Source: a virus
Lineage: Duplodnaviria; Heunggongvirae; Uroviricota; Caudoviricetes
IMG/VR virus record: IMGVR_UViG_2675903278_000002
Length of the DNA: 64,000 nt
Direction: 5' to 3' (one strand)
Part shown: positions 1-64,000 of the stretch, piece by piece
How positions within the stretch are numbered: position 1 is the first letter of the stretch
How the letters are laid out: every line of letters starts with the position of its first letter
Program-made: the position numbers and the translations under genes
Notes under the pieces: model-generated
Seen by the model: the letters and a program-made list of their open reading frames with translations, nothing else
Databases searched by the model: none
Told to the model about the DNA's origin: nothing

Positions 1-2256
1 CGCGTCGTAATGTATGGCGTAGAAGGCATTCGTGGTGTAAGCGCATCCGCTGTAGCAATGGGAGCTGCGGCCAGCATTTTTGATGGGATTACCACCAGCC
101 AGTTGCATGAGGCTTTGGTTAAATCTGCCGCTGATTTGATCTCACCAGAAGCACCAAATTACTCACAGGTGGCTGCCCGCCTGAACATTTTTAAAATCCG
201 CAAAGATGCCTTCGGTCGTTACGACTATCCGAACTTCTACCAACACATTGTCAAGAACGTTAACAAGGGCGTTTATGACAAGGATTTGCTGACACATTAT
301 TCGTTTGAAGAGATCGAAGAACTCGGCAATTACATTAAGCCGAAACGTGACGATCTTTTTGGCTATGCAGCTACGGTGCAGTTGCAAAGCAAATACCTCG
401 TTCAAAACCGTGTTACTGGTGAGATTCATGAGGGGCCGCAACATATCTATATGCTGGTAGGCATGTGTCTGTTCCAGAATTGGGAAGACGACTGCGCTGG
501 CAAAACACGTATGGAGATGGTCAAAGGTTTCTATGACGTTACAAGTACGTTCAAACTGTCTCTGCCCACACCAATCATGGCCGGCGTCCGTACTCCAACC
601 CGTCAGTTCTCCAGTTGTGTGCTGATTGAGTCTGGCGATAGTCTGAAAGGGATTAGTGCAGCTTCAGCCGCAATTATCGACTACGTTTCACGTCGTGCTG
701 GAATTGGTATTGGTTTTGGCCGTATCCGTGCGCTGGGCAGCGAGATCCGCAATGGTGAAGCCACCCATACCGGAGTTATTCCATTCCTGAAGCATTTCCA
801 GACGGCTGTTAAATCTTGTTCGCAAGGTGGTGTTCGTGGTGGCGCAGCAACAGCGTTTTACCCGATCTGGCATCTTGAAGTTGAAAGTCTGCTGGTGGTG
901 AAAAATAACCGTGGTATTGATGAAAACCGCGTTCGCCATCTTGATTACGGCGTCATGAGTAACCGTCTAATGTACCGTCGACTCGTCAGAAGCGAGAACA
1001 TCACTCTGTTCAGCCCGCATGATGTGCCTGATATGTACGAAGCCTTCTTCACAGACCAGGAGCTGTTTGAAAAGCTGTACCATAAATACGAAGCCGATGA
1101 TTCAATTCGCAAGAAGTCAGTACCTGCCATTGAGCTGTTCTCATCTCTGATGCAGGAACGAGCGTCCACGGGCCGAATTTATATTGCGAACGTCGATCAT
1201 ATTAACGAGCATGGCGCTTTCATTCCTGCTCTTGCACCTGTTCGCCAGTCAAACCTGTGCATGGAGATCACTCTACCCACTCGTCCACTGGCATTTACCG
1301 ACGACCCGAACGGTGAGATCGCGCTATGCACTTTATCCGCTTTTAACCTCGGAGCCATCCGTTCACTGGAGTCTCTTAAAGAGGTGGCGTTCTATGCCGT
1401 TGCTGCACTGGATTCGTTACTGGATTATCAAGACTATCCGATGGAGGCAGCCGAAGTGCCTGCCAAAGCTCGTCGTAGCTTGGGAATTGGTGTAACCAAC
1501 TTTGCTTATTACCTGGCAAAGAATGGCGTTCGTTATTCTGATACCGCTGGCAATAAACTGGTGCATGAAACGTTCGAAGCTATCCAGTATTACCTTCTTG
1601 ATGCCAGCTGCCGACTTGCTGAAGCAAAAGGTGAGTGTGACTGGTTTGAGCAGACCAAGTACGCAATTGGTCAGTTGCCGATCGACCATTACCGTTCTTC
1701 ATTAGACGAAAGTGGCGAAACCAACTTTGAGTTAAAGATGCCGTGGGAAGAACTGCGTGAACGTATTGCAAAATACGGCCTTCGCAACTCCACACTGACG
1801 GCACAAATGCCATGCGAGACTTCCAGCCAGATCACTAATTCCACCAACGGCATCGAACCGCCTCGTGGACCGGTGTCGGTGAAATCTTCTAAGGACGGCA
1901 TCGTTAAGATGGTCGTGCCTGAGTTTGAAAAACTGAAGGAACAGTATGAATACCTGTGGGATATGCCGGACAACCGCGGCTATCTGACAAAGGTGGCGAT
2001 CATCCAGAAGTTCTTTGACCAGGCTATTTCAGCCAATACCAACTATGACCCTTCTCGCTTTGAAGGCGATAAAGTCCCAATGATGACGCTACTGTCAGAT
2101 TTGCTTCTCGCCTACAAGATGGGAGTTAAAACGCTTTACTACCACAACACCAGAGATGGGGCAGGAAAGCGTGATGACGACGAACCGCAGAATCCACTGA
2201 CGCAAGCTGTAGCCGTCGAGCCAGAAGATGAGTGCGACGGAGCCTGCAAAATCTGA
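1..2256 (+). CDS. nrdA: Class Ia ribonucleoside-diphosphate reductase alpha subunit, 5'-partial (N-terminal ATP-cone region lies upstream of window)
   Basis: Frame is open from base 1. Collinear with E. coli NrdA as I know it (PTPIMAGVRTPTRQFSSCVL, CSQGGVRGGAAT, SNLCMEI, PCETSSQ, C-terminal CDGACKI tail). Confidence 0.95.
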   Translation, partial: RVVMYGVEGIRGVSASAVAMGAAASIFDGITTSQLHEALVKSAADLISPEAPNYSQVAARLNIFKIRKDAFGRYDYPNFYQHIVKNVNKGVYDKDLLTHYSFEEIEELGNYIKPKRDDLFGYAATVQLQSKYLVQNRVTGEIHEGPQHIYMLVGMCLFQNWEDDCAGKTRMEMVKGFYDVTSTFKLSLPTPIMAGVRTPTRQFSSCVLIESGDSLKGISAASAAIIDYVSRRAGIGIGFGRIRALGSEIRNGEATHTGVIPFLKHFQTAVKSCSQGGVRGGAATAFYPIWHLEVESLLVVKNNRGIDENRVRHLDYGVMSNRLMYRRLVRSENITLFSPHDVPDMYEAFFTDQELFEKLYHKYEADDSIRKKSVPAIELFSSLMQERASTGRIYIANVDHINEHGAFIPALAPVRQSNLCMEITLPTRPLAFTDDPNGEIALCTLSAFNLGAIRSLESLKEVAFYAVAALDSLLDYQDYPMEAAEVPAKARRSLGIGVTNFAYYLAKNGVRYSDTAGNKLVHETFEAIQYYLLDASCRLAEAKGECDWFEQTKYAIGQLPIDHYRSSLDESGETNFELKMPWEELRERIAKYGLRNSTLTAQMPCETSSQITNSTNGIEPPRGPVSVKSSKDGIVKMVVPEFEKLKEQYEYLWDMPDNRGYLTKVAIIQKFFDQAISANTNYDPSRFEGDKVPMMTLLSDLLLAYKMGVKTLYYHNTRDGAGKRDDDEPQNPLTQAVAVEPEDECDGACKI

Positions 2257-2261
2257 CATAT

Positions 2262-2290
2262 GGTGGGGGATATCCCCACCTTCTCTTTGA
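2262..2290 (+). terminator. Hairpin after nrdA (weak terminator or RNA stabiliser)
   Basis: GGTGGGG-gatat-CCCCACC followed by U-rich ttctctttgattt. Confidence 0.4.
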
Positions 2291-2318
2291 TTTGTAAGCC
2301 TTGTTTAAACACATAAGA

Positions 2319-2331
2319 TAACAACTTGTTT
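2319..2331. promoter_or_regulatory. Box A palindrome copy (consensus GAAAACAAnnTGTTT)
   Basis: tAACAACTTGTTT, 32 nt upstream of the nrdB ATG. Direct repeat CTTGTTTAAAC at 2300-2310 and 2325-2335. Confidence 0.55.
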
Positions 2332-2362
2332 AAACGCACCAAAAAAGAAAAAGGAAAAACAC

Positions 2363-3505
2363 ATGTCATATTCAACGTTCCGTTTGGGTGCTAATGATGC
2401 AACCAAAGAGCCTATGTTCCTCGGACAATCTGTCAACGTGGCACGTTACGATCAGCAAAAATACCGTGATTTTGAAAAGTTGATTGAACGTCAATTGTCT
2501 TTCTTCTGGCGGCCGGAAGAAGTTGATATTTCGAGCGATCGTATCGACTTCAACACGAAGCTGCGGGACCACGAACGTCACATTTTTCTGAGCAATCTCC
2601 GTTATCAAACGTTACTCGATTCAGTTCAGGGACGTAGTCCAAATGCAACGCTGCTGCCGCTTATCTCTATTCCTGAACTGGAAACGTGGGTTGAAACGTG
2701 GTCTTTCTCTGAGACTATCCATAGCCGCAGCTACACCCACATTATTCGTGGCATGGTGGACGATCCGAGCATTGTTTTTGACGGTATTGTTACGGATGAA
2801 GAAATCATCAACCGAGCGATCAGTATCTCTGCTGAATATGACAGGCTTTATGGGATGACCTGCGAGCGCCAGTCGTTAGGTGAGAAGGAATTTGAGCGTC
2901 TGTACGTAAATGAATATGGCTGGGAGCCATACCCTTTGCACCGTCAGCTTTTCCGCACGTTGGTGTCCATTAATGCGCTTGAGGCGATCCGTTTCTATGT
3001 AAGTTTTGCATGTACGTTTGCCTTTGGCGAACGGAAGTTGCTTGAGGGTAACACCAAAATTATGCGCTTTATTGCCCGTGATGAAGCTCTGCATTGCGAA
3101 GGAACTGAACGCATGATCCGCTTCATGCGTACCGGTCGCGAAGGTTTATTGTGGAAAGAGATTGCTGCTGATGAAGAAAACGTCATTTACGACACCATGA
3201 AATCAGTCGCCGAACAAGAAATGAACTGGGCAGACTATCTCTTCAAAGACGGTTCGATGATTGGTTTAAACGCGGATATTCTCAAAACCTATGTAAAATA
3301 CCGCACCAATCTGGCTATGAATCGTCTTGGCCTGAAGGCTTTATTTCCAGAGGTTACCACCGATCCGCTGGTCTGGATGAACAAGTGGTTGTTAACCGAC
3401 ACACTGCAAATTGCACCACAAGAGGCAGAGCAAAGCACATATCTGGTAGGTCAGATCGATTCTACCGTGGATAAGGCTTCTCTAAGCCAGTTTGCAGACC
3501 TGTAA
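2363..3505 (+). CDS. nrdB: Class Ia ribonucleotide reductase beta subunit
   Basis: Collinear with E. coli NrdB ([41 protein letters not shown]). Shares the leader GGAAAAACACATG. Confidence 0.95.
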
Positions 3506-3582
3506 ACCGATACAAAGCATTATGTGGCCTGGCAACGCTGGGCCACAATGGATCACAAGAATTAAGAAGGAACAAAACTAGC

Positions 3583-4452
3583 ATGAACTTTACCAAACTG
3601 ACTGACCACCTGAAACTTGCCACCGATCGACTCATTGGATTTAAGCCAGAACCATATGAGTTGCATGAAGGCCATGGTGTAGCCACTGAAAGTATTTACA
3701 AGATGGTCGATCAGTTTCATGAACTCTTCCAGCATCCGAGACGCGTTATGCCGACACCAGAGCTGCTTCGTCTCCGTGCAAGCCTGATTCATGAAGAAGC
3801 TGTAGTGGAAGGTATTCCAGCCGCAATGAATGGGGATATTGAGCAACTGCTGGATGCAATGGCCGACTTTTTATACGTTGGTGTTGGTACGATGGTCGCC
3901 ATCAAAGGTGGTATTTCTACCGGCATGACCTATTACACGCAGGAACAGAGCATTGATCGCTTTATGCAGACAATTTTTGTGCCCGGTAACACTGTTTTCG
4001 ATGATATGGCAATGCCATTTCAGGAAGCTCGTGAGGCGTCATGTATGCTCGAAGAGCTGGCAGATAAACTTGAGAACAAGACTGTTAAGGATTCTGAGCT
4101 GATTCAGGAACTGCGCCGTGTCATGAACAAAATCTATGTGGCGTGCATGATGACCTATCGACTGGCTGATTTCCTCGGTATCAATGTAGTCGAGCTGGTT
4201 GGCGAAATTCATCGGTCTAACATGACAAAATTATGGCCTGCTGATGTTGAGGAACGTCGCCAGGCTGTGGCCAACTGCAAATACGACTCTTCAGATCTGG
4301 GATTCCGCCATGCTGATGGCACCGATAAGATGATCGGTTTTCGAATTTCCGATGGAAAGATTCTGAAGTCTCCAACCTATAGTGATGTCGATTTATCCTC
4401 CTTTGTTGAGCAAGCTAAAGCCTCAGCAATGTACGGAATGATCAAAAAATAA
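3583..4452 (+). CDS. MazG-like all-alpha NTP pyrophosphohydrolase (tandem-domain)
   Basis: EExxE...D metal-binding pattern (LIHEEAVVEG...EQLLDAMADFLYV) and C-terminal EIHRSNMTKL typical of the MazG/HisE-like family. SD GAAGGA lies upstream. Confidence 0.5.
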   Translation: MNFTKLTDHLKLATDRLIGFKPEPYELHEGHGVATESIYKMVDQFHELFQHPRRVMPTPELLRLRASLIHEEAVVEGIPAAMNGDIEQLLDAMADFLYVGVGTMVAIKGGISTGMTYYTQEQSIDRFMQTIFVPGNTVFDDMAMPFQEAREASCMLEELADKLENKTVKDSELIQELRRVMNKIYVACMMTYRLADFLGINVVELVGEIHRSNMTKLWPADVEERRQAVANCKYDSSDLGFRHADGTDKMIGFRISDGKILKSPTYSDVDLSSFVEQAKASAMYGMIKK

Positions 4453-4454
4453 TT

Positions 4455-4471
4455 GTAGGTAGTTATCTATC
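4455..4471. promoter_or_regulatory. Box B palindrome-family copy (degenerate)
   Basis: GTAGGTAGTTATCTATC, 3 nt after the stop codon. Same core as the copy at 45037. Confidence 0.45.
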
Positions 4472-4515
4472 TGTGTATATTGCGTTGGCGCGTTAAATTT
4501 CTGAAACAACTATTC

Positions 4516-4548
4516 GTTTTTGGTGGCCTATGGCCACCATTTTTTTAT
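4516..4548 (+). terminator. Rho-independent terminator
   Basis: TGGTGGCC-tat-GGCCACCA followed by TTTTTTT. Confidence 0.8.
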
Positions 4549-4591
4549 CTGTCTGGTCTTGTTCTCTCAATAAATGTAAACTCACGCAATG

Positions 4592-4609
4592 AATAAGTGG
4601 TTACTTATC
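4592..4609. promoter_or_regulatory. Box B palindrome copy
   Basis: AATAAGTggTTACTTATC, 15 nt upstream of the thyA GTG start. Confidence 0.55.
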
Positions 4610-4623
4610 TTTGTGAGGTTTTT

Positions 4624-5727
4624 GTGTCACTCCTTTTGAATCGTGAGCATACGAACGGTCAGGTAACAAACGCATCGTATGCAAAAGTTATTGAGACGGT
4701 GCTTAAAAGCGGCGTGCAGGCTGATGATCGCACAGGCACTGGTACTTTAAGCACCTGCTACGTTCCCTCTTACTACATGCTTACTGGTGGGACTGTGCCG
4801 CTTATTTCTGGAAAGGCGGTAAATCTTAAGCCACTGCTTGTCGAACTTGAGTGGTATCTGAAAGGCACGGGCAACATCCAATTTCTCAAGGATAACGGCG
4901 TTAAGATTTGGGATGCATGGGCCGATGAGAATGGCGATTTGGGGCCGGTTTACGGTAAGCAGTGGCGTCGATGGGAAGATACCCGCATCGTGAGCCATAG
5001 TGAATATCTGAGCAAGATCGCTACTTTCCGTGAACGCGGGTACAAAGTCGAGGGATACCTGGGTATCAGTGAAGATCGCGTAGTGCTGTCCCGTGAAATC
5101 GATCAGCTACAGCGTATTGTCGATACACTGCGCACGAACCCTACCGATCGTCGCATCATGCTTAACGCATGGAACGTAGGCGAGCTTGAGGATATGAAAC
5201 TGCCACCTTGCCACTTTGTCTTCTCTTTGTGGAGTCGTGAGCTGGATTTTGAAACCCGTTTAACGATGGCAACTGACATTGGTCTTCAACACAGTCGCCT
5301 CGGTTATGAGTCTATCTACACCAAGATGCTATACGATCTGGAGATGGACGGCAGTGTTACTGAAACTGAACTGGATGAACTTGGAATCCCCAAACGCATC
5401 CTCAACTCCTGCCTCGTACAGCGTAGCGTAGACACTTTTGTTGGTATGCCATTCAATATTGCTGGCTATGGCATTCTCACTCATTTTCTCGCGAAGATTA
5501 CGGGTCACATGGCCGGTGCATTTGTGCATTTTGGCTTTGACGTGCATTTATACAATAACCACATGGAAAGTGTGTGTGAGCTAATGAAACGACAGGCTCC
5601 AGAGCATTCAGATCCGGTCGTTATTTTCCCTCATGAATGGTCTGAGCTGGATGATTTCAAATGGGACGATATTCTGATTCTTGGCTATGACCCTCTACCG
5701 TGGATCAAGGTTCCAGTGGCGGTGTGA
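4624..5727 (+). CDS. thyA: Thymidylate synthase homologue with two large insertions
   Basis: Motifs DRTGTGT, WADENGDLGPVYGKQWR, LPPCH, QRSVD, PFNIAGY and DVHLYNNH are present. I moved the start to GTG 4624, which has GAGG 5 nt upstream (the track starts at 4597, inside Box B). Confidence 0.85.
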   Translation: MSLLLNREHTNGQVTNASYAKVIETVLKSGVQADDRTGTGTLSTCYVPSYYMLTGGTVPLISGKAVNLKPLLVELEWYLKGTGNIQFLKDNGVKIWDAWADENGDLGPVYGKQWRRWEDTRIVSHSEYLSKIATFRERGYKVEGYLGISEDRVVLSREIDQLQRIVDTLRTNPTDRRIMLNAWNVGELEDMKLPPCHFVFSLWSRELDFETRLTMATDIGLQHSRLGYESIYTKMLYDLEMDGSVTETELDELGIPKRILNSCLVQRSVDTFVGMPFNIAGYGILTHFLAKITGHMAGAFVHFGFDVHLYNNHMESVCELMKRQAPEHSDPVVIFPHEWSELDDFKWDDILILGYDPLPWIKVPVAV

Positions 5728-5728
5728 T

Positions 5729-6142
5729 ATGGCAAGAGGTATGTATGTCTTATGCGAAATTGAAGGTGTGCTGGCAAATGCCAGCCATCGTAAATCAGTA
5801 TCTGACGCGGATGCAGGCCAGCTCATTGCCGGTGATGAACTCATTTTCCCCACCAGCCGTATGTTGCGTGGTTTTGCTCGCTCAGGGGCTGAAGTGGTGC
5901 TTATCAGTAGCCGCTCTGAAACTCTTGAAGCGCCAACTAAACGATGGCTGAAAGATTTTGGCGTTGATTATGACTGGCTTCATCTCGTACCGAATGGCAC
6001 CAGTTATGAGAAGCATATTAAGCGCACATTAGCGGAGCATAAAGGCGATCTGCTTATCGCTGCGCTGGTGCACGATCCTCGACTCCGTGCCGCTTTAGCC
6101 GACTCTCACCATCGACCGGTCATCTATGAGGTGAGCAAATGA
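5729..6142 (+). CDS. Hypothetical protein (possibly HAD-like fold, non-canonical motif I)
   Basis: ATG lies 2 nt after the thyA stop, and the stop overlaps the folA start (ATGA). MYVLCEIEGVLAN sits where HAD motif I would be but lacks DxD. Confidence 0.45.
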   Translation: MARGMYVLCEIEGVLANASHRKSVSDADAGQLIAGDELIFPTSRMLRGFARSGAEVVLISSRSETLEAPTKRWLKDFGVDYDWLHLVPNGTSYEKHIKRTLAEHKGDLLIAALVHDPRLRAALADSHHRPVIYEVSK

Positions 6143-6615
6143 AGATGATCGCTGCTGTTGGCCGTAACTATGAGATCGGCATAGCGAATGAACTCCCCTG
6201 GCGTTGTTCTACCGATCTGAAGCTATTTAAGAGACTCACCAAAAACGCCACTGTCGTTATGGGGCGTAAAACGATGGAAAGTCTCAAACGCCCTCTTCCA
6301 GAGCGTCATAACCTCGTTTTGACGCGCTCTCATGGCTTTGTACCAAATGGATTCTACCCTGCTGGTGTGGATGATGTGTTGCGATTACCAGAGCCTGTGT
6401 GGGTGATTGGCGGGGAACAAATTTACTCGCTATTCATGCCGCATGTTGAAGAGATTTGGCTCTCCCACATCGGCGTTGATGTGCCAAACGCCGATGCATT
6501 CTTCCCGGCAAGCATGATGCGTAATTTAGGCTTTGTGCCTGTTGAAACAGCTTATACCCAACGAGCCAGCGAGGAAGAGCCTGGCTTTTCGCAGATCGTA
6601 TACAGAAGGTCGTAA
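6139..6615 (+). CDS. folA: Dihydrofolate reductase
   Basis: 158 aa. Motifs IAAVGRNYEIG..LPW, VVMGRKT.ES...PLP.R.N.VLT and VIGG..IY are collinear with E. coli FolA. Confidence 0.9.
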   Translation: MKMIAAVGRNYEIGIANELPWRCSTDLKLFKRLTKNATVVMGRKTMESLKRPLPERHNLVLTRSHGFVPNGFYPAGVDDVLRLPEPVWVIGGEQIYSLFMPHVEEIWLSHIGVDVPNADAFFPASMMRNLGFVPVETAYTQRASEEEPGFSQIVYRRS

Positions 6616-7259
6616 TGGATTACCGGATTGGGATCACTGGTGCTCAGGGCAGTGGGAAAACAACCCTGGCTAAATATATCGACAAACATTACGGAATCCC
6701 TTACGTGGATGCTGGTGTCGGAAGTTTGATGAGCCGCCTCGGTGTTCGAGTAGGTGATTCTATGCCTCTATATGAGCGGCTTCAGATTCAAATGGAAATA
6801 GCAAAGCATATAGAGCTACTTACGCGTGGTGTTGAAGGCTTTGTTATCGATCGCACACCTGCTGATGTTATGGCCTACACGTTGGATTTGGTCGGCCATA
6901 CAAATGAAGATCGGTGTATTGAGTTAGCCCTCGATATCGAAAAGTTTTGCCACAAAACTGCTATTTCAAACTTTAACGCCATTGCTGGCTTACGCCCGGG
7001 AGTCGCTCTCTCAGAGCGAGATTACTTGCGATCACAACGAGCATCATTAGACCGTCTGTATGTCGCTCGTATTGATGCGTTGATGTGCGGGGAACTGACA
7101 AAAATTCACCTGCATCCGCAAAGGGGAGATCTGCAAACCTTCGTCGTTTCCAACCGATATCGCACGGTTGAAGCAAGAGCCAGATCAGTGATGAGAATGC
7201 TAGATAACGCTGTAGAAAAGATAGAAAACCGGTTCTGTGGCCGAGTGACCGTTCATTAG
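6615..7259 (+). CDS. P-loop NTPase, nucleotide-kinase-like
   Basis: Walker A GITGAQGSGKTT at the N-terminus. TAATG coupling to folA. The module context suggests a (d)NMP kinase. Confidence 0.45.
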   Translation: MDYRIGITGAQGSGKTTLAKYIDKHYGIPYVDAGVGSLMSRLGVRVGDSMPLYERLQIQMEIAKHIELLTRGVEGFVIDRTPADVMAYTLDLVGHTNEDRCIELALDIEKFCHKTAISNFNAIAGLRPGVALSERDYLRSQRASLDRLYVARIDALMCGELTKIHLHPQRGDLQTFVVSNRYRTVEARARSVMRMLDNAVEKIENRFCGRVTVH

Positions 7260-7320
7260 AAATTGTTCGCCTCTTCGACATTGCGACAATAAAACTCTCA
7301 AAATGGGTTAAGGATAAAAA

Positions 7321-7740
7321 ATGTTTAGTGAAATGTTGCTTGAAGATGAACTGGATCGGAAAACAACAGAGGCTTTGATTCGTGTAGCGGACGAACATTC
7401 CCGGTCGCTTATGAGCGATCGAGAGGCTCGTCTGGCTATTCGTGCCATATTCGAAACTGCGCAGGGGCTTGTTGGTACACAAGTGGGTGAAGCCATTAAC
7501 ATCGCCATGTCTCAGTTCAGTGAAGGCAGTAAAAAGCCTCTGTTTCCTATGCATTTGATGCTGGCTGGTGGCTCGGTGCTTTATATCTCTGTTTGTCTGG
7601 ATAGCAACCAAATCAATATTCTCAACACTGTGTCAGGTAAGTGGAAAGATCCGATTGTCTGTGAAACCAGTGAAGAAACTTTGAAAAAAGCGGCTCAATT
7701 TGTACGTAGCGCACTACTTAAGGGCGCTAAGAAGTTGTAA
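7321..7740 (+). CDS. Hypothetical protein
   Basis: 139-aa ORF with SD AAGGA upstream. No recognisable motif. Confidence 0.5.
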   Translation: MFSEMLLEDELDRKTTEALIRVADEHSRSLMSDREARLAIRAIFETAQGLVGTQVGEAINIAMSQFSEGSKKPLFPMHLMLAGGSVLYISVCLDSNQINILNTVSGKWKDPIVCETSEETLKKAAQFVRSALLKGAKKL

Positions 7741-7749
7741 GGAGTTCTG

Positions 7750-8307
7750 ATGACAACGATTGTTGCAGGCATCGATATCGAGTCTACGGGACTGGATTTC
7801 CTTGCTGGTCATAAAATTATTGAAATCGCAATTACCCGCTATGAACTGGAGACACAGAGACATATTGATAGTCTGGAGATGCGTTTTAACCCTCGCAGAA
7901 ACATAGATCCGAAAGCTCAAGCCGTTCATGGCATTTCATTGGAACAGCTCGCAGCTGAACCTTTGTTGTCAAATCATGCCAGCGAAATTGGCGCTTATAT
8001 GGGGGCATGTAGTGTGTGGGTTGCTCATAACGGCGAAGCATTTGATATACCATTTATTCGACACGAGTTTTCAGGGTATGGAGTAAGACTGCCAGAAGTT
8101 CCTGTTATAGATACTATGTTATCGGGATTGTGGGCCACAGAAGACGGTAAACGTCCCCGCCTTGAAGAGTTGGCCTTCTCTCTTGGCTTTATATACGATC
8201 ATGCCAAAGCACATAGTGCCTTATATGACACAAACTTAATGATGCAATGCTTCTTTAAGGCACGTAATAAGTACGGATTTTTTAAATTACCCTCTGAAAT
8301 TGTGTAA
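7750..8307 (+). CDS. DnaQ/DEDDh-type 3'-5' exonuclease
   Basis: Exo I GIDIESTGLD, Exo II VAHNGEAFDIPFI, Exo III HSALYDT. Confidence 0.8.
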   Translation: MTTIVAGIDIESTGLDFLAGHKIIEIAITRYELETQRHIDSLEMRFNPRRNIDPKAQAVHGISLEQLAAEPLLSNHASEIGAYMGACSVWVAHNGEAFDIPFIRHEFSGYGVRLPEVPVIDTMLSGLWATEDGKRPRLEELAFSLGFIYDHAKAHSALYDTNLMMQCFFKARNKYGFFKLPSEIV

Positions 8308-8312
8308 AACAA

Positions 8313-8349
8313 AAGCCTACTTTAAAAAGTTTAAAGTAGGCTTTCTTTT
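8313..8349 (+). terminator. Rho-independent terminator
   Basis: 13-bp stem AAGCCTACTTTAA/TTAAAGTAGGCTT followed by tctttt. Confidence 0.7.
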
Positions 8350-8465
8350 AAAGAACAGTCGCCTTTCAATCATTTCCTGCCTGTATTTAATACTTTTCCG
8401 CCTGATAGGTTTAGTCAAAATGTAGCCATCGAAACGCAAATGTAACCAAACAGAAGGAGACTTAC

Positions 8466-9275
8466 ATGAGTTCGGTTGAAAATGTAATGACAAATGATGA
8501 TCTGGACGAGCTGACAGCCATGTTGCAATCACTTGATGAACCAGTAAAAAAAGCTGCACAGGTTGAAAATACTGATGATATTGACGATCTGCTGCTCGGC
8601 CTAGATGCTGGCGTAGCCATGAGTTCTGATGATGTTGCCGAAGAACTGTTCAATGAAGAAAAAGCAGGTGATTTCAGCTCTGCTTTAAATGAGTTGGAGT
8701 TAGCGCATGAGCCTATAAACGTAATTAACGCTGAAAGTGTTGAAGCTGCCGAAAACGAGCCAGAACAATTGGGATTTATTGAGGTTGAAGAGTGTGTTGA
8801 GGTTAATGATGAATTAAAAGTTCAACAGTCAAATGATAGCAATACAAATAAAAAAGCTCGTGCTGCAAGAGGTCCTCGTTTTACTTTAAGTGATAAAGAT
8901 GATTCGTTTTTCAATAAAGCGGGCTTAGAAAAAGATATTTTCTTAGACGCTTACGATAACGCGCCTGTCAAAGCAAAGGATAAGATATTAAACCTTCTTA
9001 ATTGGTTTAGCGGAGGTCCAGATATTAGTGTTTACACGGTAATTTCCATGAGACACCTTCTCACAGAAAAGAAGGCTACAAGTAATAGTATTAAGATTGC
9101 TTTAATGAGCAATCCAGAAAAACCGTATCCGCTTAACACTGCGTCAACTCAGGCTGGGCAAATGATGGCTGTATTTCCAGCGACAGGAATTGCCGTTAGA
9201 GGCGGTGGAAATCTAACATTGAACGAAGAATCACCGATCGTTAAGAAGTTTGTCGCGGAGTACACTATTGGATGA
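8466..9275 (+). CDS. Hypothetical protein with strongly acidic N-terminal half
   Basis: SD AAGGAG upstream. The first ~125 aa are D/E-rich (ENTDDIDDLLLGLD, SSDDVAEELFNEE). Confidence 0.55.
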   Translation: MSSVENVMTNDDLDELTAMLQSLDEPVKKAAQVENTDDIDDLLLGLDAGVAMSSDDVAEELFNEEKAGDFSSALNELELAHEPINVINAESVEAAENEPEQLGFIEVEECVEVNDELKVQQSNDSNTNKKARAARGPRFTLSDKDDSFFNKAGLEKDIFLDAYDNAPVKAKDKILNLLNWFSGGPDISVYTVISMRHLLTEKKATSNSIKIALMSNPEKPYPLNTASTQAGQMMAVFPATGIAVRGGGNLTLNEESPIVKKFVAEYTIG

Positions 9276-9350
9276 CGTTCCCCTACTGAAAATAAAGCCC
9301 ATAGAGAGCTTTATAGTGCTGGGTAAGCCAATCACATACCCAGCACCACA

Positions 9351-9398
9351 AAAACGCGCCAGAGAGCTTCTCGTTTGCATTTCTGGCGCGTTTTATTT
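9351..9398 (+). terminator. Probable terminator
   Basis: CGCGCCAGA...TCTGGCGCG (9-bp stem, 18-nt loop) followed by TTTTATTT. Confidence 0.5.
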
Positions 9399-9427
9399 GA
9401 TTGCCAGACATAAAATCAAATGCAAAA

Positions 9428-9448
9428 ATAGGTATTTACTTACCTATC
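9428..9448. promoter_or_regulatory. Box B palindrome copy
   Basis: ATAGGTAtttacTTACCTATC, 11 nt upstream of the methylase ATG. Confidence 0.55.
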
Positions 9449-9458
9449 GAGAAAGAAG

Positions 9459-10052
9459 ATGATTGCAGCCGAAAAAATCAAACAGCGAAAGCGCGACAAC
9501 TCTCTTCGTGACCTCTGGAGAACACCTGACTGGCTGTTTTCTGCCATTCAACGTTATCTTGGAGTGACATTTGATGTTGACGTTGCCTGCAACAAGGACA
9601 ATGCAAAGCTGCCTAATTTCATAGGCGTTGAGCGTGATGCTTTGAAATCTGAATGGGGACAGCCAGGTACAATTGCCTTCCTCAATCCACCCTACTCCAA
9701 AATCTCCCCCTGGATTGATGCGGCTATACGTGAGCAGGCTCGCGGAGTTACAACAGTGATGCTAATTCCTCAATCCCTAGATACAAAGTGGTATGAGCGT
9801 GCAACAGAGTGTGCGAATGAGACGATTATTCTGTCTGGTGGCCGCGTAGCGTTTGTCGAGCCTGACGTCAATCTGGGTCAGGTAGAAGTAAACATCAACC
9901 CAGGTGGCAGTATGCTCGTTGTTTTTCGAGGATTCTGTCAGGACGCTGGGCACTCTATAAGCAAGATCCCTTTGGACGTCATGAAAAGTCTGGGAGGGTA
10001 TGATCCTGCGAATGTGATCAGGAAAAAAAGACCATCAAAGAAGGCTGCTTAG
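9459..10052 (+). CDS. Phage-type DNA N6-adenine methyltransferase (Dam-like)
   Basis: WRTPDWLF near the N-terminus and LNPPYS catalytic motif. The size and layout match the phage Dam family. Confidence 0.8.
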   Translation: MIAAEKIKQRKRDNSLRDLWRTPDWLFSAIQRYLGVTFDVDVACNKDNAKLPNFIGVERDALKSEWGQPGTIAFLNPPYSKISPWIDAAIREQARGVTTVMLIPQSLDTKWYERATECANETIILSGGRVAFVEPDVNLGQVEVNINPGGSMLVVFRGFCQDAGHSISKIPLDVMKSLGGYDPANVIRKKRPSKKAA

Positions 10053-10073
10053 TTTGTTCTGGCGTCTGTAATT

Positions 10074-10157
10074 AGCCTGCTTCTGTATATATAAATAACT
10101 ACATATTAATTATTAATATACGGAAGCAGGCTGTTTTGTATCAGAGACTCCAGACCT
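10074..10157. repeat. Long AT-rich hairpin element, copy A (second copy at 39559-39637)
   Basis: AGCCTGCTTCtGTATATATAAATAA...TTATTAATATACgGAAGCAGGCT followed by gttttgt. The downstream CCAGACCT is also conserved. Confidence 0.65.
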
Positions 10158-10237
10158 GAACATCACTACAGAATCCACTAGAACCCCTTCCCAGACGCTT
10201 TAAAATCGATTTTATGAATCACTTTAAGGAAACTAAC

Positions 10238-10468
10238 ATGTCATACCCGACTAATGTCGTTGCGCTCGTAGAGAGCGATTTTCTGGCCCAGGCCCGTGAA
10301 ATGATGAAAGATCGCGAGCAGGCTTTCAACTTGTACGAATGGGCAATTAAGTGCTTGCATCTTGGGGAGCATCGCGAACTTGTTGAACAGCTTTTAGGTG
10401 AGTTGATTAACGAGGTGTTTGCCTTGAATGTTCAACTACATGGTCGAGAAAATAATCAATCGAAATGA
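10238..10468 (+). CDS. Hypothetical protein
   Basis: ATG 10238 has AAGGA 7 nt upstream. The track start at 10214 remains possible. Confidence 0.45.
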   Translation: MSYPTNVVALVESDFLAQAREMMKDREQAFNLYEWAIKCLHLGEHRELVEQLLGELINEVFALNVQLHGRENNQSK

Positions 10469-10479
10469 TAGATAAGTAC

Positions 10480-10985
10480 AAACTATTCATAAAGTGAATT
10501 GTAAGTGCTAAGATCTGATAGTTTCCAGTCGTAGACTGGAGACTCGACCTGATGGGTGGGGGTAAGCGTCACTGGCGTCAGGTTTAAAAAAGCTCACTAC
10601 CAGCGTAGAACCGGTGCCGTTTAGGTGTCGGGGAAGGGGGAACCAAAGTGAGCGGAGACAAGGGTCACTTTATGATTGTCGAGTCTGGGGTGTTTCGAGA
10701 GGTTGAATCCAGTACTCCCCTTCATAAAGTGTGGGAAGATCTCGGTTCTGGGGTGCTGTCATCCATAACTTCCCAAGTCTAAGCTGGCAGTAGACTTAGG
10801 CCATAACTTTTCAGGTTATGAAACGACCAGGTTGGTGAGGGATTTTTATACTCACCTCCCTGGGAGAGTATTACCTGAAAAGACAACCTCTCACTTCGTT
10901 CGAGGTGAACTTCACTCACTTCGTTCGTTCAGTTCAGGTTTATAAAAACCTGTTCTGGGAAGTAATTTGTTTATTTTAATAATTA
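10480..10985. other. ORF-free, hairpin-dense region (candidate structured ncRNA or origin)
   Basis: No ORF of 60 aa or more in any frame. Long-range pairing AGACTCGAC (10540) with GTCGAGTCT (10678). At least 7 local hairpins. Direct repeats TTCATAAAGTG..AAGATCT x2 and TCACTTCGTTCG x2. Confidence 0.3.
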
Positions 10986-10988
10986 TTA

Positions 10989-11013
10989 ACACGCACGCGT
11001 GTGCGCACGCGCG
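10989..11013. other. 25-nt perfectly alternating purine-pyrimidine tract
   Basis: acacgcacgcgtgtgcgcacgcgcg, which has Z-DNA-forming sequence composition. Confidence 0.6.
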
Positions 11014-11052
11014 AGGAAAAAAATCGGCGCGGCGCTTGATTCAGGAGTTTAT

Positions 11053-11646
11053 ATGACGACGAAGACACCAGCCCGATCGCAAGAAAAAACTCGCAAAAAA
11101 GCCAAAAACAAAAATTCTCCCCGCACCAATTCCACAACGCCTGTCGTAGAGTTCAATCCCCAGCTTAAAACCGTGAAAATCTTCAGTGATGGCTCTTGCC
11201 TTAAAAATCCGGGTGGCCCGGGCGGTTACGGTATAGTTCTCCAGTATCGTGGTGAGGAACGCGAGTTCTCAGATGGTTTTCATAGCACCACCAATAACCG
11301 CATGGAGATGATGGGGGCACTTATCGGGCTGGAGCGTTTGAAATATCCATGCAACGTTATTTTGCACTCTGATAGCCAGTATCTGAAAAACGGCATGACA
11401 CAGTGGATGAAATGGTGGAAACGCAATGGATGGGTGACTTCTGACAAAAAACCGGTAAAGAATGTTGATCTGTGGAAGCGTCTGGATGAGGCTGCAAGTC
11501 GACATAATGTTCGCTGGAAGTGGGTTAAAGGTCACGCCGGGCATCGTGAAAATGAAATATGTGATCGACTCGCGAAGATCGCAGCTTTTTCCGCAGCAGA
11601 TATGCCTCACAAGAAAGATATTGGTTTTGTTTACAACAAGCAGTAA
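11053..11646 (+). CDS. rnhA: Ribonuclease HI with ~40-aa basic N-terminal extension
   Basis: Motifs [35 protein letters not shown] and [13 protein letters not shown] are collinear with E. coli RnhA. ATG 11053 has AGGAG upstream. Confidence 0.9.
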
Positions 11647-11663
11647 GTAAGTGTTTACCTATC
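11643..11663. promoter_or_regulatory. Box B palindrome-family copy
   Basis: GTAAGTAAGTGTTTACCTATC, which includes the rnhA stop TAA. Confidence 0.5.
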
Positions 11664-11791
11664 ATTTTAAATCATGTATCTTATCAGCGTCAGGATGACA
11701 ATGTGTCGGTAAGACACAGTTCCAGGATGGAACGAGAAAGGCGGCTGGCAATCGCCAGCCGCAACTCTTTCTGACACTGGATGGAGTCCAC

Positions 11792-12286
11792 ATGGCACGT
11801 CAAACCTATTTCACTTCTGCAACTAAACGTCCTCGTTCACTACGTCAAATTTTGGCCGAATTATTTAGCGGTCGTGTTCTGTCACGTCTTGATGAACTAG
11901 AGACTGCCGTTCGGTTGCTGAATGAACGTTTAGATAAGCAAGCGTCAGTTGTTGCGAACGTGGGGGCGATTGTTACCTCTGGTTCTTCACGCGAAGCGAA
12001 AAGTACACGGCCTTTAGTGAAGGAGAAAAACAACAAGGACAGTTCGAATGGAAAATTTTCAAAGAAAGAGGCTGAAACCAATGGCCTACGTTCTCATTAT
12101 AGTTTCACTGGCGACGATAGCCGTTCCAGCCGGCCAGAGCCTTTTGATGCCGGGTTCATCCATCACCACACCTCCGTCGACGACAATTACCACCACTCCA
12201 GTAGAGCGTCCTGTCACTCTGGATGGGATGACGGTGGATGCGATACCTCAAGTTCATCCAGTTACTCAGGATCATGCTGTGACTAA
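11792..12286 (+). CDS. Hypothetical protein (C-terminal half doubtful)
   Basis: 164-aa ORF. The last ~70 codons overlap the 12081 ORF in another frame and translate to low-complexity H/S/C/D sequence. Confidence 0.35.
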   Translation: MARQTYFTSATKRPRSLRQILAELFSGRVLSRLDELETAVRLLNERLDKQASVVANVGAIVTSGSSREAKSTRPLVKEKNNKDSSNGKFSKKEAETNGLRSHYSFTGDDSRSSRPEPFDAGFIHHHTSVDDNYHHSSRASCHSGWDDGGCDTSSSSSYSGSCCD

Positions 12287-12299
12287 GGCGGTTGTATGA
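12081..12299 (+). CDS. Small protein with N-terminal hydrophobic segment
   Basis: MAYVLIIVSLATIAVPAG... with AGAGG upstream. The stop overlaps the next start (ATGA), which supports this frame. Confidence 0.4.
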   Translation: MAYVLIIVSLATIAVPAGQSLLMPGSSITTPPSTTITTTPVERPVTLDGMTVDAIPQVHPVTQDHAVTKAVV

Positions 12300-12484
12300 A
12301 CTGGTTTTCAAATCACTTTGGAAAAATTTGGCTGGCAATTCTTGCCCTCATGGCCGCCGGTTGGGTATCGAACATTATAAAACTTGTTTGCTCTGGCGAT
12401 CTCCAGTTTCAGGCTGGTATGACCTTGGCTCGTGTTGTTGGGATTTTTGTTTTTCCAGTTGGTTCGGTACTTGGTTATTTCTGA
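12296..12484 (+). CDS. Small two-TM membrane protein
   Basis: 62 aa. Hydrophobic segments IWLAILALMAAGWV and VVGIFVFPVGSVLGYF. Confidence 0.5.
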   Translation: MNWFSNHFGKIWLAILALMAAGWVSNIIKLVCSGDLQFQAGMTLARVVGIFVFPVGSVLGYF

Positions 12485-12537
12485 CGGCTGTTAGTGCATA
12501 TGCATTGACCATCTCTGCGTAAGCAATTTATGTAATT

Positions 12538-12554
12538 AGAAAACAACTTGTTTT
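12538..12554. promoter_or_regulatory. Box A palindrome copy
   Basis: AGAAAACAACTTGTTTT, 23 nt upstream of the TerB-like ATG. Confidence 0.6.
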
Positions 12555-12577
12555 GACAAATAATAAAAGGAAAACAC

Positions 12578-13003
12578 ATGTTAGGTTTCTTCAAAAAGAA
12601 AACTCGTAAAGCTGTTATCGAAGTCAAAAAAATGGAGAACCGTGATGCGGTTGAGGCCACCGTGTGGGGCGCGTACATGATCTCCTATGCCGACGGCACA
12701 TGTGACGCAAAAGAAATTGCCATTCTTGAGAAGACAATTGCAGCTCTGCCTGCGTTTTCTCCGTTTGCTGGTGAAATTGCCCAAATGAGCGCCAATATCC
12801 GTGCTCGTTACGAAGCGTCCCCTCGTTCTGCTAATGCACAGGCTATTCGTGAGCTGTCTGATATTGCGGGTACTCCAGAGGCGGTCGATGTTCTGTGTCT
12901 GTGCCTTGATATTGCCGACCAAGACGGTATTGGCGAACAAGAAGAGCTGGCCCTGAAAAAGATCGCACAGGCGCTTCAGTTGTCACTGGATGCTTATCTC
13001 TAA
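12578..13003 (+). CDS. TerB-domain (tellurite-resistance TerB-like) protein
   Basis: DG..D..E...L pattern repeated (ADGTCDAKEIAILEK; DQDGIGEQEELALKKIAQAL), typical of TerB. Confidence 0.7.
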   Translation: MLGFFKKKTRKAVIEVKKMENRDAVEATVWGAYMISYADGTCDAKEIAILEKTIAALPAFSPFAGEIAQMSANIRARYEASPRSANAQAIRELSDIAGTPEAVDVLCLCLDIADQDGIGEQEELALKKIAQALQLSLDAYL

Positions 13004-13161
13004 TGCTTGAGAGATTCCGGCTTGTGACCGTCATTGCTCTTCTGGTGATGGCGGTGTTGGTGGATTTTACGGGAAAGATGATGTCTGTCATTTCTGATGG
13101 CGTCCTCATTGGTCTGGCGATCTACTTCGCTTATCCGCTAGTCCGTAAAGCAACGTGTTAA
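13003..13161 (+). CDS. 52-aa two-TM microprotein (not in ORF track)
   Basis: TAATG overlap with the TerB stop. I translated it by hand as MLERFRLVTVIALLVMAVLVDFTGKMMSVISDGVLIGLAIYFAYPLVRKATC. A terminator follows. Confidence 0.45.
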   Translation: MLERFRLVTVIALLVMAVLVDFTGKMMSVISDGVLIGLAIYFAYPLVRKATC

Positions 13162-13163
13162 TG

Positions 13164-13192
13164 ACAAGGGCCAAATGGCCCTTGTGTTTCGT
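13164..13192 (+). terminator. Rho-independent terminator
   Basis: ACAAGGGCC-aaat-GGCCCTTGT followed by gtttcgtt. Confidence 0.7.
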
Positions 13193-13267
13193 TGACCGAA
13201 ATAGAGAGTTTGCACCTTTACGTTTAGCTTGCTCCCCTTTTATGCCACATCACAATAAAGCCAATAA

Positions 13268-13282
13268 GAAAACAACTTGTTT
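13268..13282. promoter_or_regulatory. Box A palindrome copy
   Basis: GAAAACAACTTGTTT, 18 nt upstream of ATG 13301. Confidence 0.6.
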
Positions 13283-13300
13283 AAGCATTAGGAAAAACAC

Positions 13301-13870
13301 ATGTGCAAGAAATGCAAAGCGATAGCTGATGAACAAAACGCCTTATTCGAAGAAATGGATGCTAATGAACTGGTCAAAATGTTAGCCATTCTTCGAGGAA
13401 TAGAAGACGTTTCCATATTTGAGAGAGTGGTTACAGCACTTAATTTTGAGTCCACCTTTGAAGAGCCAACTCAGGTTGTAGCTTTAGCACATCATTTCGG
13501 TGTTCATTATCTTGCTGAAAAAGAGCGCGCTGATAAGTTGCAGGCGACTTTGGATATGGTGAGCGAGACTCAACGAACTGATGACACTAACAAGAGTGAG
13601 GCGATTATTGCCAGCAAAGATCGTGAAATTGCTGGGCTTAAATCCTCTCTAACGATGTTGATGTCTGCGTTCAATCTTATGTCTTCTCAGGCGGGTTATA
13701 AAATGCCATCACTAAACAGCGATGATCCGATGGCCGTTCGTCAGCTTTTGGGAGCAATGGCCGACCAACTCGACGACACAAAGAGTCGGCTTGAAGACAT
13801 GATGCGTGAGTTAAGCCATCGACATAACCTCGCAACACAGCCACACAAAGCCTTTCAAAGCTCTAATTGA
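13301..13870 (+). CDS. Hypothetical protein
   Basis: 189-aa ORF with the shared leader GGAAAAACACATG. Confidence 0.55.
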   Translation: MCKKCKAIADEQNALFEEMDANELVKMLAILRGIEDVSIFERVVTALNFESTFEEPTQVVALAHHFGVHYLAEKERADKLQATLDMVSETQRTDDTNKSEAIIASKDREIAGLKSSLTMLMSAFNLMSSQAGYKMPSLNSDDPMAVRQLLGAMADQLDDTKSRLEDMMRELSHRHNLATQPHKAFQSSN

Positions 13871-13925
13871 TCTGATATGGCCGCATGATCGGCCATATTG
13901 TGTTGATAAAAAACAAGGATGAAAA

Positions 13926-14207
13926 ATGGCATACGGTACAGGGATTTACAACAATAAAGGAATTAACGTTACTGGCTTCCTTACTCCTATTTTTTTTCTT
14001 GATCGATTTACTGCGTCATCAGGCTCTAAGACGTACTCCAATCCGCCACCGGGTAAATCGCTACATGCCGTGTGGTCATTGATGCCTCTTAACAACGACA
14101 ACTACATTAATTTACCTGTTCCAACAGTTACTATTAATGGAAATACGGTTAGTTGGTCAAATTTATATACGGGGCTTGGTTCTTACATATACACATACTG
14201 GGGATAA
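13926..14207 (+). CDS. Hypothetical protein (AT-rich cassette)
   Basis: 93-aa ORF with SD AAGGA upstream. Confidence 0.45.
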   Translation: MAYGTGIYNNKGINVTGFLTPIFFLDRFTASSGSKTYSNPPPGKSLHAVWSLMPLNNDNYINLPVPTVTINGNTVSWSNLYTGLGSYIYTYWG

Positions 14208-14209
14208 TT

Positions 14210-14824
14210 ATGTTCGGGATGTCAATTACTCAATCAGATGGAAGTTTGTGGATGAGTCCAGAATTTACTCCGCAAAATCTGATTAATAAAGGGACAATGT
14301 CTACATCTAAAGGTTCTGTTTTTCAAACATCAATCCCATCAAACAAATCATGCTTTTTCTTCATAAAAAGCAGTAATAAGGCGAACATGATGTTTATTCA
14401 TGAGCATAGTAACGGATACAATGCTCTCAGATTGCATCAGGTAAATGGTAGCCCCGGAACAATAACAGTTTATGCTTTTTCTGATATGGTGTTACCACAT
14501 TCTGGCTATGGCATTGCCATGTATAACAGCGCAGGCGCAATGGTGTATCACGGTGAGATGATGCCCCTTGATGCGAAACTTATCACTATTTCTGACCCTC
14601 AATTTACAATAGATATGGGGTATCCATGTGCGGTAATGCCTGCTATGGTTGGGGTATATAACTATAGACGAACCGATTACGACAGACCTGTCTATGTAAC
14701 AATGACAGGTGCAACTGGAAACCAAGTATATAACGGTCAATGGTATTCCGGTAATGTCACATGGGATATTAAGAAGATTTATACAAACAAAATTCTGGTG
14801 ATAAATACCTCCAAGTATGATTAG
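14210..14824 (+). CDS. Hypothetical protein (AT-rich cassette)
   Basis: ATG lies 2 nt after the upstream stop. 204 aa. Confidence 0.5.
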   Translation: MFGMSITQSDGSLWMSPEFTPQNLINKGTMSTSKGSVFQTSIPSNKSCFFFIKSSNKANMMFIHEHSNGYNALRLHQVNGSPGTITVYAFSDMVLPHSGYGIAMYNSAGAMVYHGEMMPLDAKLITISDPQFTIDMGYPCAVMPAMVGVYNYRRTDYDRPVYVTMTGATGNQVYNGQWYSGNVTWDIKKIYTNKILVINTSKYD

Positions 14825-14887
14825 CCAATGCCTTTATTTGAAGGATTGCCTGTTTATTTCTATTTAGTACCTTTTCATTTTTGAAAT

Positions 14888-14927
14888 AATTGCACCATTA
14901 AACAAATCACTTCTTAATGGTGCAATT
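14888..14927. promoter_or_regulatory. Perfect 14-bp inverted repeat abutting a start codon
   Basis: AATTGCACCATTAA-n12-TTAATGGTGCAATT, immediately followed by ATG 14928. Confidence 0.5.
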
Positions 14928-16613
14928 ATGAATACAGCCCTTTCCATCATCGACGATGCCAACTCAAACACTGCTATCGACTATCGGCAGGAAATGAACG
15001 TCATCCACGAAATTGTGGCCGAGTGCGAGAAAGAGATCGCCTTCATGTATCAGGTACACGACTTCGTTTATGGCGACGAACGCCACAACATGATTAATCG
15101 CCTGCTGAGACTAAACCATCGACCAGATGAAGATCGCTCGCGTTTAAATCGAGGTTGGTTGGATAAAGTCGATCTGGAATGGGTGAAACAGAATATTTGG
15201 GCCGAGTACTGGAGGAAGGTCACGGACATGACTAACGTTTTGCTGATCATGCCAGCTTCCCGTCGAGATGAGTGGCGCGAGCAGTTTATAGAGGGCAAAC
15301 AGGAAGTCATCAAAACTGACAGAACCGGCTACCAGATGAAGGTTAAAGAGTTCGTTGGTGTACCGGAGTTCAAAGCAGAAACGGTCATACCCACGATGCT
15401 TAATTTGCTGAATGACAGGCACAAATATCTCTCTGAGCGCGTGTATGGCTTGTTTAAGGCGCTGAGTCCTGCGCACAAGACAAATAAGACAAACGGTTTC
15501 AGCGAACGTCTGATAATCGCTGACTGCATTTCTGATTTCTGGCGGGACAGCGTTAGTGTGAACTATCGCAAAGAGGACTATATCGACGATCTGCGTGTCT
15601 TGCTTCATTTCTTCGCGCACAAAGAATTTATTACCATCAACCGCACTGCTGAGGTGCTATCAGCTGCGTATCGGGCAAACGACTGCCAGACCGGTGACTG
15701 GATGAACGTCGATGGAAATCTAATGCGCGTGAAGATGTTCAAGAACGGCAACGTTCACTTTGAAATACATCCTGACGTGGCCTGGAAGTTGAATGAGGTG
15801 CTGGCTTACAGTATGCCTGCTGCAATCCCCGCGCCATGTCGCACCGCGCCAAAAACACGGGCACCAAAGCAGTTCGGGTTAATCCAGAAGACGATCTCCG
15901 TGCCGGTTCGCACTGCGCTTCGTGACGGGCGATTAAGCAAAGACAAAGGCGTATGGTACTTCTCTGATTCAGCTCTCCAGAAGTCGCAGGTGGAAGAGCT
16001 TGAGCGCACACTGAGCTTCATTGGCGGCGTGCAGGAGAAAAAGCACTGGCAGTTCCCGTATGAGATCGGCCATACGCTAAATACGATTGTGGCTACCGGA
16101 TTAATACCGGATACAAAATCACACCAGTTCTACCCTACCCCACGCTTGATTGCTGAGTACGTTGCCAGAGCCACTGAATTGAAGTCTGGTGAGAAGCTGC
16201 TGGAGCCTCAAGCCGGACGTGGGGATCTTCTGGCCTATATCAACGCCGATCTGGAAGATGTTACCTGCATAGAAATCGCACCTCTCTTCGCTGATATCCT
16301 GCGCGGAAAAGGGTATACGAACACGATTTGCTGCGACTTCATAAAGTGGTCTGAGGACAACGTAGGTTATCAGTTCGACAAAATCGTTATGAACCCGCCG
16401 TACTCGCTTGGTCGTCATAGAGAGCACACGCTGGCTGCGCTGGGGCATCTGAAAGTCGGCGGGCGTCTTGTAGCAGTATTGCCGGGCACTGCGCCAATAC
16501 TGGACTGGATGACGATGGATAATTACGTTTATGCCAGAGGGAAGTCGTTTACCAACGAGTTTGAAGACACAGGGATCACAGTCAGCGTATACGTTTTCAA
16601 ACGCGTTAAATGA
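14928..16613 (+). CDS. Two-domain protein: N-terminal domain of unknown function plus C-terminal SAM-dependent amino-methyltransferase (N6-A/N4-C type)
   Basis: Motif I LEPQAGRGDL and motif IV MNPPY in the last ~170 aa. Confidence 0.75.
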   Translation: MNTALSIIDDANSNTAIDYRQEMNVIHEIVAECEKEIAFMYQVHDFVYGDERHNMINRLLRLNHRPDEDRSRLNRGWLDKVDLEWVKQNIWAEYWRKVTDMTNVLLIMPASRRDEWREQFIEGKQEVIKTDRTGYQMKVKEFVGVPEFKAETVIPTMLNLLNDRHKYLSERVYGLFKALSPAHKTNKTNGFSERLIIADCISDFWRDSVSVNYRKEDYIDDLRVLLHFFAHKEFITINRTAEVLSAAYRANDCQTGDWMNVDGNLMRVKMFKNGNVHFEIHPDVAWKLNEVLAYSMPAAIPAPCRTAPKTRAPKQFGLIQKTISVPVRTALRDGRLSKDKGVWYFSDSALQKSQVEELERTLSFIGGVQEKKHWQFPYEIGHTLNTIVATGLIPDTKSHQFYPTPRLIAEYVARATELKSGEKLLEPQAGRGDLLAYINADLEDVTCIEIAPLFADILRGKGYTNTICCDFIKWSEDNVGYQFDKIVMNPPYSLGRHREHTLAALGHLKVGGRLVAVLPGTAPILDWMTMDNYVYARGKSFTNEFEDTGITVSVYVFKRVK

Positions 16614-16633
16614 TAGGTAAATACTTACCTAAT
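16613..16633. promoter_or_regulatory. Box B palindrome copy
   Basis: ATAGGTAAatacTTACCTAAT, starting within the methylase stop (TGATAGG). Confidence 0.55.
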
Positions 16634-16674
16634 TTGTGTAAGAATGTAGTTACTAAACGATAAGAGAAAAACAC

Positions 16675-17379
16675 ATGAACAACCTCCAGTTAGAGCATTT
16701 TAACGTCACAGGCCATTCTGATTTTCCTTTCAAGTTTACATTGAAAGGTTATGCAGAGGATGCGGTAGGCCAGATCATTATTGATAAAGGCATCGTTAAG
16801 TTTGAGGGGGATTTTGATGAATCCGCGAAAACATTCATAGACTTCGTTGCCAAACGTTGGAGCGAGCAATGGAAAAACCTGGAAAAGCGCGCCAATGAGT
16901 TTGATCGGTTCATGGATGCAATGGATACAGCAAAAGAGGCTCTTGATGCCGGGACTCCGTTAGATCTGGAGTCACTTTTCAACGGCGAAGTGGCCTCTGC
17001 GATGTTCGCCACCATGTTCGCGGGTGAGTTCGTCCGCAGCGGTGCCAAAAACTACCTTGAGCTGGATTACAACGTCCCTGCAATTGGCGATTTCGTCGTT
17101 ACCATCCAACGCAAAGAAGGTAAGACGCCAGGTGAACGCGTCGCAGAACTTGAGGCTGTTGTGGATCAGCGTAACGGAGAGTGTGACCGTTTGATCAACG
17201 AGCTTCATGCACTTCGGGAAGAAAGAATATGCGCGGGTAGCAATACACGTAATGCAGCGGATATCTACTTCCAGTTAGTTGAGGAATGCCAGATTCCACC
17301 AGGCGGCTCTCTTGTCGATTACGTCAGACATTTAATGACGGAAGTTAACTCCAGCCATAAAGATGGTGAGGTGCGCTGA
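16675..17379 (+). CDS. Hypothetical protein
   Basis: 234 aa. Shared leader GAGAAAAACACATG. Confidence 0.55.
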   Translation: MNNLQLEHFNVTGHSDFPFKFTLKGYAEDAVGQIIIDKGIVKFEGDFDESAKTFIDFVAKRWSEQWKNLEKRANEFDRFMDAMDTAKEALDAGTPLDLESLFNGEVASAMFATMFAGEFVRSGAKNYLELDYNVPAIGDFVVTIQRKEGKTPGERVAELEAVVDQRNGECDRLINELHALREERICAGSNTRNAADIYFQLVEECQIPPGGSLVDYVRHLMTEVNSSHKDGEVR

Positions 17380-17759
17380 TGTTTGGCATTGACGCACAGC
17401 GTATAGCCGCTTTTGCAAAAAGCCCTCTTGATAATCCCTTGTCTCGTAGTGAGCAAATGGAGCTGGCAAGGCTTTTTCTTCACATTCAAAAACAGGCAGA
17501 CGTTTTCAATAACATGCCTGATCAACCTATTCTGGATGGTCACATCCAGATGGTCATTAACAGTCATGAGAAAGGCTGGGCTGCAATCGTCCCCTGCACA
17601 ATTACATACAAGTTGGCGAAAGAGGTTCAAGAGTTTCGAAAAGTCAGCGTCGAATCAGAGTCTACCAAAGCCGCAATAAACACTCTTATTCGCATGGGGT
17701 TCACATGGGACGGTGGAGCTTACTGGCAAGCGCCTCAACCCATTTTATACGGCAATTAG
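17379..17759 (+). CDS. Hypothetical protein
   Basis: ATGA overlap with the upstream gene. Confidence 0.5.
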   Translation: MFGIDAQRIAAFAKSPLDNPLSRSEQMELARLFLHIQKQADVFNNMPDQPILDGHIQMVINSHEKGWAAIVPCTITYKLAKEVQEFRKVSVESESTKAAINTLIRMGFTWDGGAYWQAPQPILYGN

Positions 17760-17897
17760 GCGCTACAAATCCTTCTGCATGAATAAATAAAGGCCATAAC
17801 TTATGGCCTTAAATAAATTGTTTTCTACATTTTCTTATTTGTGAAAATAAACCAGCACTTGGTAGTGCTTATGTAACAGCAAAGAAGAGAAAAACAC

Positions 17898-18353
17898 ATG
17901 AGTAACAAAATCGAAAATCCCGTAGTTCTCATTCACAAGCGCGAGAACCACGACTCCTATGCGGTGGCGATCACCAATGGGAGTCACGATTTTTACGATG
18001 GCCTGCTAATGGCCTCAGTGTCGCCTGATGAGGCAGACAACTCTTTTGCCGTCTTCGCTATGGTTGGTTACTACATGGCTGCTGAAATTGAGAAGTTGCG
18101 GGCGCAGAGAGACGCATTAGCGGCGGAGAATGCAGCCCTGAAAGAATCTGAGCGAGCATTCGATGCGATGTGTGCCGAGGAACACGGAGATAATTGGGTT
18201 AGCGAATTAACGGAGACTCCAGCCACCGATGCTTTTCTGGCTGAAGTACGTGCGCAGGGCGTGGAGATGTTTGCTGAGTGCGCATACACACTTGAACATC
18301 ATGATCACGCAGTAGCTTTTGCCGCTGAGCTTCGTACAGGAAATAAACAGTGA
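17898..18353 (+). CDS. Ead/Ea22-like protein
   Basis: Coiled-coil KLRAQRDALAAENAALKE plus ETPATDAFLAEVRAQGVE, which I recall from lambdoid Ea22-like proteins. Shared leader GAGAAAAACACATG. Confidence 0.5.
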   Translation: MSNKIENPVVLIHKRENHDSYAVAITNGSHDFYDGLLMASVSPDEADNSFAVFAMVGYYMAAEIEKLRAQRDALAAENAALKESERAFDAMCAEEHGDNWVSELTETPATDAFLAEVRAQGVEMFAECAYTLEHHDHAVAFAAELRTGNKQ

Positions 18354-18916
18354 ATGAGATTTACTACCTGACGTTACGTGAACGTTATTCACCAAAACCA
18401 GCGCCTAAATGCTCTGTTTGTGGCGAGGAAATGTCAATACAGCGCATATCTGGAGCACATGTTGTTTATGCCTGTTCCGGTGAGAGTGATGACGGATATT
18501 TTAAGATAGGGCGTACTTTTGCAGATGAACATTATGAAAAATCACGCGTAACAGTAGTTGATGATAGTGATCCCGATGTGATTGCACTGCTGGACGAACT
18601 GGATAAAAGACAGCAACACATCCGACGTCTTGAGCAGGAGAACGTAGAGATGGCCCTAACGCTTGAGAAACTGCGTGTTGAGCTGGAGACCGTTAAACAG
18701 CGGGAAAAGGATCTGTTTATGGAAAATGTTCGACTTAAGTCAGGTATAGCAGGTCTGATACACCTCGGTATTCGATATGCGAATGTCGAAGTCATGAAAA
18801 TAGCTGGAGATGCCCAGCTTTCTACTCCCTGTACTGACAGCATCATAAACAGTATTGCATCAGGCGTTTTCACCAAAGAGGGTCAGCATTATGAGAACAG
18901 TAGAAGTTCGCGCTGA
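18350..18916 (+). CDS. Ead/Ea22-like protein (Cys-pair plus coiled coil)
   Basis: GTGA overlap with the upstream gene. CSVCGEEM...YAC, followed by a leucine-rich coiled coil. Confidence 0.45.
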   Translation: MNEIYYLTLRERYSPKPAPKCSVCGEEMSIQRISGAHVVYACSGESDDGYFKIGRTFADEHYEKSRVTVVDDSDPDVIALLDELDKRQQHIRRLEQENVEMALTLEKLRVELETVKQREKDLFMENVRLKSGIAGLIHLGIRYANVEVMKIAGDAQLSTPCTDSIINSIASGVFTKEGQHYENSRSSR

Positions 18917-19076
18917 AGATGTAACCCCAGGTGATGTGGTCATAACATCTAAAGGCAAACGATGTGCGGTTAAATCTTTCTGGATGGAAGGTGACAAAGT
19001 GACTCTGTTCGGTACGGATGGTTCCGAAACGGATTATGACTACGACGAATTGCTTGTTGTTGAGAGAGCTGCCTAA
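18891..19076 (+). CDS. Small hypothetical protein
   Basis: ATG 18891 has GAGGG 8 nt upstream. 61 aa. Confidence 0.4.
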   Translation: MRTVEVRAEDVTPGDVVITSKGKRCAVKSFWMEGDKVTLFGTDGSETDYDYDELLVVERAA

Positions 19077-19834
19077 TGACCACCTTAACCAAAGAACAGT
19101 TAATCTCCCATGCACGCGAAAGCGTTAGTTATCTGGAAGACTTGAAAGGACGTGTTAGTAAAGAAGGTGCGGACTGCAAAGTTGTTATTGAGATGGTTGC
19201 ACGAGATCTAAAACTGGCACGAATTGCACTGGCCTCGCTTGAGGCAAAACCAATAGGTGCATTCCACATTGCAGAACAGCAAGTTGACGGCACAAGTGAC
19301 TACCTCAAGGATGGAGAATGGCCTATTGATAATGGGACAATTGAAGTATACGCCGCCCCTCCAGTGCCAGTAGTACCGGAAGAAAAACCAATGCCTAACG
19401 CTCTAAGCATGCTTGAAAGAGAGATCACACAACTGATTGGTGATGCGCAGGAAGCCACTGTTACTGGCTATGAGTTAATCGCTGAAGCTTGGCGTTTGAT
19501 GGATGGACAAGACCCTAAAACCAGCGATTGGCATAGCAAGGCTTCGAAGTATTTAAATTCCAATATTGTAGAAAAAGTTGATGATGACCGTATTGAGGCT
19601 GTTAAGGCCGTTTTGCGTAGACTGGCTGGCAACCATCCGGATTTTCCGGATAGTTCCCAACAATCGCCCAAGAAAAGCGTAAAAACCACTCTGGAAAGAG
19701 GCTATCTTGAGGCCGCATTAAAGATTAAGCCGGGCCATACGCTAGGCGTCATTGATGCCATGTTGGTTCATGAAATGGCGAAGGCTTTATTGCCGCTGGT
19801 GGCTGATAAAATTCCGAATAAGGCCGATATCTGA
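19076..19834 (+). CDS. Hypothetical protein
   Basis: TAATG coupling to the upstream gene. 252 aa. Confidence 0.5.
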   Translation: MTTLTKEQLISHARESVSYLEDLKGRVSKEGADCKVVIEMVARDLKLARIALASLEAKPIGAFHIAEQQVDGTSDYLKDGEWPIDNGTIEVYAAPPVPVVPEEKPMPNALSMLEREITQLIGDAQEATVTGYELIAEAWRLMDGQDPKTSDWHSKASKYLNSNIVEKVDDDRIEAVKAVLRRLAGNHPDFPDSSQQSPKKSVKTTLERGYLEAALKIKPGHTLGVIDAMLVHEMAKALLPLVADKIPNKADI

Positions 19835-19845
19835 TCACCATGCTA

Positions 19846-19876
19846 AAATCCCCTCAATTCACAGAGGGGATTTTTG
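19846..19876 (+). terminator. Rho-independent terminator
   Basis: 10-bp stem AAATCCCCTC/GAGGGGATTT followed by TTTTT. Confidence 0.8.
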
Positions 19877-19879
19877 TAT

Positions 19880-20146
19880 ATGTTGCATAGAGTTTTATGG
19901 AAAAGCGTTATTGTCGGCGCGATACTGGCTATATCTGGGTGTGCAATGGTGCAATACAACGACGGTGAAAAGGTAAGCATACAGTCAGATGGTTGGTATG
20001 GCCTGGATAGCCTGCAAAAAACCGCAGATAAAGCCTGTCAGCAATATGGGAAGTCTAAAGCAGTATATCAGCATAGCGCGAACGCTAACCCTAATCTTGC
20101 GCCCGGTTCGGGTGTTCAGAATACCATCTGGAAATGTGAGCCTTAA
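19880..20146 (+). CDS. Small lipoprotein
   Basis: Signal peptide with lipobox [12 protein letters not shown]. 88 aa from ATG 19880. Confidence 0.6.
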
Positions 20147-20148
20147 AT

Positions 20149-20400
20149 ATGAGCGACTGGAATATTGCAGCTAAAAGTCAGGAAGAACGGGATAAGGTTA
20201 ACGTTGATCTGGCTGCCAGCGGTGTGGCGTACAAAGAGCGATTGAACATACCTGTCATAGCTGAACAGGTAGCCCGCGAGCAACCAGAGAACCTGCGCAC
20301 CTATTTCATGGAACGGTTACGGCACTACCGGCAGTTAAGCCTCCAGTTGCCAAAAGGAAGCCATCCGGTGTATCAGAACGAGGATGCACCAAGAAAATAA
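20149..20400 (+). CDS. Hypothetical protein
   Basis: 83-aa ORF starting 2 nt after the upstream stop. Confidence 0.5.
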
Positions 20401-20407
20401 CGGCAAG

Positions 20408-20776
20408 ATGGGGAAGACATTAAACATGCTTAACTATCACGACAACACGCGTTCTATGCAGACAATCCGCACCAATACAGCGGTGGTCGATAGCTTTCCT
20501 GTACATACTCAAGGCCGTGAAGATACCGTGGAAGTGCGACGCATGTTGTGTCGCCGGTCACCAGGCCACCAGCACTTCATCGTAACGTTTAAAAGCGATG
20601 TAGAGCGCGCCGAGAAAATCTCTAACTCCACATCTCTGGTTAGTCCGTTGGCGGAGGTTATTGTGCGCAACAATAAGGCGCGCTTTGTCCTTGAGGAGCA
20701 TCATTCTGATTTTAATGAAAAAATTGAGTCAAGCATTTTGCAATATATGAATGGCAAGTTCACGCCACCAATGTGA
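20408..20776 (+). CDS. Hypothetical protein
   Basis: The start is uncertain (20384, 20408 or 20426). Confidence 0.4.
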   Translation: MGKTLNMLNYHDNTRSMQTIRTNTAVVDSFPVHTQGREDTVEVRRMLCRRSPGHQHFIVTFKSDVERAEKISNSTSLVSPLAEVIVRNNKARFVLEEHHSDFNEKIESSILQYMNGKFTPPM

Positions 20777-20837
20777 TTAGCCCCCAGCGTGGCGCGCCTG
20801 CAAACCCCGCTTTCACAAACTATGCCTTTTCAATGTA

Positions 20838-20857
20838 TACTGTATGAATAAACAGTA
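20838..20857. promoter_or_regulatory. LexA (SOS) box
   Basis: TACTGTATGAATAAACAGTA matches CTGT-N8-ACAG and overlaps a TATACT -10-like hexamer. Confidence 0.85.
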
Positions 20858-20875
20858 TCATTGAGGTAAAACGCT

Positions 20876-21265
20876 ATGGGCTTCCCTTCTCCTGCGGCGG
20901 ATTATGCAGAGAGCCGTATTTCTCTTGATCAGCAACTAATCAGACATCCTTCAGCGACCTACTTCATGCGGGCAGCTGATAGTCATCATCGTGAGGGAAT
21001 ATTACAGGGTGCATTGCTGGTGGTCGATTCCTCACTTACCCCGGTTGATGGTTCTCTGCTTGTATGCGCTCTGGATGGGGAATATCGCGTAAAAAGATAC
21101 CGGAAGTACCCACGTCAGCATCTGGAGGATTTAAGAACCGGTAAGAAGGAAGCATTGCCAAAGGATGACGATGGATGCACGGGCAGCAATGCCGTGTTTG
21201 GTGTGATCACTCACATTATCAACGACGCAAGAAGTGGCGAGTTTGATGATTGTCCCGTGATGTAG
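20876..21265 (+). CDS. umuD: UmuD'-like protein (pre-truncated UmuD homologue, P1 HumD-like)
   Basis: Begins MGFPSPAADY..., which matches E. coli UmuD from its Cys24/Gly25 cleavage site onward. HPSATYF is conserved, and the Ser (ADS) and Lys (VKR) positions are retained. Confidence 0.85.
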   Translation: MGFPSPAADYAESRISLDQQLIRHPSATYFMRAADSHHREGILQGALLVVDSSLTPVDGSLLVCALDGEYRVKRYRKYPRQHLEDLRTGKKEALPKDDDGCTGSNAVFGVITHIINDARSGEFDDCPVM

Positions 21266-21276
21266 GAGAACTGATT

Positions 21277-21301
21277 AGGCGGTGCATTGCACCGCCTTTT
21301 T
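21277..21301 (+). terminator. Rho-independent terminator
   Basis: GGCGGTGC-att-GCACCGCC followed by TTTTT. It ends 1 nt before the mrp stop codon. Confidence 0.8.
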
Positions 21302-21302
21302 A

Positions 21303-22403
21303 TCACACTGCGCGGAATGCGATTTCGCCAGGTATTACTTCACCTTGCCAATACATTTGGGCAGCAACGCGATCTGCGAGGTCACGATAAATAGCCGTAA
21401 ATTCGCTATCTGGACGACTAATAACGGTTGGTGTTCCGTTATCCAGATCTTCACGAAGAGAGATATGAAGTGGCATTTGGCCTAACAACTGCGTGTTGTA
21501 TTTCTCGGCCAGTTTCTGTGCGCCACCGGTGCCAAAAATTGGCTCGTGATGACCGCAGTTACTGCAAATATGCACACTCATGTTTTCGACGATACCCAGT
21601 ACCGGCACTTCGACTTTTTCGAACATCACAATGCCTTTCTTCGCATCGATCAGCGCGATGTCTTGCGGCGTAGTTACCACAACCGCACCAGTTACAGGAA
21701 TGTTCTGCGCCAGCGTCAACTGAATATCACCAGTGCCCGGCGGCATATCGAGAACGAGATAGTCCAGATCAGGCCATAGAGTTTCCTGCAACATCTGCAT
21801 CAGCGCCTTGCTGGCCATCGGTCCACGCCACACCATTGCATTGTCGTCGGTGACCAGATAACCAATAGAGTTGGTTGCCAGGCCATGAGACATGATAGGT
21901 GCCATGTGAGTACCGTCCGGTGAGGTTGGACGTTGGTTTTCCGCGCCCAGCATGGTTGGAATTGATGGACCATAGATATCGGCATCCAAAATACCAACTT
22001 TCGCACCTTCAGCAGCCAACGCCAGTGCCAGATTTACCGCCGTGGAGGATTTACCTACGCCGCCCTTGCCTGAGCTGACGGCGATAATGTTCTTAACGCC
22101 ATTAATGCCTGGTTGGTTTTTGACGCGCTTAAGCGTGGCAATGTTGTACGACAGCTTCCAGTCAATAGCCTTTGCGCCAGTGATACGGAGCAGATCACCA
22201 CTACATTGCTCTTTCAGGTCTTCAAAAGGCTTATTCCACACGAAAGGCATGATTAGTTCGACATGCAGTGTGTCATCCATCAACGCAACATGGTGTAACG
22301 CTTTAAGCGTAGTCAGGTTGTGTTTCAGGGTTGGGTGCTGAAAATTAGCCAGCGTACCGGCTACCATTGCTCTCAGGGCATCCGGCGATTTGGACTCGCT
22401 CAT
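21303..22403 (-). CDS. mrp: Fe-S cluster carrier ATPase Mrp/ApbC (host-type)
   Basis: 366 aa. Nearly collinear and identical to E. coli Mrp as I recall it (AVSSGKGGVGKSS, CSNCGHHEPIFG). Confidence 0.95.
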   Translation of the reverse strand: MSESKSPDALRAMVAGTLANFQHPTLKHNLTTLKALHHVALMDDTLHVELIMPFVWNKPFEDLKEQCSGDLLRITGAKAIDWKLSYNIATLKRVKNQPGINGVKNIIAVSSGKGGVGKSSTAVNLALALAAEGAKVGILDADIYGPSIPTMLGAENQRPTSPDGTHMAPIMSHGLATNSIGYLVTDDNAMVWRGPMASKALMQMLQETLWPDLDYLVLDMPPGTGDIQLTLAQNIPVTGAVVVTTPQDIALIDAKKGIVMFEKVEVPVLGIVENMSVHICSNCGHHEPIFGTGGAQKLAEKYNTQLLGQMPLHISLREDLDNGTPTVISRPDSEFTAIYRDLADRVAAQMYWQGEVIPGEIAFRAV

Positions 22404-22560
22404 CCCGTCTCCTTTATTTTAATTTGCGCAATTGTCGCCTTGTAGTGTACTCCAGCTACGACATTTAATCATTTATGAGAAATGCTGTTATCACATGGCA
22501 GACATAAGGCCATTTTGTTACTATCAAGCCCCTTTTCACTACAAAGAAGTAATGCCTACT

Positions 22561-24594
22561 ATGACCCAAGTCGCGAAGAAAATTCTGGTGACGTGCGCGC
22601 TGCCGTACGCTAACGGCTCAATCCACCTCGGCCATATGCTGGAGCACATCCAGGCTGATGTCTGGGTTCGTTACCAGCGAATGCGCGGCCACGAGGTTAA
22701 TTTCATCTGTGCCGACGATGCCCACGGTACGCCGATCATGCTGAAAGCACAGCAGCTTGGTATCACACCGGAGCAGATGATTGGCGAAATGAGTCAGGAA
22801 CACCAGACTGATTTCGCAGGCTTTAACATCAGCTATGACAACTATCACTCGACGCACAGCGAAGAGAACCGTCAGTTGTCTGAGCTTATCTATACTCGCC
22901 TGAAAGAGAACGGTTTTATTAAAAACCGCACTATCTCTCAGTTGTACGACCCGGAAAAAGGCATGTTCCTGCCGGATCGTTTTGTAAAAGGCACCTGCCC
23001 GAAATGTAAAGCGCCAGATCAATACGGCGATAACTGTGAAGTCTGCGGCGCAACATATAGCCCGACTGAATTGATCGAGCCGAAATCGGTGGTTTCTGGC
23101 GCTACCCCGGTAATGCGTGATTCCGAACACTTCTTCTTTGATCTGCCTTCTTTCAGCGAAATGTTGCAGGCATGGACCCGCAGCGGCGCGTTGCAGGAGC
23201 AGGTGGCGAACAAAATGCAGGAATGGTTTGAATCCGGCCTGCAACAGTGGGATATCTCCCGAGATGCGCCTTACTTCGGTTTTGAAATTCCGAACGCGCC
23301 GGGCAAATATTTCTACGTCTGGCTGGACGCGCCGATTGGCTACATGGGTTCCTTCAAGAATCTGTGCGACAAGCGCGGCGATACCACCAGCTTCGATGAA
23401 TACTGGAAGAAAGACTCCACCGCCGAGCTGTACCACTTCATCGGTAAAGATATTGTTTACTTCCACAGCCTGTTCTGGCCTGCCATGCTGGAAGGCAGCA
23501 ACTTCCGCAAGCCGACCAACCTGTTTGTTCACGGCTATGTGACGGTGAACGGCGCGAAGATGTCCAAGTCTCGCGGCACCTTTATTAAAGCCAGCACCTG
23601 GCTGAATCATTTTGACGCCGACAGCCTGCGTTACTACTACACTGCGAAACTCTCTTCGCGCATTGATGATATCGATCTCAACCTGGAGGATTTCGTTCAG
23701 CGCGTGAATGCCGATATCGTGAACAAAGTGGTTAACCTGGCCTCCCGTAATGCAGGCTTTATCAACAAGCGTTTTGACGGCGTGCTGGCAAGCGAACTGG
23801 CTGACCCGCAACTGTACAAAACCTTTACTGATGCCGCTGAAGTGATTGGCGAAGCATGGGAAAGCCGCGAATTTGGTAAAGCTATCCGTGAAATCATGGC
23901 ATTGGCTGACCTGGCTAACCGCTATGTCGATGAACAGGCTCCGTGGGTGGTGGCGAAGCAGGAAGGACGCGATGCCGATCTGCAGGCGATTTGCTCTATG
24001 GGCATTAACCTGTTCCGCGTGCTGATGACGTACCTGAAGCCGGTACTGCCGAAACTGACTGAACGTGCAGAAGCATTCCTGAATACAGAACTGACCTGGG
24101 ATGGTATCCAGCAACCGCTGCTGGGCCATAAAGTAAATCCGTTCAAGGCACTGTATAACCGCATCGATATGAAGCAGGTTGAAGCACTGGTGGAAGCATC
24201 CAAAGAAGAAGTGAAAGCCACAGCCGCACCGGTAACTGGCCCACTGGCTGACGACCCGATTCAGGAAACTATCACCTTTGACGACTTCGCCAAAGTTGAC
24301 CTGCGCGTGGCGCTGATTGAAAACGCAGAGTTTGTAGAAGGTTCTGACAAACTGCTTCGCCTGACGCTGGATCTCGGTGGTGAAAAGCGTAATGTCTTCT
24401 CAGGCATCCGTTCCGCTTATCCAGATCCACAGGCACTGATTGGTCGTCACACCATTATGGTGGCTAACCTGGCACCACGTAAAATGCGCTTCGGTATCTC
24501 TGAAGGCATGGTGATGGCTGCTGGCCCCGGCGGGAAAGATATCTTCCTGTTAAGCCCGGATGCTGGTGCTAAACCTGGCCACCAGGTTAAGTAA
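22561..24594 (+). CDS. metG: Methionyl-tRNA synthetase (host-type, full length)
   Basis: 677 aa from ATG 22561 ([25 protein letters not shown]..., KMSKS). Only scattered substitutions relative to E. coli K-12 MetG as I recall it. The track ORF start at 22432 is upstream read-in. Confidence 0.97.
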
Positions 24595-24613
24595 TTAAAC
24601 AACCTCTCTTCGC

Positions 24614-24641
24614 AATGCCCGGCAACACGCCGGGCATTTTC
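24614..24641 (+). terminator. Rho-independent terminator of metG
   Basis: ATGCCCGGC-aacac-GCCGGGCAT followed by TTTT. Confidence 0.85.
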
Positions 24642-24677
24642 ATATAGACACAATCCCTTCTGATTTACACAGTACCT

Positions 24678-24692
24678 AAAACAATTTGTTTT
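24678..24692. promoter_or_regulatory. Box A palindrome copy
   Basis: AAAACAATTTGTTTT. The extended context AACAATTTGTTTTCTGCCTT is shared with the copy at 29301. Confidence 0.6.
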
Positions 24693-24727
24693 CTGCCTTT
24701 TGTTGATGGAGATAATAAACCACATAA

Positions 24728-24743
24728 GAAAACAACTTGTTTT
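24728..24743. promoter_or_regulatory. Box A palindrome copy
   Basis: GAAAACAACTTGTTTT, 12 nt upstream of ATG 24756. Confidence 0.6.
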
Positions 24744-24755
24744 GGAGTGGTTGAA

Positions 24756-25055
24756 ATGTTGAACATTACCCAAGCCTACCAGGTGGCATTGATCAGCTCA
24801 TCTCATACATCAGAGGAAGATGCTCGCCGATTCATGATCGCAAGCAATGAGCTGGATTGGGTTTCACAAATTGAGTACGGTTGCATTGTCCACGCCGGGT
24901 TACAGGACGATGACTGGAAAGATGAGTTGCGTCGATATGGTATATCCGAGGGCGCGATTGCGAACATTCAGAAAGTACTTGATGTAGGCTTTGACTCTGT
25001 ACATTTTGATTGTGGTGCACCGGTCGTTGAAGGGCTAGAGTGCTGGCAATGGTAA
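24756..25055 (+). CDS. Hypothetical protein
   Basis: ATG 24756 has GGAG 8 nt upstream. 99 aa. Confidence 0.5.
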   Translation: MLNITQAYQVALISSSHTSEEDARRFMIASNELDWVSQIEYGCIVHAGLQDDDWKDELRRYGISEGAIANIQKVLDVGFDSVHFDCGAPVVEGLECWQW

Positions 25056-25091
25056 TCCGGCAATCGCTTCATACTAGACAACGGAGAATTT

Positions 25092-25277
25092 ATGCTTAAA
25101 GAAGACTCATATCTACTAAAGGCGCTTGAAATGCGTGGCGTTGAACCTACAGTGAAAAACGCTCACGATATCTACCTTCAGTTTTCACCGGAGCTGAAAC
25201 GGTTCATAAATCAATACGGGGTTAATGACTCAAGTGTTAAAGCAATGATAGATGATGAATTAGACCATCTCATCTAA
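25092..25277 (+). CDS. Small hypothetical protein
   Basis: 61 aa. SD GGAGA upstream. Confidence 0.45.
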   Translation: MLKEDSYLLKALEMRGVEPTVKNAHDIYLQFSPELKRFINQYGVNDSSVKAMIDDELDHLI

Positions 25278-25429
25278 TCGTTTCCTATGATAATGGTTTT
25301 CACTTTGAGATTGTTATTTTTCATAGCTAAAGCTGATGTTTGTGGAAGGTGGATTGATAAACGGATGCGTATTTAGGTTATACAAGTGAGAAAATTGATA
25401 ATATATAAACGCGATTTTTATGTGATGGA

Positions 25430-25999
25430 ATGGATGTGATGGAAACCCAGAACCAACAAACAAAACCTCTGAATAACATTTATGCGTGGATTCTAGCGTT
25501 CATGCCTTTCTTCTTTGGAGTATCGCCGGAAGAGTATACCAATTACGCTATTATAATTGGGGGTGTAACTACCATCGGTTTGTTAGTAGCTGACAGAATG
25601 GCTCTATCGGAGTCTGGCTGTGAACCACCTTCAATTCTATGGGGGGTATTCCTCCTGCCTGTCTATCTCTGGAAGCGCGCGACTATTACAAAAGGCAGCA
25701 GAGTGCCATTTATCATAATCGTTGCGTCGCTGGCTTGGATTATCTTCATCGGCATCCCACACAAGGACGAGGTTGCTCTTGAAGAAGCAGCCTGCCCTCT
25801 CGTGACAACTATTCTGAAAGAGAATAACGGTTCGACTGCACCAAAATGTATGAAGGTGACAATAGAGGACAAGGTGACGGATAAGTTCTATAGAGCAACG
25901 GCTACACTAGACAATGGTAATGACATTAACATTACTCTGGAACTTACCGGCGACAGGAACTTCTACGTCCGTGTTCCAAATGTTTATCTGAACAACTAA
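25430..25999 (+). CDS. Membrane protein (about 4 TM segments plus soluble C-terminal domain)
   Basis: Hydrophobic segments IYAWILAFMPFFF, AIIIGGVTTIGLLV, ILWGVFLLPVYLW and FIIIVASLAWIIFIGI. Lies in AT-rich surroundings. Confidence 0.5.
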   Translation: MDVMETQNQQTKPLNNIYAWILAFMPFFFGVSPEEYTNYAIIIGGVTTIGLLVADRMALSESGCEPPSILWGVFLLPVYLWKRATITKGSRVPFIIIVASLAWIIFIGIPHKDEVALEEAACPLVTTILKENNGSTAPKCMKVTIEDKVTDKFYRATATLDNGNDINITLELTGDRNFYVRVPNVYLNN

Positions 26000-26099
26000 C
26001 GGTTGCAACTTATTGATAATGGCGGTCACAATTTGATTCTTTTCTATAAGAACCCGTTGATCGCCACTACTCCCCTCCCATACCAGCAATCACATCATT

Positions 26100-26870
26100 A
26101 AATATCAATAGGTTATGGTTGTTTATACAAATAAGAAAACAACTAAATAACAGATCAACGAAACGTCAACGCTTTCACCCGATTTGGTCTAAAAAATTGA
26201 CGTTTTCACACATCACTTCTTATACCCGTAACTCTACGCAGCAGACATCGCCACAGCGTCCAATTTTCACCACAGACGACCCAACACACTACCAACAAAA
26301 ACACACGCTCAAAATCGCTCCCGTTGCGTTACACAACCATATAAACAACTTATTTTCAGGCATAACAAAACAACTAAATAACACACATGCCATTTCCAAA
26401 AACAACCAACCTCTTTATGGCAGGCTACCGAAAAGACCCACCTCTTCTCCCCAGGCTACCGGACAACCAACCTAACTTTCACAGGCAATCCGAAAACATT
26501 CATACGCGCGATACCCACGACACGCCATTACCCAAACAGCGAAGAAACACCAGAATCACTGAACCCCCAACGAAGCCTGTAACCGCAAGGCTTCTCTCAA
26601 TCCCAAAAGACACGAAACAGAACAATCACGGGAAACGCCATTACCCAACACACGAATAACTACAAAAGCCCTTCACGCACTCCAGACAAACAACTCAAAC
26701 ACAATAACGAAAGGAATCGCCCACCTGCCATTACTCCATACACGGAGAAGAACAATCACCAAAACGACGAGAACACCCCATAGAAGAACCACCGCAAAAC
26801 GAACGAAACCACATACACCGACAGAGAGAACAACACACCCAATTCACCAACAGAATTAGTCGCCGTATAG
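26100..26870 (+). other. A+C-skewed, G/T-poor non-coding tract
   Basis: By hand count, about 100 G in 780 nt, and 70-80% A+C in the lines I counted. Track ORFs here translate to low-complexity T/P/Q/N/H sequence. Confidence 0.6.
26421..26510 (+). repeat. Three tandem ~30-bp repeats (CAGGCTACCGnAnAAnCCnACCT...)
   Basis: Units start at 26421, 26452 and 26482. A related triplet lies at 30416-30500. Confidence 0.6.
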
Positions 26871-26981
26871 AACGTTCTGGAAGGAGTGAGTGTTAACGTC
26901 CATAGAGAGGTTGAGACAGATAAAACACGAATAAAACACAACATGTATAGCGAAGAAGCCAGGTATGTATAAGTGGGGAGA

Positions 26982-27007
26982 GAAGGAGGGGTGTCGCCTC
27001 CTTTTTC
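26982..27007 (+). terminator. Rho-independent terminator closing the A+C-rich tract
   Basis: AAGGAGG-ggtgtcg-CCTCCTT followed by TTT. Confidence 0.6.
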
Positions 27008-27069
27008 GTATTTATTCAACTCCTGATTTTACCCCCCGTAACACCCCTACGGTCAGCCTTCGGTCCATA

Positions 27070-27205
27070 CAGGGAAAAGGCTGCATCCCGCTACAGAAAC
27101 GGCTGGGTTGCCTTCGGGGAACGGCTGGAGGTTTTCAGGGAAACGGTCGAGTTGCCTGTGTGGATTTCGGGAAAAGGCTCGATGCCGGTTCAGGAACGGT
27201 GGCGT
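27070..27205 (+). repeat. Iteron-like array: six direct repeats (G/C)GGAAA(A/C)GGCT
   Basis: The GG anchor of each repeat falls at 27079, 27101, 27123, 27145, 27176 and 27198, giving spacings of 22, 22, 22, 31 and 22 bp. Confidence 0.7.
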
Positions 27206-27342
27206 ACCGGTATAGCGTGAGGGAGAGTTGCGGCTGTCCACCTGTAATGTGCGGGAAGAAGAGAGGCGCTCACGTGCAGGCGAACTTACTTACCGCTGGA
27301 TTCCCTCTGAATGCCCAGCTACAGCGTAATTGTGCCAGACAG

Positions 27343-27489
27343 TCAGCGGGTCACAATCGATTTCAGTAGGTTTTCGGGGAGAAGAAAATTCTGCCCACCA
27401 GCCCTGCGGCGCGCGTAGAGCAGAATATCGTAAATACTGGTTCCGTGTCGTTCCCGGATACTCACTACCCAGCCTGGCTTTCCCGACAT
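27343..27489 (-). CDS. Possible 48-aa basic protein
   Basis: Internal ATG has AAAGGA 4 nt upstream and gives MSGKPGWVVSIRERHGTSIYDILLYARRRAGGQ... It is divergent from the 27583 gene. The track start at 27546 lies inside Box A. Confidence 0.3.
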   Translation of the reverse strand: MSGKPGWVVSIRERHGTSIYDILLYARRRAGGQNFLLPENLLKSIVTR

Positions 27490-27536
27490 AAAATCCTTTT
27501 CCGCCTTTGTCTTATTGCGATAATAACACCAACAAG

Positions 27537-27551
27537 TAAACAACATGTTTA
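27537..27551. promoter_or_regulatory. Box A palindrome copy
   Basis: TAAACAACATGTTTA, preceded by GATAATAACACCAACAAG (a shared -10-like context). Confidence 0.6.
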
Positions 27552-27582
27552 GACGTTATATAAACGAAGTGAGGATGAAGAG

Positions 27583-27801
27583 ATGATTAAGATGCCTGTG
27601 ACGGTTGAGGTGTGGGGCGTGGATTCCCTGGCTGAGTGTCTGGATGCAGTGGGGCCGGAGTTGTACCGCAAGTTGTGGTCGTTCGTCCCGGCAGAAGGGG
27701 AATCGCCCAAAGGGAAGGATATCTGGCACCTGCTGAGTGAAGATGAAAAGCGGGAGCTGGTGGACGCGGTACACAGCGAGTTCCCGGGCGACGAAGATTA
27801 A
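27583..27801 (+). CDS. Small acidic hypothetical protein (cassette 1)
   Basis: 72 aa. GAGGA lies 7 nt upstream. Confidence 0.5.
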   Translation: MIKMPVTVEVWGVDSLAECLDAVGPELYRKLWSFVPAEGESPKGKDIWHLLSEDEKRELVDAVHSEFPGDED

Positions 27802-27806
27802 GAGTG

Positions 27807-27830
27807 AGGCCACCAGCACGGTGGCTTTTG
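27807..27830 (+). terminator. Rho-independent terminator
   Basis: GCCACC-agcac-GGTGGC followed by TTTT. Confidence 0.7.
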
Positions 27831-27912
27831 TCGCTATTAACCTCCGGGCAGCGCAGCACCGTAACGATATACTTTGTGGCCGTTTTCTTACTGGTATTGT
27901 TTACGCAATTCA

Positions 27913-27927
27913 GAAAACAACATGTTT
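27913..27927. promoter_or_regulatory. Box A palindrome copy
   Basis: GAAAACAACATGTTT, 12 nt upstream of ATG 27940. The ~65-bp upstream context is duplicated at 28352-28411. Confidence 0.6.
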
Positions 27928-27939
27928 AAGGATTGCGTT

Positions 27940-28269
27940 ATGTTTGCAAATATCGACATCAACCAAATCAAGAAAATGACTCAAAAAGAGTTTGACCAGT
28001 TTTATGAGTTAGAAGGTTGGTCTTCCACTCTGATCAATTCGCGGTGGGTGCTTGAGCTGATGACTCGTGATGACGCACCTGCTTTGATGATTTGCGACAT
28101 GGGTGAAGATGCTGACTTTATGGATATGAGCGAATTTTGTGTGGACACATACAACCGCAGCCAGAAGTACTACTTCACATGCGATAGCGAAAATGACGTG
28201 ATTTCTAAGGTCTATCTTCACCTCGTCCAGCATTGGGACGTTCAGGAGTTTCTTGAAGTATTCGAGTAA
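27940..28269 (+). CDS. Small acidic hypothetical protein (cassette 2)
   Basis: ATG 27940 has AAGGA 7 nt upstream. 109 aa. Confidence 0.5.
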   Translation: MFANIDINQIKKMTQKEFDQFYELEGWSSTLINSRWVLELMTRDDAPALMICDMGEDADFMDMSEFCVDTYNRSQKYYFTCDSENDVISKVYLHLVQHWDVQEFLEVFE

Positions 28270-28278
28270 CCCCAACCA

Positions 28279-28304
28279 AAGCCAGCATTGCTGGCTTAAT
28301 TTCT
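28279..28304 (+). terminator. Hairpin terminator (weak U-tract)
   Basis: AAGCCAGC-att-GCTGGCTT followed by aatttctc. Confidence 0.5.
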
Positions 28305-28396
28305 CTATAGCCGCAGGGAAGAACCTGCATATCGCTCATGCACCTGATCAATATGCTTTGTAGCCGTTTTCTTACTGGTATTATTTACGCCATTGA

Positions 28397-28411
28397 GAAA
28401 ACAAGTTGTTT
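28397..28411. promoter_or_regulatory. Box A palindrome copy
   Basis: GAAAACAAGTTGTTT, 11 nt upstream of ATG 28423. Confidence 0.6.
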
Positions 28412-28422
28412 ACGGAGTTGTG

Positions 28423-28734
28423 ATGAAAAAATCATTGGTTCTTGGTCTGGACAAAGACCAGAAGAGAAAAGAGAAGCCTGCGCTGGTTGCTCAATTAACT
28501 TTGCTGGACATCGTTGCCAATGGAACCTCTATTCGTCTGTTCCGTGAAACAGCGGTGTCTTTCGATAAAAACACCTTTACTCGTTATGTAATGAATGTTC
28601 GTCGCCAGCGTGGAAAAGGCTGGGTGGCATTTCAAAGAATGTGGCCGGAACATCAGCTCGAACTGGCTTTGATGGAAGTTAACCGCGTGGCCCAGCAAGA
28701 GATTCAGAGAGCATCAGTGATGGCAATAGCCTGA
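28423..28734 (+). CDS. Small basic hypothetical protein (cassette 3)
   Basis: ATG 28423 has GGAG 5 nt upstream. 103 aa. Confidence 0.5.
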   Translation: MKKSLVLGLDKDQKRKEKPALVAQLTLLDIVANGTSIRLFRETAVSFDKNTFTRYVMNVRRQRGKGWVAFQRMWPEHQLELALMEVNRVAQQEIQRASVMAIA

Positions 28735-28768
28735 TAATGTGCAAGTGGTAATTAGTCGACAGTACGAC

Positions 28769-28797
28769 AGCCCCGCCATCCTTACGGGGCTTTTTTG
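28769..28797 (+). terminator. Rho-independent terminator
   Basis: GCCCCG...CGGGGC followed by TTTTTT. Confidence 0.85.
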
Positions 28798-28801
28798 TAT
28801 T

Positions 28802-28817
28802 GTAAGTACATACTTAT
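28802..28817. promoter_or_regulatory. Box B palindrome copy
   Basis: GTAAGTACATACTTAT. This is the only cassette in the array that carries Box B instead of Box A. Confidence 0.55.
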
Positions 28818-28860
28818 GATCATAGAATATAAAAATAACCAAAACACTACGGAGAGTGAA

Positions 28861-29256
28861 ATGACCGTTAAACGCGAAAAACTGACAGTTGATGTTTACT
28901 ATGCCTCTGAAACCGCCGAAGGTAAGAATGTGGCAAAAATCACCGTTGTTACGTACAACACCGAAACTGGTGCCGAAGTCCAGGCCAGTACGATCGTGCG
29001 TAAAGGTGATGCCTCCGACGGCGAGTACGCGACTCAATACCAGTCCATTCTCGATGCAACTGACCCGCTGCTGCTGAAAATCGAGAACTACTTCCGCCAG
29101 GTTGATGAAGAGGTGTTTGAAACCATGATGAATATGGTTAACACCGTATTCGCCTCCAACCTGAATACCAACACTACCTGGATTGGTCAGTACGGCCTGC
29201 GCATTACCTCTGGCATTCCTGCCGACACCTTAATCCCTGAAAGCGTATTCGCTTAA
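28861..29256 (+). CDS. Hypothetical protein (cassette 4)
   Basis: ATG 28861 has GGAG 6 nt upstream. 131 aa. Confidence 0.5.
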   Translation: MTVKREKLTVDVYYASETAEGKNVAKITVVTYNTETGAEVQASTIVRKGDASDGEYATQYQSILDATDPLLLKIENYFRQVDEEVFETMMNMVNTVFASNLNTNTTWIGQYGLRITSGIPADTLIPESVFA

Positions 29257-29264
29257 TCCTCTTT

Positions 29265-29292
29265 AAATGGCGCGTAAACCGCGCCATTTTCT
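29265..29292 (+). terminator. Rho-independent terminator
   Basis: AATGGCGCG-taaac-CGCGCCATT followed by TTTC. Confidence 0.8.
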
Positions 29293-29300
29293 TATGCCCG

Positions 29301-29315
29301 ATAACAATTTGTTTT
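29301..29315. promoter_or_regulatory. Box A palindrome copy
   Basis: ATAACAATTTGTTTT. Confidence 0.55.
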
Positions 29316-29373
29316 CTGCCTTATCTGATTTGTGAAAATGATTTCACTGAAGCAACTTAATAAGGAAACCATC

Positions 29374-29748
29374 ATGGGACTTGATATCTATATCGAGACA
29401 CAGCCTAAAAACGATCTGAATAACGAGGCATCCAGAAAGCAGGTTGCTTACTTCCGTAAGTTCAATGCGCTCGTTGGGTGGATGGAGCGCAACGTAGGTG
29501 AAGTCGAAAATTGTGAGCTTTTAGAATTAACGATGAATGACATTTGTTTTCTGAAGGCTCATTTGATGCACATAAACGAAAGTAATTGCGAAGAGTACTT
29601 GCCTACCCGGGAAGGTTTTTTCTTCGGCAGTCAGGAGTACGATGAAGGTTACTGGCATGATGTGGGGCAGTTGAAAGAGCTTGTGGAAGATCTGATTAAG
29701 AACCACGACTTTCACAATAACAGACTGACCTTCTGCGCCTGGTGGTAA
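29374..29748 (+). CDS. Hypothetical protein (cassette 5)
   Basis: ATG 29374 has AAGGA 7 nt upstream. Begins MGLDIYIETQ... 124 aa. Confidence 0.5.
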   Translation: MGLDIYIETQPKNDLNNEASRKQVAYFRKFNALVGWMERNVGEVENCELLELTMNDICFLKAHLMHINESNCEEYLPTREGFFFGSQEYDEGYWHDVGQLKELVEDLIKNHDFHNNRLTFCAWW

Positions 29749-29750
29749 AT

Positions 29751-29894
29751 ATGGGCGATTTCAAGAAACGCCTGAAGGAAAGAGCCGAGATGGTCAGAAA
29801 GCAAAACGCCTCTTCTGTCATCAGATACGCAAGGCAGTTTAGTCGCAACAACAAATCAGTTGAGGAAAAGATCCTTAGCGTAATCGGTCGATAA
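29751..29894 (+). CDS. 47-aa basic microprotein (not in ORF track)
   Basis: ATG lies 2 nt after the upstream stop. I translated it by hand as MGDFKKRLKERAEMVRKQNASSVIRYARQFSRNNKSVEEKILSVIGR. Confidence 0.4.
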   Translation: MGDFKKRLKERAEMVRKQNASSVIRYARQFSRNNKSVEEKILSVIGR

Positions 29895-29901
29895 TTATTA
29901 A

Positions 29902-29921
29902 GGCCACCAGCATTGGTGGTC
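29902..29921 (+). terminator. Conserved GGCCACCA/TGGTGG hairpin (no U-tract)
   Basis: The context ATTAAGGCCACCAgcatTGGTGGtCTTAAATGAC is nearly identical to that at 30367-30400. Confidence 0.45.
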
Positions 29922-30049
29922 TTAAATGACTTTTAATAACCGAAGGTTAGTTTGAAACCTGGCTATCAACTTCCAGAACCTTTCTTGTGTATTCAGCCTG
30001 TATTAACTTCTTTTATGCCTTATCTACACTGCGATAATTACACCAACAA

Positions 30050-30064
30050 GAAAACAACATGTTT
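30050..30064. promoter_or_regulatory. Box A palindrome copy
   Basis: GAAAACAACATGTTT, preceded by GATAATTACACCAACAAG. Confidence 0.6.
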
Positions 30065-30083
30065 ACGCAGTGAGGATATGCTC

Positions 30084-30365
30084 ATGACTGATTTCACCAT
30101 TACCCCTAAAGCACAAAATGTATTTCTTGAATCATGGCTGGACTTGCCGGAAACAGAACAGCAAGAAATGGATCATGTGGATTATGACGAGCAGGTAAGC
30201 ACGCGATTCTTCCACTTTGAGGGATGCGTTTACGACATTGCTGACTTCATGCGAGATGACCGCTTCCCTGAATGGCACGCCAGTTATCCACTAAACGCCT
30301 TTGCCATGCTGATGATCCGTGTGGATGATTCAGGGGATACCATCGACATCGGTCTGCTCCACTAA
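30084..30365 (+). CDS. Small acidic hypothetical protein (cassette 6)
   Basis: ATG 30084 has GAGGA 7 nt upstream. 93 aa. Confidence 0.5.
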   Translation: MTDFTITPKAQNVFLESWLDLPETEQQEMDHVDYDEQVSTRFFHFEGCVYDIADFMRDDRFPEWHASYPLNAFAMLMIRVDDSGDTIDIGLLH

Positions 30366-30370
30366 AGATT

Positions 30371-30394
30371 AAGGCCACCAATGCTGGTGGCCTT
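30371..30394 (+). terminator. Conserved hairpin (perfect 10-bp stem, no U-tract)
   Basis: AAGGCCACCA-atgc-TGGTGGCCTT. Confidence 0.45.
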
Positions 30395-30415
30395 AAATGA
30401 CCATCCTGTTTCCCG

Positions 30416-30500
30416 CAGGCTAAAAACACCAACCTCTTACCTCCAGGCAACCGACAAACCCACCTGTTCCCGTCCGGCTACCGCAACTTTCCACTTTGAC
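30416..30500 (+). repeat. Three tandem ~29-bp repeats related to those at 26421-26510
   Basis: CAGGCTAAAAACACCAACCT.., CAGGCAACCGACAAACCCACCT.., CCGGCTACCGCAACTTTCCAC. Units start at 30416, 30444 and 30474. Confidence 0.55.
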
Positions 30501-30534
30501 GCCTTATTCGTACAACGATAATTAACACCAACAA

Positions 30535-30549
30535 GAAAACAATTTGTTA
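30535..30549. promoter_or_regulatory. Box A palindrome copy
   Basis: GAAAACAATTTGTTA, preceded by TTGACG-n15-GATAAT (sigma70-like). Confidence 0.6.
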
Positions 30550-30569
30550 TTTACGATAAGGAATTAATC

Positions 30570-31052
30570 ATGAATTTTATCGCTACTGTAAACGCACCCG
30601 CACATGGCAATATCGCTGTAACGTTCTCTGACATTGAAAAACGAGTACTTGGTGCATGGCGCGACAATGAGACGGTAGAACTGTCAGCACAAGAAAAATG
30701 CATTATTGCACGCGACATCATTGGCAATCGTCGTTACTCGCGGGTATTTGAGAAAGCGTATGTGGTAAATTCTGGGTTCGGAACGTTCGTCTTTCCGGTG
30801 CGCTCCGGGCGATTCTGCCAGTCCAAGCTGATTGAGTTCGCTACGCAGATTTCTGTCTGGATTAAAACTCAATCGTCGTTCAAATTTTCCGACGATGAAG
30901 CAGTATCGCAGGGGATGCGGATCGCCAACAATGCGATTAAATGCAAAAACATTACGTATACCGCTGGCGTTGATACATGGAAACTGTTTTGCGCTAACTT
31001 TATGCTGAATGTATACGCAAGCAACCGCATCCACATCCTTGATGGCGTGTAA
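30570..31052 (+). CDS. Hypothetical protein (cassette 7)
   Basis: 160 aa. SD AAGGA upstream. Confidence 0.5.
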   Translation: MNFIATVNAPAHGNIAVTFSDIEKRVLGAWRDNETVELSAQEKCIIARDIIGNRRYSRVFEKAYVVNSGFGTFVFPVRSGRFCQSKLIEFATQISVWIKTQSSFKFSDDEAVSQGMRIANNAIKCKNITYTAGVDTWKLFCANFMLNVYASNRIHILDGV

Positions 31053-31058
31053 CTGAGA

Positions 31059-31084
31059 AGAGGGCCAGAAACGGCCCTTTCTCT
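31059..31084 (+). terminator. Rho-independent terminator
   Basis: AGGGCC-agaaac-GGCCCT followed by TTCTC. The loop contains the iteron core CAGAAACGGC. Confidence 0.6.
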
Positions 31085-31099
31085 ATAGCCACCAGCTGC

Positions 31100-31180
31100 C
31101 GCAGGGAAATTTTCAGAAACGGCGAGGAACGTATTCATAAGCCGACGGGAAACGGCCAGGATTTTTTCGGGAAACGGCTG
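31100..31180 (+). repeat. Second iteron-like set (GGGAAACGGC family)
   Basis: GCAGGGAAAT, CAGAAACGGCG, CGGGAAACGGCC and CGGGAAACGGCTG. The last two are 22 bp apart. Confidence 0.55.
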
Positions 31181-31279
31181 CATTCGCCTTTATGTAGAAA
31201 AAAACATCGGGAAGCTGGTGGAATCCAACCAGCGGTTGTCGGACAGGCGAGCGGGGAAAATTATGATGACTTTCGTCGC

Positions 31280-31590
31280 CTGAGACATCCAGATTTCTTT
31301 CGTAGCATAATCACATACGTGATTAAGTGGTGTGATTATGTGAAAAATCACGCGCACATAATACGCGAGCGGATACGGAACAAAACAAAATGCCGATCCG
31401 CGCCGACAAATAAACGCGGATCACATAGCAAGAATAAAAGCCAATGATTAGCCATACGTTATAGCGCAATATAACGCATTTTAAGCGCGTTAATGTGCTA
31501 AGTAATGGGTATGTACTGGTAAGGATATAAAAGCGCGTCTATGGCGTTATTTTGGCGCTTATTTTTATGTTGTTGGAGTGAGTTAAAGAC
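31280..31590. other. ORF-free AT-rich region with nested inverted repeats
   Basis: CATAATCACA (31306) pairs with TGTGATTATG (31331), enclosing AATCAC-atac-GTGATT. GATCCGCG (31395) pairs with CGCGGATC (31415). Confidence 0.45.
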
Positions 31591-31593
31591 AAT

Positions 31594-31664
31594 AAAAAAC
31601 GCGCCATCATTGGCGCGCTATGGTGGGAGTATTGGAAACGAAAAAAGCGCCCATAGTGGGCGCT
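31594..31664 (-). terminator. Tandem rho-independent terminators for the minus-strand module
   Basis: Read on the minus strand: AGCGCCCA-cta-TGGGCGCT+TTTTTT, then CGCGCCA-atga-TGGCGCG+TTTTTT. Confidence 0.8.
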
Positions 31665-31669
31665 CGATT

Positions 31670-31900
31670 TTATTTGTGTAAACTGATTTTAAATCCCATT
31701 TCTACAAACGCTTTTAACATTAAAAATATATCAGCGTCGTTGATTCCAATATCCGAACGCTCAATATCATTTAATAAATCAATTTTACGCGTTGTTTCAT
31801 CGATAAACTCGACTGAGCGCCCAGCGTAACCAGCGATCCCAGCGATGCGATTAACAAAATATTCATTGCGCACGTTAACGCCAGCGATAAGAACAAACAT
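31670..31900 (-). CDS. Hypothetical protein
   Basis: 76-aa ORF, AT-rich. Confidence 0.45.
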   Translation of the reverse strand: MFVLIAGVNVRNEYFVNRIAGIAGYAGRSVEFIDETTRKIDLLNDIERSDIGINDADIFLMLKAFVEMGFKISLHK

Positions 31901-31921
31901 GATAAAGCTCCTTAAAAAAAA

Positions 31922-32125
31922 TTAAATAGAATTTTGAAGTTTTCCGATTAATGCGCTTAAACGTAAGTATTCACGTTTGCGCTTGCAATCTCGCTTGCTG
32001 TTGAGCAAATCAGAAAACGTAAAATTTAATTGGTCGCGTTGCGCGATCAAATCATCGATTAATTCCAGTTTATAAGCGCGATACTTTGCGCGATATTCCG
32101 CGCGGATCTTGTCATAGCTGACCAT
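31922..32125 (-). CDS. Hypothetical coiled-coil protein
   Basis: Start moved to ATG 32125, which has AAGGAG 8 nt upstream. The track start at 32170 would read through a hairpin. Confidence 0.45.
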   Translation of the reverse strand: MVSYDKIRAEYRAKYRAYKLELIDDLIAQRDQLNFTFSDLLNSKRDCKRKREYLRLSALIGKLQNSI

Positions 32126-32173
32126 TTTTAAAGCTCCTTTAAAGCGCCCACTATGGGCGCTTGATTCCATTAA

Positions 32174-32824
32174 TTACGCTTTGAAAGCATCAGCTAAATA
32201 ATTGTAGAAATCATTTTTAATGAAGCGATATTGCTGAGTACCAGCTTTCGCGCTCCCAGCTCCTTTGACTTTTTCAACAAGTCCAAGACGTTCGCAAAGA
32301 TTGATCAACTGGTTGGCTTGAGTATAGCCAGCGTCCAATTTAATTTCGCACGCTTTTTTCGCTTCATTCATTAAATCGAAAACAGCGCCATTGGTGAACG
32401 TGTCGATCTCGTCGTTAATCATATCGATTAATGCGAATACACGAGATCCGGACATATCAGCGACGGAATAAACACACTTTCCAGCTTTAATGGATTTAAC
32501 CAGATAAACCAGTTTTTCCAGAGAATAACTATTAGTCATTGCATCACGGAAAAATACTTCTGGCGCTTGTTTGCTTGCTTTGATCGCATAGTAGAAAACA
32601 GAGCACAATTTTTCGTCTTCTACAGCGTTTACAACGTTGTTGATGAAGTAAGCAAGTTTAGTGGTTGCAGCTTGCATATTTGCTTTGTCTGCTTTGGTGT
32701 GCGTGCCATTTTTATAATGTTCGTTATATGTTTGAGTTGCCAGATCTGCTTTTTCGCGCAGTTCATCGGATACAATGGAAGCAGCTTCAATGATGGATTT
32801 TTTAGAAATGATAATGTTAGCCAT
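32174..32824 (-). CDS. Hypothetical protein, 216 aa
   Basis: SD AAGGAAAAA upstream. No motif recognised. Confidence 0.55.
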   Translation of the reverse strand: MANIIISKKSIIEAASIVSDELREKADLATQTYNEHYKNGTHTKADKANMQAATTKLAYFINNVVNAVEDEKLCSVFYYAIKASKQAPEVFFRDAMTNSYSLEKLVYLVKSIKAGKCVYSVADMSGSRVFALIDMINDEIDTFTNGAVFDLMNEAKKACEIKLDAGYTQANQLINLCERLGLVEKVKGAGSAKAGTQQYRFIKNDFYNYLADAFKA

Positions 32825-32889
32825 GATAATTTTTCCTTATGTAAATTTAAAATTTATTGTCGTTAGCGTCTTCGCTTTCGACGAGTTCA

Positions 32890-32917
32890 ATTATCGATAT
32901 GCGAAAAAAGATTGCAA
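32890..32917 (-). promoter_or_regulatory. Sigma70-like promoter for the 32824 gene
   Basis: On the minus strand: TTGCAA-n16-GATAAT. Confidence 0.5.
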
Positions 32918-33065
32918 GTGTTTTTTTTAAATTTTTTGCAGGGATGAAAGTCCTAGAAATAAAAGCGAGATCGTCGAAGGTGTTCCCTAAATAAATAATT
33001 GATTGCGGCTTTAGACCTTATATATATTTAGGTTATTTGATTTGTAGATATAAAGAAGTGATGTG

Positions 33066-33097
33066 AAAAATAATAACCGGACTTAGCCGGTTATTAA
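33066..33097 (-). terminator. Rho-independent terminator
   Basis: On the minus strand: TAATAACCGG-ctaagt-CCGGTTATTA followed by TTTTT. Confidence 0.8.
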
Positions 33098-33107
33098 CCT
33101 TATAGAT

Positions 33108-33416
33108 TTATTGAACAGACTCTACAGCCTTACGATTGGTGTCAAATAGCGCATCAACGAACTGTGCCGATGACTCGCTAGATTCGCAATCCAACATTGC
33201 CCGTTCTTCATTTGCCACTTTCTTACACAGTTCCACATTCTCACCTATCGCTTTTCCTGCTTTTACGGCTGCCGAAAATTGATACATGCAAACTGATACA
33301 TTCTGAGACGTTGAGCACACGTCATTCATCAGCGACTGAATGACAGGCTTATAGTCCATTGCATTTGCCGCAACTGAGCAAAGTAAAAATAATGGTGGTA
33401 ACAATATCGATTTCAT
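33108..33416 (-). CDS. Secreted Cys-containing small protein
   Basis: Signal peptide MKSILLPPLFLLCSVAANA. 102 aa. Confidence 0.55.
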   Translation of the reverse strand: MKSILLPPLFLLCSVAANAMDYKPVIQSLMNDVCSTSQNVSVCMYQFSAAVKAGKAIGENVELCKKVANEERAMLDCESSESSAQFVDALFDTNRKAVESVQ

Positions 33417-33419
33417 AAC

Positions 33420-33944
33420 TCAAAAAGGCAAAATTCGTTCAACCCAATCGAACAAAACAACTATTTTTCTACCGTTCTCGACACGTAGTGTAACCTGACA
33501 AGCATCTGCGCCTGCTGACACCCCCTCAATTTCACGGCCATCCGCCATGTACACCCTTATAGATTTGTTTGCTTTGTAGGCTTGGTTGCAAATTGCAAAA
33601 AAATCGCGGCGTGATGGCCGATTATCGACATAATCAGGGTGAACTGTTAGTCGACCTTTGAAATCGTGAGCGATACTGTCAACCACACCTGATTCAATTG
33701 TACTAATGCGTTCAAGTGGGAGCCTTATACGATTTTCTTTGTCAAAAGGGGCTGGGCAAAGGTCAACTTTGTTACGAGATGGCATGAGGCCATAAACGTA
33801 CATGCAAAACGCCTGGCCATCTTCGAGAGTGACCCTTACAGGAATTTGTTCTCTGCGCCAGAACATCAGTAGTTTTTCAACGTTAGTGTAATCTCGCGGC
33901 CAGAGTTCAGCTTGGATACCGTAGGTAATATCTTTGGTTGTCAT
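33420..33944 (-). CDS. Hypothetical protein (two beta-rich halves, possibly Sm-like)
   Basis: Start uncertain (33944 or 34022). Segments VRVTLEDGQAFCMYVYG and IRVYMADGREIEGV...VTLRVENGRKIVVLFDWVERI. Confidence 0.45.
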   Translation of the reverse strand: MTTKDITYGIQAELWPRDYTNVEKLLMFWRREQIPVRVTLEDGQAFCMYVYGLMPSRNKVDLCPAPFDKENRIRLPLERISTIESGVVDSIAHDFKGRLTVHPDYVDNRPSRRDFFAICNQAYKANKSIRVYMADGREIEGVSAGADACQVTLRVENGRKIVVLFDWVERILPF

Positions 33945-33948
33945 ATCA

Positions 33949-34413
33949 TCACAGAGTTGTTGGCAGAATGTCGATGTCACCAGAATTGCTGGTAAACACC
34001 CTGAACGCTTTTGTGTCTCCATTCTTCAGAGTCGTTTCTCGCTCTTGACGAGCGGGGTTTAGAGCACATAAACCTGCACCTTCAAGAGATGCACCCACAA
34101 TTAATTCTCCGGCATTTAAATGGAAAGTCGCTTTTTCGCCTGTAGCCAGTTTTGCGACAGTTTCGCCGTTGATGAAAATGGAAGCATCACATCCAGCTCC
34201 TACAAAACCTGTGTCTCTCATTACCACCAACGTAGCTGGCGCTGCGCTTTGATACTTGAACACTTTGGCCTGCGGTGCTGGTTTGGCGTCATGGATTGAT
34301 ATTGGGTGTGATTGGCACGCGGCAAGCATCAACACTGGTAACGTTAGTAGAGGGAGAAGCGAGTATTTCATGATAGTTTTAGAACAGAAAGTGAACAGTA
34401 TGGGAGACTTCAT
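33949..34413 (-). CDS. Lipoprotein
   Basis: Lipobox LPVLMLAA-C. GGGAGA SD lies before ATG 34413. Confidence 0.6.
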   Translation of the reverse strand: MKSPILFTFCSKTIMKYSLLPLLTLPVLMLAACQSHPISIHDAKPAPQAKVFKYQSAAPATLVVMRDTGFVGAGCDASIFINGETVAKLATGEKATFHLNAGELIVGASLEGAGLCALNPARQERETTLKNGDTKAFRVFTSNSGDIDILPTTL

Positions 34414-34439
34414 CTTTGTCTCCCTAATTGATAGCGTGA

Positions 34440-34718
34440 TTATTTTAATCTGCTTAATAGCGTTTCGAGATCTTCCTTTGTCATATTAGAGTTCTCATAG
34501 ATACGCATGATTTTCTCACGAGTCTTAGCGGAAGCCCCGACAGAAGATATAACCTTGTCAAAGTCGGCCATTGTCAATTGTTCCAGAATGGTATTTATGA
34601 CTTCAGCCTTAGACATTTTGATATTTTTTTCTTTTAGTTTCACTTGAAACTTTCCAAGTTTGTCATTGGCCTTATCAGACAATGCTACCTGACAGTAAGT
34701 TGTTTTCTTTTCACTCAT
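34440..34718 (-). CDS. Hypothetical protein
   Basis: 92 aa. Starts 2 nt after the helicase stop. Confidence 0.5.
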   Translation of the reverse strand: MSEKKTTYCQVALSDKANDKLGKFQVKLKEKNIKMSKAEVINTILEQLTMADFDKVISSVGASAKTREKIMRIYENSNMTKEDLETLLSRLK

Positions 34719-34720
34719 AA

Positions 34721-36280
34721 CTAATCTCGTTTCAGAACTCCAAAATCGAATGCTCCATCAATAGGCAATACACCTTCTGCAAAGCCAGGTGTGGTGTCGA
34801 TGATGTGTTTTCGCTCATAAGAGTGAGACAACAGGTATTTGTTGCTAATGTCAATGAAATCAGTGATAAAACACACGTTTGCCTGATTTTTTTTGGCTCG
34901 TAAGCCACGACCGACACGCTGCCTCATTTCAACTTCTGCTTTTCCACCACCAGCCAGAATGACCGCACCAACGCTTGGCACATCAACACCGACATCCAGA
35001 ATAGTCGAGCCTATTAAAACATCTATTTCGCCAGACGCTAAACTGTTCAGCTTTGCTTGCCTTGTCGCCTGGTTCGATTCCCCATAGATGAAGTCAACTT
35101 TAAGACCTGACTCCTTCATCATCTCCATCAGGATTTGCCCGTGGCGTTTAAGACGAACCAGAGTCATGCAATTGAGAGAATGTTGCTTATAGAGCAATGC
35201 TTCGCGCACAATGGCCTCGTTACGTCCCAAATTATACACGATCCCCAACTGATAAGCCTTTTGGTAGGCTGTGCTCATACCTACTCTAAAATTAAGGTGT
35301 TTGTTGGCAAGTTCCGCCTTGATTCTGACCTCGTCTGGCTTGTAAGCAACTTTATGATAAAGGAAGTACGGTTTTGCCAGAATGCCTCGATCAATCAGGT
35401 ACTTTTCTGTGACTTTAATTTCAATTCGACCGGCCACAGCCATCAGACGCATGTTGGCTTCTGTAGAATCCTTCATGAACGGCGTGGCCGTAAGCGCCAG
35501 ACGATAGTCTGCGTTCACACATAATCTGGCAATGTCATAGAAATTAGAGCCTGAAGACTCATGCGCTTCTTCCAGAATAAGCAGAGACACACTTGAAAGG
35601 AAGCGTTTCACCAACTCCCGACGTTTGAGGTGGTAGCTTTTCTTATCTGGTGTTGCATCGCGTGGTGGTTCTTCGAGGAAACTTGCAAGAGTTTGAACTG
35701 TAGCGACGTTGATATGTCGTGATACCTGGAACTCACCCGAGCCAATGACTCCAACCTTTTGGTCTTTTAACCACGGTTCGCCATTTTCGGCGCGGTAGTC
35801 GATGGATCTCTGGAAGTTTTCGGCCATTTGAAACATCAGAACAGAGCGGGTTGTTAAAAATAATGTCATTCGACCGATACGTGCAGCTGCTTTGCAGGCA
35901 ACGTTAGATTTCCCGCCACCAGTAGCGATCTGCGCAATCATCATTCCCTCTCGAACCAGTGTTTCCACAGTCTGATCCTGATACGCATAATCAGGATTGT
36001 ATGGGAATGGGTTAACCGCCGGATTTGGTTTACCAAGCGCCGGGGCTTTGTCTTTGCGGATATGAACACATTTGATGCCCGCCTTGTTCAAGTTCGCCGC
36101 TACAGGCTTGGCAAAGCCAGCAGGGAACGAGTTTTTACTCCAGTTGAACATCGTGCTTGTGCCCTTCCAGTCGCCAGTCTCGACTTCGTAGCTCAACATT
36201 TGCTGCACCAGTTGCTTTACCTTGTCATCTGCGCCAGAAATAAGCGCATTTACTGCGTTAGATACAATCCGAACAGTCAT
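34721..36280 (-). CDS. Superfamily-2 DEAD/DEAH-type helicase
   Basis: Motif I IATGGGKS, motif II LLILEEAHE, motif III LTATP, motif VI QRVGRGLR. Confidence 0.8.
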   Translation of the reverse strand: MTVRIVSNAVNALISGADDKVKQLVQQMLSYEVETGDWKGTSTMFNWSKNSFPAGFAKPVAANLNKAGIKCVHIRKDKAPALGKPNPAVNPFPYNPDYAYQDQTVETLVREGMMIAQIATGGGKSNVACKAAARIGRMTLFLTTRSVLMFQMAENFQRSIDYRAENGEPWLKDQKVGVIGSGEFQVSRHINVATVQTLASFLEEPPRDATPDKKSYHLKRRELVKRFLSSVSLLILEEAHESSGSNFYDIARLCVNADYRLALTATPFMKDSTEANMRLMAVAGRIEIKVTEKYLIDRGILAKPYFLYHKVAYKPDEVRIKAELANKHLNFRVGMSTAYQKAYQLGIVYNLGRNEAIVREALLYKQHSLNCMTLVRLKRHGQILMEMMKESGLKVDFIYGESNQATRQAKLNSLASGEIDVLIGSTILDVGVDVPSVGAVILAGGGKAEVEMRQRVGRGLRAKKNQANVCFITDFIDISNKYLLSHSYERKHIIDTTPGFAEGVLPIDGAFDFGVLKRD

Positions 36281-36325
36281 AAACCTCTTTCCTTAGTGCC
36301 TTTTGTATGTTATTTGGCTATTATA

Positions 36326-36345
36326 ATAAGTAAGTGATTACTTAG
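36326..36345. promoter_or_regulatory. Box B palindrome copy in the divergent helicase/ParB-like intergenic region
   Basis: ATAAGTAAgtgaTTACTTAG. Confidence 0.55.
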
Positions 36346-36362
36346 TGGATTGTAGCAATAAA

Positions 36363-37043
36363 ATGGATGTAAAAATCACGATTTTGCAGGTTGATGTTGC
36401 CAACCTTCGCCCGAATACCTGGAACACCAATTCGGTTGGTGCGCAGAATTTTGAAAAACTGAAAGGTTCTATCGAAAAATTGGGCTTTTTTAAGCCAATT
36501 TTGGCTCGTGAACTTGAAGATGGATTTTTTGAAATCCTCGGCGGTGAACATCGCTGGCGTGCTGCTATTGAGCAAGGAATTTCAACGGTTCCGGTGCTTT
36601 CTGTGGGCAAAATTAGCGATGTCGTAGCTAAACAGATGTCACTGGTGGACAACGAGCGATACGGTGAAGACGACCAAATCGCATTGCAACGCTTCATTGA
36701 AGAAATTCAGTCAGAACTTGACTATCAACTGTCTGAAATCGCCCCGTATGACGACGAAATCTCGATGGTTTTAGCAAAAGAGGCGGCAATCGACCTTGAA
36801 GCACTGGAGGCGTTGTCTCGTGGTAGTGATGAGCCTGTCGATACCGACAAACGAGAGAAAACCGAACGTGTGGGTGCGGAACATCAGACCATGCGCTTCA
36901 AAGTAACTTTCGATGCGTCAGATCGTGTTGCAGAAACCATAAAAAACATCATCAAAGAGCAGGCTATTAACACCGGTAATGAAATGGAGAACGCTGGTGA
37001 GGCTCTGGTGTGGCTGGTCGACTACTACAAGGAGCGTATGTAA
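36363..37043 (+). CDS. ParB/Srx-fold (ParB N-terminal domain) protein 1
   Basis: PILARELEDGFFEILGGEHRWRAA carries the GxxHR ParB box. The start is either ATG 36363 or GTG 36345. Confidence 0.7.
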   Translation: MDVKITILQVDVANLRPNTWNTNSVGAQNFEKLKGSIEKLGFFKPILARELEDGFFEILGGEHRWRAAIEQGISTVPVLSVGKISDVVAKQMSLVDNERYGEDDQIALQRFIEEIQSELDYQLSEIAPYDDEISMVLAKEAAIDLEALEALSRGSDEPVDTDKREKTERVGAEHQTMRFKVTFDASDRVAETIKNIIKEQAINTGNEMENAGEALVWLVDYYKERM

Positions 37044-37711
37044 TGACCAAAAAGTTTGAAATCGTATATCGCGACCCGGCAGATCTTATTCCCTATGAGA
37101 TGAATGCCAAAAAGCATGATGAACAGCAGATCAGAGATTTGGCCGCAGCCATTAAAAAGCGCGGATTTGACCAGCCAATTACGGTCGATAAGAACGACGT
37201 AATTATTACTGGCCACGGCCGCCGTGAGGCTGCAATTTTTGCTGGACTTGAGCGCGTACCGGTTATTGTTCGTGATGATCTGAGTGATGACGAGGTTCGT
37301 GCGAAGCGCCTTGAAGATAACCGACTTGCCAGCATTGATTACGATGCAATTAAGCTACAGAAAGAGCTTGAGTCGCTTGTTCTGGACGATATTGAGGTTT
37401 TCGGCTTTGAAGAGCGTGAGTTGAATGTTCTCGTTGGCAGTATGACAGAAGAAATGGACACCGACTCGCTAGTTATCGATCTTGGCGAAGAAACTAAACG
37501 ACAGAAGGATGAACACACCGAGATCAGTCGTGAAGTTGCAGCGGAAGAAGTACGTGTTGTCGACGTATTGGGCTTTAAAACGCTCCCTGCTGGCTCTGCC
37601 ATTGTTGTTGGTGATTTGCTTGCCCATATGGAAGAAATGACGGGAGAAAGCGGGGTAGACGCATTTGTGGCATATGCGGAGAAGATCTCTTCCGGGGAGA
37701 TGGCTGCATGA
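37043..37711 (+). CDS. ParB-like nuclease-domain protein 2
   Basis: TAATG coupling with AAGGAG upstream. Motifs QPITVDKNDVIITGHGRREAA and VPVIV. Confidence 0.7.
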   Translation: MTKKFEIVYRDPADLIPYEMNAKKHDEQQIRDLAAAIKKRGFDQPITVDKNDVIITGHGRREAAIFAGLERVPVIVRDDLSDDEVRAKRLEDNRLASIDYDAIKLQKELESLVLDDIEVFGFEERELNVLVGSMTEEMDTDSLVIDLGEETKRQKDEHTEISREVAAEEVRVVDVLGFKTLPAGSAIVVGDLLAHMEEMTGESGVDAFVAYAEKISSGEMAA

Positions 37712-38373
37712 GCAAATACATCATCAACGTATCGTTTCAGACACGCGTAAATAAAACCACGCGCACGTTGGAAATCGCTGAGTCGTTCGGGCTTGGCCTG
37801 GACGAAAAAGAGTGGACGCTTTACGACAATCTGGAGCTGGAAGTGAAGCAGGGCGATGTGGTGTACATCACCGGCCAATCCGGTTCCGGCAAATCCGTTG
37901 TGCTGCGCGAGTTGCAACGACAGATGAAGGATGAAGGGCTGTCTGTAGCCTCCATCGATGATTTTACCTTCGATAATGAGGTTAACGTCATCGATCAGTT
38001 GGGCAAAACGACCAGTGATGCGCTTGGGTTGTTATCTATGGCTGGTCTGAACGATGCATATCTGTTTGTTCGCAAGCCTTCTGAAATGTCAGACGGCCAG
38101 AAATATCGTCTCAAGATTGCCAAACTGATTGAGTCAGGCGCTAAAGTATGGGCTGCTGACGAGTTCGGCGCTGTTCTCGACCGTGTAACCGCTCAGGTTG
38201 TGGCGTCTAACCTCCAGCGTGCCGCTCGAAAGGTTGGTGCGACGGTAATGGTGGCGACGACTCACGAAGACCTGAAGAACGCGCTGCGCCCTGATATGCA
38301 GATCACCAAGCACTACAAAGAACGCGTGAAGGTGGAATATCACAATGGTAGTCATGATGAGGTCCATTCATGA
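37708..38373 (+). CDS. Soluble ABC-type ATPase
   Basis: Walker A GQSGSGKS, signature MSDGQKYR, Walker B VWAADEF, H-loop TTHE. ATGA overlap with the upstream gene. Confidence 0.75.
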   Translation: MSKYIINVSFQTRVNKTTRTLEIAESFGLGLDEKEWTLYDNLELEVKQGDVVYITGQSGSGKSVVLRELQRQMKDEGLSVASIDDFTFDNEVNVIDQLGKTTSDALGLLSMAGLNDAYLFVRKPSEMSDGQKYRLKIAKLIESGAKVWAADEFGAVLDRVTAQVVASNLQRAARKVGATVMVATTHEDLKNALRPDMQITKHYKERVKVEYHNGSHDEVHS

Positions 38374-39260
38374 CGGACATCATCATTAAACGCTACCGCC
38401 CTGAAGAGTTTCCGCGTCATCTGGACTTTCTGGAGCGAATGACTGTTACAAAGGGAACTGTAGAGGACTGGCACGCTCTTAAGTCGCTTCACTACAAAAC
38501 AGACGGCAAACCTTTCGCGCCAACTTACTATCGCTGCGAACTTGATGACCGTCTGGTGGGCGTCGTGGTTATGGCTTACCCGAAACTACTGTTGGCACCT
38601 CGCCACCGCATGTTTCCTAAGTTGAAACCAACCACTAATACCACCGTGGCTAACCAGTACTGGGGTCGGTACGTGAATAACAACTTTGCGGTGATCAGTC
38701 GCTCAGTTGTGGATACTCAGTATCGTGGCGTAGGCGTCTCTTATAGAATGATTAACCTGGTTAGCAGGATGCATGACCGGCCAATCATTGAGATCCAGTC
38801 CTCGATGAGCAAATACAATCCCTTCGCCATGAAAGCAGGGTTTAAGTTCATCCGCCCTGAGCGACCGAAGAGCTATGAAAGTGCACTGCGTGTGTTCCAG
38901 CGCCATTTCCGCTCCGACCCGGGTGATAACGAGGCGATCGTCAAAGAGTTGTTCGCTATGAGCGAGTCTCGTCGTCGCCGTGCGCTGCGCGATTTGGTGG
39001 CGGACTACCATAAGAACAGTTCCCTGGCAAAAGCTGGGCGGAATCGTGGCACGACGATTCAGGACATTGCCGACAGTCTGGTGGACGAGGCCAGCATTGT
39101 GAAGCTGCTCAAGGACATTCACAACCTGAGCTTTACGTCTCCGTTGTATGGTGTGTACCGAAACCCTGACTTTGGCCGTCGACTGCCTGACACGCTGCCA
39201 CTGCTGGCATTCGACAAACAACCTTTGGATAAACCGTTAGAAATTGCTTTACCGGCATAA
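38370..39260 (+). CDS. Hypothetical protein with GNAT-like acetyltransferase core
   Basis: ATGA overlap with the upstream gene. VDTQYRGVGVSYRMI resembles GNAT motif A (Q/RxxGxG/A). Confidence 0.45.
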   Translation: MTDIIIKRYRPEEFPRHLDFLERMTVTKGTVEDWHALKSLHYKTDGKPFAPTYYRCELDDRLVGVVVMAYPKLLLAPRHRMFPKLKPTTNTTVANQYWGRYVNNNFAVISRSVVDTQYRGVGVSYRMINLVSRMHDRPIIEIQSSMSKYNPFAMKAGFKFIRPERPKSYESALRVFQRHFRSDPGDNEAIVKELFAMSESRRRRALRDLVADYHKNSSLAKAGRNRGTTIQDIADSLVDEASIVKLLKDIHNLSFTSPLYGVYRNPDFGRRLPDTLPLLAFDKQPLDKPLEIALPA

Positions 39261-39269
39261 GGATTTGCC

Positions 39270-39536
39270 ATGACGTTAACCGACAAACAAAAGGACATCA
39301 TCAAAACGCTCAATCTCGGTTATGAGCGAGGTCATCTACTTGACCTGGACGAATTGCTTGAAGTTTTGCCGTACAAGACAACCAAGCAAAGTATCCAGTT
39401 CTCAATTCGCGCTCTGATAAAAAAGGGGCTGGTGGAGAAAGGGCATACGCGCCAACGCAGTGACAATCGCTATCACCGCCGGACTCTTGGGTTAACCACT
39501 TTAGGTCGAGCCAAAGCGAAGTTACTGGTGATGTAA
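39270..39536 (+). CDS. Small winged-helix (MarR-like) DNA-binding protein
   Basis: 88 aa, with TKQSIQFSIRALIKKGLVEK. Confidence 0.5.
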   Translation: MTLTDKQKDIIKTLNLGYERGHLLDLDELLEVLPYKTTKQSIQFSIRALIKKGLVEKGHTRQRSDNRYHRRTLGLTTLGRAKAKLLVM

Positions 39537-39558
39537 TCGGTCTGGGAGCTTATTTAAA

Positions 39559-39637
39559 GACCTGCATCTGTATATATAAATAATAAGTAACTTATTAAAT
39601 ATATACGGAAGCAGGCTTCGTAAGACATGCCAGACCT
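39559..39637. repeat. Long AT-rich hairpin element, copy B
   Basis: GACCTGCATCTGTATATATAAATAATAAGT-a-ACTTATTAAATATATACGGAAGCAGGCT, plus the conserved CCAGACCT. The centre contains a Box B-like AATAAGTAACTTATT. Confidence 0.65.
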
Positions 39638-39651
39638 AATTAAACACCCCA

Positions 39652-39666
39652 GAAAACAAGTTGGTT
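39652..39666. promoter_or_regulatory. Box A palindrome copy (degenerate)
   Basis: GAAAACAAGTTGGTT. Confidence 0.5.
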
Positions 39667-39676
39667 AGCAGATGCA

Positions 39677-39692
39677 GTAAACAAGTTGTTTT
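39677..39692. promoter_or_regulatory. Box A palindrome copy
   Basis: GTAAACAAGTTGTTTT, 39 nt upstream of the terS ATG. Confidence 0.6.
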
Positions 39693-39721
39693 AGAGCGCA
39701 TGGACGCGCTCTGTGTGTTTT
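39693..39721 (+). terminator. Leader hairpin upstream of the packaging operon (terminator-like)
   Basis: AGAGCGC-atggac-GCGCTCT followed by gtgtgTTTT. The U-tract is not contiguous with the stem. Confidence 0.4.
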
Positions 39722-39731
39722 AGAGGGATCT

Positions 39732-40364
39732 ATGACGGTCGAAAAAGACGAGGTAAAAACTCGCCTGACACCAGCGGAGTGGGCCGAAGCTGAAGCCAAA
39801 TGGACGTCAGGCGAATATACACTCTCAAAGCTGGAGGAAGAGTACGGCATTCGTCGTGAAACACTCTCCAGACATTTCAAAAAGCGAGGATTAGAGAAAG
39901 GCGCGGACTCTGTTGGGAAGATGGTTCGTGAGTCTCTTAAATCTGACGCAGAGCTTCGCGCTAAAGCCCGTGCGGAAAAGATAGAAGAACGTCGTACACG
40001 TTATGACGGCTGGGCGTATGCGTTGGGGCAGATGGTGATGGTCGAAGTCACTACGGCCAAACGTGAGGGTAAGCCTTTAGGGGCGATTGAGGATTCTCTC
40101 AAGAGCTTACAGAGAGCCAGTAATACCCTTGCAAAATGCTTTGAAGTTTCGTCCAAAGCATTGGGCATGGATCATGCGGAAAATGACGAGGAAGAAATTC
40201 CGAACCTGGTATTTGGTGAGCTTACGCCTTCCCAGGTGGCGAAATTACGTCAGGAAGACGACGAGCCTGAAATCATCGATGACGAATTGCTTGAGACGTT
40301 GGAAGAAGAAGCTCTAAGCGAATTTGATGCGACAGATGATGGAAGTGAAGGGGAGGACGAATAA
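39732..40364 (+). CDS. Terminase small subunit (putative)
   Basis: Lies immediately upstream of, and is ATGA/TAATG-coupled to, the large subunit. N-terminal HTH-like LSKLEEEYGIRRETLSRHFKKRG and an acidic C-terminus. Confidence 0.65.
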   Translation: MTVEKDEVKTRLTPAEWAEAEAKWTSGEYTLSKLEEEYGIRRETLSRHFKKRGLEKGADSVGKMVRESLKSDAELRAKARAEKIEERRTRYDGWAYALGQMVMVEVTTAKREGKPLGAIEDSLKSLQRASNTLAKCFEVSSKALGMDHAENDEEEIPNLVFGELTPSQVAKLRQEDDEPEIIDDELLETLEEEALSEFDATDDGSEGEDE

Positions 40365-41620
40365 TGGCAATCCCGTCCTCGCTCAGTCTTGTGCAACTGC
40401 ATTCTGGACAGATGAAAGTCTTCCAGTCTCCGCATCGATTTAAAGTTGTTTGTGCTGGTCGACGCTGGGGAAAATCCCGGTTGTCGATCTCCACTATTAT
40501 TCGTGCGGCGGCAAAGGAAAAAAAGCAAAGAGTCTGGTATGTCGCTCCTACTTACCAGATGGCTCGCCAGATTTTGTGGGACGATCTACAGGAAGTTCTG
40601 CCTCGTAAGTGGGTTAGGAAAAAGAACGACACCACGATGACAATCGTGTTGAAGAACGGTTCGGAGATCGCCCTCAAAGGTGCTGATAAGCCTGACACTC
40701 TGCGCGGCGTAGCGTTGCATTTTGTAGTGCTTGATGAATTTCAGGATATGAAGGCTGACACCTGGTACAAGGTGTTACGACCTACTCTTTCATCGACACG
40801 CGGCGGTGCACTGATCATTGGTACGCCAAAAGGCTTCTCGGAATTTCACAAACTGTGGACTATAGGCCAGAACGTAGAGCTGCAAACAAAGGGACAGTGG
40901 AAGAGCTGGCAGTTTGTAACTGCCGATTCTCCGTTTGTACCTACGGCGGAAATTGAAGCTGCTAAGAACGATATGGACCCGAAATCGTTCGCTCAGGAGT
41001 ACCTGGCGAGCTTTGAGAACATGTCCGGGCGCGTTTACTACCCGTTCGATCGTAACGTGCATGTAAAACCGCTTCAGTTCAACCCTCGGTTGCCTATATG
41101 GGTAGGGCAGGACTTCAACATTGACCCGATGTCTTCAGTAATTTTGCAACCTCAGCCAAATGGTGAGCTATGGGCAATTGATGAATTGGTGCTCTTTTCC
41201 TCTAACACGGCAGAGGTTTGTGATGAGCTTGAGAGACGCTTCTGGCGCTGGAAATCACAGATAACGGTATTTCCAGATCCGGCAGGTGCTTATCGCCAAC
41301 ATGCTCGCGGGGAGTCTGACGTCGACATATTCAAAGAGAAGGGATTCTTACGTGTCGATTATTCGAAAAAGCACCCGCCAATTGCGGATCGTGTTAATGC
41401 TGTTAACCGAATGCTGATGACCGCATCTGGAGATATCCGGCTGTATATCGATCCGAAGTGCAAGCATTTGATTGATTCACTGGAAAAAGTCATCTACAAG
41501 CCTGGAACACGAGATATGGATAAGACAGGTGGCATTGAGCATAGTGCAGACGCATTGGGCTATCCAGTACATCGTAGGTATCCAGTCAAAAACCGTGTTA
41601 TTCTTGGTGGTTCTCGATAG
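40364..41620 (+). CDS. Terminase large subunit
   Basis: Walker A-like VCAGRRWGKS, Walker B HFVVLDEFQD, and a C-terminal nuclease-type DPAG region. Confidence 0.85.
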   Translation: MAIPSSLSLVQLHSGQMKVFQSPHRFKVVCAGRRWGKSRLSISTIIRAAAKEKKQRVWYVAPTYQMARQILWDDLQEVLPRKWVRKKNDTTMTIVLKNGSEIALKGADKPDTLRGVALHFVVLDEFQDMKADTWYKVLRPTLSSTRGGALIIGTPKGFSEFHKLWTIGQNVELQTKGQWKSWQFVTADSPFVPTAEIEAAKNDMDPKSFAQEYLASFENMSGRVYYPFDRNVHVKPLQFNPRLPIWVGQDFNIDPMSSVILQPQPNGELWAIDELVLFSSNTAEVCDELERRFWRWKSQITVFPDPAGAYRQHARGESDVDIFKEKGFLRVDYSKKHPPIADRVNAVNRMLMTASGDIRLYIDPKCKHLIDSLEKVIYKPGTRDMDKTGGIEHSADALGYPVHRRYPVKNRVILGGSR

Positions 41621-41638
41621 GTAAGTAATTATCTAAGG
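41617..41638. promoter_or_regulatory. Box B palindrome-family copy
   Basis: ATAGGTAAGTAATTATCTAAGG. Its TAG is the terL stop codon, and it lies 9 nt before the portal ATG. Confidence 0.55.
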
Positions 41639-41646
41639 TTATTCAA

Positions 41647-43221
41647 ATGGAATTGAACGACAAACAAATTAAGGATCTGGTGGCGCGACGCCACCCGGAA
41701 TACGAAAAGAAAAAAGAACATTGGGACTTCCTCGCCAGCACTTACGCTGGCGGGCGTGGTTGGTTTACAGACAATATCTTTCGTTACTTTAAAGAGGGAG
41801 ATCAGGAGTTTAAGGAGCGAGTTGAACGTGCTTATCGCTTCAACCACACTCGTGAGGTGGTAAACCTCATCAACAAATATCTCTTTAAAGAAGACATTCA
41901 TAGAAATATCGAAGAGGCACCAGAGCAGATCCGCAATTTCTGGAAACGTGCGACTCGCCAGAATGCCTCTATTGACTCATTTATGGCCGCTATTGATTTG
42001 CAGTCGTCTATTTACGGTCGCATATGGGTTGTTGTCGATAGCACGATGAGTGGTGATGTTGAGTCAGTAGCTGACGAGAAAAAGAAAGATGCTCGCGCCT
42101 ACGCCTACTGGATTTCACCTCAGCAAATGCTGGATGTGGCATGGGACGACGACGGGAATATGTTGTGGGCGTTAATTGTGGAAGTCGCTCGTGATGACGC
42201 AGATCCTTTTACTTCTACAGGTCAGGAATACCAACGTTATCGTCTGTGGACACAAAACGAGTGGTATCTGTTCCGTGAGGAAGTGAAGAAGGGCGCTGGT
42301 GGAGCAGGTCGCCGTCAGGCAAAAGTTATTTTAGAGGATAGCGGTGAGCATAATCTCGGCGTAGTTCCTGTGTTTCCTGTTGATTGTATTGGAGAAAGTG
42401 AATCACCGTATTTCAGCCCATCGTTGATCGATGATATCGCTTATCTTGATCGTGCGGTTGCAAACTATCTGTCAAACCTTGATGCCATTATTCAGGATCA
42501 GACATTTAGCCAGTTGGCTATACCGGTACAGTCGCTTTTACCTGGTGATGAAAACCACACTAAAGTGCTTGAAATGGGCACAAAGCGAGTATTCACCTAC
42601 GATTCTGAAGGTGGAAACCAGCCGTTTTATCTGTCACCAGACCCGAAACAAGCTCAGATGATCATCACTACGATTAAGACGGTGATTAACGAAATCTACC
42701 ATTCAGTTGGTGTAGCTGGTGAGCGAACGAAGCAGGACAACGCACAGGGAATCGATAATTCATCTGGTGCCGCAAAAATGTATGACTTCCAGCGTGTAAA
42801 TAGCTTGCTTGTCACAAAAGCAGAGCGTCTGGAAAGGGCTGAACGCCAAATCATGCTACTGGTTGCGAAATGGATGGGGGTAGATCTGGACGAAGACCAC
42901 TCTTTAATTGCGTATCCAGAAAGTTTCGATATTCGTGGCCTTACTGATGAATTTTCTGTTGCCGAGAAACTGTCATTACTTCAGGCACCGGACTCTGTAC
43001 GTCGTCACCAGATGGAAATGCTTATTGAGAAGATTTTCCCGAACATTACTGAGGCGATGAAAAAGGAATTTGATAAAGATCTCTTGAATTTTCCTCCAAA
43101 AAATGATCTAAATACCCTTGAAAATAAGTCAGTACTTACTTATGATCGTGGTGCAGCCCAAGAAAGCGGGCAAGATCAACCCCGAGGGAATGGGGACTCA
43201 TCTACTCAAGAGAACGAGTGA
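41647..43221 (+). CDS. Portal protein
   Basis: 524 aa, directly downstream of the large terminase. The call rests on size and synteny. Confidence 0.75.
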   Translation: MELNDKQIKDLVARRHPEYEKKKEHWDFLASTYAGGRGWFTDNIFRYFKEGDQEFKERVERAYRFNHTREVVNLINKYLFKEDIHRNIEEAPEQIRNFWKRATRQNASIDSFMAAIDLQSSIYGRIWVVVDSTMSGDVESVADEKKKDARAYAYWISPQQMLDVAWDDDGNMLWALIVEVARDDADPFTSTGQEYQRYRLWTQNEWYLFREEVKKGAGGAGRRQAKVILEDSGEHNLGVVPVFPVDCIGESESPYFSPSLIDDIAYLDRAVANYLSNLDAIIQDQTFSQLAIPVQSLLPGDENHTKVLEMGTKRVFTYDSEGGNQPFYLSPDPKQAQMIITTIKTVINEIYHSVGVAGERTKQDNAQGIDNSSGAAKMYDFQRVNSLLVTKAERLERAERQIMLLVAKWMGVDLDEDHSLIAYPESFDIRGLTDEFSVAEKLSLLQAPDSVRRHQMEMLIEKIFPNITEAMKKEFDKDLLNFPPKNDLNTLENKSVLTYDRGAAQESGQDQPRGNGDSSTQENE

Positions 43222-43229
43222 TAAGTAAC
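43218..43229. promoter_or_regulatory. Box B half-site
   Basis: GTGATAAGTAAC, containing the portal stop TGA. Confidence 0.35.
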
Positions 43230-43242
43230 AAAAGGAATTTTT

Positions 43243-44130
43243 ATGAATCTGTGGCAAATGCTTTTGGCCCGTCGTGGTCTGATGGATGTCGCTGAAGCGC
43301 ATGAGCGTGGAGGCGCTGGCGGTGTAGCTGCTGATAATGAGCAGAGTACACAAGATCCTGACAAACAGGGTGAACAAAAAGAGCAGCCGAAGGGCGATGA
43401 CGAATACGCTGGCATGACTCAGGAAGAGTTACTGGCCGAACTTCGTAAAACCAAGAAAGCTGGTGCTGAACTGCTGAAGGAGAACATGAAGCGCAAAGAG
43501 AAAGAGCGCACATTGGCCGATCAGCTTGCTCAGTACGGTGATATCGATCCGGCTCGTGCTCGCCAGCTTTTAGAAGCTGAACAGGCCGCAGAAAACGCAC
43601 GTCGTGAGGCGGAGCAAGCTGAACTGGAGCGTCGTGGTGAGTTCGATGCTGTTAAAAAACAGATGATCGAAGCACACCAGGCAGAGCTGGCACAGCGTGA
43701 CGAACGTTATGCAGCACTGGAAAGTGAAAACGCATCACTGAAATCTCAATTAGTCGAGATGACCGTGGGCGCTTCCTTCAGTAACTCTCTCTTCCTACGT
43801 GACAAAGTTCTGATGACCCCGGCAAAAGCCCGCGTGATCTACGGTTCTCATTTTGAAGTGGGTGAAGACGGTAGCGTAGTGGGTTATGACAAACCGGCAG
43901 GTCACAAAGAACGAGCTGTTCTGGTTGACGGTGAAGGTAAGCCGTTGCCGTTTGAATCCGCGATTGAACGCATTGTGCGGGCAGATCCGGAAGCTGACGC
44001 ATTGATGCGTAGCGAAGCCAAGCAGGGTGTAGGCTCACATTCCAAATCGACCTACACAATATCCCAACCGAAGAACAAGTCGACTATGGATAAGTTGGCC
44101 TCCGGTCTGGGGAAAATTGGACTTAAGTAA
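43243..44130 (+). CDS. Scaffolding protein (putative)
   Basis: Lies between the portal and capsid genes. E/A/K/Q/R-rich coiled coil. Confidence 0.65.
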   Translation: MNLWQMLLARRGLMDVAEAHERGGAGGVAADNEQSTQDPDKQGEQKEQPKGDDEYAGMTQEELLAELRKTKKAGAELLKENMKRKEKERTLADQLAQYGDIDPARARQLLEAEQAAENARREAEQAELERRGEFDAVKKQMIEAHQAELAQRDERYAALESENASLKSQLVEMTVGASFSNSLFLRDKVLMTPAKARVIYGSHFEVGEDGSVVGYDKPAGHKERAVLVDGEGKPLPFESAIERIVRADPEADALMRSEAKQGVGSHSKSTYTISQPKNKSTMDKLASGLGKIGLK

Positions 44131-44155
44131 CATCTAAATCAAAGGGAATTGATAG

Positions 44156-45031
44156 ATGCCATTACTGCGTGAAGAAGCTGAAAAGCTGTCTAACAACGAA
44201 CTTGAACAGGGTGTGATCGAAACTATCATCGATCGCGATGACCTGTTTGCCATCCTGCCTTTTATGAAAATTAATTCAAAGGCATATCTGTACAACCGTG
44301 AAAAAACGCTGAGTGAAGCTACCTTCATCGACGTTAACGACACCATCCCTGAAGGTGCAGCAACCTTCGAAGAATGCGTTGCGAAACTGCGTATTCTGGC
44401 TGGTGACGTAGACGTTGATAAATTCCTGGCGACCACTATGGCCGACACCAACAACCAGTTGGCTATTCAGGTTCGTCAGAAAGTTAAAGGTCTGGCTCGT
44501 GCGTTCCGTCGCAACCTGATTTTGGGTGACTCCAGCTCCAACAACAAGGCGTTTGACGGCATTCCACGCCTGATGCACGCAGATCAGAAGATCGATATCG
44601 CCGGTGCATCTATGACTTTCTCTATGTTCGACGAACTGGTCGATGCGGTGAAAGATCTTGGTGCTGACTGCATCATGATGCGTTCAGAGCACCTGCGTGC
44701 TTACCGTGCGCTGCTGCGTACAGTAAACGTAGGTCCGTCTGAAATCATGATGGAGAACTTCGGTCGTCCGATGCTGTGTCATAACGGCGTTCCGTTCATC
44801 ATCAACGACTTCATCCCGACCGATTCTGGCAAAGCAAGCATCTACTGCCTGCATCTGTCAGAAGAGAACGGCGTTACTGGTCTGTATGGCGGCGACAACG
44901 CAGGTATCGTTGTTGAAAACATTGGTACTGTACAGAACAAAGACGCAGTACGTACCCGTGTGAAGTGGTACTGCTCTCTGGCGAATAAGCACGATAAGGC
45001 TATCGCTGCACTGACCAATGTAAAAATTTAA
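44156..45031 (+). CDS. Major capsid protein (HK97-fold type)
   Basis: 291 aa, between the scaffold gene and a strong terminator. The call rests on position and composition. Confidence 0.8.
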   Translation: MPLLREEAEKLSNNELEQGVIETIIDRDDLFAILPFMKINSKAYLYNREKTLSEATFIDVNDTIPEGAATFEECVAKLRILAGDVDVDKFLATTMADTNNQLAIQVRQKVKGLARAFRRNLILGDSSSNNKAFDGIPRLMHADQKIDIAGASMTFSMFDELVDAVKDLGADCIMMRSEHLRAYRALLRTVNVGPSEIMMENFGRPMLCHNGVPFIINDFIPTDSGKASIYCLHLSEENGVTGLYGGDNAGIVVENIGTVQNKDAVRTRVKWYCSLANKHDKAIAALTNVKI

Positions 45032-45036
45032 TCAGT

Positions 45037-45060
45037 GTAGTAGATAAGTAGTTATCTATG
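45037..45060. promoter_or_regulatory. Box B palindrome-family copy
   Basis: GTAGTAGATAAGTAGTTATCTATG. Confidence 0.5.
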
Positions 45061-45062
45061 TT

Positions 45063-45092
45063 AAAGGGTGGGCTATACGCCCACCCTTTTTG
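45063..45092 (+). terminator. Rho-independent terminator after the capsid gene
   Basis: GGGTGGGC-tatac-GCCCACCC followed by TTTTT. Confidence 0.9.
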
Positions 45093-45104
45093 TAGGAGCG
45101 AGAA

Positions 45105-46025
45105 ATGCCAGAACAAAAGATGAAGATTACGGAAGAGGCATTTTCGGATTTTACGGGGCATATGTGCCGTGCCGGATTTACCAATTCTATCTCCGATCAA
45201 CCTTTAACTGAGCGGCAACAAAGTCAGCTATCTGCTTGTTTGCAGGCGGTTCCCCTCTCCCAATCCGTAAACATAACCCCGGCTTCACCGTCAGTTTTGG
45301 TTGGGAAAACTGTTCAACTTAGTGCAGGTATTAGTATGGGTAAGAGTGCCAGTTCATTCACCTGGAAGTCAGCCAATGACCAAATTGCAACCGTTAACGG
45401 CACTGGATTAGTAACTGGCGTAGCACCAGGCAAAGTAAAAATTACTGCAACTGATCAGGAAACCCAGCTTTCCGCTTCAGTGGAAGTCACCGTAAATCCG
45501 GTAGCCGTTCAATCCGTAACGGTAACGCCAGAATCAACGTCTGTTGAGAAAGGGAAATCAGTCAGTCTGAAAGCGAATGTTCAGCCGTCAAATGCGACGA
45601 ATAAGGCTGTTACCTGGTCTTCCAAAAATGAAGATAAGGCAACGGTAGACCAGAGCGGGAACGTTACTGGTGTAGAAGTTGGCACTGCGACGATTGAGAT
45701 CGTTTCCCAAGATGGCAGCAAAAAGGCAACTGCAACGGTGGAAGTAACTGCGCCTGTTGTGGCTGTTACCGGCGTCGAAATCGACCCAAATAGCACAACC
45801 GTTGAGGCAAACAAAACTGTTCAGCTGACCGCAAATGTCGAGCCGGCAGGAGCAACAAATAAAACCGTTACTTGGGAATCCAAAAATACCGAGTTTGCAA
45901 CGGTGGATAGCGAAACCGGTGTTGTAACTGGCGTTGCGGCTGGTACTGCCACAATCGAGGTTACTACCCAAGATGGTAGCCACAAAGCGACAGCGACCGT
46001 AGAAGTCACTGCTGCACAGGAATAA
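45105..46025 (+). CDS. Ig-like (Big_2-type) triple-domain protein, probable capsid decoration
   Basis: Three repeats of the pattern V.V.P.S..V..GK.V.L.A.V.P..ATNK.V.W.S.N...ATVD..G.VTGV..G.A.I. Confidence 0.7.
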   Translation: MPEQKMKITEEAFSDFTGHMCRAGFTNSISDQPLTERQQSQLSACLQAVPLSQSVNITPASPSVLVGKTVQLSAGISMGKSASSFTWKSANDQIATVNGTGLVTGVAPGKVKITATDQETQLSASVEVTVNPVAVQSVTVTPESTSVEKGKSVSLKANVQPSNATNKAVTWSSKNEDKATVDQSGNVTGVEVGTATIEIVSQDGSKKATATVEVTAPVVAVTGVEIDPNSTTVEANKTVQLTANVEPAGATNKTVTWESKNTEFATVDSETGVVTGVAAGTATIEVTTQDGSHKATATVEVTAAQE

Positions 46026-46069
46026 TCAATATTGGGCGGCGAAAGCCGCCCATGTAGAGAGAATGCGTT

Positions 46070-46504
46070 ATGAAACCAGCAAAAATTGTTTTATTAGAAC
46101 CGCAATTTTCCGGTTATTCGGGAATGTTGTGCGGCGTTCAGTTCGAGAACGGGGTGTCCGTAGCGGAGTTGCCTTTTATCGATCAGCAAAGGATTTGTGC
46201 CTCAATGCGAGCATCAACAGTCGAGGGCAAAAATGTTTCTCCGTCTGCCGCATACAGTGATCGTGGCGAGTTGACCGCAGACCTGATTACCGAGCCAGCA
46301 GCACCTGACATTGTGCCAATGAAACGTGGGACACCAGATGAACCGGCCAAACAGATCCAGACTTTCACACGAGAAGAGTTGGAGTCAATTGCAGACAATG
46401 AAGGCATTGCCGGTCTACGTGTGATTGGTAATCAGGTTGGTGTCAAAGCGAAAGGAATTGTCGAGATGATTGAAGGCATCCTGAAAGCACAAGGCGGTGA
46501 GTAA
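46070..46504 (+). CDS. Hypothetical head-module protein
   Basis: 144 aa. Has a C-terminal HeH/Rho-N-like segment FTREELESIADNEGIAGLRV. Confidence 0.5.
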   Translation: MKPAKIVLLEPQFSGYSGMLCGVQFENGVSVAELPFIDQQRICASMRASTVEGKNVSPSAAYSDRGELTADLITEPAAPDIVPMKRGTPDEPAKQIQTFTREELESIADNEGIAGLRVIGNQVGVKAKGIVEMIEGILKAQGGE

Positions 46505-47337
46505 TGGCGCAGATCGACTCGTATCGTAGCGGTGAAGCTGTTTCCCTTTCATTTGCCTTCAACGTGCTGGATATCGAATCTGCTACCTACACAGTAAAGG
46601 ACAGCACCGGGGCTATTCTCGTTGATGGCGAGCCGCTAGAAATTACCAGCGGTCAAATGTCGATTCCGGTTGTCGTGTCGGCTGAATATAACCAGCTCTC
46701 TGAGAAAGAACGCGATCTGCGGTACGTCATTGTGAAGGCTGTTGCATCGGGTCTGACGCATGAAGAGCGGCAAATGTATGTTCTGCTGAATAGTTTTGAA
46801 CTGTCGATACCAGAACAGTCGTTTGCAACTGTCGCTGATGCTCAAATGCAAGCGATCGATATGCTGAATGGGGACACTTTGCTGTCGGATGGTGAAGGCT
46901 TAATGCGCAAGCGTCTCATTGAGGCTACCAGACGAATTAAAACTTTACCGTTCTCAATCCGCAAAATTCTACGTATCGACTTTGACCGATACGATCGCCC
47001 TCAAAATATGCTGAATGTGTATGACATTCCGTGGGGAGCAGATGGAGCGTACCGGCATGATTTAGTCGATTGGGAAAAGATGACGCAGGAGAAGTTTGAA
47101 GAGTTCCCTGACTACTTCAAAGAAGCGTTGATGCTTGCCGTTGTCAACGAAGCGTGTGAGATCGCAAATGGCAATGATGTTGCCGCAGCACGAGAGGATG
47201 GCATTTTGTCAGAGTCAATCGGTGAAACAACCAACATGTACCGTACCGGTAAAGCTGCAAACGTGCATGTGGCTCGCAGTACCTGGCGCTTGCTGGTCAG
47301 TTACATCAACAACCGTATGATTGTTCGCCGTGCGTAA
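46504..47337 (+). CDS. Hypothetical head-completion/connector protein
   Basis: TAATG coupling. The call rests on synteny only. Confidence 0.45.
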   Translation: MAQIDSYRSGEAVSLSFAFNVLDIESATYTVKDSTGAILVDGEPLEITSGQMSIPVVVSAEYNQLSEKERDLRYVIVKAVASGLTHEERQMYVLLNSFELSIPEQSFATVADAQMQAIDMLNGDTLLSDGEGLMRKRLIEATRRIKTLPFSIRKILRIDFDRYDRPQNMLNVYDIPWGADGAYRHDLVDWEKMTQEKFEEFPDYFKEALMLAVVNEACEIANGNDVAAAREDGILSESIGETTNMYRTGKAANVHVARSTWRLLVSYINNRMIVRRA

Positions 47338-47416
47338 CGCCAGTCGCATTATTTACTTTTGGTCGAAAGGGTTTTTGGCCAGTAATGAGAGCGACCGACA
47401 ACAACAGAGAGAGAGC

Positions 47417-47761
47417 ATGAATATTTCGTGGCAAACAGAAATTGCGATCTACCGCTTTGGCGCAAAGAACGTTTACGGCGAGGCGCAATTACAATTCGTC
47501 AGGAAGACGAATGTCGGCGTGGTTAAGTTCGAACAGAGTAATGAGAAATCGTCAGTTCGTGCTGATAGCTCTGGTAGTCGTGGTAAGGCGAGTCTGGAGC
47601 TGTTTGATGCTGTGTTAGTTGTCCCTTTAGAAGCGGCTGTACAACTTGATGATGTGCTGATCCTTGAAGGTCAAAAATTAAAGGTGTCCAGTGTTCATCG
47701 CCGCTGGGGGCTACGAGGAAGACCTGGGCATCTTGAAGTAGGGGCGAATATATGGGTCTGA
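47417..47761 (+). CDS. Hypothetical head-tail joining protein
   Basis: ATG 47417 follows a purine-rich AGAGAGAGAG stretch. The call rests on synteny only. Confidence 0.45.
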   Translation: MNISWQTEIAIYRFGAKNVYGEAQLQFVRKTNVGVVKFEQSNEKSSVRADSSGSRGKASLELFDAVLVVPLEAAVQLDDVLILEGQKLKVSSVHRRWGLRGRPGHLEVGANIWV

Positions 47762-48225
47762 AATACGATGCGCATCAGTTCAAACGTGCGGGGAATCGAC
47801 TCAACAACAGCCAGAAAGCATTTAAGCGATATCTTATCCGGGACATGGAAAAGCTGGCGCGTTTGGTTGAGCGTCTCAGCCGTGCAATGGCCCCGCTGGA
47901 AACCGGATCTCTGGAGACAGCCATCTTTGCCAGGGTGATTAAAGAAGGTTATTCAGGGCTGCGTATTGAGCTTTCTGTGTCTGGAGCAAAACCACGTCAG
48001 GGGCATCCGGGCGTAGAAGTAGGTGACTATGCTAAGTACATGGAGCTGGGTAAATACCGACTCGGTTATCTTTCTCGAATGAAGAACGTGACAAACCCAC
48101 CAATTGCCGGTGTTAAACCCCGTGTTGGGCCACACTTTCTGGAAAGAGCGGTGGAAATTAGCGAGAAGCAGTTCTCAGAAGCGATTCTTGAGGCTGCCAG
48201 AAAAGCCGGATTTACGAGAGGTTAA
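47752..48225 (+). CDS. HK97 gp10-like tail-completion protein
   Basis: GDYAKYMELG...GPHFLERAV resembles the gp10-family motif (YA.YVEFG...PFLRPA). Confidence 0.6.
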   Translation: MGLKYDAHQFKRAGNRLNNSQKAFKRYLIRDMEKLARLVERLSRAMAPLETGSLETAIFARVIKEGYSGLRIELSVSGAKPRQGHPGVEVGDYAKYMELGKYRLGYLSRMKNVTNPPIAGVKPRVGPHFLERAVEISEKQFSEAILEAARKAGFTRG

Positions 48226-48226
48226 T

Positions 48227-48610
48227 GTGTTTATTGAAGCGTTTGCAAGTTTGATGCAGAAGGCAAAGATTGGCACGGTCGGGACTGACATTTTCTGTCA
48301 CTACTTGCCTGCCAATGTGAAATCTGGCGTCCTGCTTATTAACCCAAATACCGGCATCAGCATCGATCATGAGCTACAGGGCTTTTATCACGAATCATTC
48401 ACAATCATTGTGCGTGGTTCGTCAATTACTACGACGGTTGAGAAAGCCCATAAAATCATTGAGATGTTTCCAGTAGAGGAAACGGAATCTGGTGGTGTTT
48501 ATTTTCGACTTGTACGACCGATGGCGATGCCAATCATTTATCCCAAAAATGATGGGGCATTAATAGAAGCAGGCATTCCTGTTGAATTTGCTGGCTATTT
48601 ATTGAATTAA
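48227..48610 (+). CDS. Tail terminator-like protein (gpU position)
   Basis: GTG 48227 has GAGAGG 6 nt upstream. 127 aa, immediately before the tube gene. Confidence 0.5.
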   Translation: MFIEAFASLMQKAKIGTVGTDIFCHYLPANVKSGVLLINPNTGISIDHELQGFYHESFTIIVRGSSITTTVEKAHKIIEMFPVEETESGGVYFRLVRPMAMPIIYPKNDGALIEAGIPVEFAGYLLN

Positions 48611-48617
48611 CTCAATT

Positions 48618-48636
48618 GGTAAGTATATACTTACTA
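48618..48636. promoter_or_regulatory. Box B palindrome copy (perfect)
   Basis: GG-TAAGTATATACTTA-CTA, a perfect 14-bp palindrome. Confidence 0.6.
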
Positions 48637-48684
48637 TTAGCGCAATGAATGCGTAGAATTAACGGAAAAAGGAGTTTTCCATCA

Positions 48685-49431
48685 ATGTCTAATACCCATG
48701 TAAAAAACATCAAACTTGGTGCCTGTAAGGTGTCGTTTGGTGGTGTGGATTTGGGTTACACCAAAGGTGGTGTTCAGGTTGAAGTAGCCACTGAAACGCT
48801 GAAAGTCACCGTCGATCAGTTGGGGCAGACCGTAATTTCCGAATTAGTTCAGGGGCGCAACATTACCATCACCGCGCCTCTGGCTGAGTCTGTACTCCAA
48901 AACATGGTTGACCTGATGCCTGGTTCTACTCTGAGCGAAGATGACAACTCTGTCACGATCACATCTGCACAGGGCGTTAACCTGATTGATGTGGCGAAGG
49001 AGCTGGTTCTGACTCCGCAGGACACCACCGACTATGTGTTGACCATCCCGAAAGCGGCAACCGCGGGCAACTTCACTATGACCTACCAGTCTGATGATGT
49101 TCGTGTGTTCTCTGTTCAGTTCAGCGCATACCCGGATGATGAAGGCGTTCTGGGCAAAATGAGCGGTCCTAAACCGGTAAAAACTGTGTCGATCTCACCG
49201 GAATCTCCAACCGTAAAAGCTGGAGAAACTGTGCAACTGACAGCCGAAATCACTCCAGCTGATGCCGCAGACAAAACCGGTGTTTGGGAATCCGAAGACC
49301 AGGAAAAGGCCACGGTAGATCAAACGGGTCTGGTACGTGGTGTGGCGCAGGGTTCTACAAATATCTCCTTCACCAGCAATAGCGGTGGTAAGAAGGCAAC
49401 TAAGTCAGTAACGATTAACCCCGCAGATTAA
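48685..49431 (+). CDS. Major tail tube protein with C-terminal Ig-like (Big_2) domain
   Basis: AAGGAG upstream (the track start at 48649 remains possible). The C-terminus ISPESPTVKAGETVQLTAEITPADAADKTGVWESEDQEKATVDQTGLVRGV is Big_2-like. A terminator follows. Confidence 0.75.
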   Translation: MSNTHVKNIKLGACKVSFGGVDLGYTKGGVQVEVATETLKVTVDQLGQTVISELVQGRNITITAPLAESVLQNMVDLMPGSTLSEDDNSVTITSAQGVNLIDVAKELVLTPQDTTDYVLTIPKAATAGNFTMTYQSDDVRVFSVQFSAYPDDEGVLGKMSGPKPVKTVSISPESPTVKAGETVQLTAEITPADAADKTGVWESEDQEKATVDQTGLVRGVAQGSTNISFTSNSGGKKATKSVTINPAD

Positions 49432-49444
49432 TCAGTAATTAAGC

Positions 49445-49470
49445 AGAGGCTCAGGATGGGCCTCTCTTTT
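49445..49470 (+). terminator. Rho-independent terminator after the tube gene
   Basis: AGAGGC-n9-GCCTCT followed by CTTTT. Confidence 0.7.
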
Positions 49471-49486
49471 AAAAGGATTTTAACCA

Positions 49487-49804
49487 ATGACCAAATTACT
49501 CGATCTCGATTCCATTCTGCCTCCGAAGAAAAGCATCAAATTTGGCGGTCAGGAATATCCCATCGTTGAAATGACGGTAGGTCTGTTCGTTTCCATCAAG
49601 CAGATGGAAGGCAAAGATCTCATGAACATGTCTCCTGTTGAGCAAGTGACAGCTTATGCAGATCTGGTTCGTAAGGTTATCCCTTCAGTACCTGACGAAG
49701 TTCTTGAAAAACTGACTGTTCCGCAACTCCAGCAGATCTTCACCTTCGCTATGGAAGTGATTGATGAAGAAAACGAAAAAGCGGCTGGCGAAGGGGCAAA
49801 GTAA
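49487..49804 (+). CDS. Tail assembly chaperone (gpG-like)
   Basis: 105 aa with an acidic C-terminus. Lies between the tube and tape-measure genes. Confidence 0.7.
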   Translation: MTKLLDLDSILPPKKSIKFGGQEYPIVEMTVGLFVSIKQMEGKDLMNMSPVEQVTAYADLVRKVIPSVPDEVLEKLTVPQLQQIFTFAMEVIDEENEKAAGEGAK

Positions 49805-50154
49805 TTTCCCGCGATGAATCCGGGACAAGGACCGTCTCAATAGATCTCGGATTCTATTTCAGTCGTGTAGTTGCTCACTACGCCGTGTCGCCATTAGAGC
49901 TACTGAACGTTCCTCTCACGATGTTCTGGATGCTCAGTCGCAATATAGACCGTCTGCGTGCGGAAGAGGATGTCCGCAACTTACAAGTCGCTCGTGCGTC
50001 CCAGGCGGATGGCGAGGCTGTGAAGGCGTTCATGGAGGGTTTGCAACTCAGGATTGGAAGACCAGTCGTAACAGATAAAGTCTACGATCCAAGCCAGGAT
50101 AAGGCAGACCCTGACGCCAAAGAGCAACTGATGCAAATATTTGGCAGAGGATGA
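49768..50154 (+). CDS. -1 frame extension (gpT-like part of a G-T fusion chaperone)
   Basis: This frame is -1 relative to the G frame and is open from 49768. The two frames overlap over 49768-49804. The ORF ends 8 nt before the tape-measure ATG. Confidence 0.55.
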   Translation, partial: RKRKSGWRRGKVISRDESGTRTVSIDLGFYFSRVVAHYAVSPLELLNVPLTMFWMLSRNIDRLRAEEDVRNLQVARASQADGEAVKAFMEGLQLRIGRPVVTDKVYDPSQDKADPDAKEQLMQIFGRG

Positions 50155-50161
50155 CAAGGGA

Positions 50162-53100
50162 ATGTCACAAAACGTAGAGTTTATCCTGTCGCTGGAAGAC
50201 AAACAGTTTACAGCGTCAATCGATCGTGCGGGGAAACTGCTTACTCGATTTGGTGAGCAGGTAACAAAGCCTGCTCAAAAAATCCAAACCTTTGAACGCT
50301 CTTTGGGTTCGGTCGCCCGTATCATTGGCGTTCTGGAAAGCAAGCTCGATTCTACGGCAGATAAACTACAGGATGTAGCTGCCGGTTTTGAGCTTGCTTC
50401 AGATGCTACGCGTAAAATGCGTGGCAACATCACCAGCCTCAATTCTGGTCTTAAAGCCCTGATTGAGCGCGTCGATACGACAACTTCTTCAGTAGATAAA
50501 CTCACCGCGTCATTACGTAAAGTGCAATCAGAGCTAAATGATTTCTCTGATTGGGCGACCTATGCAAGCAAAAGCGCAAGCCGCTTTGGTACGGAGGTCA
50601 AAGAAGCCTCTGCGTCCGTGAGTGGCATGAATACGCGCCTTAATACCACGACGAAGCGACTCAGTAATTGGGGTGTCACAACGAGTCAGGCTGCCGAGGG
50701 ACTGAAAAAGGTTCGTGAGCAGATGGACGAAGTTATCGGACGTCAGCAACTGATTAGCAAGCCGGTACGCGTTCGTACATCTGGAAGTGGCGATGGTGGT
50801 AGCGGGCGGCGTAGCGGCGCTTCTGGCCATAGCGGTAAAAGTAACGAAGGAGGTATGTTCTCTGGCCTTCGTGGCAACATTTTCCTGCTTGGCGAGATCG
50901 GAGATGCAGCCAGAACGGTTACTGACATCATGTTTGGGTGGCAGAAGCCTATTGTTGAAGCTGCGGCCGAAATGGAACGTATGCGGGTGATGCTTCGAGG
51001 GTTGAATAAGGAGAAGTCCAACCCGGGCCAGGCTGCCGCTGATGATATGAAGTACATCGTAGACATGGCGCAAAATGCGCCGTTCGCGATGCAGGCGTTA
51101 ACAGATTCCTTCGTGAAGTTTCGTTCTGCTGGCTTAGATCCAACCGATGGTTCTCTGAAGGCGCTGGTGGACTCCGTTGCTCGTTTTGGTGGTGATAGTG
51201 AGCTGTTGAAACGTGCGGCTGTGGCCGTTCAGCAGATGTCCGGTAAGGGCGTTGTGTCAATGGAAGAGCTACGTCAGCAATTAGGTGAAGCCGTTCCTAA
51301 CGCGATGCAGGCAATGGCAGACGCCGCAGGCATCACTATGGGGGAACTGACTAAAGCCGTTGCCAGCGGTACGGTTGAGGCAAAACAGGCGTTGTCTCTG
51401 ATGTTTGTTGGTCTGCGTGCGGAGAATGAGAACGCAGCGAAAGACATGATGCAAACCTACACAGGTGCGCTGGCGCAACTTCAGACGTCATTCACGTTAT
51501 TTGCTGATCGGGTTGGTCAGGCCGGATATCTGGATTCTCTATCGAAGGGGATGAAAGAACTGGCTTCAATCATGAATAGCGCCGAAGGGATTTCGTTTGC
51601 CAATTCTTTAGGCTCGGGGTTAACGACGGCAATCGATGGGTTGCGTCAGCTTGCTCAATGGTTAGCAAAGAACCAAGAGCTGGTAATTAATCTCGGTAAG
51701 GTCGTGGCCGCGATGGTTGCGTTCAAACTGATGCGAGCAGGGATCATGGGGGTAGTTGGCGCAGGCAGCCAGATGGTTAGCACCTTTGCCACGATGGCGA
51801 CCGCCATACAGACCCCATTTAACCTCGGCGCTACAGCAGTAACCCGATTCAATCGTGCGGCACGTATGGGGCTGGCTCCGATCCCCTCTCTTATTTTCGC
51901 CATCCGTGGGGCGATTACGGGGCTTAAAGGCGCTTTTGCTGGATTAACGGCGTTCATTGCGGCAAACCCTATAGGGGCAGCATTTACAGTCGCCACTGTA
52001 GCTGTTGCTGGCCTAATCACGTACATGACCATGCTCCGCAGCGAAACTTCAAAGGTCGTTGACGAGATTAGGAAAATACCAGAGGCGATGACGGCGGCCA
52101 AACGTGCACAAATGGCCGACCGCGCAGAAAAGCTCGAAAAGCAGATTCTTGCTGATCAACGAGCATTAAAAACTGGTGAGGGTGTTAATTACGTATCTAA
52201 CTCTGCCGGTGTTATTACTCACAAAGAGTCGAAGGCTGACATCGAAGCACGCCTGAAAAAAAATCAGGAAGAGTATCAAAAGATAACCGGCACGATAGCT
52301 CTTGGTGACGGCGCTGTAGCAAAGCGTTTGGCTAAAGAGGCTGCCGAATCTCAGATTGAGAAAATTCGAGCGGAAAACCAGATTTTCGCGGCAACATTCG
52401 TGAAAGCCCGGCAAGAGGCTCTGGATAAGATCCAGAAAATCAATGATGACGGTTCACTTTCAGATGACGAAAAGAACAAGCTATTGGCACCGTTACGTGA
52501 AACGGTAAACAAAAGCTATCTGGAGCCTGCGCAAAAACTGGTTGATTCACTTTCTTCTCGTAAGAATGCGACCGAGAAGCAAATTGCGACTCTTAATGAT
52601 CAGCTTGAAAAAGCCAAAAAGGATGGAAATACCGAGCAGATCCAGAAACTGCAAGGCAGTATTCGTGGTTATCAGGAGCATTTGGAAGCCGTTGCTCAGG
52701 AGCTGACTCAGGCAGAGTTCGAGAGAGATAACGCGGCCAAAACTGGTAAGGGCGTAATGTCAAACCAGGGGACTGTTCTTGGGTTAGGTACAACTGATAA
52801 AGCTGCTCAGAAGGCGTTGGCGCAATATATGCGAAACCAGATGGATTCTGCGACTTATCAGCGTACTTTGCCTGACGGCACTCCGATGATGGACTTCGAA
52901 GGTAAGCCGATTATTGGGCCTAAACAACTCAAGACGCAGCTTAATTTGCAGAAAGCATCCAGTGCCAGCTCTCTGGAGAAAATGAGCGATGAAGAGCGTG
53001 CCGCAGCCATTGCCGCACTTACTAAAGCTCGTGAACAGGATGCAGCAGCTGCCGAGAAAGCAGCCCAACGATCAGCTAACGCCTCGCAGCGTGCGGCCAA

Positions 53101-54733
53101 GAAGGAACAGGCAGCGCAACAGAAACTGGCAGCCGGATACCAGAAGGCTCTGGACAAAGCTGATCAGCTTATGGGGCAAATGGGTGAAAGCTCTAAGGCT
53201 ACGGTATCGTTTGATCAGTCTCTTCGCGATACAACGAAATCGCTGACAGATTTGGCTAATGCGGTACCTAACGAGTTCATCACTCAAGAGATGATCGACA
53301 AGGCGAAAAAACGTCTTGAAGACCTCAAAAATGCGACACCTGAATATCGCGAGATGTTTAATCGCCGCAATGTTGAGCAGATGATCTCCACTTGGGCACC
53401 GGAGGCGGATTCCATTATTAGTGCTGGCTATACGCCGTCTCGCGAAGAGAAAGTTGCTGATTTCGAAGACACCTACAACCGCAATCTCAAAGCGTTGATA
53501 GAACTTCGTGATAAGGCGTCTGATCCTAAAGTTGTGGCGCTTTATACAAAGAAAATCAATCAACTGATTGCTGCTGGCAATACCGCGCTTATTAAAGAGA
53601 CGGGGACTGCGACGCAGAAGTTGGCACTGGAATACGAAAATCTGGCAGAGCAGATCGAAAGCACCTGGACTGATTTGTTTAGTGGCTTAACTGATGTCCT
53701 GACTGATTTCGTTATTAACGGGAAGATGAGCTTCTCCAGCCTATCTCAGTCCATTTTGAAAGATATCACCAATATGGTCGTGAAGTCGCAGATCACGCTG
53801 CCTCTAATGAACATGTTGGGGATGGGAACCACCGCAGCTGGTAGTTCACAGAGTGGTAATTTGCTCACCGGGGTTGCTTCCGCAGTTGCCAATCAAGGTG
53901 TGCGCATAAGCAACACTGTTAATGGCGACAAGTCGGTAGGAGAAGCCACGAAGGAGACGTCCAGTTCGGTAACTGGATTGGGGCAAACGACACAGCAGAC
54001 CACCAGCGCAATTGGCACAGCAACAAATGCGATTGGTAGCTGGGTATCAGGGCTATTTAATAGCACCGAAGCCAAAGATGCTGAGACAAAAGCAGTGAAG
54101 GACTCCATCTTCTCGATGCAGAACCTCAGCTCTGTTACCGGCGCTCTGTCTGCCGCGTTTGCAATGCTTGGAGCTAATGCTTCCGGCTCTGGTAATAAGT
54201 GGTTGAATTTCGGCGCGACAGTTGCATCTGGTTTGGTTTCAGTATGGGCTGGTGGTGGATTCGATGGATTGATGTCCGGTTCTTCTGGCTCAACTTCCGG
54301 GTTCAACAATCTGACCAGTTCTGCTGCCGATGGCACGAATGGTATTCCTGCAATTCCGAAGTTTGCAAATGGTGGCATATTCGGAAAAGACGGCGTGATC
54401 CCGCTCCGGGCATACCAGAAAGGCGGTATCGCCAACTCACCTCAATTGGCGTTGTTTGGGGAAGGCGATATGAATGAGGCGTATGTTCCATTGCCTGATG
54501 GTCGAACAATCCCTGTAACGCTCAGTACCGATGGTATGAGTGGAGGAGGAAATGTTCTTTCTCCGGTATCAATTGAGATCAACGTCCATAGTGACGGTAG
54601 CACAACTGAATCCGGCGATACAGAAAGCATATGGAACAATGCCGCTCAACGGATGAAAGCAATCGCGCTTGAGACTATCGCTCAAGAGAAACGCCCTGGC
54701 GGATCACTCAACCCAAACACTCAACGTAACTAA
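50162..54733 (+). CDS. Tail tape measure protein
   Basis: 1523 aa from ATG 50162. Long helical A/Q/K/E-rich sequence with central hydrophobic segments. Synteny supports the call. Confidence 0.9.
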   Translation: MSQNVEFILSLEDKQFTASIDRAGKLLTRFGEQVTKPAQKIQTFERSLGSVARIIGVLESKLDSTADKLQDVAAGFELASDATRKMRGNITSLNSGLKALIERVDTTTSSVDKLTASLRKVQSELNDFSDWATYASKSASRFGTEVKEASASVSGMNTRLNTTTKRLSNWGVTTSQAAEGLKKVREQMDEVIGRQQLISKPVRVRTSGSGDGGSGRRSGASGHSGKSNEGGMFSGLRGNIFLLGEIGDAARTVTDIMFGWQKPIVEAAAEMERMRVMLRGLNKEKSNPGQAAADDMKYIVDMAQNAPFAMQALTDSFVKFRSAGLDPTDGSLKALVDSVARFGGDSELLKRAAVAVQQMSGKGVVSMEELRQQLGEAVPNAMQAMADAAGITMGELTKAVASGTVEAKQALSLMFVGLRAENENAAKDMMQTYTGALAQLQTSFTLFADRVGQAGYLDSLSKGMKELASIMNSAEGISFANSLGSGLTTAIDGLRQLAQWLAKNQELVINLGKVVAAMVAFKLMRAGIMGVVGAGSQMVSTFATMATAIQTPFNLGATAVTRFNRAARMGLAPIPSLIFAIRGAITGLKGAFAGLTAFIAANPIGAAFTVATVAVAGLITYMTMLRSETSKVVDEIRKIPEAMTAAKRAQMADRAEKLEKQILADQRALKTGEGVNYVSNSAGVITHKESKADIEARLKKNQEEYQKITGTIALGDGAVAKRLAKEAAESQIEKIRAENQIFAATFVKARQEALDKIQKINDDGSLSDDEKNKLLAPLRETVNKSYLEPAQKLVDSLSSRKNATEKQIATLNDQLEKAKKDGNTEQIQKLQGSIRGYQEHLEAVAQELTQAEFERDNAAKTGKGVMSNQGTVLGLGTTDKAAQKALAQYMRNQMDSATYQRTLPDGTPMMDFEGKPIIGPKQLKTQLNLQKASSASSLEKMSDEERAAAIAALTKAREQDAAAAEKAAQRSANASQRAAKKEQAAQQKLAAGYQKALDKADQLMGQMGESSKATVSFDQSLRDTTKSLTDLANAVPNEFITQEMIDKAKKRLEDLKNATPEYREMFNRRNVEQMISTWAPEADSIISAGYTPSREEKVADFEDTYNRNLKALIELRDKASDPKVVALYTKKINQLIAAGNTALIKETGTATQKLALEYENLAEQIESTWTDLFSGLTDVLTDFVINGKMSFSSLSQSILKDITNMVVKSQITLPLMNMLGMGTTAAGSSQSGNLLTGVASAVANQGVRISNTVNGDKSVGEATKETSSSVTGLGQTTQQTTSAIGTATNAIGSWVSGLFNSTEAKDAETKAVKDSIFSMQNLSSVTGALSAAFAMLGANASGSGNKWLNFGATVASGLVSVWAGGGFDGLMSGSSGSTSGFNNLTSSAADGTNGIPAIPKFANGGIFGKDGVIPLRAYQKGGIANSPQLALFGEGDMNEAYVPLPDGRTIPVTLSTDGMSGGGNVLSPVSIEINVHSDGSTTESGDTESIWNNAAQRMKAIALETIAQEKRPGGSLNPNTQRN

Positions 54734-54775
54734 CTATCGACTGCCCCGACCGGGGCAGTCTCACAAGGATGTGAG

Positions 54776-55111
54776 ATGGAAAGACAAACGTTTAATTGGT
54801 ATCCAGATTACGAATCTGAAAAGAGCGTAAAACCGAATGTAACGGTACTTAATTTTGGTGATGACTACGAGCAGCGACAGGCTCAAGGTCTTAATCGTAT
54901 TAAAGAAGAATGGTCGTTAACCTTTACCAGATCATACAACGAAATTAATGCAATCGATGACTTCCTGACTGAGCGAGCAGGCGTTGAGTCGTTCTATTGG
55001 GTTAATCCAAGAGGAAAACGGATTGTAGTTGTATGTGACAGTCATACGGTCAAGCGATATCAGGGGTACTGTGTCTTAACTGCTACATTCAGACAAGTAT
55101 TTGAGGCTTAA
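54776..55111 (+). CDS. Minor tail protein, lambda gpM-like
   Basis: 111 aa. Alignable to gpM (..V.FGD.Y.QR...GLN......W.L.F......E...I..FL...G...F.W.P). Confidence 0.8.
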   Translation: MERQTFNWYPDYESEKSVKPNVTVLNFGDDYEQRQAQGLNRIKEEWSLTFTRSYNEINAIDDFLTERAGVESFYWVNPRGKRIVVVCDSHTVKRYQGYCVLTATFRQVFEA

Positions 55112-55117
55112 GTATCT

Positions 55118-55143
55118 GGATAAGTAAGTACTAATTTACTATC
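55118..55143. promoter_or_regulatory. Box B palindrome-family copy
   Basis: GGATAAGTAAGTACTAATTTACTATC. Confidence 0.5.
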
Positions 55144-55193
55144 ATTGTGGCGCTGACAGGATGTTAGCGCCTACTTATTTCAAGGATGAAACA

Positions 55194-55892
55194 ATGGGAA
55201 TTAAAGCTGATATTCAGAGCTTATCTCCCTCTGCACTCATTGAGTTGTTCGTACTGGATATGTCGAACACAACTTCAGGGGGGAAGTTATTCTTCCACGC
55301 CGGAACAAACGAACTGATGCAACCTGTCGTCTGGCAAGGAGTGACATACGAGCCGTGGCCAATCAAAGCATCAGGCTTTGACAAAACTGGCCAGGGAACG
55401 TTGCCACGTCCAAAAATTCAGGTATCGAACTTTGCCGGAACCGTCTCTGCGGAAGTTCAGGCGAACGACGATCTTGTTGGCTGCCGCATTATTCGCAAGA
55501 TGACGCTGGCTCGCTTCCTCGATGCCGTTAATTTTAAAGACGGCAACCCAACAGCAGATCCAAACCAACATTTCCCGGATGAAATGTGGTTTATCGAACA
55601 GAAAACTCTCGAAACTCATCAGGTTGTCGAGTTTGAATTGTCCAGTGTGTTCGATTTGATGGGGGTGCAACTGCCGTATCGTCAGATCATTAAAAACACC
55701 TGCCCGTGGAAATACCGAGGGCCAGAATGCGGCTATACCGGTCCATATTTCGACAAAAATAACCAGCAGACGTCTATGTCTGGTGCTGATTACTGCACAA
55801 AACGTTATGACGCCTGTAATGCGCGTCGGAATTATTTTGCCAACGGAGTGATCCATTTTGGCGGGTTTATTGGAGCTACGCGATATGGGTAA
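55194..55892 (+). CDS. Minor tail protein, lambda gpL-like
   Basis: 232 aa from ATG 55194, the same length as gpL. ARFLDAVNF and C.W.YRG.ECGY.GP (Fe-S Cys cluster) are conserved. Confidence 0.85.
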   Translation: MGIKADIQSLSPSALIELFVLDMSNTTSGGKLFFHAGTNELMQPVVWQGVTYEPWPIKASGFDKTGQGTLPRPKIQVSNFAGTVSAEVQANDDLVGCRIIRKMTLARFLDAVNFKDGNPTADPNQHFPDEMWFIEQKTLETHQVVEFELSSVFDLMGVQLPYRQIIKNTCPWKYRGPECGYTGPYFDKNNQQTSMSGADYCTKRYDACNARRNYFANGVIHFGGFIGATRYG

Positions 55893-56682
55893 TAAAGCAA
55901 TCCCTGAGCTTGGCTCTGATGTTATGCAGCAAATCTATCTCTGCGCCATAAATCGCTACCCTAATGAAGCGTGTGGCTTTCTGGTGAGAACTAATGGCGA
56001 CAAATATCGCTTTATGGAAGCGCGAAATGTTTCGGAGAACCCGCAGAACACTTTTGTAATGCACGTTGACGACATTATGGCGGCAGAGGATGCAGGTGAC
56101 GTAATCGCAATCTGGCATTCACATACTGATGAATCAGCAGAAGCATCTGATGCCGATCGTGCAGGCTGTGAAGCGACGGAAGTTCCGTGGATGATTCTGG
56201 CTATTCGCAAGAATGTTGAGGGAGATGCCCCTTTCCATTTTAGCGAGATGAATGTGATCACACCTGATGGTTTCGAAATGCCATACCTGGGTAGACCGTA
56301 TGTATTTGGCGTATTCGATTGCTGGATGTTGTGTCGGGACTATTTGAAGCGTGAGTTTAACGTCGAGCTTAACCCGAACGCACACCTGCATATTCCATCG
56401 TGGTACACCGGCGATAACGACATTCTCGACCAGAACTACCGAAACGAGGGATTGGTACGGCTTGCGCCTGGAACAGAGCCTCAACGTGGGGACGTCTTCT
56501 TTATTCAATACGGGAAAATGCCAGATCACTGCGCGGTTTATATCGGCGATGGAATGATTCTTCATCACCAGATCGACCGTCTTAGTTGTCGTGCTTATTA
56601 CGGCGGAATGTATCAGAAACATACGACGCATCACTTGCGTCACAGAGACTTGCTCAAGGGAGATGAGACGTGTCTGAGTTAG
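55885..56682 (+). CDS. Tail tip assembly protein, lambda gpK-like (MPN/JAMM plus NlpC/P60)
   Basis: EACGFLV...WHSHT..S...S..D matches JAMM, and FDCWMLCRDY...H matches NlpC/P60. Confidence 0.85.
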   Translation: MGNKAIPELGSDVMQQIYLCAINRYPNEACGFLVRTNGDKYRFMEARNVSENPQNTFVMHVDDIMAAEDAGDVIAIWHSHTDESAEASDADRAGCEATEVPWMILAIRKNVEGDAPFHFSEMNVITPDGFEMPYLGRPYVFGVFDCWMLCRDYLKREFNVELNPNAHLHIPSWYTGDNDILDQNYRNEGLVRLAPGTEPQRGDVFFIQYGKMPDHCAVYIGDGMILHHQIDRLSCRAYYGGMYQKHTTHHLRHRDLLKGDETCLS

Positions 56683-57263
56683 TTCATGTGCAGCTTGGCG
56701 GCCCTATGGCCAAACATTTTGGCCGCCACTGGCATCTAAAGGTGCGCAATACAAAACAGGCTCTGGATTTAATTGAGGCCAACAAGCCTGGGTTTAAAGC
56801 ATGGATGAAGCGCAATATCAAAACCTATGACCGTTACCACATCCAGATCACCAATAAACAGGGCCACAAGTGGTCTGTTGACGAAAGTGAATATCAGATG
56901 ATGGGGCAGTCTGACAACATTGCCAAAATCCGCATTACACCTGTTCCGCGAGGAAGCGGTGGATCTGCTTTTGGGTGGTTTCAGACGGTAGTAGGGGCCG
57001 CTTTGTTGGTTGTATCGGCGGTAGTGATGCCTGCTTTAGCACCTCTCGGTTTGTCACTGATGATGGGCGGCATATCACAAATCATATCGCCGCAAGCCAC
57101 TAACGAAAGTGTGAGACAGGCAGATAACTCGAACTCTTATTATTTCGACGGCCCTCAAAATACAGAAAACCAGGGCAACCCAGTACAACTTATCTATGGC
57201 GAGGAAATTCTGGTTGGCTCACAGGTTGTGAGTTCTTCAATCACGATTGACCAGCTAATGTAA
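56670..57263 (+). CDS. Tail assembly protein, lambda gpI-like
   Basis: GTG start overlapping the K-like gene. Gly-rich hydrophobic core, with QLIYGEEILVGSQVVS matching gpI VLYGEMRVGSRVVS. Confidence 0.8.
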   Translation: MSELVHVQLGGPMAKHFGRHWHLKVRNTKQALDLIEANKPGFKAWMKRNIKTYDRYHIQITNKQGHKWSVDESEYQMMGQSDNIAKIRITPVPRGSGGSAFGWFQTVVGAALLVVSAVVMPALAPLGLSLMMGGISQIISPQATNESVRQADNSNSYYFDGPQNTENQGNPVQLIYGEEILVGSQVVSSSITIDQLM

Positions 57264-57280
57264 ACAAGGATTTTTTGAAC

Positions 57281-60200
57281 ATGGAACAGTTCAAGAAGAA
57301 AAAGCTACCGCTGTTTATTGCCGGTGCGGGTGGTAAAAAAAGCAGCAAAAGCTCCAGCCGTACACCGGTTGAAGCCGACGATACCGTAAATTCTCGTGCA
57401 ATGGCCGCTATCCTCGATCTTCTTGGGGAAGGGGTAATTGGCGGCTTAGTAAATGGCGCAAGATCTATTTTTATCGACGATCTGCCGATTGTAAATGAAG
57501 ACGGTTCCTCCAACTTCAGCGGAATCACATGGGATTTTCGCGACGGTTCACAAGACCAGACTCCAATGTCTGGCTTTGATTTCGTTGAAACGCCTAAATC
57601 CGTCAATATCCAGTTAAAAAAAACACATTATGTAACGGTTTCAATCGATAACGATGAAGCTGATCGGGTTCGTGTCATCATGAAGTTTCCTTCTTTGCGA
57701 AGCATAGATAAAAAAACTGGTGACACGAACGGTACGACTGTTGAGTACAAGTTCCAGATAGCAAATGGCGACTCAACATTTGTAGATGTGGTCGCTGAAG
57801 GTGAAAAAAGCGTTGGCATTAAGCTAACAGCAAAGAAGACCGGCGTTTATTACCGTAGCTATGAGCTGAAGCTGCCTAAGCCTGGACGAGCATACAAGGT
57901 TCGTGTGGTCCGTATTACCGATGATAACAGTAGCCAGTATCTCTATAACGATACATGGGTGGATTCAATCGGGGAAATTGTCGATACACCGATGAACTAT
58001 CCAAACTCTGTTTTGGTTGGATTGAAGGTAAACTCTGAGCAATTCGGCAGCACCATGCCATCTCGCTCTTATCTGGTGCGTGGCCTAAAAATTCGAGTAC
58101 CTTCAAACTATAACGAGTCCAGTAACACTTACGCTGGGGTATGGGATGGCACTTTTAAGCTGTTGTCTTCTTCGAACCCCGCGTGGATTCTCTTTGATTT
58201 GCTGACCAATGCTCGATATGGCCTTGGTCAGTATGTGTCGGAATCTATGATTGACCTTGGCCAGTTGTACCAGATTGGTCGATATTGTGACGAAGAGGTC
58301 GATGATGGCTTTGGTGGCAAAGAGAAACGCTTTGCAATCAATACGCAGATCACCAGTCGACAGGACGCATACCGGCTAATTCAGGATATTGCCGGAGCAT
58401 TCCGCGGCATGGTGTTTTGGGCTGGTGGGATGGTTAACATCATGCAGGATAGCCCATCAGATCCGGTAATGATGTTTACCAACTCTAACGTCAAAGATGG
58501 ATTGTTTACCTATAAAGGTTCTGCGCGTAAAGATCGCCCATCCGTTGCGCTCGTAACCTACAACAACAAGGAGGACGGTTATAAGCAAAACATCGAGTAC
58601 GTCGAAGATCAGGACGCAATGCGCCGTTATGGTGAGCGTAAAACAGAAGTCGTAGCATTTGGCTGTACAAGCCGAGGGCAGGCTCACCGAGTTGGTTTGT
58701 GGCTTTTATATACCGCCAGAATGGAGTCGGATGTAATTACATTTACTGCCGGCTTAGACGCGTCATTTCTGATGCCTGGTGAAACCGTTCTGATTCAGAA
58801 CAAATATCGCGCAGGCAAACGTAACTCAGGTCGAATTGTGGCGTTTACCAAAAACAGCGTCACACTCGATGCGCCTGTGTCGTTAGCCAAAGGCGGCTGC
58901 TTTATTCGAATACTGAATCAGGAAGGCAAAATCGTTGAACGCGATGTTCTTGAAACTGGCGAAAATATAACAAAAGTTACGTTTTCAAAAGCCCTGTCTT
59001 CGGCTGAAACGCCTGTTTTGAACGGCGTCTGGACTATTACAGAACCAGACCTCGAACCTATGCGCGTTCGCATCGTTAACATCGCGCAGGGGGAAACGCC
59101 GGGTAGCTTTGACATCACCGCTGTTGAGAACAATCCGTCTAAATATGAGGCAATCGACAATGGTGCAACGCTGATCCCGCAGAATACGACGGTATTGGAC
59201 CCAACTTACTCCAAGCCATCTAATTTGCAAATCACTGAAGGGACTTATCTCTCAAGCCCGGGCAACCTGTCAGTAAAACTGACTGCAACATGGGAAGGGA
59301 AATCTCCAGAGTATTGGATCAGTTGGCGACGTTCTGATGAAAACAATGTATCGAACTGGCAATCGGCGCGTGTAACCGAAGAGCAATACGAAATCGTTAA
59401 TGTCGCGGAGAATGGACGCTACGACTTCCAGCTGTATGCGGTTTCATTCAACGGTAAAAAAACAGAGATTATCAGTGCCGTTTATCAGGTGTTGGGCACA
59501 ATGACACCGCCGGATTCCCCAACGTCATTAACGGCCGTTGGAGACTATCGTAATGTGATACTGAATTGGGTTAATCCAGATTCGGTAGACCTTGATCACA
59601 TTAATGTTTACGCATCCCAGACCAACAATCTGGATACGGCGAAACTGATCGCAGAGTCTGCAAGCACCACCTTTACACATGCTGGTCTTGGGGATAGCGA
59701 AACGTGGTATTACTGGGTTCGAGCATCGAACAAGCGAGGTATGTTAAGTCCTCCGAACTCAAACTTGGGTACAGAGGCGACAACTCGCGATGTACTGTCG
59801 TTCCTGACTGGCAAAATTACATCTTCCGAGCTTGGTCAGGCTCTGCTTGAGGACATCAACAGCAAAGCCTCTCAAGAAGCAGTTGACGAGTTAAATGAGC
59901 ATATCAACCAGAGCGTCGAATCTTTGGAGGGGGCGGTAAACGACGTTAAGGAAGATATAGCTGAATTAGATCAGCAGTTCAGCGATAACCTCGCGGATTT
60001 TGAAATAAAATTCAACGAGCGTAGCGATGCTTTGGAGAACGCACAAACCGAGCTTAAAGGTGAGGTTTCGGCAACGATCGACAAGGTCAATGAAGCGTTT
60101 GAAAAAATTGATGCTACTGATGCTGCAATTGTTGAAATCGAAAACACCGTATCTGAACACGATAAAGCTCTCGCTAATACAGTCGAGGCAATAAAGGCTG

Positions 60201-62008
60201 CAAGAGATGAAGCGGCGGCTCTTATTGCTAAGGAAAGCGAGGCTCGTGTTGAAGGCGATGCTGCAAACGCTAAACAACTGGAAGTGTTGCAGTCAACGGT
60301 AGAGGAAAGCTCCGCTGCCGTTGAAGAAATGAAAAAGACGGTTGCAGAGGTCGATCGTGCCAGTGCAGAACTGACTACGAACATTGAGGCGTTAGCCAAA
60401 ACAAATATTGACCTGGCTCTTCGTCAAGATGAAGACCAGCACAAGCAGATGGTCAATAACGCGAAGATCGCAACAACACAGAAAACCTTTGCTGATGATA
60501 TGTCTGCAATGGCCACGAAGGTTGAGGAAATTCGCGTAGAAATTGGCGAAGACATTAAGGCCAGTATTCTGGAAGAGTCCACCGCTCGTGCCGATGGCGA
60601 TGAAGCGTTGGCAAAGCGTGTCACTCAGCTGCAATCTAAGTTTGAAGGAGATATCAGCGCGGCGATTAGTACAGAGCAGGAGGCTCGTACATCTGCCGAT
60701 GAAGCTCTGACGACACAGATCACTCAGCTTGAGTCGAAAGTAAGCAACGATATCGTCGCAGCTATTAAGGAAGAGCAAGAAGCCCGAGCAACGGAAGATT
60801 CGGCTCTGGCAAGCCAGATCACCCAACTTCAGGCAAAGGTTGATGATGATATTTCTGCTGCAATACGTAGTGAGCAGGAGGCCCGAGCAAGCGGGGACTC
60901 TGCGTTAGCCAAACAAATAAACCAGCTTCAGTCAAAGGTTGACGGTGATATATCCGCTGCCATCACTCAGGAGCAGGAGGCCAGAGCAAGTGCTGACCAG
61001 GCGCTCTCACGAGAAATTAACAGCCTGCGAGCACAAACCGGAACTGATATTGCCGCAGCGGTTGCTGTAGAGACAAAAGCAAGGACTGATGCCGATAGTG
61101 CATTGTCTACCCAGATTACGTCTCTTACAGCAAAAGCTAATGATCTCGAGGCGTCTCTTGCCAGAGAAACAACGGCTCGTGCAGATGGTGATACCGCTTT
61201 AACAAAAGAGGTTTCAAGTTTAAAAGCACAGACAGCGAAAGATATTAGTGCGGCCGTTGCAGTTGAAACGCAGGCTCGAACTGATGCTGACTCGGCGTTG
61301 TCGTCTCAGATCACCAAGCTGACCTCTCAATACAAAGAGGATATTAAAGCGGCTGTAGCAACCGAAACGAAAACGCGTACAGAGCAAGATGCTGCATTGG
61401 CGACTCAAATCACAAACTTAGAGTCTCAAACGGCAGCCAACATTTCCGCGGCGGTAACAACTGAAACGACAGCGAGAACGCAGGCAGATAATGCTCTGAG
61501 TGGGCGAATCGATACTCTGAAAGCAGAGGTGGATGGAAATACCGCGACAATTCAACAGCAGGCAACAGCTATTGCTGATACCAACAAAAAAGTATCAACC
61601 GCGTGGACGTTGAAAATGGAGACTTCAACGAGCGGAGGGCAGAAGTATGTTGCCGGTATTGCGCTTGGTATTGACACCACTGGGCTATCTCAGTTTTTGG
61701 TTCAGGCGGACAGGTTTGGTTTGGTCAACTCTGTTAACGGGAAGATCACAACGCCATTTGTTATCGAAAACAGTATCGCCTATATGAATGGAGCGTATAT
61801 CAAGGATGGCACAATCACCAATGCAAAAGTAGGCGATCTGCAATCTACCAATTTTGTTAGCGGTAGATCTGGATGGCGGTTCGGCAAAAATGGAACGCTT
61901 GAGATCAACGGTAATAGCGGCGGCAATGGGCGATTGGTTATAAATGGTCAGCGGATTGACGTTTATGACGATAACAACGTCCTACGAGTAAGAATTGGCC
62001 GTCTGTGA
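57281..62008 (+). CDS. Central tail fibre / host-specificity protein, lambda gpJ-like, with inserted coiled-coil repeat array
   Basis: The N-terminal ~850 aa is J-like, with an FN3-type segment. The C-terminus KYVAGIALGIDTTG...FLVQADRFGL is J-like. The start is ATG 57281 or TTG 57275. Confidence 0.9.
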   Translation: MEQFKKKKLPLFIAGAGGKKSSKSSSRTPVEADDTVNSRAMAAILDLLGEGVIGGLVNGARSIFIDDLPIVNEDGSSNFSGITWDFRDGSQDQTPMSGFDFVETPKSVNIQLKKTHYVTVSIDNDEADRVRVIMKFPSLRSIDKKTGDTNGTTVEYKFQIANGDSTFVDVVAEGEKSVGIKLTAKKTGVYYRSYELKLPKPGRAYKVRVVRITDDNSSQYLYNDTWVDSIGEIVDTPMNYPNSVLVGLKVNSEQFGSTMPSRSYLVRGLKIRVPSNYNESSNTYAGVWDGTFKLLSSSNPAWILFDLLTNARYGLGQYVSESMIDLGQLYQIGRYCDEEVDDGFGGKEKRFAINTQITSRQDAYRLIQDIAGAFRGMVFWAGGMVNIMQDSPSDPVMMFTNSNVKDGLFTYKGSARKDRPSVALVTYNNKEDGYKQNIEYVEDQDAMRRYGERKTEVVAFGCTSRGQAHRVGLWLLYTARMESDVITFTAGLDASFLMPGETVLIQNKYRAGKRNSGRIVAFTKNSVTLDAPVSLAKGGCFIRILNQEGKIVERDVLETGENITKVTFSKALSSAETPVLNGVWTITEPDLEPMRVRIVNIAQGETPGSFDITAVENNPSKYEAIDNGATLIPQNTTVLDPTYSKPSNLQITEGTYLSSPGNLSVKLTATWEGKSPEYWISWRRSDENNVSNWQSARVTEEQYEIVNVAENGRYDFQLYAVSFNGKKTEIISAVYQVLGTMTPPDSPTSLTAVGDYRNVILNWVNPDSVDLDHINVYASQTNNLDTAKLIAESASTTFTHAGLGDSETWYYWVRASNKRGMLSPPNSNLGTEATTRDVLSFLTGKITSSELGQALLEDINSKASQEAVDELNEHINQSVESLEGAVNDVKEDIAELDQQFSDNLADFEIKFNERSDALENAQTELKGEVSATIDKVNEAFEKIDATDAAIVEIENTVSEHDKALANTVEAIKAARDEAAALIAKESEARVEGDAANAKQLEVLQSTVEESSAAVEEMKKTVAEVDRASAELTTNIEALAKTNIDLALRQDEDQHKQMVNNAKIATTQKTFADDMSAMATKVEEIRVEIGEDIKASILEESTARADGDEALAKRVTQLQSKFEGDISAAISTEQEARTSADEALTTQITQLESKVSNDIVAAIKEEQEARATEDSALASQITQLQAKVDDDISAAIRSEQEARASGDSALAKQINQLQSKVDGDISAAITQEQEARASADQALSREINSLRAQTGTDIAAAVAVETKARTDADSALSTQITSLTAKANDLEASLARETTARADGDTALTKEVSSLKAQTAKDISAAVAVETQARTDADSALSSQITKLTSQYKEDIKAAVATETKTRTEQDAALATQITNLESQTAANISAAVTTETTARTQADNALSGRIDTLKAEVDGNTATIQQQATAIADTNKKVSTAWTLKMETSTSGGQKYVAGIALGIDTTGLSQFLVQADRFGLVNSVNGKITTPFVIENSIAYMNGAYIKDGTITNAKVGDLQSTNFVSGRSGWRFGKNGTLEINGNSGGNGRLVINGQRIDVYDDNNVLRVRIGRL
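60584..61570 (+). repeat. Ten tandem 99-bp (33-aa) repeats inside the J-like gene
   Basis: Unit starts at 60584, 60683, 60782, 60881, 60980, 61079, 61175, 61274, 61373 and 61472. Unit consensus AR..(G/A)D.AL..QI..L.SKV..DISAAI..EQE. Confidence 0.85.
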
Positions 62009-62038
62009 TGGTGGAAAAAAAATTTTATATCGGTAAAA

Positions 62039-62059
62039 ATAGGTAAGTATTTACTTAAT
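62039..62059. promoter_or_regulatory. Box B palindrome copy
   Basis: ATAGGTAAGTATTTACTTAAT, followed by the hairpin GGCGGG-n9-CCCGCC and AAGGAG. Confidence 0.55.
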
Positions 62060-62101
62060 GGCGGGCAAGGATAACCCGCCAAATCAAGGAGCATATTCAA
62101 C

Positions 62102-64000
62102 ATGTGGTACAGGGAAGGTACTATCACATTTACACAGGGTAGCAATACTCTGGTTGGGGCAGGGACAGCCTGGAACGTAACAGCTAATGGTGTGTTGCCG
62201 GGGATGATCGTCATTGGCCCCGACAATAAGCTGTATGAGATCAAGCGCGTAATAAGCGATACGAATATTGTTCTCTCAGAACCTTATACCGGCGAAACTC
62301 AGTCTGAGGTTCCGTGCCGAATCATTACGACCTATGAAGGCGACTTAACACAGTTTAGCGCGCGCTTTACAGCACTAATGTCGCGTATGTCGGCTGATTC
62401 CAAGTCTATGCGCAGTTGGTTGACTGCTCTGGATGAGGTGACAATCGAGCGTGAAGACGGTACAGAAGTAACCGTTAAGCCGCTAATGCAGATCGTCAAC
62501 GAGCACAACGAAAACGTTGAGTGGTATAAAAATAACACTGACGCGATTGATGCTGCTGGCGACAAAGCTCGTGAGGCGGCGGCCAGTGCTGCCGCAGCAG
62601 CAGAAAGCGCCAATACCGCTGGAGAAAAAGCCTCTCAAGCGTCTCAAAGTGCATCCGCTGCGGCATCCTCACAAAGTGCCGCAAGTGCGAGTGCAACTGC
62701 TGCGAAAAAATCTGAAACGAATGCCGCAGCGTCACAACAATCAGCAGCCACTTCTGCATCCACCGCGACCACGAAAGCGTCAGAAGCTGCCACCTCAGCC
62801 CGGGATGCGGCGGCCTCAAAAGAGGCAGCGAAATCATCAGAAACGAACGCATCCTTGAGCGCCAGTAGCGCAGCTTCCTCGGCAACGGCGGCAGGAAATT
62901 CCGCGAAGGCGGCAAAAACGTCCGAGACGAACGCCAGGTCTTCTGAGACGGCAGCGGGACAGAGCGCCTCAGCTGCGGCAGGCTCAAAAACAGCGGCTGC
63001 GTCGTCTGCCAGTGCCGCGTCAACAAGTGCCGGGCAGGCCTCAGCCAGTGCCACCGCCGCCGGAAAATCGGCAGAAAGTGCCGCATCGTCTGCTTCAACA
63101 GCCACAACGAAGGCTGGCGAAGCCACTGAACAGGCCAGCGCAGCAGCGAGGTCTGCTTCCGCAGCGAAGACATCCGAAACGAACGCGAAAGCGTCGGAAA
63201 CCAGCGCAGAATCATCAAAAACGGCTGCCGCATCGTCCGCCAGTTCGGCGGCGTCATCGGCATCATCTGCGTCTGCTTCAAAAGATGAGGCGACCAGACA
63301 GGCGTCAGCAGCGAAGGGCAGTGCCACGACGGCATCCACGAAAGCAACAGAGGCGGCAGGCAGTGCGACGGCAGCATCTCAGAGCAAAACTACTGCTGAA
63401 TCCGCTGCGACCCGTGCGGAAGCTGCTGCTGATCGTGCTGAAGAGATTGCCGGTGCAGTTGCGATGGAAGACGCAAGCCTTACAACTAAAGGTGTTGTGA
63501 AACTTAGCAGTGCTGTTGATAGCACCAGTGAATCGCTGGCCGCAACGCCAAAAGCAGTTAAAGCAGCCAATGACAATGCGAATAGCAGGGTGCCATCTAA
63601 CCGAAAAGTTAACGGAAAAGCATTGACTGCGGATATAACATTAACGCCGAAAGATATTGGTACTTTAAATTCAGTAACGATGTCTTTCTCTGGCGGGGCT
63701 GGGTGGTTCAAACTGGCTACGGTTACCATGCCACAAGCGAGTTCCATCGTTTACATCGCATTGATTGGTGGCGCTGGTTACAACGTCGGTTCCCCACATC
63801 AGGCAGGCATTTCAGAACTGGTTCTACGAGCAGGCAATGGAAACCCCAAAGGAATTACCGGGGCTTTGTGGAAGCGTACAGCCGTCGGATTAACGAATTT
63901 CGCCTGGATCAACACATCCGGCGATACATATGATATTTACGTTGAGATTGGCAATTATGCGACGAGTGTAAATATCCATTGGGATTGTACTGCAAATGCG
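62102..64000 (+). CDS. Side tail fibre protein, 3'-partial (runs off the window; absent from the ORF track)
   Basis: My hand translation from ATG 62102 is open for 633 codons to base 64000. It begins MWYREGTITFTQGSNTLVG..., has a long Ala/Ser/Thr-rich helical region, and then SLAATPKAVKAANDNANSRVPSNRKVNGKAL, a motif common in lambda Stf/P2 H-type fibres. Confidence 0.85.
   Translation, partial: MWYREGTITFTQGSNTLVGAGTAWNVTANGVLPGMIVIGPDNKLYEIKRVISDTNIVLSEPYTGETQSEVPCRIITTYEGDLTQFSARFTALMSRMSADSKSMRSWLTALDEVTIEREDGTEVTVKPLMQIVNEHNENVEWYKNNTDAIDAAGDKAREAAASAAAAAESANTAGEKASQASQSASAAASSQSAASASATAAKKSETNAAASQQSAATSASTATTKASEAATSARDAAASKEAAKSSETNASLSASSAASSATAAGNSAKAAKTSETNARSSETAAGQSASAAAGSKTAAASSASAASTSAGQASASATAAGKSAESAASSASTATTKAGEATEQASAAARSASAAKTSETNAKASETSAESSKTAAASSASSAASSASSASASKDEATRQASAAKGSATTASTKATEAAGSATAASQSKTTAESAATRAEAAADRAEEIAGAVAMEDASLTTKGVVKLSSAVDSTSESLAATPKAVKAANDNANSRVPSNRKVNGKALTADITLTPKDIGTLNSVTMSFSGGAGWFKLATVTMPQASSIVYIALIGGAGYNVGSPHQAGISELVLRAGNGNPKGITGALWKRTAVGLTNFAWINTSGDTYDIYVEIGNYATSVNIHWDCTANA

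Follow-up and report, generated by a model that had tools for sequence, protein, structure and literature searches.

Box A, a near-palindromic site repeated at some 15-20 promoters of an SSU5-type phage-plasmid

Box A is a short oriented site that is repeated at about 15-20 promoters of an SSU5-type phage-plasmid. The stretch of DNA analysed (the window, 64,000 nucleotides at its full length) belongs to an SSU5-like element with about 95-97% identity to Escherichia phage Cyrano, and the site is also kept in relatives from E. coli, Salmonella, Klebsiella and Yersinia. It is conserved in sequence, orientation and geometry, and the genes that follow it are silent in the lysogen. It may act on DNA, as the operator of a negative-control regulon extending over the whole genome of these phage-plasmids, a reading that carries about half of our confidence. 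We found no published description of Box A in the literature.

An oriented near-palindrome

The consensus is a 17-base near-palindrome, AGAAAACAAnTTGTTTA, built on a 13-bp palindromic core with a single central base, its symmetry being AAAACAA-N-TTGTTTT. Exact matches to GAAAACAANNTGTTT number 7 in the window against 0 expected, AAACAANNTGTTT with at most one mismatch yields 31 strand-matches (2.8 expected), and the oriented 17-mer AGAAAACAANTTGTTTA with at most two mismatches occupies 15 distinct sites where 0.07 would be expected, a count reached in 0 of 100 shuffles. The repetition announced by the original prediction is thus borne out, and the 13 copies that it considered as full (at 2319, 12538, 13268, 24678, 24728, 27537, 27913, 28397, 29301, 30050, 30535, 39652 and 39677) were recovered within 1-2 nt. 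The palindromic character is present as well, but around one central base, not two, and in an element that is also oriented: A at -9, G at -8 and A at +7 are nearly invariant on the same strand. G at -8 is found in 41 of 43 copies, the mirrored C at +8 is absent, and inverted copies share this AG...A asymmetry with the leader copies; identity is at least 40/43 at nearly every position of the core. Among the sites taken as degenerate, that at 17811 is in fact a full copy on the other strand, at 17810, and that at 26343 is degenerate indeed, and inverted; those at 26133 and 26366 are left half-sites (AAAACAACTAAATAA) and were not counted. Box A-like copies in the G-poor tract are half-sites or degenerate. 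A second dispersed palindrome, ATAGGTAAGTACTTACCTAT, is probably what had been named Box B; it exists in the window and, as claimed, shares no site with Box A.

The relatives carry 19 (Cyrano), 21 (SSU5) and 15 (pJN2-26) copies, with 19 in a divergent K. quasipneumoniae element (Kqq) and 7 in Y. pestis pMT1. These occupy orthologous intergenic sites, even where the flanks no longer align. Dispersed copies are absent from a Moellerella element, the host of which belongs to the Morganellaceae.

Placement at promoters and in leaders

Altogether, 43 of 68 copies lie in a leader, where a GATAAT-type -10 hexamer typically precedes them by 12-13 nt; 22 are inverted, and 14 of these 22 border a promoter on its -35 side, in some cases just past a strong terminator (29301 and 24678 being examples). 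With promoter positions inferred from sequence, 27 leader copies have a recognisable -10, and for 20 of these the gap between the putative -10 and the Box A 15-mer is 12-13 nt. This fixed gap would place the transcription start a few bases before the box, in line with the original proposal of a start at or just before it, and Box A itself at about +6 to +20. The promoters, which form a sigma-70 family, combine a good, often TGn-extended, -10 hexamer with a poor -35, and a consensus promoter scan did not call them. A module of about 65 bp, TTTTnnGCCTT-N11-(TGn)GATAAT-N12-box, is kept in front of unrelated genes, and the Moellerella element has the same promoter family without Box A. No recognisable -10 was found near 16 of the 43 leader copies, for example between nrdA and nrdB and upstream of the helicase gene; promoter occlusion cannot act there, so that a roadblock or an effect at the RNA level would be needed. 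No usable leftward -10 was found for the inverted copies that adjoin promoters.

Wherever copies are paired, in the window, Cyrano, SSU5, pMT1 and Kqq, their centres are separated by 51 or 25 bp, the 51-bp pair (also in Cyrano, SSU5, twice, Kqq and pMT1) being set around a promoter. Between the end of a leader copy and the Shine-Dalgarno sequence there are 0-30 nt, and many copies are directly adjacent to it. The distance from box to ATG ranges from 10 to 91 nt among the copies compared; in the window, where 11-58 nt had been given for all, a leader copy ends 10-39 nt before the start codon, and an upstream copy 63-73 nt before it.

Copies in leader orientation in the window, all on the plus strand, include AGATAACAACTTGTTTA at 2316..2332, between the nrdA terminator and the nrdB start at 2363 (orthologues: Cyrano 70325, SSU5 70218), and 12538..12554, 6 nt after a TTGACC-17-TTATGT promoter and upstream of the TciA-like gene at 12578 (Cyrano 80548, pJN2-26 17794, Kqq 72397). 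Perfect 17-mers, also on this strand, stand at 13267..13283, upstream of the gene at 13301 (SSU5 81744, pJN2-26 18509, Kqq 73861), and at 28396..28412, 13 nt after TGGTATTAT (28379-28384) with ATG at 28423. Further leader copies are 27535..27551, 12 nt after TGCGATAAT (27519-27524) and before the gene at 27583; 27912..27928, 13 nt after TGGTATTGT (27895-27900) with the Shine-Dalgarno sequence directly 3'; 30049..30065, 12 nt after TGCGATAAT (30033-30038); and 30534..30550, 13 nt after GATAAT (30517-30522) with ATG at 30570. The GATAAT hexamers reported at 27519, 30033 and 30517 are present, as is TTGACG-n15-GATAAT at 30497. Positions 27552-27928 are missing from Cyrano, and the junction of this cassette gain or loss falls inside Box A. 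A pair 25 bp apart (39651..39667 and 39676..39692, plus strand) precedes the small terminase gene at 39732 and is kept in Cyrano (56/81), SSU5 (55/80) and pMT1 (19734/19759).

The copies at 17810, 24678 and 29301 had been placed in the leader of the next gene; they lie instead upstream of its promoter, on the other strand. The inverted box at 17810..17826 (minus) stands directly 3' of the hairpin GGCCATAAcTTATGGCC and adjoins the -35 side of an extended -10 promoter, TGTGAAAAT, of the gene at 17898; this module is kept in Cyrano, SSU5 (85601) and pJN2-26 (21772), with flanks that do not align. At 24678..24694 (minus) a perfect 15-bp palindrome, AAAACAATTTGTTTT, borders the promoter GCCTT-N11-GATAAT (24695-24716) on its upstream side. 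The -10 hexamer of this promoter (24711..24716, plus) lies between the inverted box and a leader copy at 24727..24743 (plus), the centres being 51 bp apart; the leader copy comes 12 nt after GATAAT, and the Shine-Dalgarno sequence GGAG and ATG at 24756 follow at once. At 29301..29317 (minus) the inverted box is 15 nt beyond the terminator GGCGCGtaaacCGCGCC-ATTTTCTT and adjoins the promoter GCCTTATCTGATTTGTGAAAAT (29318-29339). The degenerate inverted copy TAAACAACTTATTTT (26342..26358, minus), in the G-poor tract, is of doubtful function; its orthologues SSU5 90739 and pJN2-26 25868 are better copies.

Silence in the lysogen and the level of action

For genes that come first behind a box, the median in the LF82 (Cyrano) lysogen is about 7 normalised reads, i.e. 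the background level, the median of the prophage being 9.8, with the parA operon as an exception at 50-89 (supplementary table of PMC9928086). A box-less promoter of the same family (window 14869) is likewise silent, so that silence could mean a missing activator and not repression through the box.

Under a DNA operator, a phage-encoded protein would bind double-stranded Box A in its position at about +6 to +20, in the inverted position beside the -35, or in both, 51 bp apart, and would block binding or escape of RNA polymerase. This one protein would hold some 15-20 transcription units silent in the plasmid prophage (nrdB, helicase, cobT, the TciA-like gene, many small early genes and the terminase operon), and the parA operon, which has Box A, would run at a moderate, autoregulated level. 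The asymmetric ends are unusual for the operator of a simple homodimer. The leading candidate binder at the DNA level may be a small protein whose gene comes directly after parA (CYRAN_29 of Cyrano, beyond the limits of the window), followed by CYRAN_37, a winged-helix protein of 71 aa. In the former, the segments I-SRTMS-EDE and FTRSDVIRAAI are invariant and the remainder falls to 49% identity, which we count in its favour since it matches the invariance of Box A. The box lies upstream of parA in 4 of 4 genomes, and even the Moellerella element, which has no other box, keeps a half-copy, AAGAAAACAA, ahead of parA; this protein is nevertheless also encoded there, where dispersed boxes are absent. 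Pfam, a PDB sequence search, Foldseek and hhalign gave no match for it, its ribbon-helix-helix label being drawn only from sequence pattern and gene position. At one promoter of the family that carries Box A (Cyrano 57426), a Box B-like palindrome takes up a similar place downstream, and Box B also lies 32 bp upstream of a CI-like repressor gene, which suggests that the two boxes are alternative operator modules.

The original prediction left the choice between a DNA operator and an AU-rich 5'-UTR hairpin under control of the T4 RegA type. We favour the former and reject the hairpin: the isolated box is worth only -0.7 to -1.0 kcal/mol, it appears in the predicted minimum-energy structure of only one leader out of 9 (z-scores mostly about 0, from -1.3 to +1.3), its one-base centre cannot be a hairpin loop, and the inverted copies upstream of promoters or past terminators would not be in leader RNA. 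A search with one RegA sequence found no homologue. Since the phage encodes a FljA-family protein, an operator at the RNA level without a hairpin is a live rival, possible if rather unlikely. The candidate binder (33420..33944, minus strand; 174 aa, modelled as two tandem Hfq/Sm-like domains) would recognise as single strands the A-rich and U-rich halves (AGAAAACAA and UUGUUUA) in the first 20 nt or so of the mRNA, blocking 30S entry at the adjacent Shine-Dalgarno sequence and destabilising the message, much as FljA on fliC mRNA or RegA in T4. FljA is described as a protein that prevents translation of fliC mRNA (PMC2652032; bioRxiv 10.1101/2025.10.27.684867). The window protein is full-length, its Cyrano orthologue matches PF03614 (E 1e-80), and RNA of its gene is present in the lysogen (18 normalised reads after overnight culture in LB; log2 7-8 in other conditions). 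The family is present in every sampled lineage bearing Box A, even at 26-43% identity, and missing from the Box A-free clade (Moellerella, L221-L226), but this co-occurrence amounts to essentially one evolutionary split, and the box is unchanged while the protein varies from 26 to 100% identity among lineages. Leader boxes are close to the Shine-Dalgarno sequence or touch it; yet one third of all copies are inverted, 14 being upstream of promoters and some past terminators, and the fixed spacings of 51 and 25 bp have no rationale in RNA. Messages of box genes are at the floor of the silent structural genes, not merely reduced, and the FljA-like gene itself has no upstream Box A. Finally, the fliC leader of Salmonella and Citrobacter holds ATCAAGTTGTAAT four nt before the Shine-Dalgarno sequence, with CAAGTTGT common to Box A, but the ATCAA...TTG spacing in fliC leaders is 4 nt against 1 nt between E. 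coli and Salmonella, so that the resemblance may be coincidental.

It is improbable, in our view, that Box A is a promoter part, i.e. a conserved initial-transcribed or upstream element carried by a mobile promoter cassette, perhaps with an A/U-rich leader that enhances translation, or the mark of an activator-dependent early or middle promoter class whose activator is missing in the lysogen. The module of about 65 bp before unrelated genes, the poor -35 with GCCTT located where we take the MotA box of T4 to lie, the silence of the box-less family promoter and the cassette junction inside the box (window 27552-27928) all speak for it. Against this, the box is separable from the promoter, as the Moellerella family demonstrates, 16 copies have no nearby -10, a 13-bp palindrome kept to this degree is more specific by far than an enhancer would require, and +6 to +20 is rarely a position bound by an activator. 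More doubtful still is a binder that the host supplies and that is conserved across Enterobacteriaceae and Yersinia, such as a nucleoid-associated protein or Hfq acting on A-tract DNA or RNA; it would couple early genes to the state of the host. The box is invariant over E. coli, Salmonella, Klebsiella and Yersinia elements with their own diverged regulators, and absent in the element of a Morganellaceae host; we know, however, of no E. coli regulator consensus that fits Box A, and some 20 copies in 100 kb of a single replicon, one of them at the parA promoter, form the pattern expected of a regulator that the element itself encodes.

Comparison with known systems

The FljA-fliC pair recalls the present element by the encoded FljA-family protein, by a short target in a leader upstream of the Shine-Dalgarno sequence and by the common CAAGTTGT core. 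It differs in that FljA has one known target against about 20 here, that plasmid-borne fljA copies share only about 34% identity with the phage protein, and that one box in three is probably absent from the RNA. The RegA sites of T4 are, like Box A, AU-rich, unstructured and found in the leaders of many early genes, but they overlap the AUG, whereas Box A ends at least 10 nt upstream of it, is set at a constant distance from the -10 hexamer and has copies on both strands.

KorB with its OB sites (IncP RK2), omega (pSM19035) and ParG (TP228) are partition proteins that double as global repressors. Their sites resemble Box A in that the 13-bp core is palindromic about one central base, that there are some 12-20 copies, of which one class adjoins the -35 and others lie farther off, and that a copy stands in front of the partition operon; our candidate binder is likewise a small protein whose gene follows that of a Walker-type ParA. 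For this candidate, in contrast, neither a ParB nor a ribbon-helix-helix fold was found, and Box A has neither heptad arrays nor an obvious centromere cluster; its targets serve mostly the early stage and the replication of the phage, not plasmid maintenance.

The operators of P1 C1 and the 'stoperators' of mycobacteriophage L5 gp71 are, like Box A, short asymmetric sites repeated some 15-30 times over a temperate phage genome of about 50-100 kb, placed at the promoters of genes silent in the lysogen and in the short gaps between such genes, with an orientation linked to the direction of transcription; P1 is, moreover, a phage-plasmid. Box A is unrelated to these sites in sequence, it is a near-palindrome, which they are not, and the CI-like repressor gene goes here with another palindrome, Box B. 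Unlike the C1 and gp71 sites, Box A also forms mirrored pairs around promoters, at a fixed distance of 51 bp.

A repeated, oriented element in an SSU5-type phage-plasmid

Sequence matching identifies the window as most of an SSU5-type phage-plasmid: between 24000 and 31000 it is 95-97% identical to Escherichia phage Cyrano (pLF82), CMS-2020a and PhiR41_1, Klebsiella relatives and Salmonella phage SSU5 being more distant matches there. Its first position lies at about 68 kb on the Cyrano map, and position 1 of Cyrano, at the small terminase gene, at 39.7 kb in the window. A first block of nucleotide-metabolism genes is followed at 24-31 kb by small genes with one promoter apiece, and then by a leftward block with genes for a UvsW-like helicase and an FljA-family protein, after which come two ParB-like genes and the structural operon. 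Phage-plasmids of the SSU5/pHCM2/pMT1 type are very common in clinical E. coli, Klebsiella, Salmonella, Enterobacter and Yersinia pestis, and the marker genes used here are found on about 800 plasmid records. The circuits behind their lysis-lysogeny choice and their maintenance have hardly been characterised, and full-text literature searches on SSU5, pHCM2, pMT1 and phage-plasmid regulation brought up neither the Box A motif nor any other operator or regulon of these elements.

Box A, a near-palindrome of 17 bp, was predicted to recur before many genes, and this is borne out, every coordinate proposed for a full copy holding good: the oriented 17-mer AGAAAACAANTTGTTTA, with at most 2 mismatches, occupies 15 distinct sites against 0.07 expected. 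The exact form GAAAACAANNTGTTT is present 7 times in the window against 0 expected, and a looser 13-mer gives 31 strand-matches there against 2.8. The symmetry of Box A (AACAAGAAAACAACUUGUUUAAGGAG as RNA) is AAAACAA-N-TTGTTTT, its centre being a single base, which corrects the initial description. A position table of 68 copies from four non-redundant genomes (the window, SSU5, pJN2-26 and a divergent K. quasipneumoniae plasmid) gives the element a direction, as one strand has A at -9, G at -8 and A at +7 in nearly every copy; the G at -8 is found in 41 of 43 copies, and the mirrored +8 has no preference for C. Counted at no more than 2 mismatches to the 15-mer, copies number 19 in Cyrano, 21 in SSU5, 15 in pJN2-26, 19 in the K. 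quasipneumoniae plasmid and 7 in Y. pestis pMT1, while an exact-pattern scan of IMG/VR returned SSU5-like contigs mixed with chance single matches. Nothing like a centromere array was seen: Box A comes singly or in pairs, and no 300-bp interval holds more than 6 half-sites. Half-sites AAGAAAACAACTAAATAAC also lie at 26133 and 26366, together with inverted TTGACG/CGTCAA motifs, in a G-poor, A/C-rich tract of the + strand (26100-27000; GC skew -0.08 and AT skew +0.20 over 26001-28000), which the Cyrano annotation treats as the hypothetical gene CYRAN_103 and which is at the expression floor.

Placement around promoters and expression in the lysogen

In 43 of the 68 copies the AG...A element reads in the coding direction and the box is part of a leader. 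A -10-like hexamer (GATAAT, TATTAT, TATTGT or GAAAAT, for example, often with TGn before it) can be recognised for 27 of these leader copies, and in 20 of the 27 the 15-mer starts exactly 12-13 nt past the hexamer. Since sigma-70 promoters start transcription about 7 nt after the -10, such a box would cover about +6 to +20 from the predicted start site. The distance from box end to ATG is much looser than this spacing, varying from 10 to 91 nt. The 16 leader copies for which no -10 was recognisable occupy short gaps of apparent operons, as between nrdA and nrdB or before the helicase gene.

The identical oriented element stands on the opposite strand in 22 of the 68 copies. Fourteen of these inverted copies stop 2 nt short of the conserved GCC of a TTTTnnGCCTT-N11-(TGn)GATAAT promoter, on its -35 side, and so cover about -45 to -31; in the window the promoter-abutting ones are at 17810, 24678 and 29301, strong terminators preceding the box at 29301 by 15 nt and that at 24678 by 40 nt. 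As for a leftward promoter that inverted copies might serve, the sole option was GATAAG at a 9-nt gap, without the final T of the -10 hexamer, and it did not convince us. In both arrangements the AGA end of the box points to the promoter core, and where both positions are filled the centre-to-centre distance is 51 bp in all genomes (window 24678/24729; Cyrano 93113/93164; SSU5 88318/88369 and 93661/93712; K. quasipneumoniae plasmid 77333/77384; pMT1 10300/10351). Ahead of the small terminase gene the two paired boxes keep a constant spacing of 25 bp. Another motif, TATATAAATA(n)TAYGGRAGCWRGGYT, is found 60-100 bp upstream of that gene (window 39575-39625) and also in loci L153, L184, L208 and L221-L226 (about 9250-9330), being thus kept even in a clade free of Box A; a role as late promoter or in packaging is possible.

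Alignment of orthologous intergenic regions shows that a module of hairpin, box and promoter is kept while the adjacent gene ends, and sometimes the downstream gene, are unrelated. Cyrano is without the unit at window 27552-27928 (a promoter and the 72-aa ORF 27583-27801; compare Cyrano 95800), and the junction falls within a copy of Box A. This copy reads AAAACAACATGTTTA in the window and AAAACATGTTGTTTA in Cyrano, with the central triplet inverted (ACA and TGT, respectively). Small genes appear to have been swapped with the boxes as recombination joints, and the boxes mark the boundaries of the exchanged small early-gene cassettes. A near-identical ribosome-binding region, AGGAAAAACACATG, precedes many genes (window 2363, 12578, 13301 and 17898, for example), which suggests leader cassettes copied together with their boxes. 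At CYRAN_108 the annotated ATG (window 29338) overlaps the putative -10 hexamer as GAAAATG; an in-frame ATG 36 nt downstream (window 29374), with AAGGAAA before it, looks like the real start.

Expression of these genes in a lysogen can be read from the RNA-seq values available for every Cyrano gene in strain LF82 (supplementary table of PMC9928086). The first genes behind boxes have values of 7.1 (terS), 21 (helicase), 7.8 (cobT), 5.7 (CYRAN_58), 12.9 (nrdB), 7.0 (TciA-like), 7.1 (CYRAN_87), 6.3 (CYRAN_93), 7.5 (CYRAN_101), 5.0 (CYRAN_103), 12.8 (CYRAN_105), 12.2 (CYRAN_106), 5.7 (CYRAN_108), 6.7 (CYRAN_110) and 25.5 (CYRAN_111), and, as the prophage median is 9.8 (PMC9928086), the box-preceded genes are as silent as the structural ones. 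The sole box-preceded exception is the parA operon, CYRAN_28-30, at 50, 89 and 55.

Readings at the level of DNA and of RNA

We hold at about even probability that Box A is the operator of a repressor acting on DNA. Its position is set by the -10 hexamer and not by the ATG; full, well-conserved copies sit on the non-transcribed side of promoters, in mirrored orientation around them; the spacings of 51 and 25 bp are fixed; transcripts in the lysogen are at the floor; and Box B, the second dispersed palindrome, takes a comparable downstream place at another member of the promoter family (Cyrano 57426). The end asymmetry of Box A speaks against a simple homodimer operator, and the argument from repression is weakened in that the Box A promoters have no canonical -35 and that one box-less relative of them is likewise silent in the lysogen. 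What probability the readings set out here leave over goes to an element intrinsic to the promoter or to a host factor. In the SSU5-like plasmid of Moellerella wisconsensis, promoters of the GCCTT...GATAAT family occur without the box.

At the level of RNA, the original prediction had offered a hairpin in the 5'-UTR, with translational control of the T4 RegA type as the analogy, and neither part is supported. The isolated box folds with only -0.7 to -1.0 kcal/mol and enters the minimum-energy structure of 1 of 9 leaders, leader z-scores being mostly near 0 (range -1.3 to +1.3); with these energies and no Rfam match within the window, a stable RNA hairpin or riboregulator is not supported. A tblastn search of Cyrano, SSU5 and pJN2-26 with a T4 RegA sequence detected no homologue, the best E-value being 0.97, and, whereas the RegA-type operator of T4 overlaps the start codon, Box A ends 10-91 nt upstream of the ATG. 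An RNA operator of the FljA type is a different proposal, which we consider rather unlikely and which need not exclude a DNA operator. In its support, an FljA-family protein of Hfq-like fold is encoded and co-occurs with the box, the box is made of an A-tract and a U-tract and adjoins the Shine-Dalgarno sequence, and 16 leader copies have no nearby promoter. Such an operator would nevertheless require all functional sites to be in transcribed leaders near the ribosome-binding site, where only 43 of 68 are found, 14 inverted copies lying upstream of promoters and some past terminators.

Comparison with the fliC leader bears on the same proposal. In Salmonella and Citrobacter this leader reads ...CCCAATAACATCAAGTTGTAATTGATAAGGAAAAGATCATG and shares with Box A the 8-mer CAAGTTGT, placed four nt upstream of its Shine-Dalgarno sequence; we estimate that a leader of 62 nt would contain such a match by chance with a probability of roughly 0.003-0.02. 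The fliC leader of E. coli K-12 has ATCAA and TTG 4 nt apart rather than 1, and yet a plasmid with E. coli-type FljA makes motile E. coli non-motile on transfer, the same protein blocking fliC translation in S. Typhi (PMC2652032). FljA may therefore act at another site, and the likeness of the fliC leader to Box A may be coincidental. More doubtful still is a wider proposal that makes Box A the common target of an Hfq-fold regulator: the FljA family would consist of tandem-Sm proteins, one of which, in SSU5-type phage-plasmids, would act on about 20 early mRNAs by way of an A-tract/U-tract operator that has no structure and lies at the very start of each message, while the partition protein may read the same sequence on DNA, so that a dual DNA/RNA switch would link plasmid maintenance, lysogeny and early gene translation.

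Candidate binders, box-free relatives and precedents

Proteins that might bind Box A are at this stage candidates only, namely the small protein after parA, CYRAN_37, CYRAN_123 and the FljA-like protein. Several others were set aside. Ciprofloxacin induces Cyrano, and CYRAN_45 has been named as its putative repressor (PMC9928086); this CI-like HTH protein, encoded outside the window, has the perfect palindrome GGTAAGTGCTTACC, a copy of the probable Box B, and no Box A in the upstream region of its gene. The LexA-like S24 protein (129 aa, window 20876-21265) is UmuD-like, without a DNA-binding domain, and CYRAN_117 is missing from the K. quasipneumoniae element, where Box A persists. The S24 gene itself stands just behind a LexA-box-like sequence at 20838-20857, TACTGTATGAATAAACAGTA, which reads TACTGTATGTGTATACAGTA before its Cyrano orthologue, one of the highest expressed prophage genes in the lysogen (148).

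CYRAN_29, a protein of 119 aa encoded outside the window, directly follows parA and overlaps its stop codon; Box A precedes parA in four genomes, and the ParA protein CYRAN_28, of the Walker type, matches MipZ, AAA_31 and CbiA. CYRAN_29 is a repressor candidate because it belongs to the only box-preceded operon active in the lysogen, a signature of an autoregulated repressor, and we infer that a product of this operon may bind Box A. Its segments I-SRTMS-EDE and FTRSDVIRAAI are invariant, the remainder retaining 49% identity in the K. quasipneumoniae element, where the boxes are unchanged. The pattern resembles that of a ribbon-helix-helix protein, and in the AlphaFold monomer (pLDDT 64) residues 41-47 are extended and residues 48-60 and 70-84 form helices; Pfam, a PDB profile search and Foldseek on the monomer model gave no support for this fold, and comparison with ParG, omega and CopG by hhalign found nothing significant. 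Placement of a small protein gene right after a Walker-type ParA is what ParG/omega-type systems display, but these have arrays of short repeats as centromere or operator, which Box A does not form. A further point against CYRAN_29 is its presence in Moellerella, which is without dispersed boxes. CYRAN_37 (71 aa, weak winged-helix matches) and CYRAN_123 (88 aa, a weak match to the LexA DNA-binding domain) are both conserved, but both are at floor level in the lysogen, which counts against them. The FljA-like protein (174 aa, window 33420..33944, minus strand) belongs to the family PF03614, which its Cyrano orthologue matches over the full length (E 1e-80), and its structural model has a tandem Hfq-like fold.

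The Moellerella plasmid encodes ParA, the small protein (ribbon IKSRTVSMEDE), a CYRAN_123 homologue and a CI-like gene, and it has neither an FljA-like gene nor CYRAN_37; upstream of its parA there is only a half-copy, AAGAAAACAATATATTTT, with two AAATAACAAGGC repeats. Among IMG/VR loci located by their large terminase gene, every Box A lineage has an FljA-like gene, even at 26-43% identity, and both box and gene are missing from the clade L221-L226, whose TerL identity is about 81%. Moellerella lacks several genes that the Box A-bearing genomes share, among them the FljA-like gene and CYRAN_37, 38, 61, 62 and 34. This distribution, essentially one evolutionary split, favours a functional link between box dispersal and the FljA-like gene or another of that list. 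As for pMT1, it is without the module of ParA and small protein and still has 7 boxes; these and their flanks are almost identical to those of SSU5, so that it is uninformative as a natural experiment, the divergence being probably too small for unused boxes to have decayed.

The palindrome (A)TA-GGTAAGTACTTACC-TAT, of which there are 7-17 copies per genome, is probably the Box B of the original prediction. It occurs with 1-2 mismatches at window 16616-16629, 9431, 11646, 41620 and 62042, and perfectly at Cyrano 42606, SSU5 2034/27477/78712 and pJN2-26 14624/44029/90502, one perfect copy being 32 bp upstream of the CI-like HTH gene. Its half-sites have a gap of 0 bp here, and the forms GTAAGT-N4-ACTTAC in the K. 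quasipneumoniae plasmid and TAAGTA-N6-TACTTA in Moellerella, from three exact copies each, make it appear that the spacing shifts between lineages. It may be a CI-like operator or a late-promoter element.

Together, Box A and Box B provide a testable wiring diagram, with about 20 promoters on one switch and a handful of candidate regulators, and, should Box A be bound by the FljA-family protein, a regulator so far known from flagellar phase variation alone would gain a fold and a far larger set of targets. In common with dispersed operators such as those of P1 C1, the L5 stoperators and KorB, Box A is present in many copies, far above chance, and its sites abut the polymerase region, as located from predicted start sites, of genes silent in the lysogen. 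The regulon, unusual in its geometry and with a possible link to a tandem-Sm regulator, would be familiar in kind, with P1 C1 operators, L5 stoperators and KorB or omega sites as its precedents.

Follow-up and report, generated by a model that had tools for sequence, protein, structure and literature searches.

Closest described systems

In the phage-plasmid P1, one repressor, C1, acts on many operators that are scattered at promoters of lytic functions and are present at the repressor gene too, and in the P1 record many C1 operators are annotated as 'protein_bind' features at promoters. P1 also has late promoters (NC_005856) dependent on Lpa, in which a small inverted repeat (AAGTGACTT, then N4 and the -10 hexamer) replaces the -35 box at many gene heads. 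In lambdoid phages, a small XRE-family regulator of the Cro/CI type lies beside the integrase, divergent from a small ORF, and palindromic sites occupy the regulator's own promoter, while the KorB OB sites of RK2 and the ParB-parS systems provide examples of a dozen or more palindromes dispersed over a plasmid, both at promoters and away from them.

The palindrome family described here, Box B, recurs along a window of 64,000 nucleotides (the whole stretch of DNA analysed), which by its sequence is an SSU5-like phage-plasmid and is ~98-99% identical to Cyrano, a phage of E. coli LF82. The scattered placement is like that of the C1 operators. However, a C1 operator is a 17-mer without symmetry and Box B a palindrome of 20-26 bp, the Box B sites are more numerous and reach into the structural operon, and the candidate repressor is a 128-aa XRE-type protein; a tblastn search (E<=1) returned no C1 homologue in SSU5-like genomes. 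The position of that protein beside the integrase, and the palindrome at its own (here predicted) promoter, follow the lambdoid layout, but the operators of lambdoid phages cluster in two control regions whereas Box B is spread as ~30 copies over ~100 kb, and no S24 cleavage domain was detected in the 128-aa protein. The half-sites of the P22 c2 type (..TAAG / CTTA..) resemble those of Box B. As in the Lpa promoters, the Box B centre can be read as AAGT·ACTT with a -10-like hexamer 7-8 nt past the centre. The half-site spacing is nevertheless N1 in P1 and 0, 4 or 8 in Box B, which is much longer, symmetric to ±13, bears the -10-like flank on both strands and is not limited to late genes. The best tblastn hit of Lpa against the window, Cyrano, SSU5, pJN2-26 and the Acinetobacter and Moellerella plasmids had an E-value of 0.29. 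Finally, the replicon carries ParB-family genes with a site copy in front, but in contrast to KorB the ParB-like proteins have no recognisable DNA-binding helix-turn-helix, their genes are not expressed in the plasmid state, and one adjacent copy is their sole link to Box B.

The Box B family in the window

Box B was confirmed as a real motif family. Allowing at most two mismatches, TAAGTANNTACTTA matched 22 times in the window against 1.43 expected, a number reached by none of 100 shuffled windows, which bears out the enrichment over shuffled sequence that the first-pass annotation had put forward as a check. A symmetric position matrix found 16 sites in the window (0.1 in shuffles), and 32, 30 and 31 sites in the full genomes of Cyrano, SSU5 and Klebsiella pJN2-26, respectively. 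The true copies number 14 in the window (Table 1) and about 30 per whole replicon. The first-pass annotation had also listed 14; twelve of these were recovered with shifts of 0-4 nt, while the entry at 39581 and the 'half-site' at 43218, which does not score as Box B, had to be dropped and the copies at 10468 and 43124 added, so the total is again 14. The sites at 39581 and 10091 are the loops of long hairpins that form a family of their own.

Box B in its ideal form reads AT(r)ATAGGTAAGTACTTACCTAT(y)AT, with the conserved core GTAAG-N2-CTTAC, alternatively read as TArGTA-N2-TACyTA. The two halves mirror each other at every base as far as ±11-13, and the spacing between GTAAG and CTTAC shifts by multiples of 4, giving N2 and N6 forms.

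Table 1. Box B copies in the window, given as re-registered 20-mers; scores are from the Box B position matrix.
Coordinates	Sequence	Strand	Score or match	Context	Orthologous sites
4455-4474	GTAGGTAGTTATCTATCTGT (weak)	.	17.6	Begins 3 nt past MazG-like stop codon; same intergenic region continues with terminator-like hairpin and second copy	Cyrano, SSU5, pJN2-26, flanked by TTGTAR-17-TATATT
4589-4608	ATGAATAAGTGGTTACTTAT	.	21.6	Centre ~23 nt 5' of thymidylate synthase start codon; TATCTT follows	Centre longer by 4 nt in SSU5 and pJN2-26
9428-9447	ATAGGTATTTACTTACCTAT	.	23.7; arm matches 15/16	Dam-like methyltransferase start codon 24 nt downstream	Four genomes: arms conserved, variation only in central 4 nt
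10468-10487	ATAGATAAGTACAAACTATT (weak)	.	15.6	Abuts stop codon of small ORF 10214-10468; absent from first-pass list	SSU5: good copy, ATCGGTAAGTACTTACCATT
11643-11662	GTAAGTAAGTGTTTACCTAT	.	22.1	Holds stop codon of RNase H-like gene; TATCAT follows	Conserved in 4/4 genomes
16613-16632	ATAGGTAAATACTTACCTAA	.	26.3	Abuts stop codon of DUF4942 gene; Ead/Ea22-like gene 55 nt downstream	Conserved
28798-28817	TAAGTACATACTTA (core)	.	Exact 14-mer	3' of intrinsic terminator; overlaps sigma70-like promoter TTGTAA-17-TAGAAT (28800-28828, + strand)	Cyrano: downstream gene up in macrophage 6-h sample
36326-36345	ATAAGTAAGTGATTACTTAG	.	17.7	83-bp divergent region between UvsW-like helicase (-) and first ParB-like gene (+)	Junction motif common to SSU5, pJN2-26, Moellerella, Acinetobacter
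41617-41636	ATAGGTAAGTAATTATCTAA	.	18.7	Holds terL stop codon; right edge is portal ribosome-binding site (TAAGGT)	terL/portal junction motif in 5/5 clades examined
43124-43143	ATAAGTCAGTACTTACTTAT	.		3' end of portal ORF; forms 17-nt spacer of TTGAAA...TATGAT (43118-43146, + strand, 10/12 matches); scaffold-like gene 108 nt downstream; missed in first pass	
45040-45059	GTAGATAAGTAGTTATCTAT	.	19.0	Between major capsid protein stop codon and intrinsic terminator (45066-45090)	Motif-then-terminator order kept in SSU5, pJN2-26; sister copy after capsid gene in Acinetobacter as well
48615-48634	TAAGTATATACTTA (perfect 14-mer)	.	14-mer match	Upstream of tail tube gene, within sigma70-like TTGAAT-18-TATACT (48602-48631, + strand)	4-nt longer centre conserved in three genomes
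55120-55139	ATAAGTAAGTACTAATTTAC	.		Tail M/L junction; within TGGATA-17-TATCAT (55117-55145, + strand); GC-rich hairpin downstream (55149-55171)	TAGATA-17-TATTAT
62039-62058	ATAGGTAAGTATTTACTTAA	.	18.9; exact 14-mer at 62044	Between J-like tail protein and side fibre genes; GC-rich hairpin follows	Conserved in Cyrano, SSU5

Thirteen of the 14 copies are intergenic (P ~5e-11, given 13% intergenic DNA in the window), the copy inside the portal ORF being the lone departure from the earlier statement that all are. The distance to the start codon, previously put at 9-50 nt, is 19-59 nt from the centre for nine copies and extends to 108-520 nt for the other five. The reported overlap with upstream stop codons was seen at 11644-11646 (TAA), 16611-16613 (TGA) and 41618-41620 (TAG), and stop codons also adjoin Box B at 4450-4452 and 10466-10468; a start at the upstream stop codon, or no more than 10-30 nt from it, is common among the copies, most of all in Acinetobacter. 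Up to three frames on either strand are closed by stop codons in the arms, with the third in-frame stop present in less than half of the copies, and in some intergenic regions two copies flank one terminator. Genes at Box B junctions include those for ribonucleotide reductase, thymidylate synthase, a Dam-like methylase, a gp32-like SSB and an SbcD-like nuclease, and copies also lie beside a regulator gene, so the family is not confined to late morphogenesis or lysis operons. Box A (AAACAAnTTGTTT), of which the window holds six copies, never shares a junction with Box B there, as had been noted. The accompanying claim that every structural junction with a motif uses Box B does not hold: the terS junction carries Box A, and hence not all structural or packaging junctions use Box B.

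Conservation among relatives

Orthologous copies keep their junctions in E. coli, Salmonella and Klebsiella while the flanks diverge, and palindromes of the Box B type were found at junctions of relatives ranging from Acinetobacter to Yersinia pestis. Moellerella has 18 related palindromes at the same junctions. A distant Acinetobacter relative, whose capsid protein is only 59% identical, carries 34 copies of a sister palindrome, aTTAT-TAGTAAGCGCTTACTA-TAAT, at the same junctions (29/34 intergenic), and despite the different sequence a -10-like hexamer (TATAAT or TAATAT) is found at an unchanged distance. The motif is thus conserved in related genomes, the failure of which would have spoken against it.

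A DNA site rather than an RNA hairpin

The symmetry and substitution pattern of Box B predict a site of two-fold symmetry at which a protein binds double-stranded DNA. The first-pass annotation had also considered an intercistronic RNA hairpin. On such a reading Box B would be a stem-loop in polycistronic transcripts, where it would direct processing, stabilise the RNA or act as a translational operator. The palindromic sequence itself would allow this, some of the bases that differ between the window and Cyrano are G·U-compatible, and in Cyrano alone predicted folding slightly favours the sense over the antisense strand (22 sites vs 8). This bias was, however, missing in SSU5 (12 vs 17) and pJN2-26 (13 vs 18), and many copies have a predicted folding energy of just 0 to -3 kcal/mol. 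Across 66 copies no covariation between the arms was found, with 79.0% paired cells against a shuffled mean of 79.0% (a level matched by 271/500 shuffles) and a covariation score of 0.158 that equalled the shuffled value. At R/Y mirror positions no enrichment of G·C was seen and G·T was as frequent as A·C (14 vs 15; 23 vs 23). Moreover, the conservation continues symmetrically into the would-be loop, the AT-rich stems have no T run, and an Rfam search with Box B gave no match. An RNA stem-loop is on these grounds rejected as scarcely credible.

Promoter overlap and transcription

Complete sigma70-like promoters lie over the Box B core on the gene strand at 22 of 75 sites and on the opposite strand at four, and about 30% of the copies are located inside such promoters directed at the downstream gene. 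The remaining ~70% have no recognisable -35 hexamer, and would therefore be either weak promoters or in need of an activator. The sequence TATyAT starts +8 from the centre in all copies, equally often on both strands; being as -10-like on the non-coding strand, it gives no directional signal and is perhaps no more than a part of the palindrome. Relative to the palindrome, the sigma70-like hexamers shift in register from site to site, which counts for repression, since a variable register is tolerated by a repressor and not by an activator. The copies at 41617 (too near the start codon) and 45040 (before a terminator) are ill-placed as promoters.

Two near-consensus promoters with a Box B spacer, each with 10/12 matches, are TTGAAA-17-TATGAT in the portal gene, the best promoter-like match between 40 and 60 kb of the window, and TTGAAA-17-TATCAT before CYRAN_56. 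The 29-bp core of the portal-gene promoter, which takes in the -35 hexamer and extends through the TAT of the -10, is unchanged in Cyrano, SSU5 and pJN2-26 where local identity is 80-85%, the identity reaches 33 nt among the window, Cyrano and SSU5, and only the -10 varies (TATGAT or TATCAT). Moellerella has TTGATA-17-TATGAT at the matching position.

Expression was assessed in LF82 RNA-seq data from LB lysogens and from a macrophage 6-h sample, with lysogen counts taken from a table in PMC9928086. In LB lysogens neither near-consensus promoter rose above background or the detection floor, and the silence of both on a plasmid with a copy number of ~5.5 implies active repression. In the macrophage sample, RNA stepped up at the scaffold-like and capsid genes and by +2.5 log2 at the Cyrano tail tube gene, and the most induced lytic blocks (CYRAN_46, 60-62, 56-57, 12-13 and 4-5) start at Box B junctions, an association that is suggestive only (Fisher P 0.03-0.13). 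The step-up was limited to Box B junctions with good sigma70 hexamers and did not involve the whole set. CYRAN_34 and CYRAN_81, both behind Box B, were expressed in lysogens. In one lysogen condition (B6), RNA stepped down across Box B junctions (P 0.001 overall; P 0.024 when compared with other junctions that have true gaps between genes), which nearby terminators can account for.

A candidate binding protein

CYRAN_45, located outside the window, encodes the 128-aa XRE-type regulator; the gene overlaps the end of the integrase gene and diverges from a 70-aa ORF. The protein matched Pfam HTH_19 weakly and below threshold (E 8e-4) and phrog_8, 'transcriptional regulator', at E 1e-11, and depositors annotated its homologues as XRE or helix-turn-helix regulators. 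Overall identity falls to 29-45% over eight clades, with Q28, G36, N41, S44, I46 and G49 invariant; these residues belong to the inferred helix-turn-helix or its surroundings. In E. coli, Klebsiella, Salmonella and Y. pestis pMT1, the gene's predicted promoter, TTTACA-16-TAATAT, is directly followed by (A/G)GTAAGYACTTACC, which lies 31-34 nt before the ATG, and across these four genera Box B overlaps the predicted start region. A Box B-like copy is also present in the corresponding region of Moellerella.

Homologues of the XRE regulator were found on 995 plasmids and the SSU5-type capsid gene on 953, with an identical genus profile, and the regulator and the Box B-bearing family co-occur on ~950 plasmids. 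Of the 12 SSU5-like records in the phage collection, just two have no homologue, the phage isolate SSU5 and the 84-kb ST13-OXA48phi12.3. In the lysogen the XRE gene gave a count of 96 against a background of 9.8, compared with 7.8 for a winged-helix protein, 5.0 and 9.5 for the two ParB-like proteins and 18 for an FljA-like regulator, so that of these candidates the XRE gene alone was clearly expressed. Proximity, co-distribution and expression make the XRE protein a candidate Box B binder.

A proposed repressor operator and alternative readings

The reading that best fits these observations is a dispersed repressor operator, which we hold to have about an even chance of being right. The ~30 copies would stand at the heads of the lytic transcription units of SSU5-type phage-plasmids and be bound by the small helix-turn-helix regulator of the XRE family (CYRAN_45) as a dimer. 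Lying in or over the -35, spacer or -10 of lytic promoters, the bound dimer would exclude sigma70 RNA polymerase in the plasmid state, and the copy over the predicted start point of the XRE promoter would confer autoregulation. Loss of binding on induction would then let many promoters fire together. If so, one phage regulator would control many lytic promoters simultaneously. The binder, the repression and its release are all inferred, and several observations fit poorly: the many copies without a -35 hexamer, the -10-like flank equal on both strands, the ill-placed copies at 41617 and 45040, and the N2/N6 arm spacing, which a rigid dimer would find hard to accommodate except through overlapping registers. 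SSU5 retains ~30 intact copies without the XRE gene, CYRAN_34 and CYRAN_81 are active in lysogens despite Box B, the RNA-seq associations are weak, and in the macrophage sample XRE mRNA increased along with the Box B promoters instead of decreasing.

The main rival to the repressor operator, possible but on balance unlikely, is a class of phage promoters without a -35 box, in which a dimeric activator on a palindrome near -20 would recruit the RNA polymerase of the host to the neighbouring -10-like hexamer, analogous to the Lpa-dependent promoters. The proportion of copies that have no usable -35 hexamer, the TATyAT at a set distance from every centre and the unchanged distance in the Acinetobacter sister motif all favour such an activator, as does the small inverted repeat in the same zone of the P1 late promoters, with AAGT/ACTT half-sites in common. 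All copies are kept in SSU5, where the XRE gene is absent, and the candidate activator, an 88-aa winged-helix protein encoded just 5' of terS (39270-39536), is found in every clade (88% in SSU5, 62% in Moellerella and 33% in Acinetobacter). The number of sites and their placement before single genes also resemble phage middle or late promoter sets. On the other hand, the -10-likeness is no lower on the non-coding strand, the register to the hexamers is not fixed, a Lpa homologue is absent, and early-type DNA-metabolism genes lie behind Box B as well as late ones. The near-consensus promoters need no activator and yet are silent in lysogens, binding over the predicted XRE start could only repress, and the macrophage step-up occurred solely where sigma70 hexamers are good. 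Of the late-promoter element suggested earlier, an activator-dependent class without a -35 box therefore survives, while restriction to late genes, the Lpa link and a one-sided flank do not.

The dispersed-site operator proposed in the first-pass annotation is, as a general idea, the best supported, but its suggested ParB/KorB-like binder fared poorly. Box B would then be a dispersed parS/OB-like site onto which two ParB-like proteins load, silencing or organising the replicon in the manner of KorB on RK2. Many dispersed palindromes of 14-20 bp would suit this, both genes (36363-37043 and 37043-37711) are universal in the SSU5-type family, a copy lies 26 nt 5' of their operon in 5/5 clades examined, and ParB-like 1 keeps the GGEHRWRAA motif within the ParB N-terminal domain. 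This domain, however, is the only one that either protein matches, and where the Spo0J helix-turn-helix aligns, the sequence is acidic and lacks conservation. CYRAN_119 and CYRAN_120 were at background in the plasmid state (normalised counts of 5.0 and 9.5; median 9.8; LF82 lysogens, PMC9928086), and a separate ParA-based partition operon has Box A and not Box B. We regard ParB loading as highly improbable. Hardly less improbable is a role as punctuation with no part in transcription initiation, whether as roadblock or boundary, as six-frame stop backstop or as recombination linker for module exchange. The proximity of many copies to upstream stop codons, the stops in the arms, the B6 step-downs and the paired copies around a terminator would agree with punctuation. 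Against it, the third in-frame stop is frequently missing, the step-downs are explicable by nearby terminators, and none of the seven mosaic breakpoints between the window and Cyrano (18132, 20829, 25055, 26012, 27542, 33110 and 34465) coincides with a Box B copy; moreover, promoter-like sequences oriented towards the downstream gene are enriched at Box B.

Genome identity and relatives

By megablast, the window falls within the SSU5 group of phage-plasmids. Over 10 kb it shares 99.4% identity with Escherichia phage Cyrano (pLF82, OV696614), and its relatedness to Salmonella phage SSU5 and Klebsiella phage-plasmids is 78–82%. Its collinear counterpart is Cyrano 68,008–108,379 plus 1–24,409, with a few segments replaced. 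The sequence comparison indicates accessory-gene replacement in the segments that differ, and the edges of these segments coincide with no copy of Box A or Box B. For comparison, full-length records were used for Cyrano, SSU5, Klebsiella pJN2-26, an Acinetobacter baumannii relative and a Moellerella relative.

SSU5-type phage-plasmids are common in Enterobacterales and Acinetobacter, and the capsid gene of this type was found in approximately 950 plasmids (953) of one public collection, Y. pestis pMT1 among them. S. Typhi pHCM2 also belongs to the family. Resistance genes have been reported on phage-plasmids.

Box B is a conserved palindromic DNA site

Box B, the palindrome of about 20 bp located at gene junctions, is a genuine DNA site with two-fold symmetry and deep conservation. 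The first-pass annotation had proposed a comparison with shuffled sequence, and the enrichment was confirmed in the window as well as in the complete genomes: the window contains 22 matches to TAAGTANNTACTTA with at most two mismatches where 1.43 are expected, and a symmetric position matrix gave 16 matches in the window and 30–32 per complete enteric genome, compared with 0.1–0.3 in shuffled sequence. Twelve of the 14 copies listed in that annotation were recovered, while the one at 39581 proved to be the loop of a separate long-hairpin family and the half-site at 43218 had no matrix score. A further matrix match at 10091, not on that list, is also a loop of the hairpin family and was rejected as Box B. 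Two copies had been overlooked, one of which (43124) lies inside the portal ORF, so that the description of all copies as intergenic needs this correction; in Cyrano, all good copies but one are intergenic in a genome that is 86.7% coding (P ~6e-17). The reported overlap with stop codons of upstream genes holds at 11644, 16611 and 41618, and stop codons also abut Box B at 4450 and 10466. The distance to the start codon, originally given as 9–50 nt, is 19–59 nt at nine copies and 108–520 nt at five.

Coordinates of the features, in the window unless Cyrano is named
Feature	Coordinates	Strand	Description
Box B 20-mers, re-registered (starts)	4455, 4589, 9428, 10468, 11643, 16613, 28798, 36326, 41617, 43124, 45040, 48615, 55120, 62039		
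Sigma70-like promoter	43118–43146		TTGAAA-17-TATGAT; best match in 40–60 kb; Box B is the spacer; portal-internal
Sigma70-like promoters at Box B	48602–48631, 55117–55145, 28800–28828		
Box A 13-mers	12541, 13270, 24679, 24730, 28399, 39679		
Box A, Cyrano	82, 29259, 32080, 58595, 80549, 81278, 93114, 93165, 96286		
Long-hairpin family	10074–10132, ~39557–39625; Cyrano ~31150–31215		17-nt arms AGCCTGCTTCTGTATAT / ATATACGGAAGCAGGCT, AT-rich loops
Conserved four-gene cluster	36363–39260	+	two ParB N-terminal-domain proteins, two ABC-type ATPases
88-aa protein gene	39270–39536	+	directly upstream of terS; predicted winged helix-turn-helix
FljA-family regulator ("repressor of phase-1 flagellin")	33420–34022	-	Pfam E 2.5e-84
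Segments with little or no Cyrano similarity	18132–20829, 25055–26012, 27542–27912, 33110–34465		

The half-sites TA(A/G)GTA and TAC(C/T)TA are found paired at three spacings only, -2, 2 and 6, because the arms are 4-bp periodic (TAGG-TAAG-TA), and GTAAG/CTTAC pairs are separated mainly by N2, with N6 second. As ATARGTAA-N4-TTACYTAT fits 71 of the 75 copies and the symmetry reaches ±13, the ideal site is the 26-bp AT(r)ATAGGTAAGTACTTACCTAT(y)AT. Among orthologues the arms are held and the central four bases are free to vary.

An intercistronic RNA hairpin, one of the roles suggested earlier, can be given almost no credence, since sense/antisense folding, mirror-position pair counts and a formal covariation test were all negative. 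Complementary cells made up 79.0% over 66 copies, equal to the shuffled mean of 79.0% (reached by 271 of 500 shuffles), and the covariation score for the same copies (0.158) equalled the shuffled value. Degenerate mirror positions showed no G·C enrichment, and G·T was as frequent as A·C among the mismatches (14 vs 15; 23 vs 23). Better folding of sense than of antisense RNA was confined to Cyrano and did not recur in SSU5 or pJN2-26, the folding energy of many copies is 0 to -3 kcal/mol, and an Rfam scan of the window returned no match. The arms thus match each other only through a shared sequence consensus, the signature of a dimeric protein on duplex DNA and not of an RNA or DNA hairpin.

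Conservation across the family

Box B orthologues keep their junctions in E. coli, Salmonella and Klebsiella members, where the flanking intergenic DNA diverges and gains indels. The Acinetobacter relative, whose capsid protein is just 59% identical, carries 34 copies of aTTAT-TAGTAAGCGCTTACTA-TAAT (29 of them intergenic), with copies at matching places between terL and portal, after the capsid gene, between the UvsW and ParB-like genes and after the helicase gene, while the Moellerella plasmid has 18 sites resembling TAGGTAtttACTTAC. The enteric form of the motif is GGTAAGTACTTACC, that of Acinetobacter AGTAAGCGCTTACT and that of Moellerella TAGGTATTTACTTAC, GTAAG-N2-CTTAC being the common core. 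The shared core and positions in distant relatives therefore mark Box B as an old, family-wide feature. The literature searched contains no description of the Box B motif and nothing of relevance on SSU5 or pHCM2 promoters or on operators.

Promoter-like sequences and expression at Box B

In the averaged alignment, no fixed -10 or -35 hexamers were present outside the palindrome, beyond ±13. The outer arm, TATyAT, is -10-like equally on both strands, and a directional -10 element was rejected on these equal scores. Complete sigma70-like promoters (-35, 16–18 nt, -10; at least 9 of 12 matches) nevertheless overlap the Box B core on the gene strand at 22 of 75 copies, as against 4 on the opposite strand, and 8 of the 40 genome-wide plus-strand promoter-like matches in Cyrano coincide with Box B. 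At the portal-internal site, the -35 and spacer are identical in Cyrano, SSU5 and pJN2-26, the -10 being TATGAT or TATCAT, and the Moellerella counterpart reads TTGATA-17-TATGAT. The register of palindrome to hexamers is not constant among sites.

Expression was taken from a published LF82 RNA-seq table (PMC9928086), the Cyrano plasmid being present at approximately 5.5 copies per cell. In LB lysogens, genes downstream of Box B were at background even behind promoters with 10 of 12 matches, with values of 10.9 for CYRAN_4 and 5.0 (the detection floor) for CYRAN_56 against a median of 9.8; CYRAN_34 and CYRAN_81 depart from this, being expressed despite a Box B upstream. After 6 h in macrophages, the lytic blocks with the strongest induction start at Box B junctions (CYRAN_46, 60–62, 56–57, 12–13 and 4–5). 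The association of Box B with induction gave Fisher P values of 0.03–0.13, and the mean step at promoter-bearing copies was +1.09 log2 (P 0.13), so as a test of promoter activity these data are only suggestive.

RNA also drops across Box B junctions in one lysogen condition (P 0.001 overall; 0.024 vs other real-gap junctions), as a pure boundary or backstop might produce, although we regard that role as improbable. Mosaic or recombination boundaries were rejected because window-versus-Cyrano breakpoints do not coincide with Box B. GC-rich hairpins lie directly 3' of three copies (45066–45090, 55149–55171 and ~62063–62083); the hairpin behind the capsid gene is a canonical terminator, and the other two, without a clear T run, could be 5' stem-loops of transcripts starting at Box B.

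Candidate regulators of Box B

The best-supported mechanism, which we judge about evenly poised, is that Box B is the dispersed operator of the XRE-type repressor encoded beside the integrase. Bound at Box B, this repressor would silence the lytic promoters in the plasmid state and would autoregulate its own gene. The 128-aa regulator (CYRAN_45, outside the window; weak Pfam HTH_19 match, phrog_8 match) is the sole candidate clearly expressed in lysogens, at 96 versus a background of 9.8. Its predicted promoter, TTTACA-16-TAATAT, is followed at once by (A/G)GTAAGYACTTACC in E. coli, Klebsiella, Salmonella and Y. pestis pMT1, and in Moellerella a Box B-like copy is also found at the XRE promoter region. 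Its homologues, present in 995 plasmids, share the genus profile of the SSU5-type capsid gene, and in eight clades Q28, G36, N41, S44, I46 and G49, which fall in or around the inferred helix-turn-helix region, are invariant at overall identities down to 29–45%. In a phage collection, 9 of 12 SSU5-like records have a homologue, those without one being two SSU5 records and the 84-kb ST13-OXA48phi12.3 record. Integrase, XRE gene and a small divergent ORF (Cyrano 39,491–43,038) are absent as a block from SSU5 (~42,600–42,760), and the contiguous junction there was found in none of 822 matching plasmids; SSU5 therefore looks like a deletion derivative that lost its lysogeny module.

No Cyrano gene is induced more strongly in macrophages than the divergent 70-aa ORF, CYRAN_46 (Cyrano 42826–43038, outside the window), for which the published table gives +6.4 log2 at 6 h; the integrase gene (+4.7) and CYRAN_98, an S24 peptidase gene (+5.0), rise alongside it. 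The leader region of CYRAN_46 contains the half-sites ATAGGTA and CTTACC, and in the switch this ORF may play the Cro-like or anti-repressor part.

The main rival, which we consider appreciably less probable than an XRE operator, is that Box B marks a -35-less promoter class needing an activator. Slightly less credible still is its fuller form, an unrecognised class spanning Acinetobacter plasmids to Y. pestis pMT1, with the symmetric element near -20 read by a phage factor in an Lpa-like manner without a homologous activator; the same palindrome could double there as the switch operator at the XRE gene. If an activator reads Box B, the 88-aa winged-helix protein is the natural candidate. It is present in every clade (SSU5, Klebsiella, Moellerella at 62%, Acinetobacter at 33%), its model has a pLDDT of ~87 over residues 1–55 and weakly matches the fold of the LexA DNA-binding domain, and its gene is silent in LB lysogens and rises by 3.6 log2 at 6 h in macrophages, independently of the upstream gene. 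A phage sigma factor as reader was rejected, as the sigma70-family protein of the Acinetobacter relative has no homologue in the enteric genomes; it is annotated at NZ_CP096770.1 109298–109963, beside MoxR/CobT-like genes. The ParB-like pair, put forward in the first-pass annotation as KorB-like binders, matches the ParB N-terminal domain only, the segment aligned with the Spo0J helix-turn-helix is acidic, and both genes are at background in lysogens, which makes ParB/KorB-type binding very unlikely. The FljA-like repressor was discarded because it is weakly expressed in lysogens and because the Acinetobacter relative lacks it while carrying the sister motif.

The FljA-like gene occurs in enteric members and sits in a segment (~33110–34465) differing from Cyrano. 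In the four-gene cluster, neither ParB protein has a recognisable helix-turn-helix, and the Cyrano record annotates one ATPase as a fusion with an acetyltransferase domain. The cluster proteins rank with the better-conserved ones in the family, one ATPase being 54% identical to Acinetobacter and 98% to SSU5.

Comparison with P1 and RK2

One regulator acting on many dispersed operators is a concept already known from P1 and RK2. Box B is alike in logic to the C1 operators, many of which are dispersed over the annotated P1 record, and alike in position to the P1 late promoters, AAGTGACTT-N4-(-10). C1 and Lpa homologues are lacking from every SSU5-like genome compared, and the 50–94.8 kb stretch of P1 contains no Box B. 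The searched literature is silent on how SSU5-type elements keep approximately 100 kb of lytic genes off or switch them on, a question that a single motif at ~30 junctions together with a candidate regulator makes directly testable. Box B also offers an annotation handle: in hundreds of plasmids whose annotation is poor, it flags the heads of transcription units.

Box A and the long hairpins

Box A is the palindrome AAACAAnTTGTTT, usually written agaAAACAAnTTGTTTa. The window has 6 copies and Cyrano 9, and SSU5 and pJN2-26 have 11 each. Box A is found ~12–20 nt downstream of a GATAAT-like -10 and precedes start codons by 10–20 nt, with parA, the replicative helicase gene and terS among the genes concerned; it is probably the operator of a second regulator. 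Some Box A-linked operons (parA–CYRAN_30, CYRAN_102) are expressed in lysogens.

One long hairpin follows the parA operon, where RNA falls sharply, and another immediately precedes terS, where the linear Cyrano record ends. The loop at 39583, AAGTAACTT-ATTA-AATATA, resembles a P1 late promoter (AAGTnACTT-N4-(-10)).

Follow-up and report, generated by a model that had tools for sequence, protein, structure and literature searches.

The window analysed here, a stretch of 64,000 nucleotides, belongs to an SSU5-like phage-plasmid of E. coli and is 98-99% identical to Cyrano/pLF82. SSU5-like phage-plasmids are common in clinical Enterobacteriaceae and carry resistance genes; to our knowledge, almost nothing is known of their cis-acting signals (promoters, terminators, lytic origin, packaging site). 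The Cyrano annotation lists an integrase, ParA and ParB_N-domain proteins encoded on the plasmid prophage, together with a T4-like set of recombination and replication genes; the ParB_N-domain proteins score under the NCBIfam partition cut-offs. To go by the title of Gilcrease and Casjens (2018, cited in PMC7969092), the SSU5-like replicons are circular plasmid prophages. Two regions of the window, one directly after a methyltransferase gene and the other ahead of the terminase genes, each hold a long nested palindrome, referred to below as copy A and copy B. The features of these regions are as follows.

9459-10052, + strand: gene for a Dam-family N6-adenine methyltransferase (Pfam PF05869, E = 2.5e-38), whose stop codon at 10050-10052 abuts copy A
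10052-10161, + strand: copy A, full nested palindrome in the RNA fold (outer helix and inner GC-clamped hairpin with an AT-rich core)
10074-10132, + strand: inner hairpin of copy A, the span first described, with arms AGCCTGCTTCTGTATAT / ATATACGGAAGCAGGCT and one T.G pair
10133-10139, + strand: T-run GTTTTGT, directly 3' of the inner hairpin of copy A
10142-10161, + strand: 3' strand of the outer helix of A, including CCAGACCT at 10150-10157; its partner is 10052-10068 (TTTG.TTCTGG.GTCTG)
39270-39536, + strand: 88-aa gene of unknown function (phrog_900) with weak matches to wHTH-type regulators; its stop abuts copy B
39539-39636, + strand: copy B, full nested palindrome in the RNA fold, starting 3 nt past the stop of the 88-aa gene (end 39536)
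39559-39617, + strand: inner hairpin of copy B, with no T-run 3' of it
39654-39691, + strand: two copies of the motif AAACAAGTTG(G/T)TT between hairpin B and terS, a feature that sets B apart from A
39692-39723, + strand: small GC hairpin with a T-run, terminator-like, directly before the terS ribosome-binding site (stem 39692-39713, tail TGTGTGTTTT)
39732-40364, + strand: gene for the small terminase (terS) or DNA-binding protein, 3' of copy B; terminase small subunit in the Cyrano annotation
40364-41620, + strand: terL, directly after terS

The inner hairpins had been recognised in a preliminary description as two copies at 10074-10132 and 39559-39617, 29.5 kb apart in direct orientation. 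The sequence bears out both positions, and the spacing measures 29,485 bp. A repeat search aligned the two at 81% identity over 57 nt (10076-10132 with 39561-39617). The right arm ATATACGGAAGCAGGCT, which is complementary to the left arm of A but for 1 mismatch, has exact matches in the 64 kb window at the A and B sites only, and the same is true of the left-arm pattern CTGTATATATAAATAA; when up to 3 mismatches are allowed, ATATACGGAAGCAGGCT yields 4 matches in the window where 0.16 would be expected. A look for further copies in the rest of the replicon had been advised, and a third, copy C, does lie outside the window at Cyrano 31157-31213, giving three copies per replicon. The gene neighbours are for the most part those named at the outset. 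The Dam-like methylase placed before A is the PF05869 gene, and the small terminase gene, put ~115 nt downstream of B, is 114 nt from it by measurement; a gene does directly precede B, but the wHTH identity proposed for it comes down to weak matches of the 88-aa protein.

All three sites are junctions between co-directional gene blocks in SSU5-like phage-plasmids, where each element begins 0-5 nt past a + strand stop codon and lies 77-96 nt before the next + strand gene. Copy C is upstream of a module of hypothetical, helicase and primase genes, which holds for Cyrano and the lytic Pseudomonas phage nickie alike, and genes for DNA-binding and ParB_N-domain proteins always stand just upstream of B, nickie included. 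The plasmid RepA is ~17-29 kb away from each hairpin copy.

The full elements are larger than the ~60 bp originally attributed to them. RNA folding gives nested imperfect palindromes of ~100-115 nt, in which an outer helix (7-17 bp) leads through an internal loop to a GC clamp (10-15 bp) that encloses an AT-rich core. The fold of 10045-10165 has a predicted energy of -41.6 kcal/mol (z -6.7) and pairs bases from 10052 to 10161, the first base of the palindrome of A being the last base of the methylase stop codon. The fold of 39530-39645 reaches -44.2 kcal/mol (z -8.1) with paired bases from 39539 to 39636, and its outer helix joins GGTCTGG (39539-39545) to CCAGACC (39630-39636). As DNA, the inner hairpins fold at -16.6 kcal/mol (z -8.4) for A and -14.0 kcal/mol (z -5.4) for B, and for neither copy did any of 200 shuffles fold as well; the left clamp of B has two mismatches, which makes it a weaker hairpin than A. 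As RNA, the corresponding energies are -29.8 kcal/mol for A, -29.2 kcal/mol for B and -34.7 kcal/mol for C, with z-scores of -6.3 to -8.7 for the three copies.

The outer helix also accounts for a short box that had been picked out downstream of both hairpins. The box, CCAGACCT, is indeed present at 10150-10157 and 39630-39637, at the described spacing of ~18 nt in A but only 13 nt behind B; in the fold it is the 3' half of the outer helix, with the 5' half upstream of the hairpin, and not a separate conserved element. The 8-mer alone is not rare, since it has two further occurrences in the window; the AAACAAGTTG(G/T)TT motif downstream of B occurs 15 times. Like intrinsic terminators, A, B and C are stable GC-rich hairpins 3' of a gene on the same strand, and the predicted structures of A and B contain at least ~20 bp of double-stranded RNA with an internal loop, as RNase III sites do. 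A search of the whole window with Rfam 15 returned nothing at gathering thresholds, the sub-threshold matches on the hairpins being to generic microRNA precursors, and no earlier description of the hairpin element was found in the SSU5 or pHCM2 literature. The hairpin family is among the best-conserved non-coding features seen in the replicon.

It had been suggested that the hairpins might be strong bidirectional terminators. The terminator-like features are, however, confined to the + strand and, within the window, to copy A; no A-run is present on the 5' side of A or B, and bidirectional action is therefore not supported. A T-run of at least 4 follows copy A in 61% of 18 distinct flank variants, the average being 3.9 T in 8 nt where ~2 would be expected, and follows copy C in 73% of variants. 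By contrast, it follows copy B in none of 19 distinct flank variants from E. coli-, Salmonella- and K. pneumoniae-type replicons, and it is absent from both nickie hairpins. Copy B further departs from A and C in that the orientation of its core is fixed (15/15 variants) and its outer helix is the best conserved. The small hairpin between B and terS, which is conserved with compensatory changes, bears a T-run of at least 4 in 16 of the 17 distinct B-to-terS sequences from the same three types of replicon, and hairpin B in none of them; the arrangement is reversed in K. michiganensis and Xenorhabdus, where the T-run is on hairpin B itself.

The pairing within the stems was also compared between strands. 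Wobble pairs number 140 G.T against 76 A.C, an excess of the kind compatible with a + strand hairpin, and + strand RNA is the better-folding form of the core in 52 of the 80 distinct variants. The preference is nonetheless weak: the + strand T.G excess could instead come from strand-biased C-to-T mutation, since the + strand is richer in G than in C all the way round the replicon, and of the 25 variants of copy A, 15 fold more stably on the minus strand. Folding asymmetry between strands was inconsistent between copies and was dropped as a test of RNA against DNA.

The hairpins might have turned out to have no further conservation in relatives; they are instead deeply conserved, with all three sites syntenic across ~240 SSU5-like loci of a viral-contig collection (Escherichia, Salmonella and Klebsiella types). 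Between the Escherichia-, Salmonella- and K. pneumoniae-type replicons the arms hardly differ, and because of this RNAalifold recovers from 38 close-lineage copies the GC clamp only, with almost no covariation; the covariation evidence is that of the distant lineages. Relatives in K. michiganensis, Xenorhabdus and Moellerella retain the design with arms that are different but compensated. The E. coli-type arms are GCCTGCTTCCGTATA/TATACGGAAGCAGGC; complementary counterparts are GCCTTGCTCCCATA/TATGGGAGCAAGGC in Xenorhabdus A, AGCCGTGTTCC/GGAGCACGGCT in L159 and GCCTGGTTCTG/CGGAGCCAGGC in K. michiganensis B. The outer helix covaries as well (GGTCTGGGAG/CTCCCAGACC versus CCGCAGTG/CACTGCGG), and the fold z-scores of the distant-lineage elements are -4 to -10. 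The core ranges in length from 25 to ~100 nt and is inverted in some cases; such a variable, invertible core fits a stem-loop better than a rigid protein site.

Within a genome, lineage-specific arms are common to the copies, as seen in Xenorhabdus, where A and B both carry TATGGGAGCAAGGC; in this contig (L158) the two-arm pattern scan found copy A only, and B was located via the TerS homologue. In L151-L157 hairpin A has decayed, and a terminator of conventional type comes immediately after it. The gene order is the same in nickie, in which no integrase or plasmid replication genes are annotated; paralogous long hairpins occupy the positions of B and C in this phage.

Against the observed anatomy, copy number, synteny, compensated divergence and T-run distribution of the family, the three elements may tentatively be read as transcript-end or processing hairpins that act in RNA, with a terminator nested in a longer stem; we regard this model as the best of those considered, though plausible rather than probable. 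On the + strand transcript, the inner hairpin and U-tract would form an intrinsic terminator at A in the window and at C outside it. In read-through RNA, the sequence past the U-tract would pair with the sequence before the hairpin to give a duplex of ~35-45 bp with an internal loop, a plausible substrate for RNase III or a stabilising 3' structure. Copy B, which has no U-tract, would not terminate transcription in this lineage, and the small hairpin and T-run at 39692-39723 would have to provide termination ahead of the late (terminase) operon. That RNA is the active form of the elements, and that termination and RNase III cleavage take place there, is our inference.

Several observations point to this RNA-level reading. 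A, B and C all lie directly after + strand stops, and in distant lineages it is structure, rather than sequence, that is conserved. The T-run breaks the palindrome on its 3' side only, at A and C, and exactly one of the two hairpins upstream of terS bears a T-run, which suggests functional replacement; in the same way, the decayed hairpin A of L151-L157 is backed by a conventional terminator. The majority of wobble pairs and of core folds favours the + strand. The presence of hairpins at the B and C positions of lytic nickie argues that such a role would not be specific to plasmids. On the other hand, B and the nickie hairpins lack a U-tract, and so termination cannot be the shared core function. 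Furthermore, the invariant arms and the arm variants shared within a genome suggest that the elements have a partner specific to their sequence or undergo gene conversion, and a plain terminator would require neither; palindromy that reaches the centre, together with core flipping, is typical of DNA-level palindromes; both points count against action in RNA.

Alternatively, the elements could work as DNA, extruded as cruciforms or folded as single-stranded hairpins that serve the phage replication and recombination machinery (a DnaB-type helicase, a primase, UvsX/UvsY/gp32/UvsW-like proteins, SbcCD-like and RuvC-like nucleases being the candidates). They would then possibly be unwinding or priming sites, or programmed breaks that start recombination-dependent replication. 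The geometry is suited to this: an AT-rich core between GC clamps favours extrusion or unwinding, the palindromy extends to the centre with the central base free to vary (AAGTNACTT), and fold strength is about equal on both strands. The core of C is found in both orientations and the B and C cores are identical in some plasmids, from which it is clear that DNA-level exchange through the arms does occur. Copy C is directly upstream of the helicase/primase module in Cyrano and nickie, each hairpin is followed downstream by a cluster of short CCAGA(A/C)C-like repeats, and T4-like recombination and replication genes are on the replicon. Of the features sought in a replication origin, an AT core and repeats are present; an inflection of GC skew is not seen, the cumulative skew rising monotonically through A, B and C, and skew was set aside as an uninformative origin signal. 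Against a DNA-level role, and making it unlikely in our estimation, the one-sided T-run and its complementary distribution with the second terminator are left without an account, all copies stand immediately after a stop codon, within intergenic gaps that are transcribed, the annotation contains neither an initiator nor a HUH-type nickase (rolling-circle nicking enzyme), and in Moellerella and Xenorhabdus B the arms are ~100 nt apart or the left arm has decayed, so that extrusion is unlikely. A wider form of the idea, which we rate slightly lower still, holds that the palindromes are DNA structural sites conserved from lytic Pseudomonas phages to enterobacterial phage-plasmids, as cis entry points for phage machinery. 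These could be places of programmed unwinding or breakage from which T4-style recombination-dependent replication starts, or they could be loading sites for the ParB_N-domain proteins, ABC ATPases, 88-aa protein and terminase encoded beside B; on this view the T-runs would have been added secondarily, to insulate lysogenic transcription. A protein could also read the elements as an operator, the arms and CTCCCAGAC boxes being inverted half-sites for a phage regulator of the three module junctions (candidates being the 88-aa protein, the TerS-like DNA-binding protein and the ParB_N-domain proteins whose genes are next to B). The near invariance of the arms in close lineages, the arm variants that copies of one genome have in common, the better conservation of the right arm, which persists where the left has decayed (Xenorhabdus B and A of L151-L157), and the constant presence of DNA-binding and ParB_N-domain genes by B, also in nickie, would all fit. 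Nevertheless an operator is improbable: the distance between half-sites ranges from 21 to ~100 bp in the inner arms, and outer and inner repeats are 2 to 20 nt apart, a spread that a fixed dimer would not tolerate, the core is itself palindromic where two half-sites would not need it to be, and the demonstrated gene conversion between copies could explain the shared variants. Two promoter candidates were rejected, a T4-type late promoter TATAAATA in the left arm, which is found in the 64 kb window inside the two hairpins only, and a bipartite promoter of right arm and CCCAGAC, whose spacing varies from 11 to 30 nt and whose box is the 3' strand of the outer helix.

The position of B, 114 nt upstream of terS, raises the question of whether terminase recognises B, by itself or together with A and C, as a pac or cos site. 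The GenBank records of SSU5 and Cyrano both open inside B (window 39598 and 39599), 8-9 nt right of its centre; B is unlike A and C in its missing T-run, fixed core orientation and best-conserved outer helix, and a hairpin is retained at the B position in lytic nickie. Still, the hairpin core is present three times and by itself offers no unique cos or pac site. The ends of the SSU5 record join in plasmid sequence with no base lost or duplicated, unlike cohesive ends after end repair, and the PhiR41_1 record opens elsewhere. Draft contigs (L164, L177, L108, L143) also break inside C, in the case of L164 and L177, and just before A; palindromes do induce assembly breaks, and the record break inside B may therefore be technical. 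The Cyrano paper reports no end mapping, and virion ends are likewise not mapped in the K. pneumoniae p2 and Pfeifer 2022 papers. Altogether a packaging signal is very improbable; the mode of packaging could not be predicted from TerL, which is ~25% identical to those of T5-like phages, Jersey-like phages and P74-26. Least credible, and largely refuted, is a site for site-specific recombination (of lox, dif or attC type), a centromere or a site of telomere resolution. Direct repeats of a palindrome on a plasmid prophage with an integrase, ParA and ParB_N-domain proteins invite such a view, as does the finding that C is a strong mosaic junction, where 293 of 2346 locus pairs differ by <2% on one flank and by >8% on the other (0 and 12 in within-side controls). 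However, a mosaic junction is expected at any boundary of core and accessory DNA, spacers of 21 to ~100 bp fit no recombinase core (half-sites of 11-13 bp around a crossover spacer of 6-8 bp), and all copies and the segments between them are kept in complete replicons of several lineages. The long hairpins at B and C in nickie, for which neither an integrase nor plasmid replication genes are annotated, argue against a partition or integrase site. Telomere resolution is opposed by the lack of a protelomerase in the Cyrano annotation, by the imperfection of the palindromes (bulges, mismatches), by the three copies and by the description of the replicons as circular in the title of Gilcrease and Casjens (2018, cited in PMC7969092). 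An apparent deletion between copies in an 84-kb record (ST13-OXA48phi12.3) proved to be a truncated extraction. The recombination site considered in the preliminary description is thus opposed, as a dedicated site, by spacers, synteny and the hairpins of nickie, which has no annotated integrase; homologous exchange via the elements is visible all the same, in the B and C interiors that are identical in some plasmids, in the two orientations of the C interior and in the mosaic at C.

The hairpins mark the junctions of the structural/lysis, replication/nucleotide-metabolism and accessory blocks, and one copy coincides with the border of the hypervariable plasmid-like region. To know whether the elements serve transcript ends or processing, as in the RNA-level reading, or the start of replication or packaging, would provide a handle on how a lysogenic plasmid is insulated from its lytic genes, and would also show where modules swap between replicons. 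There is a practical side too; short-read assemblies are interrupted at palindromes of this sort, and two public records have their start within copy B, so that record starts in the SSU5-like group should not be read as physical genome ends.

Among known systems, lambda tI/sib can be compared on the basis of what is established on int retroregulation. There too a terminator hairpin and U-tract lie within a longer inverted repeat, the 3' strand of the repeat is beyond the U-tract and forms a long duplex in read-through RNA only, and the element is directly after a gene in a temperate phage. Unlike lambda sib, the hairpin family has three paralogous, syntenic copies with much longer AT-rich stems, and B is without a U-tract; there is no sequence similarity between the two, and by this analogy RNase III cleavage and antitermination are candidates only. 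The RNase III sites of T7 and T3 (R0.3 to R18.5) are likewise several related hairpins in co-directional intergenic gaps, built of a lower stem, an internal loop and an upper stem and conserved between related phages. T7 has about ten such sites, with stems of ~20 bp and no AT-only core, whereas here there are three, with stems of 35-45 bp and nearly invariant arms, at which cleavage is putative.

With ordinary intrinsic terminators, A, C and, in some lineages, B have in common a GC-rich stem base followed by a T-run and a gene upstream on the same strand. They differ in that the stem has 2-4 times the length of a usual one, copies and genera have the sequence in common, an outer helix extends beyond the T-run, and B and the nickie hairpins have no T-run. 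The palindromes of herpes simplex oriS/oriL and of cruciform-dependent origins such as pT181 IR-II resemble the family in their GC-richer inverted arms around an AT-rich centre, and origin palindromes can similarly be present in more than one copy per genome with one beside replication genes; unlike them, the hairpin family gives no skew signal, abuts a stop codon at every copy and has a one-sided T-run that an origin would leave unexplained. The palindromes of the T5 injection-stop region are unrelated. Finally, the PeSL cassettes of T4-type phages (early promoter and stem-loop) and the boundary sequences of lambdoid phages are also repeated regulatory stem-loops at module borders and, like copy C, coincide with mosaic junctions; the PeSLs, however, are numerous and mobile within hyperplastic regions, while A, B and C are fixed in position across genera.

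Judged by its sequence, the window belongs to an SSU5-like phage-plasmid from E. coli; the copy A region matches both Escherichia phage CMS-2020a and Cyrano (pLF82) at 98-99% identity, and for the copy B region the identity is 99.7% with CMS-2020a and 77-79% with Klebsiella and Salmonella SSU5-type records. Cyrano is annotated as a replicon of ~108 kb with nearly all genes on one strand, and the + strand is G-rich across the entire replicon. The preliminary description had correctly placed two long hairpins, copy A at 10074-10132 and copy B at 39559-39617, and these do form a pair of direct repeats, with 81% identity in an alignment of 57 nt and a spacing of 29,485 bp. Within the window the exact arm patterns are found only at A and B, and allowing up to 3 mismatches gives 4 matches where 0.16 would be expected. 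When folded as DNA both copies are far better than shuffled sequence (z -8.4 for A and -5.4 for B). The neighbouring genes also lie where they had been described: copy A is 3' of the methylase gene, which has a Dam-family Pfam match, and copy B is 3' of an 88-aa gene and 114 nt 5' of the small terminase gene (terS). A search for more copies in the rest of the replicon, as had been suggested, revealed a third in the full Cyrano sequence. This copy C (Cyrano 31157-31213, ~6.8 kb past the right end of the window) has arms, GACCTGCTTCTGTATATA and TATATACAGAAGCAGGTC, that are perfect complements, and it follows the ParA, ParE-like and DUF2971 genes and precedes a hypothetical gene and then the helicase and primase genes. 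By blastn of the phage collection the element is present in SSU5-type records only, typically at three sites per record.

The "CCAGACCT" box, previously regarded as a separate conserved feature, is no such thing; when longer stretches are folded, it forms the 3' half of a further, outer helix that encloses the inner hairpin. In the predicted fold of copy B, GGTCTGG (39539-39545) is paired with CCAGACC (39630-39636), and in that of copy A, TTCTGG.GTCTG (10057-10068) is paired with CAGAGAC.CCAGA (10142-10154). Copy C shows the same nested folding behaviour, and each element starts 0-3 nt past the upstream gene's stop codon.

Hairpins at and near copies A and B
10052-10161, + strand: copy A, full structure (predicted fold -41.6 kcal/mol, z -6.7)
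39539-39636, + strand: copy B, full structure (predicted fold -44.2 kcal/mol, z -8.1)
39692-39723, + strand: small GC hairpin with T-run, directly 5' of the terS ribosome-binding site, conserved in relatives through compensatory changes

Protein-anchored searches of the viral-contig collection gave 76 (B), 80 (A) and 80 (C) neighbourhood loci. Further conservation in relatives, the lack of which would have counted against the earlier interpretation, was evident, since nearly all of these loci keep the element at the same positions; several lineages include complete contigs, 100-114 kb long, that have all three copies. Among Escherichia-, Salmonella- and K. pneumoniae-type replicons (types set by named phage records) there is hardly any change in the arm core CCTGCTTCCGTATA/TATACGGAAGCAGG, the flanks diverge freely, and variation in the arms is confined mostly to a few pairs (at pair 9: C-G 26, T-A 11, T.G 48, C.A 13). 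Distant lineages retain the design with arms that are different but compensated.

Arms in distant lineages
K. michiganensis, copy B: GCCTGGTTCTG/CGGAGCCAGGC
Xenorhabdus, copy A: GCCTTGCTCCCATA/TATGGGAGCAAGGC
Locus L159: AGCCGTGTTCC/GGAGCACGGCT
Moellerella, copy B: GTTCCCAT/ATGGGAAC, core ~100 nt

The outer helix co-varies with the arms (CCGCAGTG/CACTGCGG in Xenorhabdus and L159). For both A and B, the flanking sequences in relatives pair much better than shuffled flanks, and the outer duplex reaches up to 17 bp (Salmonella-type A copies). Furthermore, a lineage-specific right arm is common to Xenorhabdus A and B; copies within one genome therefore evolve in concert. No Rfam family matched the element and no earlier description was found in the literature searched; the feature is real, conserved and apparently new to the literature.

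T-runs were counted in the 8 nt 3' of the inner stem among the distinct variants of each copy. The mean was 3.9 T for A (61% with a run of at least 4), 4.2 for C (73%) and 1.7 for B (0%). There is no mirror-image A-run 5' of the hairpins, so the T-run is one-sided and interrupts the palindrome, as would be required of a + strand terminator; copy A is probably a terminator. Of 17 distinct sequence variants of the stretch between B and terS, 16 have the T-run on the small hairpin and none on hairpin B. K. michiganensis is reversed, with the T-run on hairpin B and none on the small hairpin, and in Xenorhabdus the small hairpin is absent and the T-run is on B. At loci L151-L157 the left arm of hairpin A is gone, and a conventional terminator comes immediately after the hairpin. 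It seems that a terminator is selected at these junctions and is often supplied by the long hairpin. Ordinary short GC-rich palindromes and terminator-like hairpins are also seen around single genes elsewhere in the window (29898-29925 and 30369-30396; 31640-31664 and 32143-32167; 8307-8349), so the phage uses conventional terminators as well.

Other repeated motifs were observed. The palindrome AAACAAnTTGTTT, with 15 occurrences in the window and 18 in full Cyrano, lies in the majority of cases 5-30 nt 5' of the ribosome-binding site of a + strand gene, and could be an operator/promoter element or a translational operator. A second palindrome, TAGGTAAnTACTTACCTA, is found just 5' of genes including those for the methylase and portal; a similar sequence is 5' of the gene that comes after copy C in Cyrano. 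Two clusters (26399-26495 and 30394-30487), each of three ~30-nt direct repeats (ACCnACCT...CAGGCTACCG), look like iterons.

Palindromic motif sites in the window
AAACAAnTTGTTT: 2319, 12541, 13270, 17811, 24679, 24730, 26343, 27538, 27915, 28399, 29302, 30052, 30537, 39654, 39679
TAGGTAAnTACTTACCTA: 9429, 11644, 16608, 41611, 43119, 55120, 62035

A structural role for the DNA itself in replication, recombination or packaging is a serious alternative to action as RNA. The elements are palindromic to the exact centre, the core can flip and the two strands are almost equally stable, all of which is typical of DNA palindromes. Wobble pairs are compatible with a + strand hairpin in 140 cases versus 76 of the opposite kind, but this T.G excess could stem from mutation bias, given the G-rich + strand. 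Of 80 core variants, 52 fold better as + strand RNA, whereas for copy A alone the minus strand is favoured (15 of 25). Gene order is shared with a lytic phage of Pseudomonas, nickie (112 kb), in which genes for ParB_N-domain proteins, ABC ATPases, a small protein, TerS and TerL likewise stand in a row. Nickie has long hairpins at ~7188-7292 (B-equivalent) and 41058-41134 (C-equivalent), and these two have core and inner-arm motifs in common. Their inner arms, TTTCCCTAT/ATAGGGAA, look like those of the enterobacterial elements, their putative homologues. Neither of these two hairpins is followed by a T-run, despite the many ordinary terminators in nickie; termination is therefore not the sole function. 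The presence of long hairpins in this lytic phage makes a partition or integrase site unlikely. The window run 36345-41620 (two ParB_N-domain proteins, two ABC-type ATPases, a small protein, TerS and TerL) corresponds to nickie NC_042091 3383-9423, and TerS homologues fused to a ParB_N domain exist (P0067, P0077, P0078), so the "ParB" genes may serve packaging rather than partition.

With regard to packaging, position 1 of the SSU5 (NC_018843.1 / JQ965645.1) and Cyrano (OV696614.1) records lies inside hairpin B, at window 39598 and 39599. Both SSU5 record ends, however, meet plasmid sequence seamlessly with no base lost or duplicated, the Cyrano paper gives no end mapping for Cyrano, and among draft-genome contigs some begin inside C (L164, L177) and others break off just 5' of A (L108, L143); the probability of a technical break at the palindrome is thus no lower than that of a physical end, and record starts in this phage group are unsafe as evidence of physical ends. 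TerL homology predicted no packaging mode. With regard to recombination, 293 of 2346 locus pairs at copy C differ by <2% on one flank and >8% on the other (0 and 12 in within-side controls); the effect is weak at B (13 pairs, against 0 and 0) and absent at A in the same test. Copy C (Cyrano OV696614 31157-31213; loci L162-L241) is the edge of a hypervariable plasmid-like region, and 20 or more distinct flanks occur upstream of it. The mosaic pattern is consistent with a transition from this variable region to the conserved core; on its own, the pattern is no sign of a dedicated recombination site. In some E. coli plasmids the C and B cores are identical, and the C core occurs either way round, the B core in a single orientation only. 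It follows that both gene conversion and inversion do take place via the arms. The sole short record examined is a truncated extraction rather than the product of a deletion between copies.

The best-supported mechanism, which we propose tentatively, is an RNA-level hairpin for transcript-end formation and processing, of which copy B would be a version without the U-tract. The terminator would be lodged within a longer stem, a likeness to lambda tI/sib, where a terminator is nested within an RNase III processing stem.
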